64,000 bases of DNA from Sulfolobales archaeon HS-7 (GCA_019704295.1 AP024596.1:1728001-1792000), one strand, 5' to 3'; counted from the first letter of the stretch, positions 1 to 64,000 are shown. Program-made: numbers and translations. The notes: generated by a model from the letters alone, not told the origin.

Positions 1-2
1 AC

Positions 3-1532
3 GTAATAACTGAGCTGCAAAATAATAGAATAGATACGGAAATAGCGCTACCACATGTCTTTATTGCGTATGATGACAATAAAGGGCTATACACGTATAA
101 CGTGGTCGAACCAGAAATAGATTCGACAGCAATGTCTATTTACATTGATATAATTGGAACATTAGAACGGAAACTTATTGAGGAAGGTTCAAAGCTTTCA
201 ATATCGTCAATAATAAAGGACGTTGCAAGTCTTCATAAGACGCTAATAAATACAGAAGACCAAACAAGATTAACGCTGAGTACGCCAGGAAAGATCGCCT
301 TATACTATTTCTTCAGGAATGTCTTTGGGTATAATATACTCACCACGTTACTTACGGACCCGCGAATTGAAGACATATCTATAGGTGGAATAGGACAACC
401 CGTTTACGTCTATCACAGAGAATATGAGTATATACCTACAAATATCACAATAAATGATATAATGAAAGTTAATAATGTGATCAAGGATGGAAAAGAACTT
501 TTGGATCAAATTCTCCTAAGATTTGTATTTTTAGCGAATAAGACTATATCAATTGCCAACCCGATCGCTGATGGAGTTCTTCCCACGGGTTCACGTATAG
601 CAGCGACTTTTCGAAACGAGATATCAGTCAGAGGTTCAAGTATGGTGATAAGAAAGTTCGCTGGAAGACCAATTACTGTACTCGACCTCATAAATAGCAA
701 CGTTATGTCGCCTGAAGCTGCCGCATTTTTATGGTATGCAATAGACATGAAAATGACGTTCATGGTAATGGGCGTTACTGGTGCAGGAAAAACCACAGTG
801 CTTAATGCGATTCTCAACTTAGTCAAGGACACTAATAAGATAGTATCCATAGAGGATATCCCTGAATTAAGGCTGGCTAATGAGAATTGGATACAGCTTG
901 TCAGCCGACCCGCTTACGGAGATACTGGGAAGGAAATCTCTCTAATGGATTTAGTAAAACTCTCACTAAGGTATAGGCCGGATATAATAATTGTAGGAGA
1001 AATAAGGGGGCAGGAGGCCTACGTTTTATTTCAAGCGATCTCTACCGGGCATGGAGGCGCTACAACCTTCCACGCATACGATATAGATTCCGCCACGAAA
1101 AGACTGATAAACAACCCATTGAATATACCAGAGGCATGGATTCCTATGATGAATTTAGGAATCGTCGTCAGAAGACTTCCGGTCTTTATAGGAGATAAAA
1201 TGGTATTAAGAAGAAGAATTGTATCAATTGATGAGATAGTTGAGTATAACGATTTTAGAAGAGTAGTAAGCTGGGATCCAAGACGTGACGCTCATGTACT
1301 CGATATTGAGAATTCAAAAGTTATGAGAAACAGACTCGAAGAGTCGGGAAAGACCTTAGAAGAAGCCAAGGAGGAGATAGAAAGAAGAACAGCATATTTG
1401 AAAGCGTTAACTAAAATACCACAAATAGTCCAAAGCGATGAGAGTTATAAGGAGCTTAAAAAGTACATAGTGAAGTATAGTATAAGACCAGAGGAAGCGA
1501 TAAAGGAAGTTACGATGCAGGTCAGGACGTGA
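3..1532 (+). CDS. aapE: Type II/IV secretion (pilus assembly) ATPase, AapE-like; 5'-truncated by the window edge
   Basis: The frame is open from position 3. It has Walker A GVTGAGKTT, Asp box SIEDIPEL, Walker B LRYRPDIIIVGEIRG and His box TGHG..TFHA. It is followed by an Fe-S oxidoreductase and ppa, as in Sulfolobus aap loci. Confidence 0.85.
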   Translation, partial: VITELQNNRIDTEIALPHVFIAYDDNKGLYTYNVVEPEIDSTAMSIYIDIIGTLERKLIEEGSKLSISSIIKDVASLHKTLINTEDQTRLTLSTPGKIALYYFFRNVFGYNILTTLLTDPRIEDISIGGIGQPVYVYHREYEYIPTNITINDIMKVNNVIKDGKELLDQILLRFVFLANKTISIANPIADGVLPTGSRIAATFRNEISVRGSSMVIRKFAGRPITVLDLINSNVMSPEAAAFLWYAIDMKMTFMVMGVTGAGKTTVLNAILNLVKDTNKIVSIEDIPELRLANENWIQLVSRPAYGDTGKEISLMDLVKLSLRYRPDIIIVGEIRGQEAYVLFQAISTGHGGATTFHAYDIDSATKRLINNPLNIPEAWIPMMNLGIVVRRLPVFIGDKMVLRRRIVSIDEIVEYNDFRRVVSWDPRRDAHVLDIENSKVMRNRLEESGKTLEEAKEEIERRTAYLKALTKIPQIVQSDESYKELKKYIVKYSIRPEEAIKEVTMQVRT

Positions 1533-1721
1533 ATACACCGCTTTGATATAAAAAACAATCTTAATTAGTTGAACACATTCACTAGTTTTATAAGTTATTT
1601 CCTTTTAAGTTAAAAAAAGAACATGTAGAATAAAATTTCTGATTATCTGAATTATAGAGAATTGCGAACTAAAACTTTTATTATTTTAAAGTAATCAGGT
1701 ATATAAGGTTAGAGTGACGGC

Positions 1722-3959
1722 TTGATGTTAGATGCGTCCATATTCAGTAGAGCAATGAGCGGTATGAATGTTGACGATTTGAAGAAACTTCAAGCTGACA
1801 CCGACGTACTCATTCTGGGAAGAGGGACTTCAATGACAGGGACTATCTTAGGAATAAAGGCTAAAAGAACAGATATAGCGAAGGATAAACTTGATAATGG
1901 GAAATTAATAGAAAAAGATACCGAGAGAGATGGACTATACTATTACAGGGTAGCGGCTGGAGCTAAGTTCTCTGACGTTATATCAACGCTTTCGAGCGAA
2001 AATATGGTACCTGCTATCTTCCCTCTATATTTGGAGGGAACAGTTGGAGGGTTTGTAGCGACTAATGGTTCTGGATTCGGAAGTTACAGATATGGATTCG
2101 TCTCCTTTAAAAAGAAAACTGGAGAGCTAATTGATAATAACGTAGCTAAGATTGCCGCTGTACCTTACATGGAGCTAATTGAGACAGATTACGAGGTAGA
2201 CATAGCTTGGTCGGGTCTTATAATACAGGATGCTGTAAAATATTATGTTCCCCAGGATCTTGCAGAAAAGGTAGGTATAAATGGTAAGCCGGTTAAAATT
2301 AGCGAAATAATCGCTATCATAAATTCAATGGTATCCCTTTCCTTCTCTCGTGAATATATACCAGTTATCTTGAGAGGGGAAGTAGGGATTAAGGATAAAA
2401 TTCCAAATTTTTTTACCCCAATAATAGGTTACGTGATAAAGTATAACTCTCCGGACGCCCAAAATGTAATACTAGGTAAAGTTAAACAGTCAGAATTAGA
2501 TGAATTATTCAAGTTCCTAAAAAAGGAAACCAAGATCCTGCCTTTTCCCTCCTTGACAACGTACACAGAAGTACACAAAAAAATTATGAATGATTATAAA
2601 GGAGTAAAAATACCGACGAAGTACGTAAGCATTAAGGACGCTTTCCTCGACGCAACAATGTGTATCAACTGTGGAAAATGTATAGATACATGTAAGGCCT
2701 TTGAAGTGTCCCGAAATTTAGATAACTCTGCTGTAGGGAGATTGAATAGAGTATCAATAGGTGAGACGGATTTCCTACCATGCTTCGGTTGCACAAGATG
2801 CGAGGAAGTTTGCCCGGTGGGAATTAAGATATCTAGTATAACTGAAATACTACCTAGATTAAGTAAAGAGAGAAAAATAGAACCAATAGAAACTTCCCCT
2901 GCTACTCCCATGGCAAGGTCACTAGAGGCAAAAATTGACGAAAAATACAGAAATAGACCGCCTGTCTTACTTTTCGTGGGCTGTACATCAAAGTATGACC
3001 CTGTAGGATTAGAAGGATTTCTACAGTTCCTACTTGATTACGGAGATGAACTAAAGGCTTCTCCTCGGGCAAGACTTATTGACGACATTTCATGTAGTTT
3101 CAACAAATACGTTGCAGGCGACGTTGAAGGGGCGAAAAATGAACTCATGAAAATTGTAGAGAAGAAGAAGATAAATAACGCTGAATCCGTATACTTTCTA
3201 TGCCCAGAGGAAATGTACGTTTATCAAAACCTTATTGACAAAAACGTTAAGTTGGGATATGAACTACTTAAGGACAAAATATCAGTTAATATTCATAAGG
3301 GATGCTGGTTGAAGAAATTAGGTATTGTTAACAATTCTGACGAATGTGCTGGTAATTACTATACCGTTTATATGAATAATCTGGTCAAATCATACATTAG
3401 GGACACACCAGTTTGCCCTTTCGCCTCATGGAAAACTGGAAAACCGTCAGTTTACGCATTATTTAGGAAAAATATTTCTGAGGAAGTAAAAACCCAAGCT
3501 AAAGTAAATAAAGAATTAAATTTGAGCGAAATATTTTATTTAGCCATAAGAGAGGCTACCTTGAATTCAGCGGAATATATGGCCGATAAGTTAAATAATT
3601 GGAAATTAGGAGGCAGGAATTTTTACAAGAGTATTATAACACCTTATGTAAAAAAGGAGTTATATGTAGCCCTTGTAGGAAAGTTAAAGACTATTAAGGA
3701 TGAATTAAAAGAACGGAGCATAGACGATCCTTATTTACAAGCAGAGATTGACAAAGCTGTCGATGAAATAAAGGGAATGAGTTGGGAACCTTTGTTGATG
3801 GAAATTAGAAATAGAGTTATTAATTCAGCTAAACTCGACTATTTAAACAGGACAATTGCAGAATCGAAGGAGTTTCTAGACGTTCTTAGTGAAATAGCAT
3901 CATCTATGATACAAAAAAATATAATTATAGATGCAATACGAACAGTATATTATTCATAA
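1722..3959 (+). CDS. aapX: FAD-binding / 2x[4Fe-4S] / CCG-domain oxidoreductase, AapX-like
   Basis: PCMH-type FAD motif GTVGGFVATNGSG, ferredoxin motifs CINCGKCIDTC and CFGCTRCEEVCP, and a CCG-like LFVGC. It lies directly after the pilus ATPase. Confidence 0.7.
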   Translation: MMLDASIFSRAMSGMNVDDLKKLQADTDVLILGRGTSMTGTILGIKAKRTDIAKDKLDNGKLIEKDTERDGLYYYRVAAGAKFSDVISTLSSENMVPAIFPLYLEGTVGGFVATNGSGFGSYRYGFVSFKKKTGELIDNNVAKIAAVPYMELIETDYEVDIAWSGLIIQDAVKYYVPQDLAEKVGINGKPVKISEIIAIINSMVSLSFSREYIPVILRGEVGIKDKIPNFFTPIIGYVIKYNSPDAQNVILGKVKQSELDELFKFLKKETKILPFPSLTTYTEVHKKIMNDYKGVKIPTKYVSIKDAFLDATMCINCGKCIDTCKAFEVSRNLDNSAVGRLNRVSIGETDFLPCFGCTRCEEVCPVGIKISSITEILPRLSKERKIEPIETSPATPMARSLEAKIDEKYRNRPPVLLFVGCTSKYDPVGLEGFLQFLLDYGDELKASPRARLIDDISCSFNKYVAGDVEGAKNELMKIVEKKKINNAESVYFLCPEEMYVYQNLIDKNVKLGYELLKDKISVNIHKGCWLKKLGIVNNSDECAGNYYTVYMNNLVKSYIRDTPVCPFASWKTGKPSVYALFRKNISEEVKTQAKVNKELNLSEIFYLAIREATLNSAEYMADKLNNWKLGGRNFYKSIITPYVKKELYVALVGKLKTIKDELKERSIDDPYLQAEIDKAVDEIKGMSWEPLLMEIRNRVINSAKLDYLNRTIAESKEFLDVLSEIASSMIQKNIIIDAIRTVYYS

Positions 3960-4154
3960 CATTAACTAATTTTCAGTAAGTACTAGTCTAAAGATTATAA
4001 GTTCAAGATATAAGAATAACACATGTTCCGGAGTTTAATGGTAGTATTGTCTATAGAGTATTACGAGAGGTTAAATGTCTTGCTAATATCTAGAACTAAA
4101 GGCCGGTTTAGCAACTCTACATTAATTATTAGACAGTTGTAAAGTTTCGGCTTA

Positions 4155-4445
4155 GTAAACACTCCCATTGTTGACAGAAGGGGATTCGTCCCTCTCAGCT
4201 ACCCCTTTACCTAAAGGACTCTACACTCTATGAGGGCCGTACCCCTGAAGTTAACGTTAGTATCCTAGATAGGACCGCTCATATGGGCAGAGGCATTCCA
4301 CATGGATCTTAGCTTAGACCTCACGAAATAGCTTTCTCCGTGGATGACTACCGTTTATATTCTGGGCGCTAAGCGATAGTCAAACTTATAAAAAGGGACT
4401 ATTCGCCCTTGCAGGTCTTCCTCCCCTTTGAATTTCCAAATGAAG
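4155..4445 (-). mobile_element. Non-autonomous IS200/IS605-derived mini-element (degenerate, omega-RNA-like)
   Basis: Minus strand: TTTAT (4450-4446), left end CTTCATTTGGAAATTCAAAGGGG, TATA-like TTTTTATAAG, scaffold GGGGTACGGCCCT, right end GTGTTTAC. It aligns by eye with 43464-43744 and 8241-8527. Confidence 0.7.
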
Positions 4446-4901
4446 ATAAAGGGACTAAGATACACCGAATCACTTAGTTACGCCGAGATCCACTAGATCA
4501 AACCTGTTCGATAAGCTGAACATATATAACAAGGAACCCATGAGGAGCGTAATAATAGTAAACCAAATCTTTCCTTTCGTCTACTGAACCAGAAGATGTT
4601 CGTTCCCTAATTCAGGGAGATTCAGGTATACATCGCGAATTGTAATTATTGCATGTAAAGATTAAATAAAGGAAATTGTTAAGTGCGAATCTCTACCTAG
4701 TCCATACGATTGGATTTAATTAAATTCATTCTATGTCTCTAAATAAACCGAATTCGCAATTAACACATGAACAGTCAGTAATCCATGCGAATGATCATCC
4801 ACTACGATTAAAGTGAGAAAAATCACTTTTTTTAAAAATATGTAGAGAATATTAGCCCCAGGATGTTTTCGCAGTCTTAAGCTCGTTGACGAATAGCTAA
4901 T

Positions 4902-5414
4902 TTACGCCGTCCTTCTTACGGAGCTAACTATTATTTTCCTTGCCTCTTCCACATCACCCCATCCGGATATTTTAACCCATTTGTTAGGTTCAAGTTCCTT
5001 ATAATGTTCGAAGAAGTGTACTATCTTATTCTTTACATGTTCATTTATATCCTTAACGTCCTTTATGGATGAAAAGCTAGGATCTATTTTATCCTTGGGA
5101 ACGGCTATTATCTTCTCATCGTTTCCCTCTTCATCTTGCATTTTCATAACGCCTACAGGCCTGGCCTCCACAACTGTTCCTGGTAAAAACGGAACGTTAG
5201 CTATTATCAATACATCTAAGGGATCTCCGTCGTCAGCCATAGTTCCCGGTATAAAACCATAGTTAAACGGATAAACCATCGACGTATAGAGAACCCTATC
5301 TACTTTAATTACTCCTTGTTCTTCATCGTATTCATACTTTACATTCGAACCCATCGGAATTTCAACAAGCACATTCACAAGTTCTGGGGTTTTATTCCCT
5401 GGACTAAGTTTCAT
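4902..5414 (-). CDS. ppa: Inorganic pyrophosphatase
   Basis: [11 protein letters not shown] and the DGDPLD signature. Confidence 0.97.
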
Positions 5415-5423
5415 AGAGATGCA

Positions 5424-5960
5424 TTACAAGTTTAAGTTATAAGTTTTTAGGAGTTCCAACACAGAATCCCTTGCAAAAGAATAATCTCTGTCAAGATAAT
5501 CTTTAAGTTGTTTCATATATGTTTCCTTTATTTCGGAGGTATCAGGGGCAATCTTCTCGTATCTTATAGCTTGGATAATTGAAGAAATAATATCACCTAA
5601 TTTCGCTAGTTTCGCCTCATAGGTACTCCTCTCTTTTAATTCCTTAGCATATTCCTTTGGTACTCCTAGCCCAAGCAGCGCCTCAAATTCGACGTTGTCT
5701 TTCTCTTGAATTCTTTCTGATGCCCACTTCGGAATATCCCCTAGAAGAACCTCCCCCACATCATGGAGTAAGGCCAAAGTCGACGCCCTATCACAATTTA
5801 CATTGATATCCTTAAGTGAGATGCATATATTTAGAGTTAATATAGCGGCCTCAAAACTATGTTCGGCTACTGTCTCCCCTAACGCAGGGGGAACTCCCCT
5901 TTGCATCCATCCGGTTCGAATTAGATTCTTAGTACCCGCTGTAATTCTCTCAATATTCAA
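5424..5960 (-). CDS. HD-domain hydrolase (YfbR/5'-deoxynucleotidase-like)
   Basis: RTGW...ETVAEHS...ALLHD motifs. Confidence 0.85.
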   Translation of the reverse strand: MNIERITAGTKNLIRTGWMQRGVPPALGETVAEHSFEAAILTLNICISLKDINVNCDRASTLALLHDVGEVLLGDIPKWASERIQEKDNVEFEALLGLGVPKEYAKELKERSTYEAKLAKLGDIISSIIQAIRYEKIAPDTSEIKETYMKQLKDYLDRDYSFARDSVLELLKTYNLNL

Positions 5961-7288
5961 ATCATTTCCACCACGCTGTTCAATGTTTTTAAAAATTTAT
6001 CCACATCCCTTTCCCAAAATCTAATCATAGCTTCTTTACCTTTCATACCCCTATCAAATATAACGTTACTTAAGCTCTGCGAATTGGCGACTATTTTCCC
6101 TATCCACGCCATAGTCCCCCCCTCCGGACCAGAGGGCTCTTCCTCCCTGTTAATTTCAAGGGGAACGTAACCCAATTTCCTAAACGCTTCGAGAATTCCT
6201 TCATCAAACCTTATGTTCATCAAAATCACAGCGTTAATCCCATTTCCTATTAAGGAATGAAGTAGTCTTGCAGTATGGGTAGTCCTGCAGAATACAGGTG
6301 GATTATTTACTTTTACCTGATCGTCTCCATACTTGGTTATTCTCCCTTTAAACGTAGCAATATCACAAAGGTCTATTACGTATCTCGGGTCGGATGCGTG
6401 AGCAATATTCGATTGAACCTCAGGTATTAGTTTATAAAAACCTCGCTTATTCGCAACGAAGTTATCAATTTCTAACATATTAACATAAGTTTTCCAACGG
6501 GCTCTCTCTCTATGTAGGTGAGCTAAAGGCTGGAATACGCTGTTGCCTAGGCCAGGAGTTTTACTAAATTCTATTCCTATCTCCATTAACTCTATTGACT
6601 TTCTTAACCCGTCCTTCACACTGTAACCTTGAGCTAGAAAGCCTGCCAGATATGACGCTAAAGCAGAACCTGTTCCGTGTACGGTGTTCCTAATGCTCCT
6701 TTTATGGCGGAACTCCACTACCTCTTCCTCCGTAAACAGTATATCTACGACCTCATTTAGTGGAAGATGTCCTCCTTTTATTATAATATTTCTTACGTTG
6801 AAGACATCGTAAATTTTCCTTGCCGCGACCTTCATTGTATCTACATCAGTTATCCTTACTCCTGTTAATTTTTCTGCCTCAGGAACGTTTGGAGTAATGG
6901 CTAGCGAGTCCTTTACTATATACTTCGTATATTCATCGAAATCCTTTATCAGGGTCGTCCCATCCTTAGCAATTATTACAGGGTCTACTACGAATTTCTT
7001 ATCAGTGAGGAGTTGTCTCACGATCCTTGCTTGCCCACCCGTGTAAATCATTCCAGTTTTCGCATAGGGAAAGTCGAAATCCTCCTTAAGCACCTCTATT
7101 TGCTTGGCTAAAACCTCTTCGGGAATAGGGAATATTCCCCTAATCCCTAAGGAATTTTGGAAAGTTATTGCAGTCTGTACTCCTATCCCATGTACACCTA
7201 TGGATTCCAGCGTTTTAAGGTCAGACTCTACTCCTGCTCCATTACCTGTGTCAAACCCCCCTATTGTTAATACTACGTCTTTATCCAT
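5957..7288 (-). CDS. thiDN: Bifunctional HMP/HMP-P kinase - thiamine-phosphate synthase ThiN
   Basis: N-terminal ThiD ([26 protein letters not shown]) and C-terminal ThiN ([20 protein letters not shown]). Confidence 0.9.
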
Positions 7289-7973
7289 TCTTCTTTACCC
7301 TCGTGTTTCCCGCAACTACCCAAAACTCTCCGTCATCCCTACGCTCTAATTTCCAAATTCCAGTAGTATGCTTTACTAATTCCAAAGCCTCCTCAACTGC
7401 TCTTATTGCGTCCTTTCTCCCCCTCCCCAAGGCCATTATCAGAATAACGTCATCGCCAGGATGGATATCTCCAATTACATGAACGATCTTCAGTTTTAAT
7501 AGGTCGCGGTATTTACTTTCTATTTCGCGCCTTATCTCCTCCAATCTTTTTCTAGTGTAGTCCTCATAGACCTCATATGATAACGAGGAAACCTTATGCC
7601 CTTCTACAATACCCTTCACGAAACCGAGGTAAATAACTAACGAACCTGCCTCCTCGGGAGCTTCCTTTCTAAATTGGGCAATTTCGTTTAAGAGATCCAA
7701 TCGTTTTCCAATGAGCAACTCGCCCCCCGAAGGAGGGGGGAGGAATGCAACCTCTGCTCCGTCAGTTAAATTATTATCTATTTTTCCATTGACAAGGATC
7801 GAGATTCTTATCGAACCTATGCCATACTTTATTATATTGTAGAACTTTTCTCCATATTCCTTAGATAACTCTTTCACCAAACAATCTACATCGTTACATG
7901 ACGTCTCGATATCCTCTTCCGCTCTTCCTGTAAGATCTCTTAGAAGTGCGAAATATCTTATATGTAGTTTCAT
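7281..7973 (-). CDS. moaDE: Fused MoaD (ubiquitin-like) - MoaE molybdopterin synthase
   Basis: Beta-grasp N-terminus (IRYFALLRD ... FLPPPSGG) followed by MoaE (LSYEVY, IWKLE). Confidence 0.9.
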
Positions 7974-8240
7974 AAATCTAAACTAGGTTATGTAAATATT
8001 ATTTTTACACGTTTTGAGGCGGGCTAAGATGTTCTGATCACTGCTACCCGACGACGCTAGTAATTCCTTAATTAAATGTTACGCCAACATTCACTATAGT
8101 TTTACGCGAGAGTAAATGCGCAAAAAAGCTAACTCATCAGCATAACTCCTAATGGTACGTAGTGACAAAAGCTTGTATTCCATCGCTTAGTAAGATTATT
8201 ACTAAACGTTATGACAGTACACCAGACATTCTTAGATTAT

Positions 8241-8527
8241 GTGAACTAGCCCCACCGACAGACTTCCTGATTCACAACTACGTCTTGCTGGTCGTAGAGG
8301 GCCCCACAGGCTCTGAGGGTCGTACCGACCACGAGGTGAGCTTAACACCGATGTATTACACCACTGATGGGAGCAGAGGCGAACGGCGTAGACGCTTTCT
8401 TATGCGTCTCGGTAACGCTTACTCCTTCGCGAATATCACTGAGCTGAGTGCGTCCCTTTTCACATCTAACATTAATTGTAAAGGAGACTATGCATCCCTA
8501 ATCGGTCTACCCATTACCACTATTAAG
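8241..8527 (-). mobile_element. Non-autonomous IS200/IS605-derived mini-element (omega-RNA-like)
   Basis: Minus strand: TTTAT (8532-8528), left end CTTAAT..., scaffold GGTACGACCCTCAGAGCCTGTGGGGCCCCTCTAC..GCAAG..TGAATCAGGAAG, right end TAGTTCAC at 8241. It is homologous to the 3' end of the tnpB element at 54723-54830. Confidence 0.8.
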
Positions 8528-8596
8528 ATAAAATTGTAATAAGGTGGCTATATATTATCATAATCTAAATCCACGTTATAAAATTGGGCAAGCTTC

Positions 8597-9307
8597 CTAC
8601 TCATCGTTATCTTTTCCGATAACTGCTGTGACTAAGGCGTCTTCTTGAGGAACTCCTATGAATTTCGGGGTTCCATTAACAGCCACAGTAGGGACTGACA
8701 TAACCTGATATTTATCTGCTATATCTGGATTTTCGTAGGCCTCCACTACTTCTGAGTGAATTAACGGCTTATTGTTTCGGTAAGCCTCGTAAGCGACCAT
8801 ATGCGCAGTGAGGGCAGCGTATGGACAGTACGGGCACGAGGGGGTCACTATCGTTTCTATTTTAGCCTCCCTATCAAGGGTTTTCAGTGTCTCAACAGTC
8901 TCAGGACTCAGACCGCTATCTCTTTGTGACAATCTTATAATTGTTTCAATAAGTGCTCTAATCTCCTCTCCTATAGGTGCTCCAGTCCATCTTAAGTAAC
9001 CGTCGAGAAAAGCGACTGTAGGAACTCTTTCAACATTAAATTTCTTGAAGACCTCCTGTGACGCGGGATCCTCTTTATCCACTACCTTAACCCTCAACAG
9101 GTATCCTTGATCTATCTTTGGGGAACTATCCTTTACGTACTCCATAAGTTTAACTGTCAAATCACAGTATCTACACTCCCTGTTCTTACTGTCCGTAAAA
9201 ACGTAAACCTCTACCTGTTCCTTCATATCCTTGAGCGCTTCAACGAGAGCGTTTTTCATTTCCTCGTTGAATAACTCTGAATATTCCTCCTCTGACATAA
9301 TTAGCAC
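8597..9307 (-). CDS. Protein disulfide oxidoreductase (PDO, two thioredoxin folds)
   Basis: CRYC and CPYC motifs. The true start is probably the ATG near 9298. Confidence 0.9.
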   Translation of the reverse strand: MLIMSEEEYSELFNEEMKNALVEALKDMKEQVEVYVFTDSKNRECRYCDLTVKLMEYVKDSSPKIDQGYLLRVKVVDKEDPASQEVFKKFNVERVPTVAFLDGYLRWTGAPIGEEIRALIETIIRLSQRDSGLSPETVETLKTLDREAKIETIVTPSCPYCPYAALTAHMVAYEAYRNNKPLIHSEVVEAYENPDIADKYQVMSVPTVAVNGTPKFIGVPQEDALVTAVIGKDNDE

Positions 9308-9352
9308 CTAATTTTTCTCTACTTTTCTATATTTAAGTTTTGTTACTAATAA

Positions 9353-10969
9353 CTATAAATTCCTCCTTACTCCGACTTTACCTTTCAGCTCGCTTTCATT
9401 TATTACAACGTATATTGTCTCCTCTCCCACTTCCTCTCCTTTAATCCCGAATGTGGATGGCAAGTAAACTGTTTTGTCTTCGGATAGGGAGAGAGCTGCT
9501 GATGGACTCTTTACCTTGATACTCGGCGAGTCAACGAATTTTGAAATTCCTACTCCATCAATATAACCAACGCTTTCTCCAGAACCTACTCTTACAATTT
9601 TTCTTTTAATTTCAAAGTCAAATTCCTTAGGTTCACATATTTCCGAACTTATTATTAATACGTCTCCCACCCCTCTTTTCATTGCCTCGCATGCCACACT
9701 ACTTCCGGCGTAAAGTATTCTGGATATACCTGAGAAACTTAAAGAAGGTTCTTCCTCTCCTATCACGGTATAACCTGAAAAGGTGTTAATTAGCTTCACT
9801 GAAACCGGTTCGTTTACATTAACGCTTTCTCCACGCCTTAAATGAACGTAGCCATCAGAGAGAGTAAATGCGCCTATCATATAACTATCAAAAGGGGGTA
9901 AGTAAGCATAAACTTGACTTTTGCCTCGTAGGAGAATCGCTGGGAGAAACGCGTCTCTTCTTCTATCTCCTTTAATTTCATTTAAACTGTTTGCAATGAT
10001 CTCCCTTCTCTCAGTGAAGTCTAAAATCGATTTAACTAACTCCTCGAATACAATTGTAGCTGAAACAGGATTCCCAGGCAATCCAACTACTACCTTATCG
10101 TTAATAAGAGAGGCTATTGTTGGTTTCCCTGGTTTAATATCTATCCCGTAGAAAATTATTGTCCCTTTTTCAATTAATATTTTATTGACGTAATCCCTCT
10201 CACCTGCACTCGTACCTCCTACAGTTATGATTAGGTCAGAATCGTTTAACGCGGTCAGAATTTCTTTCTCCACTTTTTCCCTAACATCGGTTACGTAGAC
10301 CCTTCTAATTACAGTAGATCCCATTTCCTTAAAAGCTGCCTGCAGGAAATAGCCGTTAGAATCGAAAATTTTAGGTGCAAAATAACTGTTCACCCCTGGT
10401 TCAATTATCTCATTTCCAGTAATAATTATACTAACAGACATTGGTTTGTACACTCGAACCTTGGAAATTCCCTGAGAAGCTAGAAGAGACACCTTATAAG
10501 CCGAGATCCTTTCTCCCTTGCCTAATATCATTGTACTTTTTGATATGTCGCTCCCTATTATAGCGACGTTATCCCATGGATTTACTTTCCTCCCTACCAA
10601 CAAATGGTTTTCTCTCCTAGATGTGTCTTCAACTTTAACTACTGCATTTGCTCCATGTGGTAGGATGGATCCGGTATCGACCTCCACCGCCTGCCTTCCC
10701 TCTACCTTTACTTCTTTCGCTTCACCAATCTCTACTTTGTCGATTACCGCGAAGTCGCCAGGACTCAATTCCGACTTAATTGCGTATCCATCTACCGTAG
10801 ACCTAGAGAATGGCGGTAAGTTAATATTGGCATATACCTCCTCCGCAGATATGAAATTAAGTGAATCTAATAGGTTTACTTCAACAACTTGCCGTCTAAT
10901 TAACTTGGATAATCTCTCTCTAGCCTCATCAAGGGTTATAAGTTCCTCGTCGTTAAGAGTAATCCTCAT
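9353..10969 (-). CDS. moeA: Molybdopterin molybdenumtransferase MoeA with C-terminal extension
   Basis: PPFSRSTVDGYA, TGNE, GGTSAG.RD, IKPGKP and LPGNPVS motifs. Confidence 0.92.
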   Translation of the reverse strand: MRITLNDEELITLDEARERLSKLIRRQVVEVNLLDSLNFISAEEVYANINLPPFSRSTVDGYAIKSELSPGDFAVIDKVEIGEAKEVKVEGRQAVEVDTGSILPHGANAVVKVEDTSRRENHLLVGRKVNPWDNVAIIGSDISKSTMILGKGERISAYKVSLLASQGISKVRVYKPMSVSIIITGNEIIEPGVNSYFAPKIFDSNGYFLQAAFKEMGSTVIRRVYVTDVREKVEKEILTALNDSDLIITVGGTSAGERDYVNKILIEKGTIIFYGIDIKPGKPTIASLINDKVVVGLPGNPVSATIVFEELVKSILDFTERREIIANSLNEIKGDRRRDAFLPAILLRGKSQVYAYLPPFDSYMIGAFTLSDGYVHLRRGESVNVNEPVSVKLINTFSGYTVIGEEEPSLSFSGISRILYAGSSVACEAMKRGVGDVLIISSEICEPKEFDFEIKRKIVRVGSGESVGYIDGVGISKFVDSPSIKVKSPSAALSLSEDKTVYLPSTFGIKGEEVGEETIYVVINESELKGKVGVRRNL

Positions 10970-11000
10970 AAAAAAATGAAAGAATCTAAAACTATTAACT

Positions 11001-11333
11001 TTACGCGTTAAGCGCTATTAAGGATGCCTTTAACAGTTCCCCTAAAATAACCATGATCGAGTTTATTACCTTATCCTCGTCTATTTGCTCTCCCACCGAT
11101 TCCGCCTTTACTTCGCTAACTATTTCATTTGCTATATCCGAAACCGTCCTTTTTCCATCACACATATTCCACACGTAGAATGCCACAGGAGCTACCTCAT
11201 AAGTTCTTTCCTCATCCAACTTGATATAAAAACCCTCCTCGCTTTCGTCTTGTCCAACTGCTTCTCCTCTCTTCAGAGGTGTAACGTTTCTCATTTCTTC
11301 AAAGTTTAACGAATTATTCTCATTACTGGTCAT
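11001..11333 (-). CDS. PqqD-family (RRE-like) small protein
   Basis: YVWNMCDGKRTVSDI ... L.ELLKASLI winged-helix PqqD pattern. Confidence 0.75.
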   Translation of the reverse strand: MTSNENNSLNFEEMRNVTPLKRGEAVGQDESEEGFYIKLDEERTYEVAPVAFYVWNMCDGKRTVSDIANEIVSEVKAESVGEQIDEDKVINSIMVILGELLKASLIALNA

Positions 11334-11755
11334 TCATCTTCGCCTTCATTATGCCTTCTGTATCCTCTCCCCCTTCCCCTAAAGTTCCTCCTCTGTGGTC
11401 TATAACCTTCTGGGGCCTCAGGAGAATTTTGAGGAATCTCCGATTCTGACGGGAATGCATCGCCGTCTGCCTCACTTATTTTACTTGTATTTCCTGCGTT
11501 AAGATTAACTTGATTCCTAAAAACGGATGTCCAGGCATTCTCGATAACTATGACTTTTCCTGCCTGAATAGAACCAGCTAATTTACCCCAAAGGGTGAGC
11601 TTCGTCCTACCAGTTTCGTCACCTACAGTAGCCTCGCTTATAGTTCTAACTCCATTCCTAGTCGTAATTTCCCTTTGCTCACCCGCTTCAAGAACTCGAA
11701 CCTTCACGTTTATATTGCTCATATTTGGTTTGAGATTACCTACTTTTTCTTCCAT
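11330..11755 (-). CDS. ssb: Crenarchaeal single-stranded DNA-binding protein
   Basis: MEEKVGNLKPNM, VGDETGR.KLTLWG OB fold, and an R/G-rich plus acidic tail. Confidence 0.95.
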   Translation of the reverse strand: MEEKVGNLKPNMSNINVKVRVLEAGEQREITTRNGVRTISEATVGDETGRTKLTLWGKLAGSIQAGKVIVIENAWTSVFRNQVNLNAGNTSKISEADGDAFPSESEIPQNSPEAPEGYRPQRRNFRGRGRGYRRHNEGEDE

Positions 11756-12303
11756 ACCTAATCTATCTCACTTAAGTTATGCAAGATGAGCTTAGTTGTT
11801 TACGTATAAAAATTTTTCTCTCTGAAAAAGTTTCAGAATATATTCTATAAAATGTTTACTTGTGATCTGCAAAACATGTCACTCAACCCTCAAGTGTTAC
11901 CTTACATAAGCATCTACGAATAACAACTTTACTAGATCTCATGTTAAATATATCAATAAATTAGTTTAATTTAATTTCTAAATAACATTCTTTATAACTT
12001 TTTACCTTATCTAGTTATTCCCGTTGATTGCATATTATACACTGTTGGATAAGTTTCAATGCACATTAGACTTTGTTATGAGGTCATAGAGGCATCGCCT
12101 AGTATCCTCAGGAGGAACTAGAAGTTTCTAAACTGCTAAAAGCGCCTTCTTAAGTTAGAGATATTTGTTATTTTCCACCAACGAAAAGATTGAAAACAAA
12201 GCCTTATATCAGCATTTTGAAGTAGTTTTTGCGTTAGTGTAGCGAAATTCATGAAAGTCCTGTCGCCCCCTACTTATGGAAAAGTTATCTGAAAGCTCGC
12301 TAG

Positions 12304-12768
12304 CTATTTAGAGGTTATTTTGTTTTTATTTCTCTCTTCTCCTGATATCTTACTTATTTCCTCATATAATTCGGGGTACGTATTCCTGATTTTCTTCAGG
12401 GACCACGGTTTTAATCTCTTCGACTTTACCCCCCTTATTACCGATCTAATCCACGTATCATAAATCCGATCCCCTCCTTTCACATAAAATTCGCGTAGAA
12501 TACGAAGACATTCATCATCACTCAACTGCTTAATATTACAGAGATATCTGCTCCCGACGTAAAGTATAAATCTCTTTCTGCCGTCCTTAAGCCCGGTCTT
12601 TAGAACAGTGTCAATCCATCCATATGTTATTTTATTCACGATAGGGATAGGAAAGTTTCCGTAAACATCAAATAGGAGCCCTTTATCGTCGTAGACTCTT
12701 GATATTTGACCATCAAACTCGACATAACCTGCCCGTGTCCCATCAGGATAGTAAAGAGGATACTTCAC
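12304..12768 (-). CDS. priX: DNA primase noncatalytic subunit PriX
   Basis: WIDTVLKTGLKDGRKRFILYVGSRYL.N.K and WIRSVIRGVK.K.LKPWSL match Sulfolobus PriX. Confidence 0.85.
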   Translation of the reverse strand: MKYPLYYPDGTRAGYVEFDGQISRVYDDKGLLFDVYGNFPIPIVNKITYGWIDTVLKTGLKDGRKRFILYVGSRYLCNIKQLSDDECLRILREFYVKGGDRIYDTWIRSVIRGVKSKRLKPWSLKKIRNTYPELYEEISKISGEERNKNKITSK

Positions 12769-12771
12769 AGA

Positions 12772-13446
12772 TCACTTTCTACCAAAATTATATAAAAACT
12801 CCTCGTCATACGGTGAGCTTAGGAGGATCCCCATCACCTTGTAGGATGATATTCTATCAATGAATTTGGTTAACGCATCTACGTTAAATTTCGGTTGGGG
12901 TAACGCTTTCAACATTTCCCTATTTTTCTCTGTAATTACAATAAAATAGGGAATCATCCTTGTTGTATCTAATCCTTCCAACTCTGCAGGATCTTCTAGG
13001 TTCAGCACGAAGTAGAAATCAGCATTTATTGCAAGTCTTTGCCTCACATCCATCATTGGTTTACGCATGCTAAGCATTATCCCCACTTTTAGATTATACC
13101 TTCTCAATACGTTAAGTGCTATTTCCGTACTAAGGTGATCTACACTGGTTCCTATACTCGGCGCATCGCCTTGAGTTATAGCGATCCAGCTCCCTAGACT
13201 ACCCATAGTTACTGCAACTGAATGTAAATGAAGTTCGTTAATGTCCCTAAGACGTTGATTTACTATTACGTACTTCTCTGAGGGAAGGACACTTCGCGCT
13301 ACACACGCTGGCAGAACTGGTAACACTCCAGGATATCCCATAGGAGAATCGGGGATGTCAATTCCGTCATAATGAGACAGCTTTTCTACTTGTCGTTTTA
13401 TTTTATCTGTTTTCCTCTTTGCGATCAATTCCGCAAGCATCAGCAT
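12772..13446 (-). CDS. Short methylenetetrahydrofolate reductase-like (FAD-linked TIM barrel) protein
   Basis: DGIDIPDSPMG, RLRDIN and TQGD resemble MTHFR motifs. Confidence 0.55.
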   Translation of the reverse strand: MLMLAELIAKRKTDKIKRQVEKLSHYDGIDIPDSPMGYPGVLPVLPACVARSVLPSEKYVIVNQRLRDINELHLHSVAVTMGSLGSWIAITQGDAPSIGTSVDHLSTEIALNVLRRYNLKVGIMLSMRKPMMDVRQRLAINADFYFVLNLEDPAELEGLDTTRMIPYFIVITEKNREMLKALPQPKFNVDALTKFIDRISSYKVMGILLSSPYDEEFLYNFGRK

Positions 13447-14502
13447 GACGATAAACTAATGATACCTGTTAATAAATTATATTCTAAAGGAAGTTAGGAT
13501 AACTCAATTAACCTGGAATTACTAAGAGGTCAATCATCATGGCGTTGCAAACAACACTTTATGATTTGCTATCCTGTCCGAAAGAATCCCTCAAGCCCTA
13601 AGGGGATACCGCATTGATCTCCATGTCCAGGGTATCCCAAGGGGGATGTTAGTTGAAGCTAAGATATACCTGGCAATCTTGAATTGGTATTTTGGTGACT
13701 TCGTAAGATGTTGTATACTTCCTCTCTAAGGTAACTATGTGAATAGTGATTTAGAACTTCACCTAGATAAACGTCGTAATCTTTCACGTTATTTACCTTG
13801 GGCAACTAGGTTTTCTTCATGACTAAATCATTGTAAGGACTCGCTATTCTTATTCCTAGAGCTACACAATAACGTCAAATTTACAATAAGTATTATTTAC
13901 TTTATTAACTAAATTTGAATGTATATGAATAATTATCCTCGCACCGTATAATCAGGACGATAGTATAGGAGAATTACGAGAAATGAAACTCCCTTACTGA
14001 CTTCCTAAGTGCCCTAAAAATATCCGGCACTGTCCTCTGCTAACTTTTAATTCATAACGCTGAAATCCTCTTTTCAGCCTAGATCCTTGAGAGATACATC
14101 CTCACTTGCCAGTATGTTCAATAAAGTTACTTTATATTACCCTCTACTCGTAATTAAATGGATTTAATTCTAGACTCACGTGTTTTATAACTTTTTGGTT
14201 TATTTAATTATTCATATTAATTACATATTAGACACTGTACATGTTTTCTCCGTAAAAGTGAGTCTCATTAACAGTAGTGCAGAAACTCGTTAGGAGGGCC
14301 TTCGATTCCCATAGTCACCAGGCCTAACAACCCTCCAACCAACATAGAATCATTTCTTTTTTTATAAGTTATACTAACAATATCTTACTAGTGTGAGTTT
14401 TCTCAGTGAAACTGTACTATGATATTGCAATGATTATAACCCTACTTTATGCATATTAAGCAAATAAAGAACGAATATCGTATATGTATCATCAAAAAAG
14501 GC

Positions 14503-15513
14503 TTACGGCATGATAACCGTCCTGATTCGTAAATTCAATGAAATGTAGTTGCTTAGTTCTTTCGCATAGCCGTTCCTTGATCCGTCAATTATAGCGATCC
14601 TTGGTTTCGAGGTGGATATATATTCTAACGTCTCTTCGAAGTCCGCATGATCACTTAAGGCAACTCTAACCGTTCTGTTATCAATCTTTCGAACAGGTTC
14701 GTCAAACTCCCATCCAGATAGTTGAAACGCGTAATGATCGGGACTCCTCTCATAAAACCTGTTAAAATGAAGGAATTCGACGTACCATTTGTCCTTTTTA
14801 ATTTGCTCTACCGATGGATCTTTACTTTCAAATAGCTTCCCTATATTATAACCGTATTTTTCCGCTATCTTACTTATCTTAAATATCTTTCCCTCCGCTA
14901 TAAATGGAGCGTCAATTTTACTCTGCCGAAGTATCTGCATAGCCTCCTGTATTTTTCCATGATATGCAAAAACCTGAACGGGACCCTTACTAAGCGCATC
15001 AGACACGTAGTCAGAGAAAAGTTCCTCAACGTAGTCCTTAAACGGTCTAACGAATCGAGGGTTTCCATATGTTGCATCAATAATCAGGATATCTGGGTGG
15101 AGGATTTCCGTTCCCTTACCTGGTGATCTGAAGTCACCTGTATACGCTATATCGAGAAGTTTGTTTTGTACCATAAACTGTGTTGAGCCCAGTACGTGTT
15201 CAGCCTTATGTGCGCTGATCGTCTCTCCTTCTATTTCAACGCTCTGTCCGTAATTTATGGGGATTTTGATCACATCTGGAATCTTATAACCTAATACTTC
15301 TAGCACTTCTAAGGTCGCAGGGTTTGCGATTATTCCAAGCATTTGTTTTATGCTTTTGTTTATTTCGGAAATATGATCAGCATGAAAGTGCGTAACTCCT
15401 CTAAAACTAGCGAGTTCATCATGACCATCTACAACAAAGTGAACACCCAACTTTATTGCACCAGTGGGTTTCACTGTTACTAAATTCCTGAAATTAGCGA
15501 AGTTCACAATCAT
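14503..15513 (-). CDS. MBL-fold / beta-CASP-type nuclease
   Basis: THFHADH, AEHVLGS, YTGDFR, DATYG and LSDHADF motifs. Confidence 0.88.
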   Translation of the reverse strand: MIVNFANFRNLVTVKPTGAIKLGVHFVVDGHDELASFRGVTHFHADHISEINKSIKQMLGIIANPATLEVLEVLGYKIPDVIKIPINYGQSVEIEGETISAHKAEHVLGSTQFMVQNKLLDIAYTGDFRSPGKGTEILHPDILIIDATYGNPRFVRPFKDYVEELFSDYVSDALSKGPVQVFAYHGKIQEAMQILRQSKIDAPFIAEGKIFKISKIAEKYGYNIGKLFESKDPSVEQIKKDKWYVEFLHFNRFYERSPDHYAFQLSGWEFDEPVRKIDNRTVRVALSDHADFEETLEYISTSKPRIAIIDGSRNGYAKELSNYISLNLRIRTVIMP

Positions 15514-15539
15514 AATATTTAGATCGCGTTAATATCCTT

Positions 15540-15616
15540 TTACTGGCGTAATACCAAGGAGGACTCGGCATCACTCTCCCATCTACGTGGGCGTCCACCG
15601 AGTCATGGCCGTCTAC
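15540..15616 (-). ncRNA. Candidate structured RNA (hairpin, possible K-turn or H/ACA-like RNA) or 5' leader of the MBL nuclease gene
   Basis: GC-rich island with stem GACTCGG/CCGAGTC (15562-15568 with 15598-15604) and inner CCCA/TGGG. A BRE-TATA-like AAAAGTTTTTTA lies about 25 nt upstream on the minus strand. Confidence 0.45.
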
Positions 15617-15793
15617 ATTCTCTTTCCCTAGTTAGTAAAAAACTTTTCCTTTTAAACTATGTACCAACCAGCATGGGGGCAATTATCAGAAAGTCTGCCA
15701 ATAGTGTATGATTCTTGTGATAACCTATAATATGGTATTACTAGGGTAGTCAATTAATTCATTTCTCATAGAGAACAAATTACATGTGATACC

Positions 15794-16318
15794 TTGAGTA
15801 TAGATGTAGAGAATTCCTCTAACAATTATAACCTAGAAATCGCAACGCAGGCCGTAGAGAGCCTTGTACATATACTCTCCGCGGCTTCAGTAGTTGATAA
15901 ACTAGAGGGTCTGACTAGGAACGAAAGGGATGTAATTGCTAAATATATAGGAGAATGGATTTACGCTCTGCCTCGTATTGAGTACGTAGAGGGTATGATA
16001 GAAATAATAGGGGAAAACGTTAAGAACAGAATTACTTCCGTGATCTTTAATTTTTCTGACAGGTGGTTAGAGGAATTAATGATTGACGTAACTAGATTCT
16101 TAGCTGGCGAAAGCTCATACCTTTTAGGGCAGGACGTCGATCAGCTCAGCGAAAATATTATTGAATTTCTTCACGCTTTCGGGATAGAGAAAAATATAAT
16201 AGAACAGTTTTTAGTTGAAGAACCTATCAGGAAAACTAGAATACTCTGTTCTATACTCGCCGTTACCTTGATTATCTCGACTGTAAGTGAAAAGTTATGG
16301 TCGATGCGTTTTCAATAA
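15794..16318 (+). CDS. Hypothetical helical protein
   Basis: 174-aa ORF overlapping the next gene; no recognisable motif. Confidence 0.65.
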   Translation: MSIDVENSSNNYNLEIATQAVESLVHILSAASVVDKLEGLTRNERDVIAKYIGEWIYALPRIEYVEGMIEIIGENVKNRITSVIFNFSDRWLEELMIDVTRFLAGESSYLLGQDVDQLSENIIEFLHAFGIEKNIIEQFLVEEPIRKTRILCSILAVTLIISTVSEKLWSMRFQ

Positions 16319-16611
16319 TATCTGAGAAAGTTGTAGATGTTGCAATAAAATACGGTTGTGAAATTACCGTTCAGAAGGACGAAATAATATCTATCGAAGG
16401 AGTTGCAATGAGTGATATGATAGAAGCGGTAGCCAAGAGAACAGGCTTTTGGCTCTCTAAAAAGGAAGGAAGTTCATTCTTCTGTAATATATGTTCTAAG
16501 GGTCCTTTCACTAAACGTGGTCTTTACCTTCATTTATCTAGACTTCACCGGAGTGAGATCAAAAGGATTATTGAAGAAGAGCTTAAGGTTGAGGTTAAGA
16601 AATTTACGTGA
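16297..16611 (+). CDS. C2H2 zinc-finger protein
   Basis: FFCNICSKGPFTKRGLYLHLSRLH. The stop codon is supplied by the inserted element. Confidence 0.8.
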   Translation: MVDAFSIISEKVVDVAIKYGCEITVQKDEIISIEGVAMSDMIEAVAKRTGFWLSKKEGSSFFCNICSKGPFTKRGLYLHLSRLHRSEIKRIIEEELKVEVKKFT

Positions 16612-16921
16612 AGTTTCCTGCCATCATGAATAAGACATTTTCACCTCGCGATTTCCTGCTCTGCCGGGAAACCTCGTTTCCTCTTCACCCGAAGCGGAGG
16701 TTCCATAGAACGGTACCGTTCTGTAATGCCCTGTCTGGAAGACGGATTACGCAGGGTTCTCTCTCTCCACAGGCTTAAGTTCGCGATCCCAGGGGTACTG
16801 ACCAAGCTCTTACAGCCGTGGTCTAAGAAATTTTTGATATAGAAATATGAAAACCCTTTTATAAGGGCAATCCATCCACTCCCTTACGGAAGGGGACCTT
16901 CGCTTCCTTAACCTCATTAAG
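16608..16921 (-). mobile_element. SMN1-like non-autonomous IS200/IS605 element (314 bp)
   Basis: Minus strand: TTTAA (16926-16922), left end CTTAATGAGG..GGTCCCCTTCCGTAAGGGAGTGG hairpin, TATA-like segment, AAGCCTGTGGAG..GCAGGAA scaffold motifs, right end CTTCAC. Size and target site match SMN1-type elements as recalled. Confidence 0.8.
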
Positions 16922-16987
16922 TTAAAAGGGATTAACTATATTTAACTCGATGATAAGGACTAAATTTTCGTCGTTTTACAGTAATTT

Positions 16988-18136
16988 TTATCCAGAATCA
17001 CTCAACATTCTGTCCAACTCCTCCTTTAAATCTTCTACATCCTCAATACCTACAGAAAGCCTCAATAAGGTATCCGTAAGTCCAATTTTTTTCCTTTCTT
17101 CTGCAGTTAAACTCCTATGACTCATAGTCGCTGGATGGGATATTACGGAGTTTACTCCTCCCAAGGTTTGCGCTGGAATTATTAAATTACCCTTCTTCAT
17201 TACTGAAATTGCATCATTTCCCGTTCCTTTCACTTCGAAACTAATTACCCCACCATATCCTCTCAGAAGTCTTCTAGCTCTTTTGTAATCAGGATGAGAA
17301 CTAAGTCCTGGATAGATAACTTTGGAAACCTTTGGATGGTCCTCAAGAAATTCTGCTAATGCTAAGCTGTTTTGATTTATCGCGTCCATTCTTACCTTCA
17401 ACGTTTTAATACCTCGTATAGCCATATAGGCCGCATGGGGATCTATTGACGTTCCCAGTGTTCTTCGTAACAAATCTATAGAATTCATCGCGTTCCCAGA
17501 ACCTATGACAAATCCAGCGATTACGTCATTATGACCTATTAAGAACTTAGAACCGCTGTGTACTACAATGGCATTACAGTACATTAACGGATTTAGGTTA
17601 ATAGGTGTAGCAAAAGTGTTGTCCACAATTAAAGTAATCCCGTTTTCCTTTGATTCCGCACATAACCTCTCCAAGTCGGGTACTCTTAATAAGGGGTTCG
17701 TTATTGTCTCTACGAAAACAAAATTAGGTTTGGCTATTATATCAGTAGGCAAGGTTCCTGTTTCAACTACTTTAACTTTAACACCCCACTTGCTGAGGAA
17801 ATCAGTAAAAAACCTTAAAGTCCTCCCAAAAATATCCATCTGTAAGGAAACGAGATCTCCAGGTTTTATCAGTGATAAAACTGTCGTAGAAATTGCCCCC
17901 ATTCCTGATGAGAAGGAAATGCCTCTTTCTCCTAGTTCAATCGACGCTACAAGTTCGTTCAACCTCTCAACTGTTGGATTAAGCTCTCTAGAATACCTGT
18001 ATTTCTCCCCAACCGGAAAGGCGAATGATGTCGTTTGATAAATAGGTGTGGTTATTGCCCCAGTTAAAGGTTCTATTTTCTCAGCAACTAACTTACTTCC
18101 TATTCTCAATTTTAGTTCCTTTTGCGAAGTCTGCAT
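16988..18136 (-). CDS. metB: Cystathionine gamma-synthase
   Basis: PIYQTTSF, YSRELNPT, VDNTFATP, HSGSKFLIGHND (PLP Lys) and LRLSVGIED. It is adjacent to thrB; the real start may be slightly downstream. Confidence 0.88.
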   Translation of the reverse strand: MQTSQKELKLRIGSKLVAEKIEPLTGAITTPIYQTTSFAFPVGEKYRYSRELNPTVERLNELVASIELGERGISFSSGMGAISTTVLSLIKPGDLVSLQMDIFGRTLRFFTDFLSKWGVKVKVVETGTLPTDIIAKPNFVFVETITNPLLRVPDLERLCAESKENGITLIVDNTFATPINLNPLMYCNAIVVHSGSKFLIGHNDVIAGFVIGSGNAMNSIDLLRRTLGTSIDPHAAYMAIRGIKTLKVRMDAINQNSLALAEFLEDHPKVSKVIYPGLSSHPDYKRARRLLRGYGGVISFEVKGTGNDAISVMKKGNLIIPAQTLGGVNSVISHPATMSHRSLTAEERKKIGLTDTLLRLSVGIEDVEDLKEELDRMLSDSG

Positions 18137-19028
18137 TTACAACTGTGCAATGAATGTTAAAATTTGAACATTCGTTAGCAACAAATCTCCTTATATATTC
18201 CGAATTAGTACTGTCGTCAGTTAAGCCAAATACTGTGGGACCTGCACCGCTTATCGCGACTGATATCGCTCCCCCCTCAAGCAATCTTCTCTTCATACTT
18301 GGGTAGAATGGAAACAAAGATAACCTGGAAACTTCTACGACGGGATCGTGCATACCTTCCCTTATCATTTCCTTACTTCCTAATTGAAGACCGACAAGCA
18401 ATGAGGATAGACGTCTCGAAAGTTCTACGTGTTCCTCCATACTGATGGACTTTGGAACCATTTCTCTAGCTCTCTTCGTCTTTTGTTCGATGTGAATATC
18501 TGGTATAACTAGCAAGATCCTAAGATCCTTAGGAGGGGAGATAGTAAACACCTTAATTGGATTAACTGAATATACAACTGTAAAGTTCCCAAACATGCTG
18601 GCTGCAACGTTATCCGGATGAGGTACGTTAGCTGCAGCCTTCTCACCCATCATAGCGTAATAAGTTAACTTTTCATGAGGAATTCCGACACCTAAAAGTT
18701 CGTTGACTGCGCTAACGGCCGCCACAGCTGAGGCTCCACTGCTTCCTAATCCCAGTCCCACTGGTATACCTTTTGAAAGAGTTAATTTTACGCATAACTT
18801 GAGTTCTTCATCCTTTAATAAATGAAGAACGGAAAGGCCTGCAGTGTTTTTCTCGGGATCTATGGTCATTTCCCTCTGAGTAGACAACTCCACTTTCGCC
18901 TCACCCTCGCAGGTAATTGCTGCGGTAACCGTATCGAAAAAGGCATTATGGGCTACTGCAAGCAAGTCGTATCCTGGTCCCAAATTAGCTGAACTCGAAT
19001 ATGCTATAGCTTTAACGACATCCGCCAT
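18093..19028 (-). CDS. thrB: Homoserine kinase
   Basis: SSANLGPGYD, GHMP motif PVGLGLGSSGAS, HPDNV and ISGAGPT. Confidence 0.95.
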   Translation of the reverse strand: MADVVKAIAYSSSANLGPGYDLLAVAHNAFFDTVTAAITCEGEAKVELSTQREMTIDPEKNTAGLSVLHLLKDEELKLCVKLTLSKGIPVGLGLGSSGASAVAAVSAVNELLGVGIPHEKLTYYAMMGEKAAANVPHPDNVAASMFGNFTVVYSVNPIKVFTISPPKDLRILLVIPDIHIEQKTKRAREMVPKSISMEEHVELSRRLSSLLVGLQLGSKEMIREGMHDPVVEVSRLSLFPFYPSMKRRLLEGGAISVAISGAGPTVFGLTDDSTNSEYIRRFVANECSNFNIHCTVVNADFAKGTKIENRK

Positions 19029-19306
19029 CTTTACAGAGTATTAGGTTTAATTGGTTAAGAAAGCTACGTTTTAGGGAGATGAGTAATTCGCCTTAAAAAA
19101 CATTAAGATGATGAAAACACAGCAATTTCGATAGAAAAGAGTTTACTATTACAGAAGATAATGGGAACGTATACTTATGTAAATCTCTAGTAGTTTTGAT
19201 CTTCGTCGCGATTAATAGGCTCTTTTAATAAGTGTTAATAACACTAACCTGACGATTCCCATACCTAGGTTAAGATGTAGAGCTCTCAGTAGTGATTTGG
19301 GGAGTT

Positions 19307-19732
19307 TCATTTAGTTGTTTCCCTAACCTTACTACTGCCCAAACCTGATTCTAAATTGAACGGTTTCCCTGACTTAGCGATATGTGGAACTTTATCAGAA
19401 TGTTTTCTCAGGAACTCTAATTCCCTCTTAAGATCACTTTCCCTTTTCATTCTTAGATTATCTGGAAGCATTCTGGGTATTTCGTCAATAATTGGATACC
19501 ATCTTCCACAGTTATTGCAGTATAAAATGCCCTCTACTATCTCCCTCTTAAAGCACTCGTCGCATGGTGCATCACTGGCAACCTTATCCTTTCTAAGTCC
19601 ACAATAAAGCTCGCATAGGGGTTTAGTTTCATCTGTAGTTCTATCTATTTCATCTTCCTTGAAGGAGTATAGTTCTAATGGGAAATGCTTACAGATGGGA
19701 CATGCAAGCAAGTCCATTAGCCTGTATTTCAA
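19307..19732 (-). CDS. Trm112-family methyltransferase activator
   Basis: [11 protein letters not shown] ... [21 protein letters not shown]. Confidence 0.9.
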
Positions 19733-21090
19733 CTCCCTAACACCGAAGTCAATTCTCTTGAGATCTGCTCAAGTGTATTTTGGTCTTTTGACTCGATCAT
19801 TACTCTTATTATGGGTTCTGTTCCACTTTTTCTTACTAAGAACCAGTACGAATCAGTAACTATTTTAATACCGTCAATTGTAATAACCTTGCCCTTGTTC
19901 GAGTATATTGAGATAAGCTCATTGTAGATTTTATTGATGTCAGTATCTGCTTTTATGGGAACTTTAGTCTTCTTTGTAAAATACTTTGGCAGGGAATTGA
20001 AAAGTTCGTATGACGATTTTCCCTCATTTGCCATTAAGTCCAGCATTAAGGCAAATGTCATAGCGCCGTCTCTAACGTACTGATGTAAGGGGAAAATGAA
20101 TCCCCCGTTTTCCTCAAAACCCGCTATTCCTCCCTCGTTTTTCAACGTATGAGCTATTACAACACTTCCTACCTTTGTGTACTCCACTCCTATACCCTTT
20201 TCCTTTAGGAATTCCTCTACAAGTAGTGAGGACGATACTGCAGTGAAGATCCTGTTTGGAAAACCTTTTTCTTTTGTCGAAGCCCACCATGATAACAGAG
20301 CTCCAGATCTGTCGCCCCATCTAACCTCTCCCCCCGAGTCAATAAATATAGCTCTATCTGCATCGCCATCATGGGCTACACCGAGGTCAACCTTAAGGGA
20401 CTTCGCTACGTCCGACGTTTGGGCTAAAGATTCAACCGTAGGTTCTGGCGTCCTTGCTGTGAAAAGTCCATCCAAGTGAGTATTAATACCGTAGACTTTG
20501 CACCCCAGCTCACGAGCAACAATAGGGGTAGTTATAGACCCGACACTGTTAGCTCCATCAATGAGAACCTTGAAACCCTTTCCCCTTATCCTATTAACGT
20601 CAACATGAGACAGTATTCCCGATACGTAAGTTTCTATAACTCTATCCTCTCTTTTCACGTCGTTTAGTAATGATTTCCATGTAACAGAATTAAATTTTTC
20701 AGAGAAGAATATTTCTTCAATTTCATCCTCCTGTTGTCTGCTTATCTCCACGCCGTCTGGACCCATAACTTTTATTCCGTTATACTCAGCTGGATTATGA
20801 CTTGCTGTAATCATAACGCCTCCGTCATATCCTAACGTTTTAACTCCGTATTGAAGAGTAGGGGTTGGCATTAGGCCCGCTTCATATACTTTTACCCCCG
20901 TTGAGAGTAGACCCGCTTCGACAGCCTTTGTGAGCATATCTCCTCCGTTTCTTGCATCTCTTGCAATTAGAATTCTCTTATTGTCTCCAAAGAAAGTCCC
21001 TATTGCCATGCCCACTTTCAATGCAAGTTGAGGTACCATGTCCTTATTTATGATTCCTCTTATACCGTCAGTTCCAAATAATTTACCCAT
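19729..21090 (-). CDS. Phosphohexomutase (PGM/PMM/GlmM family)
   Basis: [21 protein letters not shown] and RKSGTEP. Confidence 0.95.
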
Positions 21091-21539
21091 AGAGAACTCT
21101 ATTCTTACTAGCTAATTAATGTTACACCACTTTTTTGAGTTTTACATGATAGGGCAGTTATTTGAATAACTTTGCTGGAACTGAAAGCCTTCAGTTACCA
21201 GGGGTGATTCAGAGTTCTTTACGGATTGTAATTTGTAAGAAAGATGGATAAAATAAAGTGAATTGTTGAGCGTAAGTCCCCCACTAATCATTGCGATTGT
21301 ATTGAATTACATTTATTACAATTCTTAAAATAAACTGAATTTCAAAATAAGATGTGAATTGCTCGATGTCGGCTTTTCACGTTGAAAAGAGCCCCATTAA
21401 AAGAGTTCTTGCTTAAGCAATTGCAGGGTATTAGAGTTAATCTGATATAATATTACTGATGTATTTCGAATTAGATAACCTCATGATAACAATCCCCTAA
21501 CCAATTATCCCCGTTTAACGCTCTTTTCTTTATAACGAG

Positions 21540-21944
21540 CTAAGAGAGGTCCAAGTAGCGCATTCCTATGTTATCAATTCTATGGGCAAGCTTACTCTTG
21601 GATAGTCTTAGTGAACCCGAAACTCCCTTTATACATAACTCCTCAAAGTCATTTAATATCACATTTATGGGATCTGATGTTTCACAGGAAAAATCGACAT
21701 ATCCGTCATATTCTATTCTACGAACGGGAATGTCGTTTATTGATAATATTAAGCCTCCGAAAAGGAGGGCTAAGCAGAAGGCCGTTTGCGTACACCATTC
21801 ATTTATTCTCATTCCTTTCTCTAAATCTTCAAATCTGAGATTGAGGATATTTTTCTCCTTTGTTATAAAAGGAGGGGAATATGCCACAGTCACCTTAATT
21901 CTCCTGTCTATCTGTATTTCCTTTACAGATGGAAAGGATATCAT
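21540..21944 (-). CDS. Hypothetical protein
   Basis: Translationally coupled (ATGA overlap) to the DHPS-like gene. Confidence 0.6.
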   Translation of the reverse strand: MISFPSVKEIQIDRRIKVTVAYSPPFITKEKNILNLRFEDLEKGMRINEWCTQTAFCLALLFGGLILSINDIPVRRIEYDGYVDFSCETSDPINVILNDFEELCIKGVSGSLRLSKSKLAHRIDNIGMRYLDLS

Positions 21945-23440
21945 TCGCCTATTCGCCTGAATAGCCTTCTATCCTGAACGTAATTTTTGTCAAGGTCCCT
22001 CGCAATTTCTGCTTTAGCTAATTCATAACCTATGTAAAGAGCATGTTGAGGGGACACATGCGTCTTCCTTAGGAGCGTTCTGCCTATCGAAAGAGCATCT
22101 CTTCCCTTAAGCGTGAATTTGTCCTTTCCATAAAATGTAAGGTAGATGTTGCCTCCTTTTTTCCAAATTTTTACGAAGCCCTCTCTATCAAATACAGGTT
22201 CTTCATTAACTACCTCCACTATTTCCTTAGGTTCCTCCTCATCGTCACTTTTTCGCTTATCCTTAACAAGTAATAGGTCAACCCCTATATCCTTAGGGAA
22301 CCTACCTTGTGTCTGCGCTATTGCCATTAACTCTCCGCTTCGTTTTAACTCCCAGGAAGACCACTTCGTCTTTCCCTTTTCCATTGTGAGTAGACAAGAA
22401 GTTCCTGCCTCTACTGCCAAGGCTGTTAGTAAGCCGTTTACACCGTGACTGTCAACATCGATAAGTTCGGTAATGTTTAAAGTGCCCATTAAAAAGGGAA
22501 TGTTAGGAAATTTAACGCTAAGTTGTTTATATGCATACAGACTGTCTATCACCCCTTTTAGTGGAGGTGCCATAACGGGATCTCCTATTATCTTTGTGTA
22601 TCCCATATCAGAAGCTTTATTAAGTAACCATGACACTGTCTCCAATTTATTTTCCCTAGAAAAAGGCGCTACTACAAAGGTGGCGTCCTTTTTAACATCT
22701 GTTAATCTCTCAATATTTATTTCGTTAAGGTTAAACACAAAAGACGCTCCGGCCTCGATACCAGCTTTCAATTCCAAAATAGAGTCGGAATCAACTGCAG
22801 CGTGAAACCCCGTATCCAAAACCCTTTTTATCATTTCCTTTATATATGACGGATCAGAGGAGCCAACGGGTGTTCCGACAACTATCACATCAACATAACG
22901 TTTAACTCTATCAATTTCCTCAAGCTGTGAAGACTGGGACACCTCCAGGAAGATTCTAAACGGGGGAGGTCTAAGCGGTATCCTAAGTCCGTTCACCTCC
23001 ATGAAGTCCTTATTCACCTCGGTCAACTCAAGAACTTTATTAATGTAATTTTTCCTCATTTCATCGATTACCCTATCTGCCGGGTCCTTCTTGGAAAGTG
23101 TAATCCCTCTTTTTAGGGCGTCTATAACCAGAGGAATATCAGCGGCTTCTTCGGTGCCCTTAAAAGTAGGGACGTGGACCTTTTCCTCAATAACTGTACA
23201 ATCGCCGTATACCAGACCGGGAACTAATATTATGTCATAGCCTTTTAAGTCCTGATCCTTTAATTTCTCCGCGATATACCTGACGCTCATTAGAGCAGCG
23301 ACTGGGTAATCTAAGGACTTTATTGTAATATCTACGTCTTTAATTTCACTGCAGGCTCTTTTGACGTCATCCAATGCAAGCGTTCCAGTGACTACTAGTA
23401 GCCGCATAACTACATTGCCGAAAGTGGGATTTAATTTCAA
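21941..23440 (-). CDS. Dihydropteroate synthase-like protein (archaeal/methanopterin type) with N- and C-terminal accessory domains
   Basis: LVVTGTLA...VAALM N-terminus, pterin-binding barrel (AVDS, GDPV, NITELIDVDSHGVN, FPKDIGVDLL) and C-terminal HALYIGYELAKAEIA..L.KNYVQD. Confidence 0.85.
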   Translation of the reverse strand: MKLNPTFGNVVMRLLVVTGTLALDDVKRACSEIKDVDITIKSLDYPVAALMSVRYIAEKLKDQDLKGYDIILVPGLVYGDCTVIEEKVHVPTFKGTEEAADIPLVIDALKRGITLSKKDPADRVIDEMRKNYINKVLELTEVNKDFMEVNGLRIPLRPPPFRIFLEVSQSSQLEEIDRVKRYVDVIVVGTPVGSSDPSYIKEMIKRVLDTGFHAAVDSDSILELKAGIEAGASFVFNLNEINIERLTDVKKDATFVVAPFSRENKLETVSWLLNKASDMGYTKIIGDPVMAPPLKGVIDSLYAYKQLSVKFPNIPFLMGTLNITELIDVDSHGVNGLLTALAVEAGTSCLLTMEKGKTKWSSWELKRSGELMAIAQTQGRFPKDIGVDLLLVKDKRKSDDEEEPKEIVEVVNEEPVFDREGFVKIWKKGGNIYLTFYGKDKFTLKGRDALSIGRTLLRKTHVSPQHALYIGYELAKAEIARDLDKNYVQDRRLFRRIGE

Positions 23441-23448
23441 AGTATAGA

Positions 23449-24240
23449 CTAGTTAGAGAATAGAGCGGTTAACTCATGTTTTTCTCTTTTATGCGATACT
23501 ATAACGCCTTTGTCTATTTCCTTCACCGAATTCAGGTCGATATCGATGTCTCGCCCAGTAAGATCGTAAATCTCATAACCCAACCTCTTACAAAAGTTAG
23601 ATGACGACGCTACATCAACGTTCCTTATTGTTCCCCTTAAGTCTAAGAAAAGATAGGTTCTTCCTAGACACGTATATATCATATCTAGTGATGAACAACC
23701 CAAGCTCCTGAACTTAAATCCCCTGAATTTTGAGAGAAGTTCCTTCGCTTTTTCGGCAGTTTTATAATCAAAATAGGCCAGAATAACCTTTTTAGCCTCA
23801 TGTGCACTGCCTTTGAATTCCGTTTTGTTAACGTATGCTATGTGCTCGTCATAAGAAAATACATCACTGGTAAATACGCTTTTGACAGAACCGGCGACAC
23901 TATCTCCCTCTTTACTGAAAATCGCAAGTGATACCGATGACCAGGGAATACCAGATAAATAATTTGTACTTCCATCAAGAGGATCAATAACGGCAACATA
24001 TTCGTATTCCGAATTAACATGAGTTCCAGATTCCTCAGTTATTATCTTGAACTTGAAACCAGTGGAGTTTAGGTTGTCAATTATGAATTGTTCCGAGAGC
24101 CTGTCTACTTTCCTCGATACATCTTTGTCATGATAGCCTACTACTTGATCCATTCCCTCCTTATCGGTAAGTTCCTTGAGATAGTCAGATGCCAATTCAG
24201 TTATTCTTTCAGTTATTTTCCTTAACATCCTTGCCCTCAC
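23449..24240 (-). CDS. Inositol monophosphatase / FBPase family protein
   Basis: [14 protein letters not shown] and R.LG...LD motifs. Confidence 0.9.
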
Positions 24241-25198
24241 TTAGGTCCTTATAAGCGGAGTAGGCAGCAATAGCTCCCTGAGACACCGCTGTTATGATTT
24301 GTCTAAACCCTAACCACTTATTAGTACAATCACCGGCGGCGTAAACTAAGGGTAGATTTGTTCGCATCCAATCGTCAACCTTTATGTAACCGTTTTCGTC
24401 CGTTTCTAAGTTGTTCTTCCTTGCGAAATCTACAGGAGGTTCAAAACCTATTTCCACGAATATCCCATTAACGTTAAGTTTTCTTCTTTGCTTATTTTTA
24501 ATATTCTCTATTTCCACTTCCTTGACTATCTTCTCTCCTTCAATTTTGGTAACAACAGAATTCATAATTATTTCTACGTTTGGTTTCTCTGAAACCATTT
24601 TAACGTATACGGGCTGGGCGCGGAAGGAGTCCCTCCTGTGCACTAGGTATACTTTTGTAGCATATCTTGAAAGCAATTCAGCCCCTTCTAATGCTGAGTC
24701 TCCTCCACCTACTACCACGACTTCTCTTCCTTTAAACAGAGGAGCATCACATATCGAACAGTAGGAAACACCTCGTCCTGCAAACTCCTGTTCGCCTGGA
24801 ACATTGAGTTTCCTTCTCTTGACCCCCACGGTGACAATAATTGTTTTACTCTTAAACTCCCCTTTCCTTTTTGTCTTTACTACGTAATAGTCTCCTTCCC
24901 TCCTAAAAGACTCTACAGTATCCATTAGTTGAGGGACTTTATATTTTATTACGTGACTATTAAACACCTTTATTACATCTGCCGCCTGATAACCGATTAA
25001 TCCTAAATAGTCGTCAACTTCGCCCGCTTCAGTTAGTTGACCTCCTGGGGTCTCCCCTATAATGAGAGTATTAAGCATATATCTTGCAGTATATAAAGCG
25101 GTTCCATAGGCTGCTGGACCCATCCCTATTATTATTGTGTCAAATACATCTCCAGCTTTTACTTCGGCACTTTTAAAAGATATACTCATAATCTTCAC
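24209..25198 (-). CDS. trxB: Thioredoxin reductase
   Basis: [25 protein letters not shown] and AAGD. Confidence 0.95.
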
Positions 25199-25272
25199 CG
25201 TACCAGGAATATAGTTTGGTCTGAAAATATTATATCTTTCTAATTAACCCTAATAACTAATTTGATATTATT

Positions 25273-26115
25273 TTAACCTGATGACAGTTCTTCCGCCTTT
25301 AATTGCGAAAGGAAGAGCTGAGGCAAATCTGACATTATCTTTCGATATTCGTTATCAATTTTTATTTCCCCTAATGTAGACAAGTAAAGCCTCATATAAT
25401 AGTCGAGCTGTGTGTTTACATATTCCTCTACGTTCTTGCCAAAATTCTTATACAGGACTGCAGCACTTCCAATTAATTTATCTAACTTTCCTTTGAATTT
25501 CAATATATCCATATAATCATCGATAATCTGATACTGTATCCCCAAACTTCTCCCTAACTGAAGAGCCTCGGGAAGATAAGTCGACTCTCCTGAGGCGAAA
25601 ATACCAAGAGCTGTGGAGAGTTCGAAGAAACTACCCGTTTTCAATTCAATTATGTCTATGTAATCGGGTGTTTCAAAGGTATCCCTTAATGCCCCCACAC
25701 CTATATTCCTCCATAGGTCTACACTGATCTTTAGCGCCTCGTCACCGTATTTTGAGATTATCCTAAGTGCAGATGGGATTAAGTAGTTGGTTGCAAGGAT
25801 TACCTTCTTGTTGCCAAATACAACCCATGCAGCTTTCTTACCCCTTCTTTCCAAATCGCCATCCATAATGTCATCTAACGCTAGCGACGCTGCGTGTAGT
25901 ATTTCCACTGCAAGAGCGCCATCTATCGCCTTTTCCTCCGACGAACCGAAAAATTCGGCTACCAGCATTACCAGTAATCCCCTAAACCTTTTACCGTCTC
26001 TTAACATGTATTTGCTTAGTTCAATTATATTCCAATCTCCATTCTGATTTATAAAATCGTCAATCTTCGCATCGATTAAAGTTTTCCTTTCTTGCCAATA
26101 CCTAAATAAGTCCAT
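25273..26115 (-). CDS. Hexaprenyl pyrophosphate synthase (trans-prenyltransferase)
   Basis: DGKRFRG, LHAASLALDDIMD, RRG and YQIIDDY. Confidence 0.85.
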   Translation of the reverse strand: MDLFRYWQERKTLIDAKIDDFINQNGDWNIIELSKYMLRDGKRFRGLLVMLVAEFFGSSEEKAIDGALAVEILHAASLALDDIMDGDLERRGKKAAWVVFGNKKVILATNYLIPSALRIISKYGDEALKISVDLWRNIGVGALRDTFETPDYIDIIELKTGSFFELSTALGIFASGESTYLPEALQLGRSLGIQYQIIDDYMDILKFKGKLDKLIGSAAVLYKNFGKNVEEYVNTQLDYYMRLYLSTLGEIKIDNEYRKIMSDLPQLFLSQLKAEELSSG

Positions 26116-26117
26116 TT

Positions 26118-26861
26118 CTAATCCCCTTTAACCATCTCTTTACCTCTCTCAATTTCAGCCGTTAGGTAGAGTGGTGCTAATATAGGATCGTAATTATAAT
26201 ACTTAATGGAGACTTTGTTTCCATTTAACGATATGTCGCTGGACATCATACGTCCTATGTGTTCGTCTACTCCATTATAAACAACCACAGTATTTCCTGA
26301 ACACATTTTATGATACGGGTAATGATATGTTTTTACGAATTTATGAGTTTTAGTCAAAATTTCATAGGCTGGATACATTACTGGCGACAAGGCCACACAC
26401 TCGATATTATCTAACGGAAAAGGTTCCGAATCCTCTACGTTATATTCATTAATTTCCTCTAGAAGTCGCTTTGTTCTAACGTTCTCCTCAACCCTAAGCA
26501 ATGCTTCCCTGATGAGGAAAACGCTCATGTCTATTGAACAGTTCAGTCTAACAAGGATAGTTTCTATACCGAAAGGTTTTGTCTCCGCACACGTTACAAT
26601 TTGAGGTTTTGAGTTCAAAACCCTGGCTTCCTGTTGTACTTCGAAAATCTCCCTTTTATCTCCTCCTATAAAGAGAAAATTGTCTATATCATTATAATTT
26701 AGCGAGAAGTATAGAAACTCGTAAACTGATGTAATTGAAATACGTCTATTCGAGAAAGTGGACAGAATTCTATAGAGTAGATTCGATGGGAGTAGTCCGT
26801 CTTTCCCATACACTATATAGCTAACGTCTAAATTAACGCTTTCTCCAGAGCCTTGCAACAA
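26118..26861 (-). CDS. Hypothetical protein
   Basis: Long ORF within the mtnP-prenyltransferase operon. Confidence 0.65.
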
Positions 26862-27631
26862 CTACACCTTTTCTCGTCAGGGTTCTCTGGGATATTTGAT
26901 ATTATCCTTGACAGTAGTTTTTTCACGTTTTCTACGTTTTTCTTCATCACCTTCTCCACTTCTTCAGCTGTAACGGGATGTTCTGAATACACATCGTAAT
27001 CGGTTATCATGGCAAGAGTCGCATAACAAATTTGGGATTCGCAGGCTAAGTTAATTTCGGGAACTAATGTCATTCCAATCACATCACCATTTAACGTCCT
27101 TTTCCACGCGAGAGATTCTGCCCTAGTTGAGAATCGCGGACCTTCAATGCATATGTAGTTACCCCTCTTGTGGATAACCACTCCCAGATCAGCTGAGGAT
27201 TCGATAATAATTTCCCTGAGTTGTTCGCAGAACGGATCGGCCATTGAAATATGAGCTACTTGAGGCCCATCGTAAAATGTGTACTCCCTTTTTTTCGTCA
27301 TATCTACGAACTGGTCTGGAACCACTAAATCCCCAGGTTTATAATCATCTCTTAGACTACCCACAGCCGATACGGATATTATCCACTTTACTCCAAGTTG
27401 TGCTAAAGCGTATATATTAGCCCTATAGTTTATCTTATGTGGAGGTATTCTATGCCCCGTACCATGCCTAGGAAGGAATGCAACTCGCTTATTATTAAAA
27501 CTCCCAATTGATATGAAATCGCTTGGCTCACCGTAGGGCGTATGAACTTTTATCCTCTCTTCAATTTTAAATATTTCCGGATCATAGATTCCGGAACCAC
27601 CTATAATTCCTATCAATGCGGTACTGACCAT
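26828..27631 (-). CDS. mtnP: 5'-methylthioadenosine phosphorylase
   Basis: [34 protein letters not shown] and a C-terminal CSC. Confidence 0.95.
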
Positions 27632-27703
27632 TACTACTACAGATTTTTTACGTAGTCGCTAACTATTATTTTTTCCCATTACACTATCGTGGGAAGTGGC
27701 GCA

Positions 27704-27788
<85 letters not shown>

Positions 27789-27895
27789 ATAACACATTAA
27801 AGAAGTGAATCCTCAGGCTAAAAAGCTTACACTGTAGTTTTGCGTTATTATCACGATTAGATAGTTTTAAATGTGGTAAGGTTAATGATAGGAAT

Positions 27896-27970
27896 AGCGG
27901 GGTGGGCTAGCCTGGTAAGGCCGCGGGGCTCATAACCCCGAGATCCCTGGTTCAAATCCAGGCCCCGCTA
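27896..27970 (+). tRNA. Initiator tRNA-Met(CAT)
   Basis: A1-U72 pair, anticodon arm CGGGG-CTCATAA-CCCCG with consecutive G-C pairs, no intron. TATA TTTTAAA at about 27865. Confidence 0.95.
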
Positions 27971-27973
27971 TTA

Positions 27974-28033
27974 AAGATGATGACGAAGAAGCCGAGAAGA
28001 GTCGATGAATTGGCGAGAGGCAGCCACTGAATT
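27974..28033 (+). ncRNA. Candidate C/D-box sRNA
   Basis: C box ATGATGA (27977-27983), internal CCGA (D') and GATGAA (C'), D box CTGA (28027-28030). Confidence 0.7.
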
Positions 28034-28823
28034 ATTCAATTTCTAAATCCAATAACGTGTTTGTTACGATCGTCGGATCGTCAGATGAGTTGGTAAGTTC
28101 ATCTTTACTTGAAACACCAGTAAGGACCAAAATGCTATCTACTCCCAGCGTGTTTGCTAATCTTATATCTGTCTCTAACTGATCACCGATAATTACAGTC
28201 TTTCCAACTTTGATATCACTGCTTAACGGCACGAGTATCCATTTGTGAGGTTTTCCAGTTATAACATCAGGTTCTTTCTTTATTCCAAAAACTATTGCCT
28301 GTACTAATGCCCCTGCACCGAGCTTCAAACCAGCTTTTGATGGCCAGAGTCTATCAGCATTAGTGGCTATGAACATCGCCCCGTTTTTTATAATTCTCGC
28401 TGCAAGTGATAGTTTTTCATAAGTTGCGAACCTATCTAAACCGACTACGACTGCTTCAGCACCCCTTTCCAATGCCTGCTTCTCGTCTATTATAGTAAAC
28501 TGATTATTCCTTAACTCATTGATAAGACCTTCCTCGCCGACCACAAAAACATTCCTGACTTCCGTTCTAGTTTTAAGGTAATGCGCTGTCGCAACTGCTG
28601 AGGTTATTATCCTCTCAGGTTCGATCGGTAATCCAAAGGACGTTAAAAGCCTTGAGAGGAGAACCCTATTTATACCGGAATTATTTGAAATTAATACCAC
28701 CTCCTTCCCCATACTCCTCAGCTTACTCATAACTTGGAGATTCTCGTATATTGGTTCCCCTTCCCTTATTAGGACTCCATCTACGTCGCTTATTATGAGT
28801 TCATAATCCTTTAACTTTTTCAT
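28032..28823 (-). CDS. HAD-IIA (NagD-like) hydrolase
   Basis: DVDGVL, SNN, GKP and IGDQLETDI. Confidence 0.92.
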   Translation of the reverse strand: MKKLKDYELIISDVDGVLIREGEPIYENLQVMSKLRSMGKEVVLISNNSGINRVLLSRLLTSFGLPIEPERIITSAVATAHYLKTRTEVRNVFVVGEEGLINELRNNQFTIIDEKQALERGAEAVVVGLDRFATYEKLSLAARIIKNGAMFIATNADRLWPSKAGLKLGAGALVQAIVFGIKKEPDVITGKPHKWILVPLSSDIKVGKTVIIGDQLETDIRLANTLGVDSILVLTGVSSKDELTNSSDDPTIVTNTLLDLEIE

Positions 28824-29101
28824 CGAATAAGCCCCAACTTTATCATTATTTCGCTACTTAACTGTTTTTCGTCTCTGGGGAAGCCGAAAAGGCCGTAAGG
28901 TGAGTACATGGCACCTACACAGTCCCACTCAATATGTTCATTTTTAAGAATTTTAAAGAACAAATATCTCTTATTATACACATATATCGCATAAATGTTA
29001 TCACCTTTCTGACCTATATACATTGTACATTCATCCATTACTTCTACCTTTACTTTATCGAATTGAAGGTTATTCACGTCAAGAAGCATTTTAATTTCCA
29101 T
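28820..29101 (-). CDS. Hypothetical protein
   Basis: 93-aa ORF coupled to the NagD-like gene by an ATGA overlap. Confidence 0.7.
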   Translation of the reverse strand: MEIKMLLDVNNLQFDKVKVEVMDECTMYIGQKGDNIYAIYVYNKRYLFFKILKNEHIEWDCVGAMYSPYGLFGFPRDEKQLSSEIMIKLGLIR

Positions 29102-29109
29102 TAGAAATA

Positions 29110-30747
29110 ATGTTTAGGAGGAATTTGAATTCAGAGGATGTAGTTAGAAGGTATTATACTAAGATCATAAAGCTGCCTAGTAGAAAAATAATGTCATTGA
29201 TTCTCCTAGGACTCTTTTTGATCTTCATAAGCATTTCAGCTGTTCTCGGAAGAACGTTCGATGTAATTATACTAGTTTCCGTATTACTAACTTTAACAGT
29301 ACTCTTCAGAAGTTCAAAACAGACTATACTCTTCACCTCCTCAATATCCGTCCTTATGGGTTCGGTCTTCGAATTAACTAAGTTTCCCTTTGTCTTTTCG
29401 GTACCATTTGCCACGCCTTTTCTATTTTTCTCTCAGATTCCGAAATCGAAGGAAGTAAAGGCGCTCCTGATATCTACCATACCGAGCTTAGTGGCTTCCT
29501 TTTTTGAACCCAAAGTAATCATATGGAGCTTAACTTACATATTAATTATTGACGTAATTATATTACTTTACTTTAGATTCCTCGACTATAAGAGTAAGAA
29601 AGTGATGGGTATGCCGGCTATGGAAAGTTTTCGACCATTTATCAGAAGTTGGCTTGAAGGCAGGGAAGTGTTCTTAGAAGAATTCCTCAAGGGAATATCT
29701 ACCATAGTAAACGTGCCAGTATTCATTTTGAATCTCAAGACGCAAAAGGGGGAATTCAATCTAATCCTTCCGAAAATTCACTATGGATTGTATGGCAAGG
29801 TTGGTAGTTCTAGATTCGTGTATTCCATGGAACACTATCTCCCCAATTCGCTTGTATTTCACGGTCCAGGTAGCCATGAGCTAGATCTAGTCTCCCATGA
29901 GGATTCTGATACACTTGCATCATATATAGCGGAACAGGCGAAAAGTGATAAGGAGTGGGAAACACTTAAGTTTTCTGAGATAAAGGTCGAGCAGGTAAAT
30001 AGATTCAGAATATATTCTTTATTTTTTGATAAGGTTAAGCTGGGATTCACAACAAGACCTGGAGTGGGAATTGATGATATGCCTGAGAACCTTTGGAATT
30101 ACATGAATGAGTATAATTGTGTACTTATCGATTGTCATAATGAGACGAAAGTCGACGAGTTTACTAAAAGGGAATTAAATGATTTGAAACTATTCATAAT
30201 GAAAAAGAGTAATTTCATCGGGAGACAACTAAAGTTAGGATATAGCGAGAGGATAGTAGATGGAAAAATTGACGGTTTATGTGACAATAGAGTAAGGGTT
30301 ATGGTATTCGACGATGACAAATACAAACTGGGAGTAGTTTACCTTTACGGTAACAACGCTGACGCGTCATTAGGAAGCGCAGTAAATAGAGCAGTGGGAG
30401 ACAGATTGGACTATGTTGTAGTTGTGACACCTGATGATCATTCATGTACTGGGATAAGTTATGGGAATCTTTATGAGCCCGTGTCTAACACTGCCACCTT
30501 AGTGACAGAAATTTCCGAGGGTATAAACCAGGCTATGAAGGACATGAGTGTTGTCCTCCACGTGAAGTTCAAAAAGATCGTCGCAAGGAAAATAAGAGTG
30601 TTAGGCAGGGTGATATCAACAATGGTTAATGGGCTTAGTGTTATGGGAAATATAGCAATTAAAACAGTGTGGTTTCCCTTTATTACTCCTTTATTAGCAC
30701 TAATATTAATATTATTTTTCCAGAGCTATATTAAATTCGTTATATAG
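29110..30747 (+). CDS. DUF2070-family membrane protein
   Basis: N-terminal TM helices, with [17 protein letters not shown] and TPDDH motifs. Confidence 0.8.
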
Positions 30748-32073
30748 AGAGGTAACACTAGCTTTCCAGGTTTCTAATAATTCTGGCTTTTTCGGATATG
30801 ATATATACAACTGTTTAGCCTTAGCCATGTATTCAGCTACTATTTTGAGTTTAACAAGAAGAGAAGGACGTCCTAGCCCCATAATGACCCTCATGGCCTT
30901 ATCTGCAGTGGAAAGGTGAAGATTTCCATAAGTACTCACCTCCAAGAGGTCGTCCTCTTTTATTAATCCTTTTGACATTCCGTAATTTATATCACTGTCA
31001 GATAGCTTCTGGAGGAATCTCCTAAAGAGATCTAGGCTGGCTTGTTTTGCACCGTACCTCTCAATATAGCATAGATTCATATCCCATAACCCCTCTGCTC
31101 CGAAATTTCCAGTTTCGAATGCATTCATTATAGCCCTTGACGCACAATACCCTGAGATCATTGCCGATCCCTTCCCCCCGCCATGCACCGGATTAACTGT
31201 AAACGCGGAATCCCCTATGGCTAGAATTCCATTCCATGCCATTGTTGAAATTGGTCTTCTAGTGGCTACTAATGCACCACCTTTTACTAGCACTTTATCT
31301 GGGAGTAAGTCCTCTGCGTAAGTCTTCAGATACTTCTCATAATAGTAATGTGGATTAGGATATCCCATACCGTCCTGAATTCCCAAACCTACATTCGCTT
31401 TGTTTTTACCCTTAGGAAAATACCACCAATAGCCACCAGGTGAGGCCTTTTGGGAGATAAAGATCTTAAGGTATTCGGGTTCACTAATTTCATCTCTACT
31501 TAATAGGACTTCCCTATACGCAACATCTGCATCCTTTCTCTCTAACTGTTCGGCTATGGGCATTTCTGAAGGGAGTTTAGTCCTGACGCTTCTCGCATTT
31601 CCTGAAGCATCAACAACGATCTTCGAATAAACTTCGTATTCCTTATTTTCTCTTCTATTGAATATTTTTATACCCTTGACAAAATTACCTTCTACTATAG
31701 GTCCTGAGGCGGTCGTTAAGTCCATTATTGTAACCCCTTTGTCAGAGGACTCTTTAAGTAATCTTTGGGTATATGCGGGAGCGTTTATTTCAAATCCCTC
31801 GCCCTTAACAATCCATTCTGTTTTCATATCAGGACTGTAGAGCTTAATTCCCTCAATTTTCTGTTCTAACTGCTCACCTTCAGGATAAGGTAATCCCAGT
31901 TCGTCAAAATGACCTTTGCTTACTGCATCCCCACACGGTTTATCGCCTATTCTGCTCCAAGGTTTGCTATCAATTAGTAGAATTTTTAGACCAGTCTTGG
32001 ATAGAAACCATGCAGTAGATGCTCCTGCTACGCCACCACCTACTATAACTACATCAAAACTAACTCTTTCCAC
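30712..32073 (-). CDS. Digeranylgeranylglycerophospholipid (geranylgeranyl) reductase
   Basis: [21 protein letters not shown] and NPVHGGG. Confidence 0.92.
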
Positions 32074-32239
32074 GCTTCTCCGCTATTTTACTACATTCTA
32101 CACTAAAAAAATTTCCTTAACTATCGTTGAGGGAATCTCGCTACACTATATCACGGCATAATAATATTGTCTCAAAACGAAGTTCCTTTGATATTGGACC
32201 ATAGCGACATCACTAATAGGAATTACCATTATGATTACT

Positions 32240-32641
32240 CTACGTAGCGCAAAGATCCCTTACCAGTGCAGCTTTTAGTTTGTTAGGTATTTTGTCTTTT
32301 AGTCGCGATAAACTACCTTTTTCTTTTTCCGAACAGTAAAAGAGTAATCCAGCTGGTTGCGTCGCTTTGTCTAGAAACGACAGGAATTTATCTGTTTCGT
32401 CCTTTTTCCACATGTAAATACTTAAGGAAAGGTCTATATTTTCTAACATAGCCTCCCTCGCCTCTGCAACGAATTGTGGATAAGTCATATCGCTTATGAC
32501 ATTAAGGTCTACCTTATTGAAGCCGTGTGTCTTAGTTTCTCTAAAGATTGCTCTAAGAAAGCTACTTGAGTCTTCAGGGGATATTACTGCAATTACTGAG
32601 AGAATACGTTGAATACCCTCTTTTCTCAAGATTACTGGCAT
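32240..32641 (-). CDS. Conserved hypothetical protein
   Basis: 133-aa ORF with normal codon usage; no function assignable. Confidence 0.7.
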   Translation of the reverse strand: MPVILRKEGIQRILSVIAVISPEDSSSFLRAIFRETKTHGFNKVDLNVISDMTYPQFVAEAREAMLENIDLSLSIYMWKKDETDKFLSFLDKATQPAGLLFYCSEKEKGSLSRLKDKIPNKLKAALVRDLCAT

Positions 32642-32745
32642 GCTTGAATGTCTCTGTATCCCTATATAAAAGTAAGGCGCTTGAAAGAGGACTTAGTACC
32701 TTAATAGGAGTATTTCTAATTTTTCACGTATTAATAGATAATAAT

Positions 32746-33281
<536 letters not shown>

Positions 33282-33285
<4 letters not shown>

Positions 33286-34097
33286 GGAACCACCCCATCG
33301 AATATCGCAACTTTAGAAAAGTCCTTGTTCCTCACACCTCTTGCCATACTTATGGTATTATAGGAGGAGAACGCCTCACCCCTAGATGTAATTCCAATGA
33401 TTCCGAAATTATCTCTTCCGAAACGATTAGAGATCTTATTAGTTACCGCAGTAATACTATCCTGCAAACTATAACCCATACCAATTAATGTATCCACTTC
33501 CTTACCAGGAAGATTCACCATAATTATTTCTCCTATACCAGTAGATGACGTACCAACTCTCTCTGTGGCGTAATATCCAGCTCCCGGTATGGGGGAGTCC
33601 CCGATTCTACCTGGACTCTTGTTTTCTATCCCCCCTGTACTCGTCCCAGCCACAATGTGTCCACTTTTGTCTACAGCAACAGCGCCCACCGTATCCCCCC
33701 CAAATCCTGTGGTTGGGATCACTGTGCTTTCTCTACATACGTTTGCTATTAATACGTGAGGGGAGTTCTTCATTACATTATAGGCTTCTCTAATCGGATT
33801 CTTGCATCTACTAGCAGCTATAGCACCAGCCTTCATAGTTAGTCCGTCCATAATACCCGCATCCATTTCTACTTCTCCTGCACTATTTTTCACACTTCCT
33901 TTTCCAGCATCGAACAAACCGGAGTCCTCCATATAAGCAATTGCCTCTACTACTGCTTCCGCAGGTCCGTACTTAATAAGGGCCTCATAACCCCTATCTA
34001 GTGATTTCGTTAGTTCTGACAAAGCCTTTTCATGATCCCTTTTCTTCCAATTTCCTGCTCCACCATGAATTACGATAATTGGTAATTCGTAAAACAT
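33282..34097 (-). CDS. Isoaspartyl peptidase / L-asparaginase (Ntn hydrolase)
   Basis: IHGGAG, EMDAGIM, autocleavage site D|TVGAVA, TSTGG and GRIGDSP. Confidence 0.92.
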
Positions 34098-34586
34098 TTC
34101 TTTATTTTAAAGAACGCGACATTTTTAATTTTACCGTATAATTTGAGAACTTAGGCGTCTATTCGAACTCTTACATAACATTGCGTCTACCCTTAGGTGA
34201 TGAGATAGGGCATACTCAACTACTGGAGAGACATTACGAACACTCGTTCCCAGCATTTTTCTGATTTTCACAGGGCCTTACAGTACTAAATAAAAAGGCT
34301 ATATATTCTAATTATGTCGTTCTAATCACTATTAACGCTAGTTACGTAAAATTTAGTAAAGTGATGTTTTCCTAAAACTGAACTCACGTAAGTGAAGGGA
34401 ACTTCTGCATCAAATATTTAATCTTGTTACTTCATAAAAATTTATATATATAATATCATGATAATAATATTTAATAGGAGATTTTTAACTTGCAAATAAG
34501 GTAACATAGTATCGTATTAAACGCATGAGAAAGAGGATGTCGATAAAACATAATAATTAGCTGTCGTTCATTTATTAGTATATCGT

Positions 34587-35219
34587 ATGGCCCGAAATAG
34601 AAAAGACAGCGATAAGGACGACCATGACGAAGTTGTCTTAACGCCAGTAAGAAAAAGGGCCCATGACAAGTTTGTAAAGCTACTTGGTAAGTACACACAT
34701 GTTATTTACGATGACAACAAAACGCCTACTAAGGCTAGTTCAATGAGCGAAATGCTAGACGTAATGACGGATACCTCGCAGAAGCTAGGTACAGATCTTA
34801 ACGTGATAGTACTTTCAATGTTTCTCTTACCTGCAGTAAAGCAGGCTGGGCTAAACTTGGCGCCGTTGGAATTAATAATGCAATATAAGGACACTAGGGA
34901 CGATAAAATAGTGAAAAATGTCCAGAATCTTGGTAAGAACCTGTCAGAAATACTTAAAAATTTGGAATGCTTTAACAATTGCGTAAATCTCACTGTAAAG
35001 GTCTTAACGGAGTGGATGATGCCGGAAAGTACAGCAATGATATCTAGTGAGGGCAACGAATTCAAAATTACCTTAATTCACAGGAGAAGTATAGGAACGG
35101 AAATAAAGCAATTTTCTCTAACCGTAATAGAGGGTTTTCTGGGTGGTTACGGTTACGCAATAGCTGAGAGACAGATCGAGGAGACGTCCGGGATGCTGAG
35201 GTTCGTGAAAAATGAATGA
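34587..35219 (+). CDS. Hypothetical protein, possible V4R/H-NOX-like C-terminal domain
   Basis: LGKNL...F...IEGFLGGYGY pattern; apparently paralogous to the next gene. Confidence 0.6.
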   Translation: MARNRKDSDKDDHDEVVLTPVRKRAHDKFVKLLGKYTHVIYDDNKTPTKASSMSEMLDVMTDTSQKLGTDLNVIVLSMFLLPAVKQAGLNLAPLELIMQYKDTRDDKIVKNVQNLGKNLSEILKNLECFNNCVNLTVKVLTEWMMPESTAMISSEGNEFKITLIHRRSIGTEIKQFSLTVIEGFLGGYGYAIAERQIEETSGMLRFVKNE

Positions 35220-35751
35220 GGAAGAAATTAAAAGCAGGAAGATGATTGCGATTAAACCAGAGCTTCACAACAAATTAAAAAAAATTAGCGAAAGTTCTGG
35301 AATACCGCTTTTCACCATAACTAACAATATTCTAGAAGAGGCCTTACGGTTATATGATATGAAGATTCCAGCGTCGGAATTGTATAACATTATCCAAGCT
35401 ATTATAATGTTTAGGGATATCGGTTTCATACCTTTTCCCTATTCCCATGTAACCAAAAGTCGAACTGAGGATTGGGAGAAATTAGGGGAAACTGTGGGTA
35501 TCTATATGACCAATATTGGAAAAGGGAGTAAAGAAGACGTAATTAATTTTGCTAAGATGTACTTATTTCTGATAGGAGTTAACCCCCTTCATTTCTCAAA
35601 TGGAAAGAAAGGAGTATTTGCATCAGGTACGGCAATAACTCAAGACTTTATAGAAAAAATAGGAAATTTCTTTAATGGTATCATAAGGAAAACGGGGACT
35701 GGGTTAACGGTAAAAGCGACATATCAGTACATTTCAATAGAAGAAGTTTGA
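35212..35751 (+). CDS. Ribbon-helix-helix protein with possible V4R-like C-terminal domain
   Basis: RKMIAIKPELHNKLKKISESSGIPLFTITNNILEEAL is RHH-like; WEKLGETVG...FFNGII follows. Confidence 0.65.
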   Translation: MNEEEIKSRKMIAIKPELHNKLKKISESSGIPLFTITNNILEEALRLYDMKIPASELYNIIQAIIMFRDIGFIPFPYSHVTKSRTEDWEKLGETVGIYMTNIGKGSKEDVINFAKMYLFLIGVNPLHFSNGKKGVFASGTAITQDFIEKIGNFFNGIIRKTGTGLTVKATYQYISIEEV

Positions 35752-36650
35752 TTTTTGCAGGAGTTGATCCTGGAACTGACACGTGGGCATTTGCATCAGT
35801 TAACGAAATAGGAAATCTAATTGATTACTTTGAAATACCAGCTGTCCTGGTGGAAAAAGATTACGTGAGTCTCTTTAACAGGCTGTTAAGGAATAAACCT
35901 AAGCTAATTGCACTGCCTTCGGGTCACGGGATGCCTTTCCTAACTTGTAGGGAAATTGGGAATCGTGAGATCTTCTTTATGACATTAAAGGATCCGTTTG
36001 AGACTGGTCCTTTAAGGAACTTCTTAATTTACGCGAGGAGTTTCTGTAACGTAATCACGATTCCTGGCGTAAAGGAATTGCTCTCTATCAGCGAGAGTAA
36101 GAAAAGGAACTTAATAGATATGGGAACAGCAGACAAGGTTGCGTCGGCCTTTTTTTACATAACTAGATTTCCAGGATTCGTTCTCGTCGAAATGGGAAGA
36201 CATTTCTCAGCAATCATTGTTGTAGTGGATAGAAAAATCGTAAATGGTGTGGGAGGAAGTGTTTTACCAGGTCTGAGATCTAATGGTGCAATAGATGGGG
36301 AAATAGCTTACCTACTATCTAAATACTCAAAAATCTCGAAGGAGTCGATCTATGAGGGGGGGAATCTAGAAAGATCAATTGAGGTGATAGAGTCTATCGC
36401 ATCCTACTACTCCAGGAAACATAATGTTCCCATCATTATCTCTGGACCAGCGAAAGACGTATTTCCTTACGGAATCAAATTCCAACTCCCTTATAAAGAA
36501 GCTGCAGTCGGTGCAGCGCTAATAGCAAACGCTTTTGGAGGCGGTTATTACAGGAAATATATGGAGTCAGTTATTTCTGCCGGGAATCCGCTATCTTACA
36601 TAGACATTAAGGGATGGGAGAAGATAGTTTCCTTGATAGAGACGCTTTAA
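35748..36650 (+). CDS. DUF1464-family ASKHA-fold (kinase-like) protein
   Basis: GVDPGT, PSGHG, IDMGTADKV, VEMG, IDGEIAY and EAAVGAA. Confidence 0.8.
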   Translation: MIFAGVDPGTDTWAFASVNEIGNLIDYFEIPAVLVEKDYVSLFNRLLRNKPKLIALPSGHGMPFLTCREIGNREIFFMTLKDPFETGPLRNFLIYARSFCNVITIPGVKELLSISESKKRNLIDMGTADKVASAFFYITRFPGFVLVEMGRHFSAIIVVVDRKIVNGVGGSVLPGLRSNGAIDGEIAYLLSKYSKISKESIYEGGNLERSIEVIESIASYYSRKHNVPIIISGPAKDVFPYGIKFQLPYKEAAVGAALIANAFGGGYYRKYMESVISAGNPLSYIDIKGWEKIVSLIETL

Positions 36651-37522
36651 TGGATAAAAGAGGAAATTACTACATAGTAATTGGTAATGCGCATCCTAGA
36701 GGTTACGTTATTGCTTACCTAAAGTACGTAAAAGGGAATGGCTTATGGAGAGGCTATCAACGTGTACTTCCGCAATACGGAATTAAGAACGTTTTACAAC
36801 TAAGTCAGGAGTTCTCCTTTGAACCTTGCATGGACGTTTCTGTCCCAATTATTAGAACATCTGAAATATGGCTTCATTTAAGACCACAAGATGCCCTTAC
36901 CCGGATTATTAGACATCCTTCTGACAACTTAGAGTTCGTTGCCGTTGAGATGATTAGTCGTTTAGGAACTAATTCGGCGGGAATAGCTGGTTCCCTGATG
37001 CTGGGAATACATCATGAGGATTCCGATATAGACGTGATATATTATGGATGTAAGCGTTCCTTGGATGTAATGCATAGCTTTGAGGGATTTGAAACCGATA
37101 AAGACTGGATCGTTGAAGTAAGTCAGAATTATGGATTAAAGCCCATAAAGGACCTCTACTCTATAAAAAGGCGAGGAATCTTCAAGGGAAAAAAATACTC
37201 TATTAACTTCGTAAATGATAAACCTGAGAAGTTCTGCAAAGAATCATGTAATAAGGTGGGTAGGCAAAAGTTAGTTGCTTACGTAGAGCCTGAATCATGT
37301 GAAGCACTTTTTTATCCAATTTCGATGAATTTATTCGATACTAACGTAATTAGTGGCCCCTCGGTTAAACCAGATAAGGTGATGTCATATGAAGGAGTGA
37401 TTTCCAATCTACTATTTGTCGGGGGACGTTTTAAAATGGAAGGAATGTTAATGAAATGCGATACAGGATTCAAGTTAATTCTCGGGGATAGGGATGTCGG
37501 TCTTAAAATTGACAAACTGTAG
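36614..37522 (+). CDS. Pol-beta-type nucleotidyltransferase (archaeal COG1665-like)
   Basis: FLDRD..., AYLKY and GIAGSLMLG.HHEDSDIDV.YYG. Confidence 0.8.
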   Translation: MGEDSFLDRDALMDKRGNYYIVIGNAHPRGYVIAYLKYVKGNGLWRGYQRVLPQYGIKNVLQLSQEFSFEPCMDVSVPIIRTSEIWLHLRPQDALTRIIRHPSDNLEFVAVEMISRLGTNSAGIAGSLMLGIHHEDSDIDVIYYGCKRSLDVMHSFEGFETDKDWIVEVSQNYGLKPIKDLYSIKRRGIFKGKKYSINFVNDKPEKFCKESCNKVGRQKLVAYVEPESCEALFYPISMNLFDTNVISGPSVKPDKVMSYEGVISNLLFVGGRFKMEGMLMKCDTGFKLILGDRDVGLKIDKL

Positions 37523-38384
37523 GGACATAGCAAGAAGAATAACATATGCATCAATAAAGGAGATTCTAACAAATAAGCCAGGTAACGCGTCTCCTAAAAA
37601 GGATATAAGGAGTGTTAAGTTCTCCGAGATATTAAGTAACGCTATGGAACTTGAACCTTACTATTATCAACTTTGCATGAAGGGAGTCTCTCAAGAAAAA
37701 GGGATATACGACCATCTATATTCCGCAATAGTTGAATCTAAGAAAAAAGGGATATCTTTTCACTTACTGGGTACGGCTTTATTAAATATGCCCATTGCGT
37801 ATGTTGCTGGCACTTCTCCAAATCTAGCGGATTTACGTAGTGGATTAGGACGAGTAATTAGGGAGTTAGATCAAACGGAGTTTGACAATTTCAGGAAATC
37901 CCTGCAAATCGTTAGCCCCAGCTATTTGGGTAGGTTAGATATGTCAGATTACAGAAACTTCTCAGGCAGTATGTACGATGTTCTGGTAGTATCTTCTGAA
38001 TCTGACAGAAATTGCTCTAACATGGTTAACGGTTACGTTATATCCTTCGAAATATATGAGTGGTTCAAAAGTAATGGCGACTCTGAGGAGACTGTTACTT
38101 TAGAATTCCTCAATCTCCTCTCCAATTATCCAGACACTCTCCTCTACAGGAAACACGGAGGAAGGGTATCACTGCAAGTTTCTGAACTAGTTAGGTCAAT
38201 GCTCAACAGTACGGCAAACATTATGGGAATATCGGAATTCCTAGACAGGTATCTTACGGAAAGAGGTTTCAACCCTGGTTCGACGGCTGACTTAATAGCA
38301 TCAGGTCTAGCACTATATTATTTGGATAAGCTATATAGTAATAGAAATAATGAGAGTTTTACTTATAACGAAAACCCTATGTAA
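37494..38384 (+). CDS. CitG-family (triphosphoribosyl-dephospho-CoA synthase-like) protein
   Basis: E....KPGN, LGT.LL..P, PDTLLYRKHG and NPGSTADL. Confidence 0.85.
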   Translation: MSVLKLTNCRDIARRITYASIKEILTNKPGNASPKKDIRSVKFSEILSNAMELEPYYYQLCMKGVSQEKGIYDHLYSAIVESKKKGISFHLLGTALLNMPIAYVAGTSPNLADLRSGLGRVIRELDQTEFDNFRKSLQIVSPSYLGRLDMSDYRNFSGSMYDVLVVSSESDRNCSNMVNGYVISFEIYEWFKSNGDSEETVTLEFLNLLSNYPDTLLYRKHGGRVSLQVSELVRSMLNSTANIMGISEFLDRYLTERGFNPGSTADLIASGLALYYLDKLYSNRNNESFTYNENPM

Positions 38385-38829
38385 TGAGTTGATGGTTCAG
38401 AAGGTTAATCGCTTTAACGTTGACGCCGTAATAGGAGTTGGAGATGTTACTTGTCCCGAAAGGTTTAAGGGATTTAAGGGTCTACATGGGGAGCTTGATG
38501 GGGTACACGCGTATAAGTATATTATGAGGAATAGGTTTACTTCCTCGTTAGCGTTATCTTCAGATTTTACGACGGAGTATGTGGTAAGCCATATGCCGCC
38601 ATTGGGCTCCACAACTGCAGTGGTAAACGGGGTTTATATTGGTTCGATTGAGGTTACGGAGTTAGTGAAAAGACATAAACCTAAGATCTTATTTCACGGA
38701 CACGTAGAGGACCAGGGCAAGGGGCTAATTAATGGCGTCCTCGTAGTTTCCATCGGTTCGTTAGATAGGGGTCGTGCAATACTATTTGATGAAGAAAGGC
38801 TTTTTTTCGAATTCCTAGAAATTAAGTAA
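38350..38829 (+). CDS. Short metallophosphoesterase-like protein
   Basis: GVGD, GELD, SHMPP and FHGHVE. Confidence 0.75.
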
Positions 38830-39435
38830 ATTCCTTCTTTTCATTTCTTCTAGGACGTCTTTAACGGGTATTGGCGGTTCGACTCCGTAATTGTCCTTGA
38901 AAGCGTGCTCTATATCAGTTTTTACACCGTTATCAAGGAGTTTCCTTATCAGATTTATCTCATCTTCCCAATAGTTCCAAGGATACATAAACCATGCCCA
39001 ATCTGTAATGGTCGCGGCATAGTAGTCCGGTTTAATCCTCGCAGTACTTTCGATATACTGCATAGTAGATGTTCTTATCGCACCAGGATTGAAATTATCG
39101 CTTACAAATTTCTTCGCTATCTCGAGACTATCCCCAGTGTCACATATATCATCGACTATTAATACATTCCCTCCCTTTAAGTCAAGTTTATACGGGAACT
39201 TAATTTTAGCTTCGACGTCCTTGTTAGCGGTCTGCACCCAATGTTCAACTTTTATTGAAATTACGTCAAGGACGCCTAACGCGTCGGCAACTAACCTGGC
39301 CGGTACCAAACCTCCGCGTGCAATTGCAATGATTACGTCTACCTTATATTCGTCCCTTTTGATCTTATCGCTTATGCCAGAACTCCAGTTTACTATATCG
39401 TCCCAGTCGACCACCCTAACGGGTATCTTGACCAA
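38815..39435 (-). CDS. Purine phosphoribosyltransferase (HGXPRT-like)
   Basis: [18 protein letters not shown] and W.MYPW. Confidence 0.9.
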
Positions 39436-39522
39436 AAACTATCCCCCTCAAAATTAATCGTAGTGTTAATTAGCTTTTCTAGAGATAGTTAATACTTGTT
39501 TTGACAAAAATGTTCTTATTAA

Positions 39523-39804
39523 TTAAGACACGTAGAGTAATCCAGCCTTTTTCATAGATTCTTCGATCATAATCTTGACTATGTCACTTTTGAAACCTGC
39601 ACATGAGATCATTATCACCTTTCCTTTCCTCTCATCACAAACTATTTTACACATCAAGTTGTAGTTTGTAGACTTCAAGATCAAATCATGAACCATTCCA
39701 AAAGTCTGTTCTTGCTTGAGAAATATCTTAATCCCCTGAACCTCGATCAGTAGTCTGCCGTCAGTCGACCGCTTAAATATGTCGCAATTGAGGGGATCGA
39801 TCAT
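39523..39804 (-). CDS. Hypothetical protein
   Basis: Coupled ORF in a 3-gene unit. Confidence 0.65.
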   Translation of the reverse strand: MIDPLNCDIFKRSTDGRLLIEVQGIKIFLKQEQTFGMVHDLILKSTNYNLMCKIVCDERKGKVIMISCAGFKSDIVKIMIEESMKKAGLLYVS

Positions 39805-40139
39805 TTTATCACTATTGTCAGATCTTTGTCACATAACAGTCTCCTGTTTTGATAAAATGGAACCACTTTATCCTGAATTTCCTTTGCTATGCACTGCAGA
39901 TAGGGGACATATTCTTCAGGAACATCTATGACCTCATAGAAGTAAAGTTGACCCTCTATGAAGGGAGGCACCCTATATCCTCCTAGACTAACCTTACCGT
40001 CCAAGTAATCGACAAAGAGAACCCTATTCTGATTTCTAATCAGCAGGTTTGCGTTCTTGATAAAAGACGCAGAGCCCTTCACTTCCGATTTAAAAATTTT
40101 TTTTCCCTTAAGCGTAATTTTTAGTAGCAAAGGGATCAC
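39801..40139 (-). CDS. Hypothetical protein
   Basis: Coupled ORF (GTGA/ATGA overlaps). Confidence 0.65.
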   Translation of the reverse strand: MIPLLLKITLKGKKIFKSEVKGSASFIKNANLLIRNQNRVLFVDYLDGKVSLGGYRVPPFIEGQLYFYEVIDVPEEYVPYLQCIAKEIQDKVVPFYQNRRLLCDKDLTIVIK

Positions 40140-40531
40140 TCAAACATGAGCTTTTGAAGTTTAGCGTAGTAATAAAGTAATATTATTTGAATAACGCACA
40201 AAGCCATTATGGAGCCTATAAACAATAGAAGGTAAGTTGGAGGAGAAAACGCTATTATGTAACCAGAGTATATAACTATTGCTAAAATCGATTTAAGTAT
40301 TCCGTAGTACTCAGCGTATTTTAAGCTCATGGTTATCATGGCAAGGATTAACACGTTAAATAAGGCAGATATTAGAGGAACACCTATCAAGACCTGTCTC
40401 TCTACTATATTGGTTATTGGAAGTCCCACGTAAGTCAGTACGGAATATAGCGCTGTTGATAATATGATGTTAATCGAATAAACTATTGATGACGATACTG
40501 TAAGTACCCTATTCATTTCTCTAGTGTCCAA
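40136..40531 (-). CDS. Hypothetical 4-TM membrane protein
   Basis: Four hydrophobic segments. Confidence 0.7.
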   Translation of the reverse strand: MDTREMNRVLTVSSSIVYSINIILSTALYSVLTYVGLPITNIVERQVLIGVPLISALFNVLILAMITMSLKYAEYYGILKSILAIVIYSGYIIAFSPPTYLLLFIGSIMALCVIQIILLYYYAKLQKLMFE

Positions 40532-40782
40532 TCACTCTCGCCAAGAAGATAATATATGTTTTCAAGAATAAAAAGTTATCTTTAGAAATGATACGAAGTA
40601 AATAATTAGCTTTTATCGGCCAAAATATATTCTGAAGATGATATAGATTTTGTTAAACTGGCATTCTTACTAGTTGAGTTATTAACCGAGTAGGTTGCTA
40701 AGGTTTGAAGGAAATACTTTTCGGTATTATAGTAAAACGTTAATAAGGACAGAGTTTTTAATATAAGCTAGAGGGGATAATT

Positions 40783-41250
40783 TTGTCACAGCCTGGAACT
40801 TCGAAGTCGAAGGAACTTAAAATCACATCGAAACAGGTAGTCTCAAAGAACGCGATTAATGAAGACCCTAAAAAAGCAAAACTTCTGTACATAATAAAGG
40901 TTGTAGGACCGATATCTGAAAGGGGACTTTTTTCCCTAATAAAAGATCTTCAAGAAAAAAATGTTAATTTAGGATATGAGTTTACCGAAGTAGCTGGAAA
41001 GCTTACTAGTATCACATTAAGAGAGGACATAACACAGCTACTCTATTTAGGCTACGTGGAAAACGACGTCAATGACAAGAGGTTGAAAATAACTGGTGAC
41101 GGGGATGAGGCATTAGCTAGTGTAAACATAGAGAACGAGTTCGCTTCGGCATTAAGTAACGCAATAACTGAATTAAAAACTAAAATCCGTGCAATTGATC
41201 TGGAAGAAACGGAAAAAATAAAGAGAGAGAGGAGGCAAAGACGTCGTTAG
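40783..41250 (+). CDS. Hypothetical winged-helix protein
   Basis: LREDI..L.YLGYVE ... KITGDG wing pattern and a basic tail. Confidence 0.65.
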   Translation: MSQPGTSKSKELKITSKQVVSKNAINEDPKKAKLLYIIKVVGPISERGLFSLIKDLQEKNVNLGYEFTEVAGKLTSITLREDITQLLYLGYVENDVNDKRLKITGDGDEALASVNIENEFASALSNAITELKTKIRAIDLEETEKIKRERRQRRR

Positions 41251-41670
41251 TCAAATCATAGGGAAAGTGTTTCTCCTTCCAGTACTCTGACCCTGATTTT
41301 GCTCTTCAGGTTGCTTTATCCATATTAATGGATCGAGTTGATCTGAATCCTTGAGTTTAGTTATGATGTCCTTAAACTGACTTGTATGTCTTATGTCAAG
41401 TTCTAGCAACTGTAAGAGAATAGACCATGAAGTTTTCTGTACGTCTATTAGCATCTCCTTCGGCATATGTTTTATTACTAAGGGGTCTTGCAACCATTGA
41501 TCAAAGGCCTTCAAGGTCCTCATCATGTGTTGAAAGGCATATCTCGAGTCGAGGATAAGATCTAATCGATCACCGCCTTCCTCCTTATCTCCTCTCTGTT
41601 TTATAAGCTCAAGTAGATTCTTCTGAACCTTTATCCACTCGTCCAGGTTAGATATAAATGAATTCTCCAA
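41251..41670 (-). CDS. DUF2153-family protein
   Basis: DRLDLI...[20 protein letters not shown] and LELDIRHTS. Confidence 0.8.
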
Positions 41671-41848
41671 ACCCAGTACACCTCACGTACAGCATACGAT
41701 TAGCTAGTTAAAAAGATATATACAATCTAGAAGTTTCCTTGAATAACGCCATTATAGACGTTGAGTAAAGTCGTTCTAGCCAGGGGGTTCTCGTTAGGGG
41801 TACTAGCATAGTCATGAGTTTTATTACTGGAATATCAACTTTGACTAT

Positions 41849-42517
41849 ATGGGAAGAAAACCTAGCTTAGCTAGTGGTAAGCATGTGCAAGTGGCATTAG
41901 ATTTCATAGCGTTAGAAAAAGCTTTGGTTGTAGCTATTAATTCAATTAAAGCTGGCGTTACTATAGTTGAGGCAGGAACGCCGTTAGTTAAGGCAGAGGG
42001 AATTAAAGGACTTAAGGTATTAAGGGCCATTTCACCTGATATTTTATTACTTGCCGATACCAAGACAGCCGATGCAGGAGACGTTGAGGCCGAAATAGCG
42101 AGCCAGGGAGGAGCAAATATTATGACTGTCTTAGGAGCTATGGACGACTCAACAATCAGCTCCGCCGTCAAAAGGGCTAACGAGTCGGGAATTTTAGTTC
42201 AGGTCGACATGATAAACGTCAAAGATCCCGTAAAGCGTGCTAGGGAAGTAAGTAAGTTAGGTGTAGATATAATAGGGTTTCACGTAGGTCTTGACGTCCA
42301 AAAGACTAGAAATATTTCTGTGTCGTCTTTAAGAGAGGAAATTGTTGAGGTCTCATCCCTGGAGATCCCGATATCTGTTGCTGGAGGATTAAACCCTGAG
42401 AGAATAACGGAATTGGCGGACCTACCTATTTCCATATTCGTAGTAGGTTCCTATATTACGTCCAGTTCGAACCCATATGACACGGCTTTAAGGTGTGTTA
42501 AGGCCTTACATCCCTAG
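41849..42517 (+). CDS. 3-hexulose-6-phosphate synthase (HUMPS/OMPDC family)
   Basis: QVALD, EAGTPLVKAEG, ADTKTADAG, HVGLD.Q and VAGG. Confidence 0.88.
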   Translation: MGRKPSLASGKHVQVALDFIALEKALVVAINSIKAGVTIVEAGTPLVKAEGIKGLKVLRAISPDILLLADTKTADAGDVEAEIASQGGANIMTVLGAMDDSTISSAVKRANESGILVQVDMINVKDPVKRAREVSKLGVDIIGFHVGLDVQKTRNISVSSLREEIVEVSSLEIPISVAGGLNPERITELADLPISIFVVGSYITSSSNPYDTALRCVKALHP

Positions 42518-42930
42518 GGATATTCAACTAGAGCGTATTTACCCTGACCCTCATATACTTTTACTGAAATCCGGAATTTCTGACCTAGTTTATTATGTAG
42601 TGACTTAGCCATTTCCATAGCTATGAATTCTGCCGTAGCAAAGCTGTCCTTCACTACCCTTATGTCTGTCCTGAAAGGACCATGTAAGGTTATCTTATCT
42701 AAATCCTTTTCTGGAATAAGCAATTTATGATCCCATCCTCTCAACTCCTCACATACTACTGTCTGAAGTGTGTTGAAGTCGAGAACAAATCCTGTTTTTT
42801 CATCAACCTCTCCTTCAACTTCTACGGAGACAAGATAAGTGTGCCCGTGTATCTGATCGTCTGATGGTGAGGAAAGAGTATAATGAGCTGCGTCGAAAGC
42901 CTTTCCTTCAATTCCGATTTTAACTTTCAT
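42514..42930 (-). CDS. 6-pyruvoyl-tetrahydropterin synthase/QueD-family (COG0720) protein, Cys-less variant
   Basis: FDAAH...HGHTY, GFVLDF, DH, TAE and VYEG. Confidence 0.88.
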   Translation of the reverse strand: MKVKIGIEGKAFDAAHYTLSSPSDDQIHGHTYLVSVEVEGEVDEKTGFVLDFNTLQTVVCEELRGWDHKLLIPEKDLDKITLHGPFRTDIRVVKDSFATAEFIAMEMAKSLHNKLGQKFRISVKVYEGQGKYALVEYP

Positions 42931-43409
42931 TCGAGTAACCTTCTAATGTTATTCTCAAATAGATTCCACAACGACTCGCTTAAGTAATTTATCTGATCAC
43001 ATATGTCCCTTAGGTCCTTATCGTTATCGATCGCTTTCTGAATCTCATTTAGGACTGTCATTAACGACTTAAAGTCCCCATCCATTATTTTCCTGTCGTT
43101 AAAGTAAAGAGCGTCACTTACATTAAAATCACCACCCTTCTCTAATTTCCAATAAATAGAATAGACTAAATTGTCTATATTGAGGTTATATTCGCTGAAA
43201 AGTTCGCCAACTCTATCTGAGAGAGTTTTAACATTCTGTTCTATCAGAAATATCATGCTATCTATAATCTCTAGCTGTTCCTTAACCCTCTCATTATTTA
43301 GAATTTCCCTAAATTCGGTAGTTGTAAGGCATTCTACTCCGCATGGGACAACAACATCAATAAGCTTAACTTTAGTACTGGGTTTTTTGCCAAGGTATTC
43401 TGATGACAT
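42927..43409 (-). CDS. Hypothetical protein
   Basis: 160-aa ORF coupled to the PTPS gene. Confidence 0.7.
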   Translation of the reverse strand: MSSEYLGKKPSTKVKLIDVVVPCGVECLTTTEFREILNNERVKEQLEIIDSMIFLIEQNVKTLSDRVGELFSEYNLNIDNLVYSIYWKLEKGGDFNVSDALYFNDRKIMDGDFKSLMTVLNEIQKAIDNDKDLRDICDQINYLSESLWNLFENNIRRLLE

Positions 43410-43463
43410 AATACGCGATCTCCTTCCAAAAATTTATCATTTTGCTAAGAGGTCTTCCTTACA

Positions 43464-43744
43464 GTGAACTCGTTCCTTGTTGGTAGGAGGGGTTTCCTGC
43501 CTCATACCTCCACCTTGCCAGGAGAGCTCCGCAGGTACTAAGGGTCGTATCCCCGAGGTTAACGTCAATGTTCCGTATAAGACTATAATTGAAGCAGACG
43601 TGTATTGCATCCACCCTCGCTTAGGCGTCTTAGTGACACTCACTTCGTCGTGAGTGCGATTAACGTGTTGGCTGCATGCCAACATTTAAATTTATAAAAG
43701 GGGGTTCTCCTCGGTCTCCTGCCCCCTTTGAATTACCAATGAGG
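43464..43744 (-). mobile_element. Non-autonomous IS200/IS605-derived mini-element (omega-RNA-like)
   Basis: Minus strand: left end CCTCATTGGTAATTCAAAGGGGG, TATA CTTTTATAAA, scaffold ATACGACCCTTAGTACCTGCGGAGCTC..GGCAAGGT..TGAGGCAGGAAACCCC, right end GAGTTCAC at 43464. Confidence 0.8.
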
Positions 43745-43781
43745 ATCACATTTAACGAAAAACTATTAGTATTAGGAAGAT

Positions 43782-44390
43782 TCAGAGAGTGAGTATCCAC
43801 TTTCTCTGATCGTTATCGTAGTAGATTATACCATCTTCCACTAATACTCTGAATAACTGACCGAATTCCCCTAGAAGATCAATTGCCTTTTCCACACTGT
43901 TTACACTTATCGATGAAAGCCTCTCCTGAAACTTCTTATAATACTCTGGGTCTACTAGGATAAGATTCCCTTTTTTCGTAGATATAACTTTAAGACCATA
44001 CTCCCTTGCTCTGTCCTTAAAAGCTTTTGAATTTCTTAGAGTATTCTCATTCCTTACAGTAAATCCCCTTTCCCTAACGATATCTTTAATTGTCCTCTTC
44101 TCAGGTTCCCTCTTCTCCCCGGTATCACTCTCCTCCATGCTTTTTCCAGCTGATTGAAGCGTCTCTTGTAATTGAGCTATCCTCTTCGCAAGCTCGTCAA
44201 TCTTTGCGGTGAACGGATTAATGAGGTCTTGGATCTTTCTTTCCAATTTAGTCGTGTCAAACTCCTGTGTGCGTTTTTCGAAAAGTTTAGCTCTTACGTA
44301 TTCCGAAAGAAGTGCATACCCCTCTTTTGATGCTTCTCTCAATAGTGCTTGGTACTCGTCATCCGTTAACTTTAAGACTACTGTCTTCAT
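43782..44390 (-). CDS. CopG/RHH-domain coiled-coil protein
   Basis: N-terminal KTVVLKLTDDEY..L...A..EG...SEYVR RHH, a central coiled coil and a C-terminal wHTH-like segment. Confidence 0.75.
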   Translation of the reverse strand: MKTVVLKLTDDEYQALLREASKEGYALLSEYVRAKLFEKRTQEFDTTKLERKIQDLINPFTAKIDELAKRIAQLQETLQSAGKSMEESDTGEKREPEKRTIKDIVRERGFTVRNENTLRNSKAFKDRAREYGLKVISTKKGNLILVDPEYYKKFQERLSSISVNSVEKAIDLLGEFGQLFRVLVEDGIIYYDNDQRKWILTL

Positions 44391-44666
44391 TGTATTCCTT
44401 CTGTTATAATTTCATTATAAAATCTATACTATAGTTCTCTTACCGTAGTGAATAGTAATCTAATCCCTCCTAAAAGGAGAACCAAAACCACAATGACAAA
44501 GGTTTTGTAAATTAGAGTAGATCTAAGTTATAATTCAGTGAAAAAGTTTTATATTTAAGCAATTTTAAATACAGTAAAGATATATTCTCGTATCTAATTC
44601 TTTGAAGTTAGAGTAAATGAAAACGTGTTAAATAAAAACTCCACATTAACCCTACTCAGGAAAAAC

Positions 44667-44721
44667 CTTCAGATACCCCAGAGCGCTATCACCGTTCCAT
44701 CTGGCATGACTTTCATCATAT
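44667..44721 (-). ncRNA. C/D-box sRNA candidate
   Basis: Minus strand ATGATGA-aagtcatgc-CAGA-tggaacg-GTGATAG-cgctctggggtat-CTGA, immediately after the rpoK stop. Confidence 0.75.
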
Positions 44722-44973
44722 TTACTCGTTCTTCTTAAACAAGCGGGTTATTGAGATTAACTGGTATTCTCCATTAGGGAGTCGCCTCCTTATTGTGATA
44801 GGAAGGACTCCTCTTTCAAGCTCAAGCTCGGCTATAGCCAAGGTATCCAAACCCTTTATGACGGACTCGTCTAGAAGTGGGATTGCTCCCATAGATAGCT
44901 GTAAAGCCCGCGTCCCAATTATTCTTGCTCTCTCATATTTAGTAAGTTCTGAATCCGTTAGCCAAAAACGCAT
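44722..44973 (-). CDS. rpoK: RNA polymerase subunit K (Rpo6)
   Basis: LTKYERARIIG.RALQLSMGA ... ELE.GVLPITIRR.LP. Confidence 0.95.
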   Translation of the reverse strand: MRFWLTDSELTKYERARIIGTRALQLSMGAIPLLDESVIKGLDTLAIAELELERGVLPITIRRRLPNGEYQLISITRLFKKNE

Positions 44974-45018
44974 TAAGAGTCCATAACTGATGAGAAGCTG
45001 TTGTTTAAAAAATTACTG

Positions 45019-46131
45019 TCACCAACTAATTTCACTCTTGAGGAACTCTGGTAACTCGCAGTATATATCATGGACTTTCTCATATTTTAACCCTGCTATT
45101 TCAGCCCAGGAGGACAGCAAAACGTCTATCATGTCGTTATTGACCATTCCCATTAATCCTAATCTTACGGTGTTTCTTGCCATATTCCTCATACCCCTCG
45201 CTATTTCGATATTCCTTTCCTTGAGCTTAGAAATTATTTCATCGGTAAAATTACCAGTTTCCACGGCAAGAACTGTATTAGAGAAGTCTTCCTCATCACC
45301 TATTAGCTTGTACCCCCAGCTCTTAAACTGAGACCTAGTAATTTTCATGCATGCTTCATGCCTTCTTATCCTATTTTCTATTCCCTCATCTTTTAGTATT
45401 TCAGCAGCTCTTAATGACGCAAATAATGGTCCTACGGCAGGAGTAAACGGGTTCTCACCTCTATCCTGAAACCTTAAGTAGTTACTCAAATCTGTATATA
45501 CTGGAATATCGTCCCTTTGTTTAACCTCTGCTTTTTTACTTACAGCTACGAAGGAGATTCCTGGAACTGACGCTAGGGCCTTCTGACTACCGGTAACTGC
45601 TGCATCTATTCCCCACTCATTTAGCCTAATTTCATGACCTGCAAACCCAGATACACTATCGACGAGTATTTTCACTCCTTTCTTTCGAATATGCCCTACT
45701 AAATCTCTAAGATTTCTGATTGCCACTCCAGTACTTGTTTCATTATGCACAAGCGTAACCGTTGATGGCGAGTACTTATCCAGTGCCGTATCTACGTCGT
45801 TTATCGTTACTGTTTCTCCGAATGGCTTATCCACAACGTAAACCTTAGCTTTTCTCCTCTTCAGCGAATCGATCATTCTATTCCCGAATTCACCATAGGT
45901 AAAGGAAACCACCTTTTCATTAGGTTCGACCATAGAAAATATCATTGTCTCCACGGCAAGAGTTCCCGAACCGGAAAGTATAGCTACCCTGTCAGAATCG
46001 AAAAATTCCTTCATTAAACTCTCAAGCTGATATACGGCCTCTCTGAATTCGTTGCTACGATGATTCCCTATCTCACTTGCCCTTTTCATAACCGAATGTG
46101 GAACTTCGACAGGACCAGGTATTAGTAACAT
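45019..46131 (-). CDS. Class V aminotransferase (serine-pyruvate/phosphoserine type)
   Basis: LIPGP, HNETSTG, VDSVS and GSQKAL; coupled to serA. Confidence 0.9.
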   Translation of the reverse strand: MLLIPGPVEVPHSVMKRASEIGNHRSNEFREAVYQLESLMKEFFDSDRVAILSGSGTLAVETMIFSMVEPNEKVVSFTYGEFGNRMIDSLKRRKAKVYVVDKPFGETVTINDVDTALDKYSPSTVTLVHNETSTGVAIRNLRDLVGHIRKKGVKILVDSVSGFAGHEIRLNEWGIDAAVTGSQKALASVPGISFVAVSKKAEVKQRDDIPVYTDLSNYLRFQDRGENPFTPAVGPLFASLRAAEILKDEGIENRIRRHEACMKITRSQFKSWGYKLIGDEEDFSNTVLAVETGNFTDEIISKLKERNIEIARGMRNMARNTVRLGLMGMVNNDMIDVLLSSWAEIAGLKYEKVHDIYCELPEFLKSEISW

Positions 46132-47058
46132 TTACCTCACTCCACCTATTTCTTTAATTATATTTTGAACCAACATTTCCGCAATTCTCCTTTGCGACTC
46201 TTTCGTTTGGGCTCCTATATGTGTGGTGAAAATTGCATTAGGATGGGCATATATTTTTGTTTCAACGTCGCTCTTCCCTTCCCAGAAGACATCTGCTGCG
46301 TAGCATGACACCTTATTACTATTTAACGCCTCAAGAAGTGGTCCAGGTTCTATCACTACTGCTCTACTTGTATTTACTACAATGGAACCTTCCTTAATGA
46401 TTGAGAACTCCTTCTCACCTAAAATAGGCCTTGACTTAATGTCAACAGTCACATGCAATGTTATAATATCGCTGTTTGCGAGCAGTTCCTCCAAACTAAC
46501 CTGTTTTCCGTTTACAAAAGCTACCTTGTTGCTTACATCTATTATATCATAGGCCAGTATATTCATCCCAAATGCTCTGGCCATTTCCGCAACTCTACTT
46601 CCGATACGCCCGTATCCGATAATCCCCAGGGTCTTTCCAAAAAGCTCTATCCCTGTCACCTTTTCCATTTTTCCTTCCCTAAAGTACGACATCGACTTAT
46701 CGATTCTTCTTGCTGCCGTAACTATCAAGCCTAATGTTAGTTCAGCTGCTGAGTTAGTCGATGCCCCTGGGGCGTAAACGATCTTTATACCTCTTTTGCT
46801 AGCCTCCTCAAGGTCTATGTTGTCGAGACCTATTCCAGCCCTTGCAATTATTTTTAACTTTTTCGCATTCCTGATAATCTCCGAATCTACTACAGTCCTG
46901 CTTCTAACTATCAACACGTCATAATTGGCGATTTTTTGAAGTAGTTCTCCTCTAGATATATTGGGTTCGTATCTTACTCTAATTAATTCTAGGGCAGACA
47001 GCTTATCAATTATATAACTATCTACAGGGTCAGCTATGAGAATGTTAAATGGCTCCAT
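46132..47058 (-). CDS. serA: D-3-phosphoglycerate dehydrogenase
   Basis: VRSRT, RAGIGLDNID, GIIGYGRIG and HIGAQT. Confidence 0.88.
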   Translation of the reverse strand: MEPFNILIADPVDSYIIDKLSALELIRVRYEPNISRGELLQKIANYDVLIVRSRTVVDSEIIRNAKKLKIIARAGIGLDNIDLEEASKRGIKIVYAPGASTNSAAELTLGLIVTAARRIDKSMSYFREGKMEKVTGIELFGKTLGIIGYGRIGSRVAEMARAFGMNILAYDIIDVSNKVAFVNGKQVSLEELLANSDIITLHVTVDIKSRPILGEKEFSIIKEGSIVVNTSRAVVIEPGPLLEALNSNKVSCYAADVFWEGKSDVETKIYAHPNAIFTTHIGAQTKESQRRIAEMLVQNIIKEIGGVR

Positions 47059-47286
47059 AGTTATTTTCCTCCAAAAGAGTTTTATACGTTATTGCCAGCA
47101 AGACCAATAGAAATTGTTAAACAATTCATTATGAAAAGTAAGGGAAATGGACTTTAAAAACGGATTGATTAGATATACTACATCCTTCATTATAAGTCAA
47201 TGAGTTCTTTTATTCATCATTTAAAAGGTTTTCCCTATATATATTTAAAAATGTCAAATCTTAGGTGAATACCTATAGTTTCTCGG

Positions 47287-47602
47287 TAACTTTCTCCACT
47301 CTCTGAAAGGGGCTCATTATCCCCATCCATTCCGAATTAGATCTCTCGTTTGGAGCACTCTAGTAGATCAGAAATCAGCTATCACCTGAAGGGTGGTTAT
47401 CTCTCACAGAGTACCTTATGATCACACAAAGAAGAGAAAAGAGAAGGTATTGTTTGCTACCCCCTCAGTCCAATTAGGCCCACAGTTGACAGATATGAAC
47501 ATTATCAGTATCACTAAGCGGTGGCAAGGAAAAAAGAGCATTTAAACTCTGAGTATAAGGAACTATTCTCTCCAAGAGTATTTCCTCCTCAACCTATATA
47601 GG
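47287..47602 (-). mobile_element. Highly decayed IS605-family mini-element remnant (second subfamily)
   Basis: One end reads TAACTTTCTCCACTCTCTGAAAGGGG, resembling the IS605 end TGACTTCCTCCCCGCCCTGAAGGG as recalled. The other end, GGAACTATTCTCTCC..TTCCTCCTC, resembles the left end at 4395-4430. Confidence 0.4.
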
Positions 47603-47855
47603 ATAATATCCCTTCCACAGGATCAGTCTTTACGGTTATTAACTCCTTTACTGTTCTGCAAGGCAAGGTATTTGAAAAGACAAACTATGTCTTTAATCGA
47701 CTTGATTCGGCACTTTTCTGAGTTTGGAGGCTCTGTTTCACTTTACACCTGGGATTTGATAGTTTTCAATTCTAAAAACGTTATTACAATAAGTGTTGAC
47801 TCTGATTACGTAAAATTAAAGAAGATGCTGTTGATCTTAAGAGTTAAAAATAATT

Positions 47856-48224
47856 ATGCATAATTATTTGATAGTGTCAGACTTAAGTAACGAGGCAAAG
47901 AAACTAGCGTCTGCACATGCGAGGACATTTAGGAATGTAGAAAAAGCATTGTACGGTAACGATGTTTCAATTCTCTCAATTTATAAGAAAGTAAAGGAAT
48001 GCAAAGACAAAGCCCAGTTATCAAACGTGCTGAATACCAACAACTATGACATTACAGATGCTAAGTTAAAGGACGATCTGAAAAGGTTTTTCTCGGATAT
48101 AATAAAATCGACGTCGGCGTTAAGTGATCGGGATGCCTTATTTTTTGCGAATGAGGCTTTCACGTACTTAATTATCGCCCTTCAAACAAAACTTGACGCG
48201 ATGAAAAGGGGTTATTGGTATTAA
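47856..48224 (+). CDS. Orphan helical hypothetical protein
   Basis: 122-aa ORF convergent on fen, next to an IS remnant. Confidence 0.6.
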   Translation: MHNYLIVSDLSNEAKKLASAHARTFRNVEKALYGNDVSILSIYKKVKECKDKAQLSNVLNTNNYDITDAKLKDDLKRFFSDIIKSTSALSDRDALFFANEAFTYLIIALQTKLDAMKRGYWY

Positions 48225-48229
48225 GGGGT

Positions 48230-49276
48230 TTAAAACCACTTATCGAGTCCCTGTTGTTTTCCTTCTCTCTTCATTTTACTTACAGCTTTAGTTAGTCGTT
48301 CAATTCCTCCCTCGACCCTTTCTTGATTGAAGTCGTTCTCGTTAACCAAGATCTTCAGTATCTCTTCCTTATTAATCTCCCCTAATTCCATTTTCTCCTC
48401 AGGTTCCTTAACATCAGGGTTGAGGAAGAGTGACCTTATAGGTCGTGGATCAAAGTCTACCTGAACTTCTCCTGATTTTATTGCATTATCAATATTTCCA
48501 TGCTTCTTGATTAACTTAAGCGCAGTTTTAGGTCCTATCCCCTTAACTCCTTCTGGGTTATAATCCGTTCCTATTAAAATGGCCAAATCTATTAACTGTT
48601 CTCGCGTAATTCCCAGTTCTTTAAGCAGTGTATCGATATCGATCTCCTCAACTTTTACCTCTACGTAGACGTCCTTATTTGGTAACTTTCTTTTTCCTGT
48701 TATTGCGAGGTTTCGGATTAGTCTACTTGCACCGAACAAAAGAGAGTCGTAATCCTGACTTACTGCTCCCCAGGAATACCCCTTCGTATTAAGATATGCG
48801 GCTTCAGCCTCACCTTCAGCTGGTGCCTGAACGTAAGGTATTCCCATGCTTTTTAATAACCGTTTAGCGTCCCCAGCCATTTTACTCGATAAATAGTTCG
48901 TAGCCTGGGCGTACTTTCTCATACTTCTTATATCCCCTTCTTTTCTCGCCATTTCATATTTCTCCTGCGCCTCCTCTTTTACTTTCCTTCTATTCTCAAT
49001 CTCCTCCTTCTTTAATTCCGGTGGTTTACCATCAAAAACGAATACGGGGGTTATACCTTCCTCTACCAGATTTATTGTCCTGTAAAAAACGCCACTCAGG
49101 TGACTAGTTATTTCTCCACGTAAGTTTTTGAGAGGAGTTCCATCGGGTTGCCTTATTGCCGCCAAAAATTGGTATAACATGTTATATGCATCTATCGAAA
49201 GCGACTTTCCAGACAGACTGTTAACCGAGAGCTCCTTCTTTACATTAATGACTAAATCTCCTAAGTCGACTCCTAT
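48230..49276 (-). CDS. fen: Flap endonuclease 1 (probable ATA start)
   Basis: The frame extends upstream of 49180 through IDAYN to (I)GVDLGDLV. FVFDG, EGEA, SQDYD and GTDYN..G.KGIGPKTA motifs are present, with a C-terminal PIP box QQGLDKWF. Confidence 0.95.
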   Translation of the reverse strand: MGVDLGDLVINVKKELSVNSLSGKSLSIDAYNMLYQFLAAIRQPDGTPLKNLRGEITSHLSGVFYRTINLVEEGITPVFVFDGKPPELKKEEIENRRKVKEEAQEKYEMARKEGDIRSMRKYAQATNYLSSKMAGDAKRLLKSMGIPYVQAPAEGEAEAAYLNTKGYSWGAVSQDYDSLLFGASRLIRNLAITGKRKLPNKDVYVEVKVEEIDIDTLLKELGITREQLIDLAILIGTDYNPEGVKGIGPKTALKLIKKHGNIDNAIKSGEVQVDFDPRPIRSLFLNPDVKEPEEKMELGEINKEEILKILVNENDFNQERVEGGIERLTKAVSKMKREGKQQGLDKWF

Positions 49277-49503
49277 TCCTTACCACCTAGAAGACTGATC
49301 ATCTTAGTATCCTCGTTGATTGTTGAAACTGATATATATCCCCTCATTTCAAGAGCCATTAGTGCTTTCATAAAGTCTGAGAAGGGTATATCGTCATTTA
49401 ATGCCTTCGATAATTCTTTATAGAGGTCTTTGTCCGTTATTGAAGCGTTCCTCCTAGTAATTACATCAAGTATTTCGTTAATCACTCTTCTTTTATACCA
49501 CAA
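49273..49503 (-). CDS. Small winged-helix protein
   Basis: 76 aa with FMKALMALEMRGYISV; lies between cdc48 and fen. Confidence 0.75.
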   Translation of the reverse strand: MWYKRRVINEILDVITRRNASITDKDLYKELSKALNDDIPFSDFMKALMALEMRGYISVSTINEDTKMISLLGGKE

Positions 49504-49508
49504 CTATA

Positions 49509-51734
49509 TCACGCAAAAGTACTTGGTTTGACCGTCTGCTTTGGTAATTGTTGCCTTGCCTTATCGAACCAGTTGTTGTAGAACTGTATCATGTCTTGAG
49601 TTATTGACGGTTTAACTTTCGTTAATGCTATTTCGAAGTGTTGCCTATCCACGATAACCTCATCAGGTTTCTTTCCCCTCCTTATACCTTCTCTTATGGC
49701 GAGTAAACCCGCTTCTCGAATCAAGGCAGCGATGTCTGCCCCTGTGTATCCTTCCGTCCTAGCTGCTATTTCTTCAAGACTTATATCCTGTGCTAATTTT
49801 ACATTTCTCAGATGCACTTTCATTATTTCAACCCTTGCTCTTAAATCGGGCGGAGGAACGTAGATTAATTTTTCAATTCTTCCCGGTCTGAGAAGTGCAG
49901 GGTCTATGATGTCTGGGCGATTTGTTGAAGCTATAATTACTACGTTTTCCAACTTTTCTATTCCGTCAATTTCCGTTAGGAACTGGCTAACTATTCTCTC
50001 TAGTATGTTGGTGTCGTTACTATAGCCCCTCATTGGAACTATTGCGTCTATTTCGTCGAAGAACACTATAACCGGAGCGTATTGTCTAGCCTTTCTGAAA
50101 ATCTCGCGTATCGCCCTTTCACTCTCCCCAACCCATTTCGATAAGACCTCAGGACCACGTATCGCTATAAAGTTAGCACCGCTTTCAGTAGCAGCAGCCT
50201 TAGCTAGCAACGTTTTACCTGTTCCAGGGGGTCCGAATAGTAGGATTCCCCTTGGTGGCTGAATACCTATGTTCATGTAATATTCCGAGAATTTCAGAGG
50301 CCATTCCACTATCTCTTGAAGTTCAACTTTTATGTCCTCCAATCCGCCAATATCTGTCCACTTAACCTCCGGTACTTCAACGTAAATCTCCCTAAGTCCG
50401 CTCGGAACAATTTCCTTGAAAGCTTTGAAGAAGTCGTCCCTAGTTACCTCCATGTTGTCTAAAATTTCAGTCGGTATTTTATCTGCAGGTAGATCTATCT
50501 GAGGTAGATATCTCCTCAGAGCGTACATAGCAGCTTCTCTAACCAGAGCCGAGAGATCAGCTCCCGTATAACCGTGAGTCAATTCAGCTAATTCCTCTAA
50601 GTTAATATCCCTTCCTAATGGCATGTTCCTAGTGTGTATTTGAAGTATTTCGAGCCTTCCCTGTTTGTCAGGGAGGGGGATTTCTATTTCCCTATCGAAT
50701 CTGCCGGGTCTCCTCAATGCAGGATCGACCGCGTTTGGCCTGTTTGTTGCCGCAACTACCATGACGTTCCCACGACTTTCGAGACCGTCCATTAGCGTCA
50801 AGAGTTGGGCCACTACTCTCCTTTCTACTTCTCCTATTACCTCGTCACGTTTAGGAGCTATTGCGTCCACTTCGTCAATGAATATTATTGCTGGTGCATG
50901 CTTTTTCGCGTCATCGAATATCTCCCTTAATCTCTGTTCGCTTTCACCGTAGAACTTACTCATTATTTCCGGACCGTTAATTGATGTAAAGTAAGCGTCC
51001 GTTTCGTTCGCTACTGCCTTTGCTAGCAAGGTTTTTCCTACCCCAGGAGGGCCATAAAGTAGAACACCTTTCGGAGGATCTATGCCTAACCTCTTAAAAA
51101 GTTCTGGATGCCTCAAAGGCAGCTCTATTAGTTCTCTAACCTTCTCTATTACTTGATTGAGCCCCCCTATATCCTCGTAGGTAACTCTCGGAACTTTGCT
51201 CTGTTCCGCAGGCTTCTCAGAAATAGTGATGGCTGTTTCGTCAGTAACCATAACTATACCCTGTGGGCGAAGTTGAACAACAGTGAACGGAATAGCCTGC
51301 CCTAGGACTGGAATAAGAACCGTGTCGCCTTCTGTGAGCGGCGTATCCTTAAGCTTTTTCTTAACGTAGCTAACGAAACCAGGGTCTACGGAGATCGAGA
51401 AGTTTGCAGGAGCTAACTTGACATAGGAAGCGGGTTTGACCTGAGCTTTTCTTACAACTACCGTATCACCTATGCTCACGCCGGCGTTTTTCCTTATTAT
51501 TCCGTCCATCCTTATTATGTCAAGTCCGGCGTCTTCAGCTGCATTCGCCCAAGCTATTGCTGCTGTTTTCCGAGTCCCTTCAATTTCTATGACATCCCCT
51601 GGTGTTACACCTATTGAAGCTAGAAGTTCAACGTCCACTCTTACCTTTGCTCTACCTACGTCTTTTTGTTTAGCCTCCATAACCCTTAAGACTAATTCAC
51701 GCCTTTGCGGTTGACTTTCAGATGCTGAAGGCAC
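49509..51734 (-). CDS. cdc48: CDC48/VCP-family AAA+ ATPase
   Basis: N domain plus two AAA modules ([29 protein letters not shown]). Confidence 0.96.
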
Positions 51735-52007
51735 TTATAATCCCTAAGTACACATTAACATTTGGCTATTTTAGATTTGTTGATTTAACTCTGTTCTTTA
51801 GAATCACTCATACTTCTATCTTATTTTGAGATAGTAAGGTCGCATCTTCTCGTTCTCTGCAAGAGGTTATTTAGTAAATTAAAAACTTTGCGATACTATT
51901 CCTAGGAATTCGGGGACCATTGCATTAAGTACTAATGTATAAACTATCGTCGTTTGATCAAGTAAAGGCTTTTATCTTACAAAATCGGTTTCGATATCGA
52001 AAAAGAA

Positions 52008-52451
52008 ATGTGGGATCATTTTCACGAAACGCCGAGATTCAAGGTAGAGAGAGGTGGCTGGCTTAGACTGTGGATACTTCAACTTTTAGTAAAAAGGGAA
52101 ATGACGGGAGCAGAAATAATTAATTATATACATGAACTAACTGCGGGTAGATGGAAACCATCACCTGGAAGTGTTTACCCCATTTTAAAATCTATGGTTG
52201 AGGAGGGATATTTGAAATACAGAGAAGAGAGAAATTCTAAAGTATATAGTCTCACAGAGAAGGGAAGAAAAGAATTAGAAAATATGGGAGTAGCGGTCAG
52301 GGAGGAGAACGCTGATGAGATTATTGAGACAATCGAGAATTACGTCGAGTATTTAGGAGAATTGTATGGTGAACAAATCCTCAGGGATGATGGGTTAAAG
52401 GGAAAGGTTATGGCAGTAATAACACATCTCAAACAAATTGTAGGTGAGTGA
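52008..52451 (+). CDS. PadR-family transcriptional regulator
   Basis: WKPSPGSVYP.L..M.EEG ... YSLTEKG. Confidence 0.92.
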   Translation: MWDHFHETPRFKVERGGWLRLWILQLLVKREMTGAEIINYIHELTAGRWKPSPGSVYPILKSMVEEGYLKYREERNSKVYSLTEKGRKELENMGVAVREENADEIIETIENYVEYLGELYGEQILRDDGLKGKVMAVITHLKQIVGE

Positions 52452-53421
52452 AGTGGATGCGATAGAAACCAAAGACCTTGTAAAGAAATACGGGGAATTC
52501 ATAGCTCTTAATTCGATAAGCTTTAATGTGAAGCAAGGAGAAAGATTCGGTCTTTTAGGTCCTAATGGCGCAGGTAAAACTACAACCATAAAAATACTTA
52601 CCGGTCTCGTACCCCCAACATCAGGTACAGCCATAGTTGCAGGTTATGACGTAGTTAAGGAAACGAAAAAGGTTAAGGAGAGGATCGGTTGGGTGGCCTC
52701 AGAAGTTATTCTGGACGACGATCTTAACGCCTGGGAAAACTTAGAAATTCAGGCTAAGTTACAGGGTGTAAGCGATTGGGAAAAGAGAGCGAAGGACCTG
52801 CTCGATTACTTCGGATTATCCCAGTTCATTAAGAGGCAAGTCGGGAAATATTCGACAGGAATGAGGAAGAAATTAGAGATTGCGTCAGCACTTCTCAATT
52901 CTCCAGAGATTATATTTATGGATGAACCTACAATAGGGCTCGACGTAAATACTAGAAGTCTACTCTGGAATACGATAAGGGGAGTCAACAAGGAATTCGG
53001 AGTATCAGTACTGCTTACAACCCATTATATGGAAGAAGCCGATAGCTTATGTGACAGGATAGCCATAATTAACCAAGGGAAGATTGCGGCTATAGGTACT
53101 CCTGACGAATTAAAGTCGAAAGTCGGTGGAGAAATAGTCGAAATAGAGGTTACAAATCCCATTGATACAGGCGGAATAAGAAGTATGGAAAACGTCATCG
53201 ACGTATCTCAGAATCAAAACATAGTAAGAATTAAGGCTAAGAAGGTGGAGAGGTTGCTCGCCGAACTTCCTAGAGTTATTGACTTTAATAACGTAAAGTC
53301 TTTAAGAGTAGAGAAGCCTTCCCTTGACACTGTATTCCTAGAATTAACAGGAAGGAAAATCCAAGAGGAAGAAACTGATTTCAGGAAGTTCTACATGACA
53401 ATAAGGAGGGCGAGGCAATAA
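52444..53421 (+). CDS. ABC exporter ATP-binding subunit (DrrA-like)
   Basis: GPNGAGKTT, YSTGM, DEPTIGLD and TTHYMEEA. Confidence 0.95.
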   Translation: MSEVDAIETKDLVKKYGEFIALNSISFNVKQGERFGLLGPNGAGKTTTIKILTGLVPPTSGTAIVAGYDVVKETKKVKERIGWVASEVILDDDLNAWENLEIQAKLQGVSDWEKRAKDLLDYFGLSQFIKRQVGKYSTGMRKKLEIASALLNSPEIIFMDEPTIGLDVNTRSLLWNTIRGVNKEFGVSVLLTTHYMEEADSLCDRIAIINQGKIAAIGTPDELKSKVGGEIVEIEVTNPIDTGGIRSMENVIDVSQNQNIVRIKAKKVERLLAELPRVIDFNNVKSLRVEKPSLDTVFLELTGRKIQEEETDFRKFYMTIRRARQ

Positions 53422-54188
53422 TGTTTAGGGAAATATACGTCCTTTATAAAAGGGAAGTAAAGAAAACCGTAAGGAACCCCGCAGTTATAACGATTATGAT
53501 AATACAGCCGTTAATGTGGATAGCCTTTTTCGGGAGTAGTTTTGCCAATACACCCCATGAGTTTCTGCAGACGTTCTTCCATACCTCGAATTACATAGCT
53601 TTCCTTCTCCCAGGAGAACTGGCTACTTCCATGTTATTTATAGGACTGTTTAGTTCAATGAGCATGATAAACGACAAGAGATTCGGCTACCTTAAGAAAC
53701 TCATGGTAACAAAGGCTGACAAGAGTGCTATATTCTTTGGGAAAGTGTTCGGAGCTACAACCAGAGGTGTAATTCAGATTCCCGTAATGATACTAGCGGC
53801 AATGGCTTTTGGTGTTACAATACCAGGAAACGTTATTGGTATAGTGGAGTGGATAATAGGTCTCCTTCTACTCGGAGTGGGCTTTTCCGCCCTATACCTG
53901 ATAGTAACTATGAATTCCAGGGATTGGCAAACTCCGAACGTTATAGCGAATTTCATTAACTTACCTCTCATGTTTTCCAGTACGGCGTTATTTCCAAGTA
54001 GCTTCTTTCCGGTATGGATGAGAGATATTGCAGAGGTAAATCCGATAAGTTTCGCAGCAGATTTGGGCAGGGCGATAACTGTATACGGCGATCCTGATCC
54101 CATATACCTAGCATATCTAGCAATATTCGCCTTTGTCATGGTCACAATAGGAGTTGTAATAGCAAAGACACGTCTATCACCTGAGTAA
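53421..54188 (+). CDS. ABC-2 type permease
   Basis: Six TM segments, with QPLMW, LPG and NP motifs. Confidence 0.92.
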   Translation: MFREIYVLYKREVKKTVRNPAVITIMIIQPLMWIAFFGSSFANTPHEFLQTFFHTSNYIAFLLPGELATSMLFIGLFSSMSMINDKRFGYLKKLMVTKADKSAIFFGKVFGATTRGVIQIPVMILAAMAFGVTIPGNVIGIVEWIIGLLLLGVGFSALYLIVTMNSRDWQTPNVIANFINLPLMFSSTALFPSSFFPVWMRDIAEVNPISFAADLGRAITVYGDPDPIYLAYLAIFAFVMVTIGVVIAKTRLSPE

Positions 54189-54400
54189 GGAATAAAAACT
54201 TTCCTTGCATCGACTAGCAGTTTTAAGAATAACCTTACTAAGTGTGGAAGATCTTCAACGACTCTACGTAAAAAGTATAGTGACAGTAAAGAATTCCAGA
54301 AAGAGCTGAGAATCAGAATTTTAGCCTTTTTCCCTAAATCTTTCCATCCTATGCAAAGGGTCAGAAAGAGTTTTTATCCTCTTAATTAAACACAATCTGG

Positions 54401-54475
<75 letters not shown>

Positions 54476-54722
54476 TTTTTGTAGTACTAGAATTTCCACC
54501 ATCCTATATCTAAGGGGGTAATGGCCTGTAGTATCGAAGACAGAAAGCTGATCAAGGTTACATGTCCTAATTCCTTGGGAAAGACCTAGCTCTTACAGTA
54601 GAGGTCCGACAATTGTCCATTCCTTTGTTATTATACTTCTTTACACTCTAACGGCAACGACAAAAATTCTCCCAGTAATAATCATTACTTGAACAAAGTT
54701 TATACTTGCGAGACAAATAAAG

Positions 54723-56141
54723 GCGAACTCAACCCTTCTCGGCAAAAAGGGGTCTCCTGCTTTACAGCTGCACCTTACCAGTGGTAGGGGCGGAGCTCCA
54801 CAGACAGTAGGGTCGCACGGACCTGTTCAAGATGTTTAGGGAAGTAATGTAATCTCGATCATTTACCCACTCGCATCGAGGACAGAGGAACACCCGGTCA
54901 AGGAGGGTTAGGTCTTCACTCGCGTAATCGCACATAGGGCAGGTCCTAGACGTGTATGCGAAATCCACGAGAAGGATCGTCTAACCGTGGTTCTCTAACA
55001 GGGACTTCACGACGGACTTTAGCTCGTTGAAGACGACGTCATAGAGCCTCATTTTTCGGAAGCACTTGCCCACGAGCTTCTTTACCTGTATGTCCTCCAT
55101 GACGAGAACGTCGTAGTTCTCAGCGAAGTACTTACCTAACGTCATGGAGAGGCGCTATATGCTTTGCTTGTAATACAGTTAATGGAACAGTAAGTCCAGG
55201 ACGCTGCCTACATTAACATCATAGTGAATCCTCATCCCTAGTGCTACGTATTTCCCCATCGAAGGTCTCTCTTAGGTTCCTTAAGGTGCTCGTATGCCTT
55301 GGACAACTTGACCTTTGCTTTAAACCAGTTCTTGGAGACGAAAACCTTCTTTGAAAGCTCTCCGTGTAGGTGTTGTACCTTCCATAAGCCTCTCTCTCGC
55401 AAGGCTTCGCGTTGGGGGAAATACTCCCCGTCTGACGTCATGATGAGGTTCTTGATTTCCAGGTCCAGTATCGTGACCTTATTAACTTTAGGTAGCTTTG
55501 GGGGACTCGTAACCCCTCGACCACGGAGGAGACGTAGACCGTACCTGAGAACGTCAACTTCACGACAACTCGCTTAACCTTGTTCAGGAGGAAGTCCATG
55601 TGTGTGAGAACCTTGAAGACACCCAAGTGAGAAAGCCTTAACTTCATCGACTTCTTGGGGTAACCCTCGCCTTCCTTCTCTTCTTCCGCGTTGTCTTTAC
55701 GCTTAGCACTTTCCGACCGCCCTTGGGTAGACCAGGGAGAAACATCTGTGCTTCTCCTTGGGGAGACGCACTAATCCGTCAAGGACCTTTTCCTAGCCTA
55801 ATGGAAGCGGTCCGCAATGTTCTGAGCCACCCGAGAGTATAGTTGTTGATACTCTCCGTCATGCTTGCTAAGATCCAGGCGAGTTGCCTCAACTCGGTTT
55901 GGGTCAGACCTTTTCCATCCCTTAAATAGAAATAGGAACCCGCCCAACGCAGAGTGTCGTACAACTCACACCCCAACTTTAATCGGGCCTTTAACGCCCT
56001 AAATATTTGTCAATTAGCGTAGGTTCTAAACTTAGATCCTACGTCGGGCATTAGGGGAGTTCGGAATCACACCCATTAGGCTTATACAGAAGGGGCTATC
56101 CACCCTCACGGGTCTTTCGCCCCCTTGAACCCCCCATATCG
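54723..56141 (-). mobile_element. IS200/IS605-family (tnpB-only, IS1341-like) element, inactivated
   Basis: Minus strand: TTTAT (56146-56142), left end CGATATGGGGGGTTCAAGGGGGCGAAAGACC, tnpB fragments, omega-RNA-like 3' segment, right end GAGTTCGC (mutated TTCAC). No tnpA is present. Confidence 0.88.
54762..56051 (-). pseudogene. tnpB: tnpB pseudogene (multiple frameshifts and an internal insertion)
   Basis: Fragments [74 protein letters not shown] and [25 protein letters not shown]. Confidence 0.9.
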
Positions 56142-56722
56142 ATAAAATTATCCCTTACAGTTATTATTTTCCCTTCTCTCATTACAACGTAACCGGTGTC
56201 GTTGTACAAGTTTCTGGTGTATGTAAGACATCCCGCGTTAATACAACGAATAGAACGGAATTCCATGAGTGCGTGGGAATGTCCTAAGATAATTTCATCG
56301 GCTCTCGGGAACAAAACTCTGAAGTATAGGCAAAATAGGAATGGAGGGAGTCTACTATTGAGTTTCTTAAAGAACCTTGCGAGACTGTATTCTGCACTCT
56401 CCTTAAAGTATTGATGCCCGTGAAGGAAGACTACTTCATAACCCTTCCGTAAGATCTTTAAAACGTCAACGTCGCCATCTACACAGTCCTCATCTCCCTT
56501 AACGTACACAATTTTAGTCCTATCTCCATCTACTTGTAAAACCGATTTAAATGAGTCAAAATTGCAATCTCCCCCAACAATTATATCTCCCAATAATATT
56601 AGAATATCAGGACGCTCATCTCTGACAATTTCCCTCAATATTTCCACGTTAGTATTCGGATAGTGGATATCTGAAAGGATCAGTATTTTCTCATTGATAA
56701 TGTCTAATCTAAGTTCTCGCAA
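56096..56722 (-). CDS. Metallophosphoesterase; C-terminal ~15 aa come from the IS left end
   Basis: SDIH, LGDI, GDED, HGH and GHSH motifs. Confidence 0.85.
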   Translation of the reverse strand: MRELRLDIINEKILILSDIHYPNTNVEILREIVRDERPDILILLGDIIVGGDCNFDSFKSVLQVDGDRTKIVYVKGDEDCVDGDVDVLKILRKGYEVVFLHGHQYFKESAEYSLARFFKKLNSRLPPFLFCLYFRVLFPRADEIILGHSHALMEFRSIRCINAGCLTYTRNLYNDTGYVVMREGKIITVRDNFIDMGGSRGRKTREGG

Positions 56723-56841
56723 TCCTTGTTACAAACTTCTTAATGGAACTAAAGTTTTTCCTTAAACGGTGGAGTAAAGTATGAAATTTTGTCTAGAAAT
56801 TCATGGATGAATTTTATTTTCTGATAAGGTAAGAGAAGTAT

Positions 56842-57489
56842 ATGACCTATGTTCCCCTCTTTGTAAATGCAGATAGCTTAGACGTCTTAATAGTTGGCGG
56901 CGGAAAAGTTGCTACCAAGAGGACTCTAGAATACCTAAAGATGGGCGCTAGAGTAACAGTCTTAACCCTTGAAGCCTCAAACGACATAAGACGTTCAGCC
57001 GCCAGAGTTATAGAGGGGAATGGGTACGATTTAACAGAGAACGGATTAAAGAACTTTAACTTAGTTATTACCGCTACAAACGATAAAAAATTAAACGAAC
57101 GGATATGTGATATGGCCAAGAAAATGAAAGTAATATGTAATAACCCTACCTCCCCTGAACACTCGAATTGCATCTTCCCAATACATTATTACGATAAGAA
57201 CTTTTCAATTGCAATAACGACATATGGTAAATCCTCCTTAGTGGCGAAACTTCTCTTAGATAAGATTAAGACCGAGCTATACGCGAACGAGTATATAGTC
57301 AATTTACTTGATACGATGTATAACGTCAAGTTAACCCTCAAAGAGAAGGAGGAGGATCCCTCGACCAGATACCGACTTTATCACGTAATATTTGAAGATC
57401 AAGAGTTTCAATCGAGTGTTAAAAAAGGGGATAAGGATTCGGCAATGAAGAGGGCTGAGGAGATAATAAATGGCACAATTGGTCAATAA
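56842..57489 (+). CDS. Precorrin-2 dehydrogenase / sirohydrochlorin ferrochelatase (SirC/Met8/CysG-N type)
   Basis: YVPLF, VGGGKVA.KR, ATND and ITTYGKS. Confidence 0.9.
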   Translation: MTYVPLFVNADSLDVLIVGGGKVATKRTLEYLKMGARVTVLTLEASNDIRRSAARVIEGNGYDLTENGLKNFNLVITATNDKKLNERICDMAKKMKVICNNPTSPEHSNCIFPIHYYDKNFSIAITTYGKSSLVAKLLLDKIKTELYANEYIVNLLDTMYNVKLTLKEKEEDPSTRYRLYHVIFEDQEFQSSVKKGDKDSAMKRAEEIINGTIGQ

Positions 57490-58720
57490 CATAATAGGAA
57501 ATTACGGCTTGATCTCAGTTACATATAGACAGGTACCCATAACTAAACTTGGGGAACATTACATTAAGGAGAACGAAGTAAAGTATCTCAGAAATATCAC
57601 CCAAGGAGAGTTCTTTTTATTACAGACATGTAATAGGATTGAAATATATGTTTTTTCAACTTCAGTTAACGACGAGATAGAGAAGCTCATAACCACTATT
57701 AATGAGTTTCATGGAGAGGATATCGGAAAATATGCGATAATTAGTTACGGAAAGGATGTAGTAGATCATGCCTTTAAGGTAGCTGCAGGCTTGGATTCCT
57801 TATCATTAGGTGAGTACGAGATTTTGGGTCAGATATCTCAATCCTTAAAATATATGGAGGAGAGGGGGATGTCAGGAAAATACATTTCATTGCTTTTTGA
57901 GAGGGCTATAAAGGCAGGTAGAAGAATCAGGATAGAAACCGAACTCTCTCGTGGTAAGGTTGGTGTATACTCTTTGGCCTTTGAACTAGTTAAAGAGAAA
58001 ATCGATCTCAGAAGAGCAAAAGTACTTGTTATTGGAGCAGGCAACTTCGCTGAAAAAATTTTGTCCTTTTTGAAGGAGTTAGAAGCAAAGGATACTACTA
58101 TTATGAATAGAACGGTGGAGAGAGGAGTAGATCTCGCTCGACGTTATAACGTAAAGTTCCTCCCGTTAAATTTGAACTCGTTAGGAAATTATGACGTAAT
58201 ATTCTCTGCAGCTCCTGTGGGAAGGGACATAAAGCTCGATTCCAGAACACTCACGATCGACTTCTCCGTTCCCCCCTCCTTCGTTGGCGATAACGTAATA
58301 ACACTTGATGAACTTAGAGATATATCCGAGAGGAATTACTCGTTACGGAAAACCGTATTAGGAGAGGCAGAACGAATATTGATAGAGGAAGAGGAGAATT
58401 TCACTAAAGAGATATTGGATGAAATTTACGACTCTTACATTTCAACAATGATGCAGAGAATCGAGCGAATAAGACGTTCACAAGTGGATAGAGCTAAATC
58501 AGAACTGATGAAAAAAGGGGTTTCCTCCCCTTACGTATTTGAGATTATTGATGTAATGACTAGGTCTATAACGCAGAAGGCGATGGATCCAGTATTTCAG
58601 AAGTTGAAAGGGATGATCATGGAAGGTAATTTAACCATGGCCGAGGAAATCACTAAAATATTTGGTGAGGTAAATGGTGGAATATCCGACTCTAAGACCG
58701 AGAAGACTGAGAAAAAATGA
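57470..58720 (+). CDS. hemA: Glutamyl-tRNA reductase
   Basis: LQTCNRIEIY, GLDSLSLGEYEILGQ and IGAG. Confidence 0.95.
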   Translation: MAQLVNNIIGNYGLISVTYRQVPITKLGEHYIKENEVKYLRNITQGEFFLLQTCNRIEIYVFSTSVNDEIEKLITTINEFHGEDIGKYAIISYGKDVVDHAFKVAAGLDSLSLGEYEILGQISQSLKYMEERGMSGKYISLLFERAIKAGRRIRIETELSRGKVGVYSLAFELVKEKIDLRRAKVLVIGAGNFAEKILSFLKELEAKDTTIMNRTVERGVDLARRYNVKFLPLNLNSLGNYDVIFSAAPVGRDIKLDSRTLTIDFSVPPSFVGDNVITLDELRDISERNYSLRKTVLGEAERILIEEEENFTKEILDEIYDSYISTMMQRIERIRRSQVDRAKSELMKKGVSSPYVFEIIDVMTRSITQKAMDPVFQKLKGMIMEGNLTMAEEITKIFGEVNGGISDSKTEKTEKK

Positions 58721-59684
58721 ACATGTAAGAAAATTGGTTGCGGAAACCACCCTATCGCCTAATCATCTGGTTCTTCCGATATTCGTAAAGGAAATTGGTA
58801 ACAGTAAGGAAGAGATCGAGAGTATGCCCGGAGTCTATAGGTATCCAGTAAATGAAGAACTAATAAAGTACATTGAAGAGGTAAAGGAGAATGGCGTAAA
58901 TTCGATTATCCTATTTGGAATTCCATCCTATAAAGACGAAATAGGCACTTCAGCAATTAAAAGGGACGGCGTAGTACAAAGTGCGTTAAAAATGATCTCA
59001 GAGACATTTGGTGAATCAATTATAAAGATAGCTGACGAGTGTATGGATGAATATACGACACATGGTCACTGCGGTTTAGTTATAGGAAATCAGAACGGTT
59101 ATAGAATAGATAATGACGAGAGCTTAAAAGTGCACGCAGATATAGCTCTATCATTAGCGGAGAGTGGAGCTGATATAGTAGCACCATCAAGTATGATGGA
59201 TGGAGTAGTCGGGAAGATCAGGGAAAAGTTGGATGCAGCAGGGTTTAATGATACTCTAATCATGGCATATTCTGCTAAATACGCTTCAGTATTTTACGGT
59301 CCTTTCAGGGAGGCTGCTACTTCGAAACCTGCTTTCGGGGATAGAAGAACCTATCAGATGGATCCGAGGAATGCAAAGGAATCGCTCAAGGAAATAGCAC
59401 TTGATGTGGAGGAGGGGGCGGATATAATCATGGTGAAGCCAGCTCATACTTATTTAGATGTAATACGACTCGTTAAGGAGAATTTTCCCCACTATCCACT
59501 AGCTGCATACCACGTTAGCGGAGAGTACTCAATGATCAGAGCTGCGGGACAAAAAGGCTGGATAGATGAAAAAGTAGCTATGATGGAAGTGACATATGCG
59601 ATAGCAAGGGCTGGAGCGGATATAATAATAACATATTTTGCTCAAGAAATAGCTAAAAGTCTTAGAGAGGGCTTTACGTTTTGA
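58674..59684 (+). CDS. hemB: Porphobilinogen synthase
   Basis: [31 protein letters not shown] and MVKPA. Confidence 0.97.
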
Positions 59685-60922
59685 GCGAAATATTATGGAA
59701 TGAGGCGCTAAGAGTTTTCCCAGGAGGAGTAAATAGTCCTGTAAGGGCTTCAGTAAAACCTTATCCGTTCTATGTTTCTCGTGCTGAAGGCGCTTATCTG
59801 TATACCGAAGAAGGACGAAGACTCATAGATTACGTCTTAGGATACGGTCCCTTGTTTTTAGGTCACGCAAATAGTTTTGTTAAAGAAAGAGTAATTCAGC
59901 AACTCGAAAAGGGATGGCTTTACGGCACACCGTCTCGAGCAGAACTCGAGCTTGCAAATCACATAATCCGTAGTATTACCTCAATTGAAATGATAAGGTT
60001 CGTTAATAGCGGAACGGAGGCCACTATGACAGCCATAAGACTAGCGAGAGGCTTTACGAAGAGAGAAAAAATTCTTAAATTTATTGGATGCTACCATGGT
60101 GCACACGATTACGCATTAATCTCTCCAGGAAGTGCAGCAGTTGACGTAAAAACATCAGGAATACCTTCATCAGTCATAGATACTGTGGCGTTATGTCACT
60201 TTAACGATATTGAGTGCGTCGAGAGGACGTTAAAGAAGGAGGATATCGCTGGAGTAATTGTGGAACCAGTTATGGGGAACATGGGAGTTATATTGCCGGA
60301 TCCCGAATTTCTTAAATCTCTTAGAGAGTTCACTTTAACTTACAACTCAGTCTTGATTTTTGACGAAGTAATTACTGGTTTTCGTCTGGGCTTAGGAGGC
60401 GCTCAGGATGTATATAAGTTAAGGGCAGATCTAACTACTCTAGGGAAGATAATTGGCGGGGGTTTGCCTATAGGTGCTGTGGGTGGTAAACGAGAAATCA
60501 TGGAAATGCTCTCACCAGCTGGAAACGTATTCAATGCTGGAACATTCAACGCTAATCCACTCTCTATGGTAGCTGGTTCAGCTTCTCTTGAGTTTTTAGA
60601 AAGGGAGAAGCCATATAGTATAGCCGATAAGGCGGCTAAAGAAGTATATGAGGAACTAGACCGAATTACGGTTAAACATGTTATAAATAGAATTAATAGT
60701 ATGATGCAGATATTTTTTGGTATAGATTCGGTTAGAAATGCTGACGATGCTAGGAAGGCTAATAAAGGCGTTTATATGAAGTTGCAGGTCGAACTGTTAA
60801 AACGCGGAATTTTCCTACCCCCAAGCCAGTTTGAGACAATATTCACTTCTGTAGCTCATGATGATACTGTAATTAATGAAAGTATCGATGTAATTAGGAT
60901 AGCTAAGAGGGAGCTCGAATGA
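59681..60922 (+). CDS. hemL: Glutamate-1-semialdehyde 2,1-aminomutase
   Basis: [27 protein letters not shown] and GKIIGGGLP. Confidence 0.97.
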
Positions 60923-61800
60923 AAATAAGGGTAGCTGCGAGAGGAAGCCTCCTAAGCAGAATACAAGCGGAAAAAGTCATTCACAAACTCAACGAATACG
61001 GTCTCCAAACAGAACTAATTGAAGTACGGACTAGAGGTGATAGAAACCAGGATGCTCCCCTCTACACTTTAGGAAAAGGGGTGTTTGAGAAAGAGGTAAA
61101 CCTAGCTGTATTACAGGGAATCGCCGATATCGCTGTTCATAGTATGAAGGACCTCCCCACAGATCTTGTGGACGGACTCTCTATTGCAGCCGTATTGGAC
61201 AGAGATCCACCATTTGACGCAATTGTTGGCAAATCTTTGTTGTCTTTAGATCAAGGTGACGTGGTAGGCACCAGCAGTATAAGAAGGAAAAATATGATAT
61301 TGGCATATAATAATCAATTACAAATTAAGGAGATAAGGGGAAACGTAGACACGCGAATTAGGAAGTTGAAAGAGGGAGATTACGACGCCTTAATTTTAGC
61401 CGAAGCTGGGTTGAGACGGATAGGGGAAAATGGATTTGAGAGAATTGATCCCAAAATCGTAACGCCTGAAGCTAATCAGGGGATAATAGCTATTATAACC
61501 ACTGAAAATTCCAAGGTAAGAGAGTACGTGAAGGAACTTAATAACGAGGATGTAATGATTGAGGCTATTGCAGAAAGAGCAGTAGTTAACAAGCTAAAAG
61601 GAGGATGTAATGTGCCGCTTGGCGTACTGTTTAAAAAGGAGGATGGTAAACTATTCGGAATTGCTGGTTATGCGTCCGATTTTAAGAAAGTTACAGTAGA
61701 CATTACGTGGAAATCTACAGAACCTGAAGAGGCCGGTTCAAGATTAGGAAAAATACTAGTTGAGGCAATGAAAAATGAAGGTATTGTTCTTAAGACCTGA
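60919..61800 (+). CDS. hemC: Hydroxymethylbilane synthase
   Basis: [29 protein letters not shown] and GGCNVP. Confidence 0.97.
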
Positions 61801-62437
61801 TCCCTCTTTCAGTTATCAGGGATATAACGATATAACCAGTGTAAACCTCAGTATTATTACACCATATTGTATTCCGCACGAGGAACCTATAGAAATGTTT
61901 GATGGAGTTGTTTTCTTCAGTATTAACGCGGTTAAGTGTTTCAAAGGCTTAGAAAAAATTGTCTCAAAAAAGGTATTCGCAATAGGAGAAACGACGGCAA
62001 CCGCATTAAAGTCCAATAGGATAAAGGCTGAATATCCAGAGGATTTCACAAGTTCCAGTCTTGCTAGACTTTTACTCTTAAGCGATGTAAAAAGCGTTAT
62101 TGCATTCAGAAGCATGAAGGCTAATGACATTCTTAAGAAAGCGTTAACTGGTAAAATCCGTTATAGAGAGGAATACAACTATGACGTAAAACTCAATGAA
62201 GGTGAACTTGAAAAAGCGAGGAAGATCCTTAGAAACTGTGAGGTAGACGTTGTAGTACTAACAAGCGAAATGATAGCTAGTTTGGTAAAGGACTCATTAT
62301 CATCTTGTGTAAAAGTTGTTTCAATAGGTCCTGTAACCTCCAGGGCGTTGGGGGAACTAAGTTATATAGAAGCTAAACGACATGATATTACTGGTGTAGA
62401 TGAAGTATTAAAGGAGTTGAGCAGAAATGGACGTTAG
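61775..62437 (+). CDS. hemD: Uroporphyrinogen-III synthase
   Basis: LRP, FFS.NAV, AIGETTA, TS and IGPVT; operon position after hemC. Confidence 0.9.
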   Translation: MKVLFLRPDPSFSYQGYNDITSVNLSIITPYCIPHEEPIEMFDGVVFFSINAVKCFKGLEKIVSKKVFAIGETTATALKSNRIKAEYPEDFTSSSLARLLLLSDVKSVIAFRSMKANDILKKALTGKIRYREEYNYDVKLNEGELEKARKILRNCEVDVVVLTSEMIASLVKDSLSSCVKVVSIGPVTSRALGELSYIEAKRHDITGVDEVLKELSRNGR

Positions 62438-62696
62438 ACCGGAGGTCATCGAACTTCTCATAAAAGTGTTGAAAAAAGTGGATCCAACTTACATCAAGGA
62501 TACGTTGGAACTAGAGTTCCTTCAAGAAAGAGAGGATAAGTTTGATACTTTTGGTAGATTTAAAAGCTCTTCAGGATACTACGAGTTTGCTATAAGTTTT
62601 GATAAGAAAGGTAACATAAAGAGAAGTCACGTAAACTTAATTTCTCCCTACAAGATAAGGGATGAACTAGAAAAGAAAATGTATAAAAAAGAGTGA
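62427..62696 (+). CDS. Hypothetical protein
   Basis: 89-aa ORF overlapping the end of hemD. Confidence 0.7.
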   Translation: MDVRPEVIELLIKVLKKVDPTYIKDTLELEFLQEREDKFDTFGRFKSSSGYYEFAISFDKKGNIKRSHVNLISPYKIRDELEKKMYKKE

Positions 62697-62703
62697 TTAT
62701 TTT

Positions 62704-64000
62704 TTGGATAAGACTATACTACTGGTAATTGATGGCGCGTCATATGTTATACTAAAAGAGATAATAAATGAACTACCTAATATAAGGGATATTGCAAACA
62801 CTGGAATTTTCGGTGAGATGGAGAGCGTATATCCTGCGTTAACTCCAGTAGCCCTCGCTTCACTTTTTACAGGAGTTAACCCAGAGTCGCATGGCGTAAA
62901 CGGTAACAAGATATTCGTTAGAGGGAGGAGTATCTCTAAACCGATTTCGGCATTTTCGAGTTATTCCCTTCAAGTAGAGCCTATATGGTCTACATTGTCT
63001 AAACACGGTTACAAAGTTTTAGTTGGCTCTGCTCCACAGGCTTTACCTGATAGATGGAAGTTGGAATCCCTTCTCCTCTTTGATCCCTATAGGGCAAAGA
63101 TTAAAGGATGTTCGGAACCCCTATTACTAAGCGAAGGTGAACGTAAGTACCTCTCCTCCACGTTCATAGTAAAAAGAGCCGACAATGGGTTTATCGTTAG
63201 CCTAGATGGTAACGAGAACGTTGTTGACCAGAACTCGTGGGTAGGTCCAATTGAAGCAAACGTGGAGTGCAGGGAGGTAGACTTTACGGCGATATTCTGG
63301 TTGAAGGCGTTTAGTAGAGGGGTTTACGTTACTCCATTTGTCTATTTTCAATCGAACTGGTCTAATAGGGAGGAGAAGAAACTAGTTTGGGAAAACGTGT
63401 TCAAAAGAACTCCTCCAATTCTTGACGGGGACTATAGAAGTTTAGAGAGGGGACTAATCACGTTTGACGAATATTTACAGACATTAGAAGCATCAAGTAA
63501 ATTCTTTACCGTCTACAACACATATTTATTAGACGCTTTCCAATGGGATTTCGCAATAGTTTATACACCTATCATTGATAACATTCAGCATTTGCTCTAC
63601 GGGGTTGATGACCAGTTTAGACATATAAAACAGGCTTACGCGATGGTTGATAATTTTGTAGGGATAGTGAAAGACAGATGTGACAACTTATTTCTAGTTT
63701 CAGATCACGGTATAGCTAAAGTCAAGAAGAAAATACATCTAAATCTAATCCTAAGGGAGATGAATTTACTTCATATGGATGGGGATGGGATAGATGAAAA
63801 GAAGACTAAGGCTTACTACGGCGGTGGAGGCGCAATAAGAGTAAATTTACGCGGAAGGGAGAGGAATGGGGTAGTAAGTAGAAGAGAATTTCCTCGTCTA
63901 ATCAACTACATCGTATCGCAATTGGAGAGAGTTATTGAAGATAATGAATCCATTTTCCAAACAATAATAGCCAACGAAACTCCTGCCGGTGATAGGGAAG
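62704..64000 (+). CDS. Alkaline-phosphatase superfamily (nucleotide pyrophosphatase/phosphodiesterase) protein, 3'-truncated; absent from the ORF track
   Basis: TTG start; MDKTILLVIDGAS...SVYPALTP...SLFTG.NPESHGV; later DNIQH and VSDHG. The frame is open to the window end. Confidence 0.88.
   Translation, partial: MDKTILLVIDGASYVILKEIINELPNIRDIANTGIFGEMESVYPALTPVALASLFTGVNPESHGVNGNKIFVRGRSISKPISAFSSYSLQVEPIWSTLSKHGYKVLVGSAPQALPDRWKLESLLLFDPYRAKIKGCSEPLLLSEGERKYLSSTFIVKRADNGFIVSLDGNENVVDQNSWVGPIEANVECREVDFTAIFWLKAFSRGVYVTPFVYFQSNWSNREEKKLVWENVFKRTPPILDGDYRSLERGLITFDEYLQTLEASSKFFTVYNTYLLDAFQWDFAIVYTPIIDNIQHLLYGVDDQFRHIKQAYAMVDNFVGIVKDRCDNLFLVSDHGIAKVKKKIHLNLILREMNLLHMDGDGIDEKKTKAYYGGGGAIRVNLRGRERNGVVSRREFPRLINYIVSQLERVIEDNESIFQTIIANETPAGDRE

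Follow-up and report, generated by a model that had tools for sequence, protein, structure and literature searches.

The kind of element considered here, a gene-less derivative of IS200/IS605 transposons, is already known, both as the PATEs with their omega-RNAs and as the Sulfolobus MITE SMN1. PATEs (palindrome-associated transposable elements) are minimal IS200/IS605 derivatives, described for Geobacillus stearothermophilus by Meers et al., which "often encode omega-RNAs" that are acted on by TnpB in trans (bioRxiv 10.1101/2023.03.14.532601). SMN1 is a 320-bp non-autonomous element of Sulfolobus islandicus that is mobilised by the IS200/IS605 element ISC1733 (PMC3718332). In the IS605 elements of S. 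islandicus the right end is TTCAC, the TAM is TTTAA and the guide follows the right end directly (PMC11043419). Cleavage by S. islandicus TnpB falls below 20% when T is changed to G at position -3 of the TAM, this position being critical and -1 tolerant (PMC11043419; bioRxiv 10.1101/2023.03.06.531077), and TnpB functions in this organism with a guide RNA from another locus (PMC11043419).

Our comparison with these systems centres on three repeats in a window of 64,000 nucleotides (the whole stretch of DNA analysed; AP024596.1:1728001-1792000) from the 2.15-Mb genome of Sulfolobales archaeon HS-7. Positions are counted from the first letter of the window, and the larger coordinates are those of the genome. 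The analysis confirmed that the repeats belong to an old and abundant family, whose members are mini-transposons without genes that descend from IS200/IS605 (tnpB) elements. All three lie on the minus strand, are colinear over their full length and, together with their 5-nt target sites, occupy 4155-4450, 8241-8532 and 43464-43749, each about 290 bp. A profile made from them found about 80 further matches in the genome (best E = 1e-52), and a refined profile found 94, of which 25 are full length; mini-elements of this genome measure 270-340 bp. Copies share a median pairwise identity of 61%, which indicates an old and diverged family. The covariance model of the scaffold, named R1 and built without copies 1 and 3, gave E = 8.7e-8 for copy 1 and 1.5e-11 for copy 3; copy 2 was matched at 6e-18, and the right end of a tnpB pseudogene element (54723-54835) at 2e-19. 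The model matched 49 places here, and in four relatives it matched 17-32 places per genome; the mini-element family is also present in four other Sulfolobaceae genomes. The preliminary description had reported three minus-strand copies of 280-290 bp; they are genuine, the full-length alignment and the profile and covariance matches lying far above chance, and the genome scan with a covariance model that it proposed did find the family. Its coordinates began at the exact right-end termini, and at the other side they fell just short of TTTAT.

Read 5' to 3', the parts of each element are TTTAT, then some 50-95 nt of left end in which a subterminal hairpin precedes an AT-rich box, then an internal module and finally the last 100-115 nt or so of a full tnpB element. 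The boundaries are sharp (TTTAT|CTTCAT... on the left and ...GAGTTCAC| on the right) and the sequences beyond them are unrelated. [quoted passage not shown] The left-end hairpin (AAAGGGGG...CCCCCTTT, with an inner CCCCTT..AAGGGG) and the right-end hairpin (CCCCTTCT..AGAAGGGG) show changes on both sides in five of seven and seven of eight pairs, respectively. Subterminal hairpins of this kind are present in place of terminal inverted repeats; no target-site duplication is seen, the sequences on the two sides of any copy being unrelated. TTTAT stands at 28 of 48 left-end flanks genome-wide, most of the others being one base off, and the sequence upstream of it is unrelated from copy to copy; by analogy, TTTAT may be taken as the target site rather than as the first bases of the element. 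A TTTAT-like site had been claimed for every copy, which holds for copies 1 and 2 and fails for copy 3, where GTGAT is found. In the full element the AT-rich box lies about 29 nt upstream of the leaderless tnpB start codon. It is not distinguishable from background, a test that carries no information in a genome of 60% A+T.

The three copies differ in their state of preservation. Copy 1 (4155-4445), of the short form, has its TTTAT site and presumptive TAM at 4446-4450, a left end with hairpin at 4379-4445 whose AT-rich box (4379-4395) appears to be inherited from the tnpB promoter region and is a putative promoter, a diverged internal module at 4280-4354, and an omega-RNA-like 3' scaffold with right end at 4155-4257 that closes with GTTTAC (R1 38.9 bits); this scaffold has lost the 5' arm of helix P2 and carries a mutated GAAGCAGGAAG motif. 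Its would-be guide flank, TAAGCCGAAACTTTACAACT, lies at 4135-4154. Copy 2 (8241-8527), an intermediate form between a thioredoxin-like gene on one side and MoaE/ThiS genes on the other, has its TTTAT site and presumptive TAM, placed by the family alignment, at 8528-8532. Its left end (8465-8527) is partly deleted and has a weak AT-rich box (8465-8482), the module occupies 8366-8439, and the scaffold and right end (GTTCAC) span 8241-8343 (R1 79.8 bits), with P1 intact, the P2 5' arm deleted and a terminal hairpin shorter by 7 nt; the flank ATAATCTAAGAATGTCTGGT follows at 8221-8240. Copy 3 (43464-43744), again a short form, sits between two co-directional genes, the next start codon being 55 nt downstream. 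Beside its degenerate target site (GTGAT, 43745-43749) it retains a left end at 43685-43744 with the AT-rich box TTTTATAAATTTAAA (43685-43701), a module at 43588-43660, and a scaffold and right end (GTTCAC) at 43464-43565 (R1 54.1 bits), which lack the P2 5' arm and have mismatches in P1 and P3; the flank TGTAAGGAAGACCTCTTAGC lies at 43444-43463. The window also contains a full-length tnpB element of the same family on the minus strand (54723-56146, with TTTAT at 56142-56146 and the right end at 54723). Its tnpB is broken by stops and frameshifts, blastx pieces in several frames matching intact TnpBs, and its scaffold and right end (54723-54835, R1 85.6 bits) keep P1 to P3 largely intact.

The 3' segment of the mini-elements corresponds to the 3' part of the TnpB omega-RNA scaffold, with helices P1, P2 and P3, the motif GAAGCAGGAAG and the right end GTTCAC. 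Most tnpB-linked copies score 85-122 bits on R1, and the matches of all three window copies establish them as homologous to the tnpB 3' scaffold, with the guide position after the right end. The likeness of the shared 3' block to the minus-strand 3' end of the pseudogene, pointed out earlier, is borne out by the alignment; the block is not non-coding as had been stated, since the terminal GGGTGAGTTCAC of intact elements includes TGA, the stop codon of tnpB. Across the alignment 90.4% of cells are paired, as against 36-58% with slid partners, and 18 of 24 pairs show change on both sides, a number reached by none of 500 shuffles, although these scores are inflated by the fitting of the alignment to the model structure and by the relatedness of the sequences. 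Covariation is strong in the tnpB-linked copies, which are 96.5% paired with compensatory changes in six of eight P2 and seven of eight P3 pairs, and eroded in the mini-elements of this genome, which are 78% paired. Ten of 18 of the latter, including all three window copies, have no P2 5' arm, their substitutions are mostly uncompensated, and covariation is confined to the terminal hairpin, where recognition by TnpA of a subterminal DNA hairpin, as in IS200/IS605 ends, is another possible explanation. Fold z-scores lie between -0.2 and -0.9 for mini-elements versus -2.0 and -2.9 for tnpB-linked scaffolds; the predicted RNA folds of the window copies are no more stable than shuffled sequence, and R1 and the covariation analysis found in these copies no secondary structure kept by compensatory change. 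The suggestion that the three loci are maintained guide-RNA genes is at odds with the lost P2 arm, the further defects and the shuffle-like folds.

An internal module of about 75-80 nt sets the mini-elements apart, being found in them and never in tnpB elements. It is 82-95% identical across four genera and is invariably placed 15-35 nt upstream of the scaffold; its consensus folds into a 19-bp stem-loop. None of the resident elements compared with it is its source, and a description of the mini-elements as simple deletion derivatives is incomplete for this reason. Full elements have the 5' half of the omega-RNA within tnpB coding sequence, and the module may be a functional substitute for that half. 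The long-form elements would then be self-contained, promoter-driven guide-RNA genes that exploit the TnpB and TnpA of other elements, a combined reading that we think improbable. If it were true, the family would represent a long-lived "parasite of a parasite" lineage and not a set of decaying deletion products.

The proteins that such elements would require are encoded in the genome. The search of the genome for TnpB that had been recommended found three full-length ORFs elsewhere (424, 419 and 414 aa), which carry the Pfam OrfB_IS605 domain and the Cas12f1-like TNB domain and retain the catalytic D-E-D of the RuvC triad in every case; one of them was compared with ISDra2 TnpB structures and aligns with these over its whole length (E = 5e-27). 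There is a single tnpA of the Y1_Tnp type at 1660394-1660759 (E = 1e-40), with intact HUH (HFH) and Tyr (SYF) motifs. The left end of the tnpA-bearing element resembles that of the mini-elements, and the target site of the tnpA+tnpB element of this genome is TTTAA. Two nearly identical 299-nt copies (706903-707201 and 707985-708283) have different flanks. Along the genome the orientation of copies changes in blocks (+ / - / + / -), a pattern that would be typical of replication-coupled insertion of single-stranded DNA, and all 11 copies at 1723-1946 kb, including those of the window, are on the minus strand.

Because intact TnpB genes and a TnpA are present elsewhere in the genome, the three loci can be read as non-autonomous IS200/IS605 derivatives in which the "guide" is the element's own flank. 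We consider it probable that they are copies of a selfish element of the PATE/MITE type, those in the window being old and, by their look, partly decayed. The lone Y1 transposase TnpA would move the elements as single-stranded DNA at replication forks, which would account for the exclusively minus-strand copies between 1.72 and 1.95 Mb. An RNA begun in the left end would be the omega-RNA, with the adjacent flank as its guide. Where excision had left an empty site (TTTAT plus flank), this RNA and a resident TnpB in trans would cut it, and recombination would restore the element. The outcome would be selfish retention and not an array of guides for the host. The window copies are old members of sub-lineages without the P2 5' arm and have further defects. 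As guide RNAs they are most likely weak or dead, and copy 3 at least is most likely a fossil insertion.

It might be argued instead that all three copies are active omega-RNA genes, transcribed from the left-end promoter and used by TnpB in trans to cut their own empty donor sites. The intact TnpBs, the demonstrated use of guides in trans in a related archaeon and the keeping of the internal module across genera accord with this, as does the abundance of the short form without the P2 arm, which occurs in at least 10 copies here and in copies of another genus (L107, L111); a form common to so many copies in two genera implies that the lineage stayed mobile after the deletion, and a local substitute hairpin (GUGG...CYAC or GCCC...GGGC) can form. 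However, TnpA alone would suffice for the spread of the short form without a working guide, none of the window copies can form the covarying helix P2, and mini-element substitutions are mostly uncompensated here, with folds no more stable than those of shuffled sequence. Set beside the mutated motif of copy 1, the truncated terminal hairpin of copy 2 and GTGAT in place of TTTAT at copy 3, these points make activity of all three unlikely. The reading preferred above meets a difficulty of its own in the long forms, which resemble tnpB-only (IS1341-type) elements: in S. islandicus sense-overlapping guide transcripts were seen for IS605-type but not for IS1341-type elements (PMC11043419). It is more doubtful still that the copies serve mainly as mobile promoter or 5'-UTR cassettes, with an outward-reading promoter in the left end that acts on the expression of a co-directional host gene downstream, such as the ORF that starts 55 nt past copy 3, by driving or modulating it. 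Copies 2 and 3 do lie in short spacers between co-directional minus-strand genes, and their left ends include the AT-rich box found ahead of tnpB in full elements, but the regional strand bias of insertion can explain the shared orientation, the box cannot be told from background and there is no sign of selection at these sites.

A dispersed array of guides directed at targets of their own had also been envisaged, and in its strongest form this would be a host-useful set of guides programming TnpB against viruses, plasmids or genes, for defence or regulation. The copies are numerous and differ from one another in their 3' flanks, other parts of the genome encode intact TnpBs, and bacteria have domesticated relatives of TnpB as RNA-guided regulators (TldR). 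The guides had been correctly read as the 20 nt past GTTCAC or GTTTAC, but each of the 25 guides examined has one exact match in the genome, its own flank, which is preceded by TTCAC, a sequence that is no TAM, and none of their genome matches with one or two mismatches adjoins TTTAN. Viral 16-mer matches number 10-18 for each window guide, which is chance level; none extends, none follows TTTAT or TTTAA, and the 20-mer of copy 3 has no match in the viral contigs. Guides are set by the site of insertion and not acquired, and nuclease residues are kept in all three TnpBs, which makes a host array highly improbable. Scarcely credible is the proposal that the mini-element is a tiny protein-coding gene, with an ORF whose ATG stands in the place of the tnpB start and whose frame, in some relatives, continues into the TnpB C-terminal tail. 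Copies of two relatives have ORFs of 79 and 71 aa, one relative's ORF being annotated as a hypothetical protein (Sulfodiicoccus acidiphilus); the N-terminal peptide MTV(I/T)DGVSVTETP... is conserved among relatives, and variability by codon position is weakly ordered 3 > 1 > 2 (0.83, 0.73 and 0.58 bits). Against this, stops, frameshifts or a missing ATG leave 32 of 33 module copies of this genome without an intact frame, all three window copies among them, in agreement with the earlier view that the elements are protein-free; open frames range from 31 to 96 codons, and database relatives found number only seven.

With the PATEs the mini-elements share the absence of a protein gene, ends common to tnpB/tnpA elements, presumed mobilisation by TnpA in trans and omega-RNA sequence at the right end that would need TnpB from elsewhere. 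Unlike PATEs they reside in an archaeon, their copies are far more diverged (median identity as above), many have lost part of the scaffold, and they possess the module that is absent from their parents and conserved in four genera. SMN1, compared by size and biology only, belongs to the same order, size class and parent transposon family and likewise depends on a trans-acting transposase (PMC3718332). The scaffold model had no match in one genome of the genus that holds the positive genome G018, nor in four other genera of the family, and from these negatives the family here may differ from SMN1. With the TnpB/reRNA system of S. islandicus REY15A (SisTnpB1, TnpB7) the common features are a TTCAC right end with the guide immediately after it, a T-rich 5-nt target site or TAM (TTTAA there, TTTAT here), and a two-hairpin right end, as in the subfamily-2 mini-elements; a guide RNA is usable from another locus there and, by analogy, the same may be proposed for mini-elements. 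In REY15A, however, the guide RNA overlaps tnpB and about 150 nt of scaffold is needed (PMC11043419; bioRxiv 10.1101/2023.03.06.531077), whereas here some 100-115 nt is homologous to the tnpB-linked scaffold and the mini-specific module replaces the remainder.

The three minus-strand segments of the window described as a dispersed repeat family, copy 1 (4155-4450), copy 2 (8241-8532) and copy 3 (43464-43749), are mutually colinear, and the block at their 3' end can be aligned with the corresponding end of the tnpB pseudogene. These intervals include the TTTAT site of copies 1 and 2 and the corresponding 5-nt site of copy 3, which has GTGAT in its place. A profile made from the three copies matched about 80 more places in the 2.15-Mb genome, and a refined profile found 94 places across the whole of it, 25 of them full length. 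The edges are sharp in the 25-copy alignment, where unrelated DNA gives way to TTTAT and then CTTCATTGG..., and the other end closes with ...GAGTTCAC before unrelated DNA resumes. Copies 1 and 3 were also recovered (E = 8.7e-8 and 1.5e-11, respectively) by a covariance model built without those two copies. Together with the colinear alignment and the 94 matches, this establishes that the family is real. Pairwise identity among copies has a median of 61% and ranges from 45% to about 100%; the copies are old. Rfam gave no match for the mini-elements or the tnpB ends and holds no family for such RNAs.

Intact relatives in the genome give the order of the parent element as TTTAT, left end, AT-rich box and tnpB. 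The left end is a nested hairpin, AAAGGGGG...CCCCCTTT, around CCCCTT..AAGGGG; the box reads GTATAAGGTTAAATAT, with the tnpB ATG about 29 nt downstream; and the stop of the tnpB frame, TGA, is located within the terminal GGGTGAGTTCAC. Because the frame runs as far as this TGA, the scaffold block is coding in the full element, and its initial description as non-coding has to be corrected: it is tnpB coding sequence there. The mini-elements retain the left end with the AT box, an internal module and the last ~100-115 nt of the element. When tested, the box was not distinguishable from background, the test being uninformative in an AT-rich genome.

The internal module occurs 43 times in the window's genome and is absent from every tnpB element examined. 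At loci whose neighbouring ends can still be identified, its distance is about 90-125 nt from the start of the left end and about 100-140 nt from the right one; in four other genomes its position is always 15-35 nt upstream of a scaffold match, with 82-95% identity. Its first codon position corresponds to that of the tnpB ATG. The module consensus forms a 19-bp stem-loop that is 86% paired, against 37-49% with slid partners, and compensatory change within it is not significant (37 of 500 shuffles). A derivation of the module from tnpB coding sequence was considered and set aside, as the only resemblances, at the tnpB start and the CxxCGY codons, were short, made by eye and unsupported, and comparison with the tnpB coding sequence gave no statistical match.

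A protein-coding role for the module was likewise rejected for the window's genome, where 32 of 33 module copies have a disrupted frame and none is maintained; the mini-elements are here treated as non-coding. In two relatives an ORF does run from the ATG into the frame of the TnpB C-terminal tail, to which it joins a conserved N-terminal peptide: 79 aa at L089:1384-1620 in Sulfodiicoccus acidiphilus (genome G010), annotated as a hypothetical protein, and 71 aa at L087:1402-1614 in genome G018. Only seven relatives are present in databases. The fused frames may represent either a genuine micro-protein or an artefact of annotation, and short ORFs called on mini-elements, such as the 79-aa Sulfodiicoccus protein, may more generally be artefacts. 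A 125-codon open frame also covers the full length of copy 2 in antisense (8162-8539, plus strand); as the antisense frames of other copies range between 32 and 96 codons, it is most likely spurious.

The helices of the RNA scaffold were defined from copies of the long form, which have the 5' arm of helix P2, and from tnpB-linked ends: P1 is a hairpin (GGGUCG/CGACCC), P2 a long-range helix (GCUCCGCC/GGUGGAGC) and P3 a terminal hairpin. The covariance model built on them gave 49 matches in the window's genome, 17-32 in each of four relatives and zero in five other genomes of Sulfolobaceae. A weak match at 13529-13626 on the minus strand (13.4 bits, E = 0.18) could stem from a right end in advanced decay or be due to chance. 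When all contexts are pooled (59 distinct aligned sequences, mutually related and fitted to the structure), 90.4% of cells are paired, against 36-58% with slid partners, and changes on both sides occur in 18 of 24 pairs, values reached by none of 500 shuffles. Other attempts at a structure were discarded. With all 23 copies aligned over their full length, RNAalifold predicted zero pairs; base-pair probabilities computed for each sequence, and brute-force searches for helices in alignments based on sequence only, returned noise; and a hand-drawn six-hairpin structure on a MAFFT alignment had weak support; its small ACU/GGU hairpin was replaced by P1 (GGU..ACC), homologous to GGGUCG/CGACCC of the full elements. 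The alternative pairing GUGGAG/CUCUAC cannot be judged because it is invariant in the tnpB-linked copies.

The preliminary description proposed that each copy is a guide RNA locus programming a TnpB encoded elsewhere, the copies forming a dispersed guide array. Compensatory covariation, on which this partly depends, is clear in tnpB-linked scaffolds (n=18; 96.5% paired; 6/8 P2 pairs and 7/8 P3 pairs), but in the mini-elements of the window's genome (n=18; 78% paired) it is confined to P3, where a DNA hairpin that TnpA recognises could explain it equally well. The P2 5' arm is lost in 10 of these 18 mini-elements, and it is missing from each of the three window copies. P3 is shortened as well in copy 2, the GAAGCAGGAAG motif is mutated in copy 1, and in copy 3 both P1 and P3 contain mismatches. 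Fold z-scores of predicted mini-element RNAs (-0.2 to -0.9) make them no more stable than shuffles; two tnpB-linked scaffolds score -2.0 and -2.9. The guides themselves, the 20 nt past each right end, read as first predicted. For 25 copies the copy's own flank is the only exact genomic match of the guide's first 16 nt; it is preceded by TTCAC, which is not accepted as a TAM by S. islandicus TnpB (PMC11043419), and none of the genomic matches with 1-2 mismatches adjoins TTTAN. Among viral contigs nothing matches the 20-mer of copy 3, and the 10-18 matches per 16-mer for the three window guides do not extend, none follows TTTAT or TTTAA, and nothing exceeds chance. With matches only to their own flanks, the guides are therefore as a transposon model predicts, that is, neighbouring DNA, and these searches lend nothing to the idea of other targets. 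The same model predicts that a guide would be useful only against its copy's own empty site; for copy 3, with GTGAT, this site is likely to make a poor target, and its left-end cleavage site is probably poor as well. The proposed interpretation is partly supported: the mini-elements are non-autonomous IS200/IS605 derivatives that bear omega-RNA sequence, and the three in the window are most likely relics whose scaffolds are impaired rather than a guide array.

The common minus strand of the three copies was confirmed and is regional, being shared by all 11 copies between 1723 and 1946 kb. Orientation is mostly plus from 2016 kb round to 146 kb, mostly minus at 296-760 kb and plus at 763-1302 kb. 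IS200/IS605 elements reportedly integrate as single strands into the lagging-strand template, a finding attributed to Ton-Hoang and colleagues in 2010, and the regional pattern is the one established for such integration. A regional strand bias of this kind would account for the all-minus window copies without functional meaning. Over the whole genome, with elements between 25 kb and 2135 kb, the orientations fall into four large blocks, whose boundaries may correspond to replication origins or termini on this multi-origin archaeal chromosome; the family is almost absent from 1.05-1.70 Mb, with one match. The copies at 706903-707201 and 707985-708283 of the genome are practically identical and their flanks differ on both sides. 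Several copies or fragments lie within 1.5-2.5 kb of one another at 2124403-2126700 and 706711-708283, the right end of one abutting an older copy that is truncated; this suggests hot spots of insertion or nested insertions. Unrelated to the family is a direct repeat of 87 nt, AT-rich and 72% identical, in two intergenic regions 2.2 kb apart (11959-12045 and 14152-14238).

Potential partners are encoded in the genome. Three full-length tnpB frames (424, 419 and 414 aa) have OrfB_IS605 and Cas12f1-like TNB domains and all keep the RuvC D, E, D residues, so the intact tnpB that had been sought exists; one TnpB aligns over its whole length with ISDra2 TnpB structures (E = 5e-27). The single Y1 transposase gene, with intact HFH and SYF motifs, lies upstream of the 414-aa tnpB in an element with a TTTAA flank and a right end with two hairpins, as also seen in a minority subfamily of mini-elements. 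Another twelve matches to the TnpB zinc ribbon are pseudogenes or fragments, among them the window's own (54723-56146, minus strand). This is a full-length element of the family in which the left end, the TTTAT site and the scaffold can still be made out and whose tnpB is in pieces, in several frames with stops and frameshifts; a tRNA gene (54401-54475) lies about 250 bp past its right end.

One archaeal genome can thus carry about 40 orphan omega-RNA-bearing mini-transposons, far more than its three intact TnpB genes, and they come from an old lineage, common to several Sulfolobaceae genera, with its own conserved module. For annotation, this accounts for a set of 'structured' intergenic repeats and for why they point one way. 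Long and short forms together make a natural deletion series with which to ask what parts of the scaffold a thermophilic TnpB requires in trans. In S. islandicus, IS605 ends in TTCAC, inserts after TTTAA and is guided by what follows directly downstream; a scaffold of about 150 nt is required and a guide RNA from a separate plasmid works, and guide transcripts were not seen for tnpB-only (IS1341-type) elements (PMC11043419). The gene-less PATE elements of Geobacillus described by Meers et al. often encode omega-RNAs, on which TnpB from other elements would have to act in trans (bioRxiv 10.1101/2023.03.14.532601), and they share both the absence of genes and the omega-RNA with the mini-elements. 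SMN1 of S. islandicus (320 bp), cited in PMC3718332 as mobilised by the IS200/IS605 element ISC1733, is similar, by description only, in being non-autonomous and IS200/IS605-linked. No new type of system is revealed; the family is a new archaeal, multi-genus addition to an already known type of element, unusual in its conserved mini-specific module and its widespread partial loss of the scaffold.
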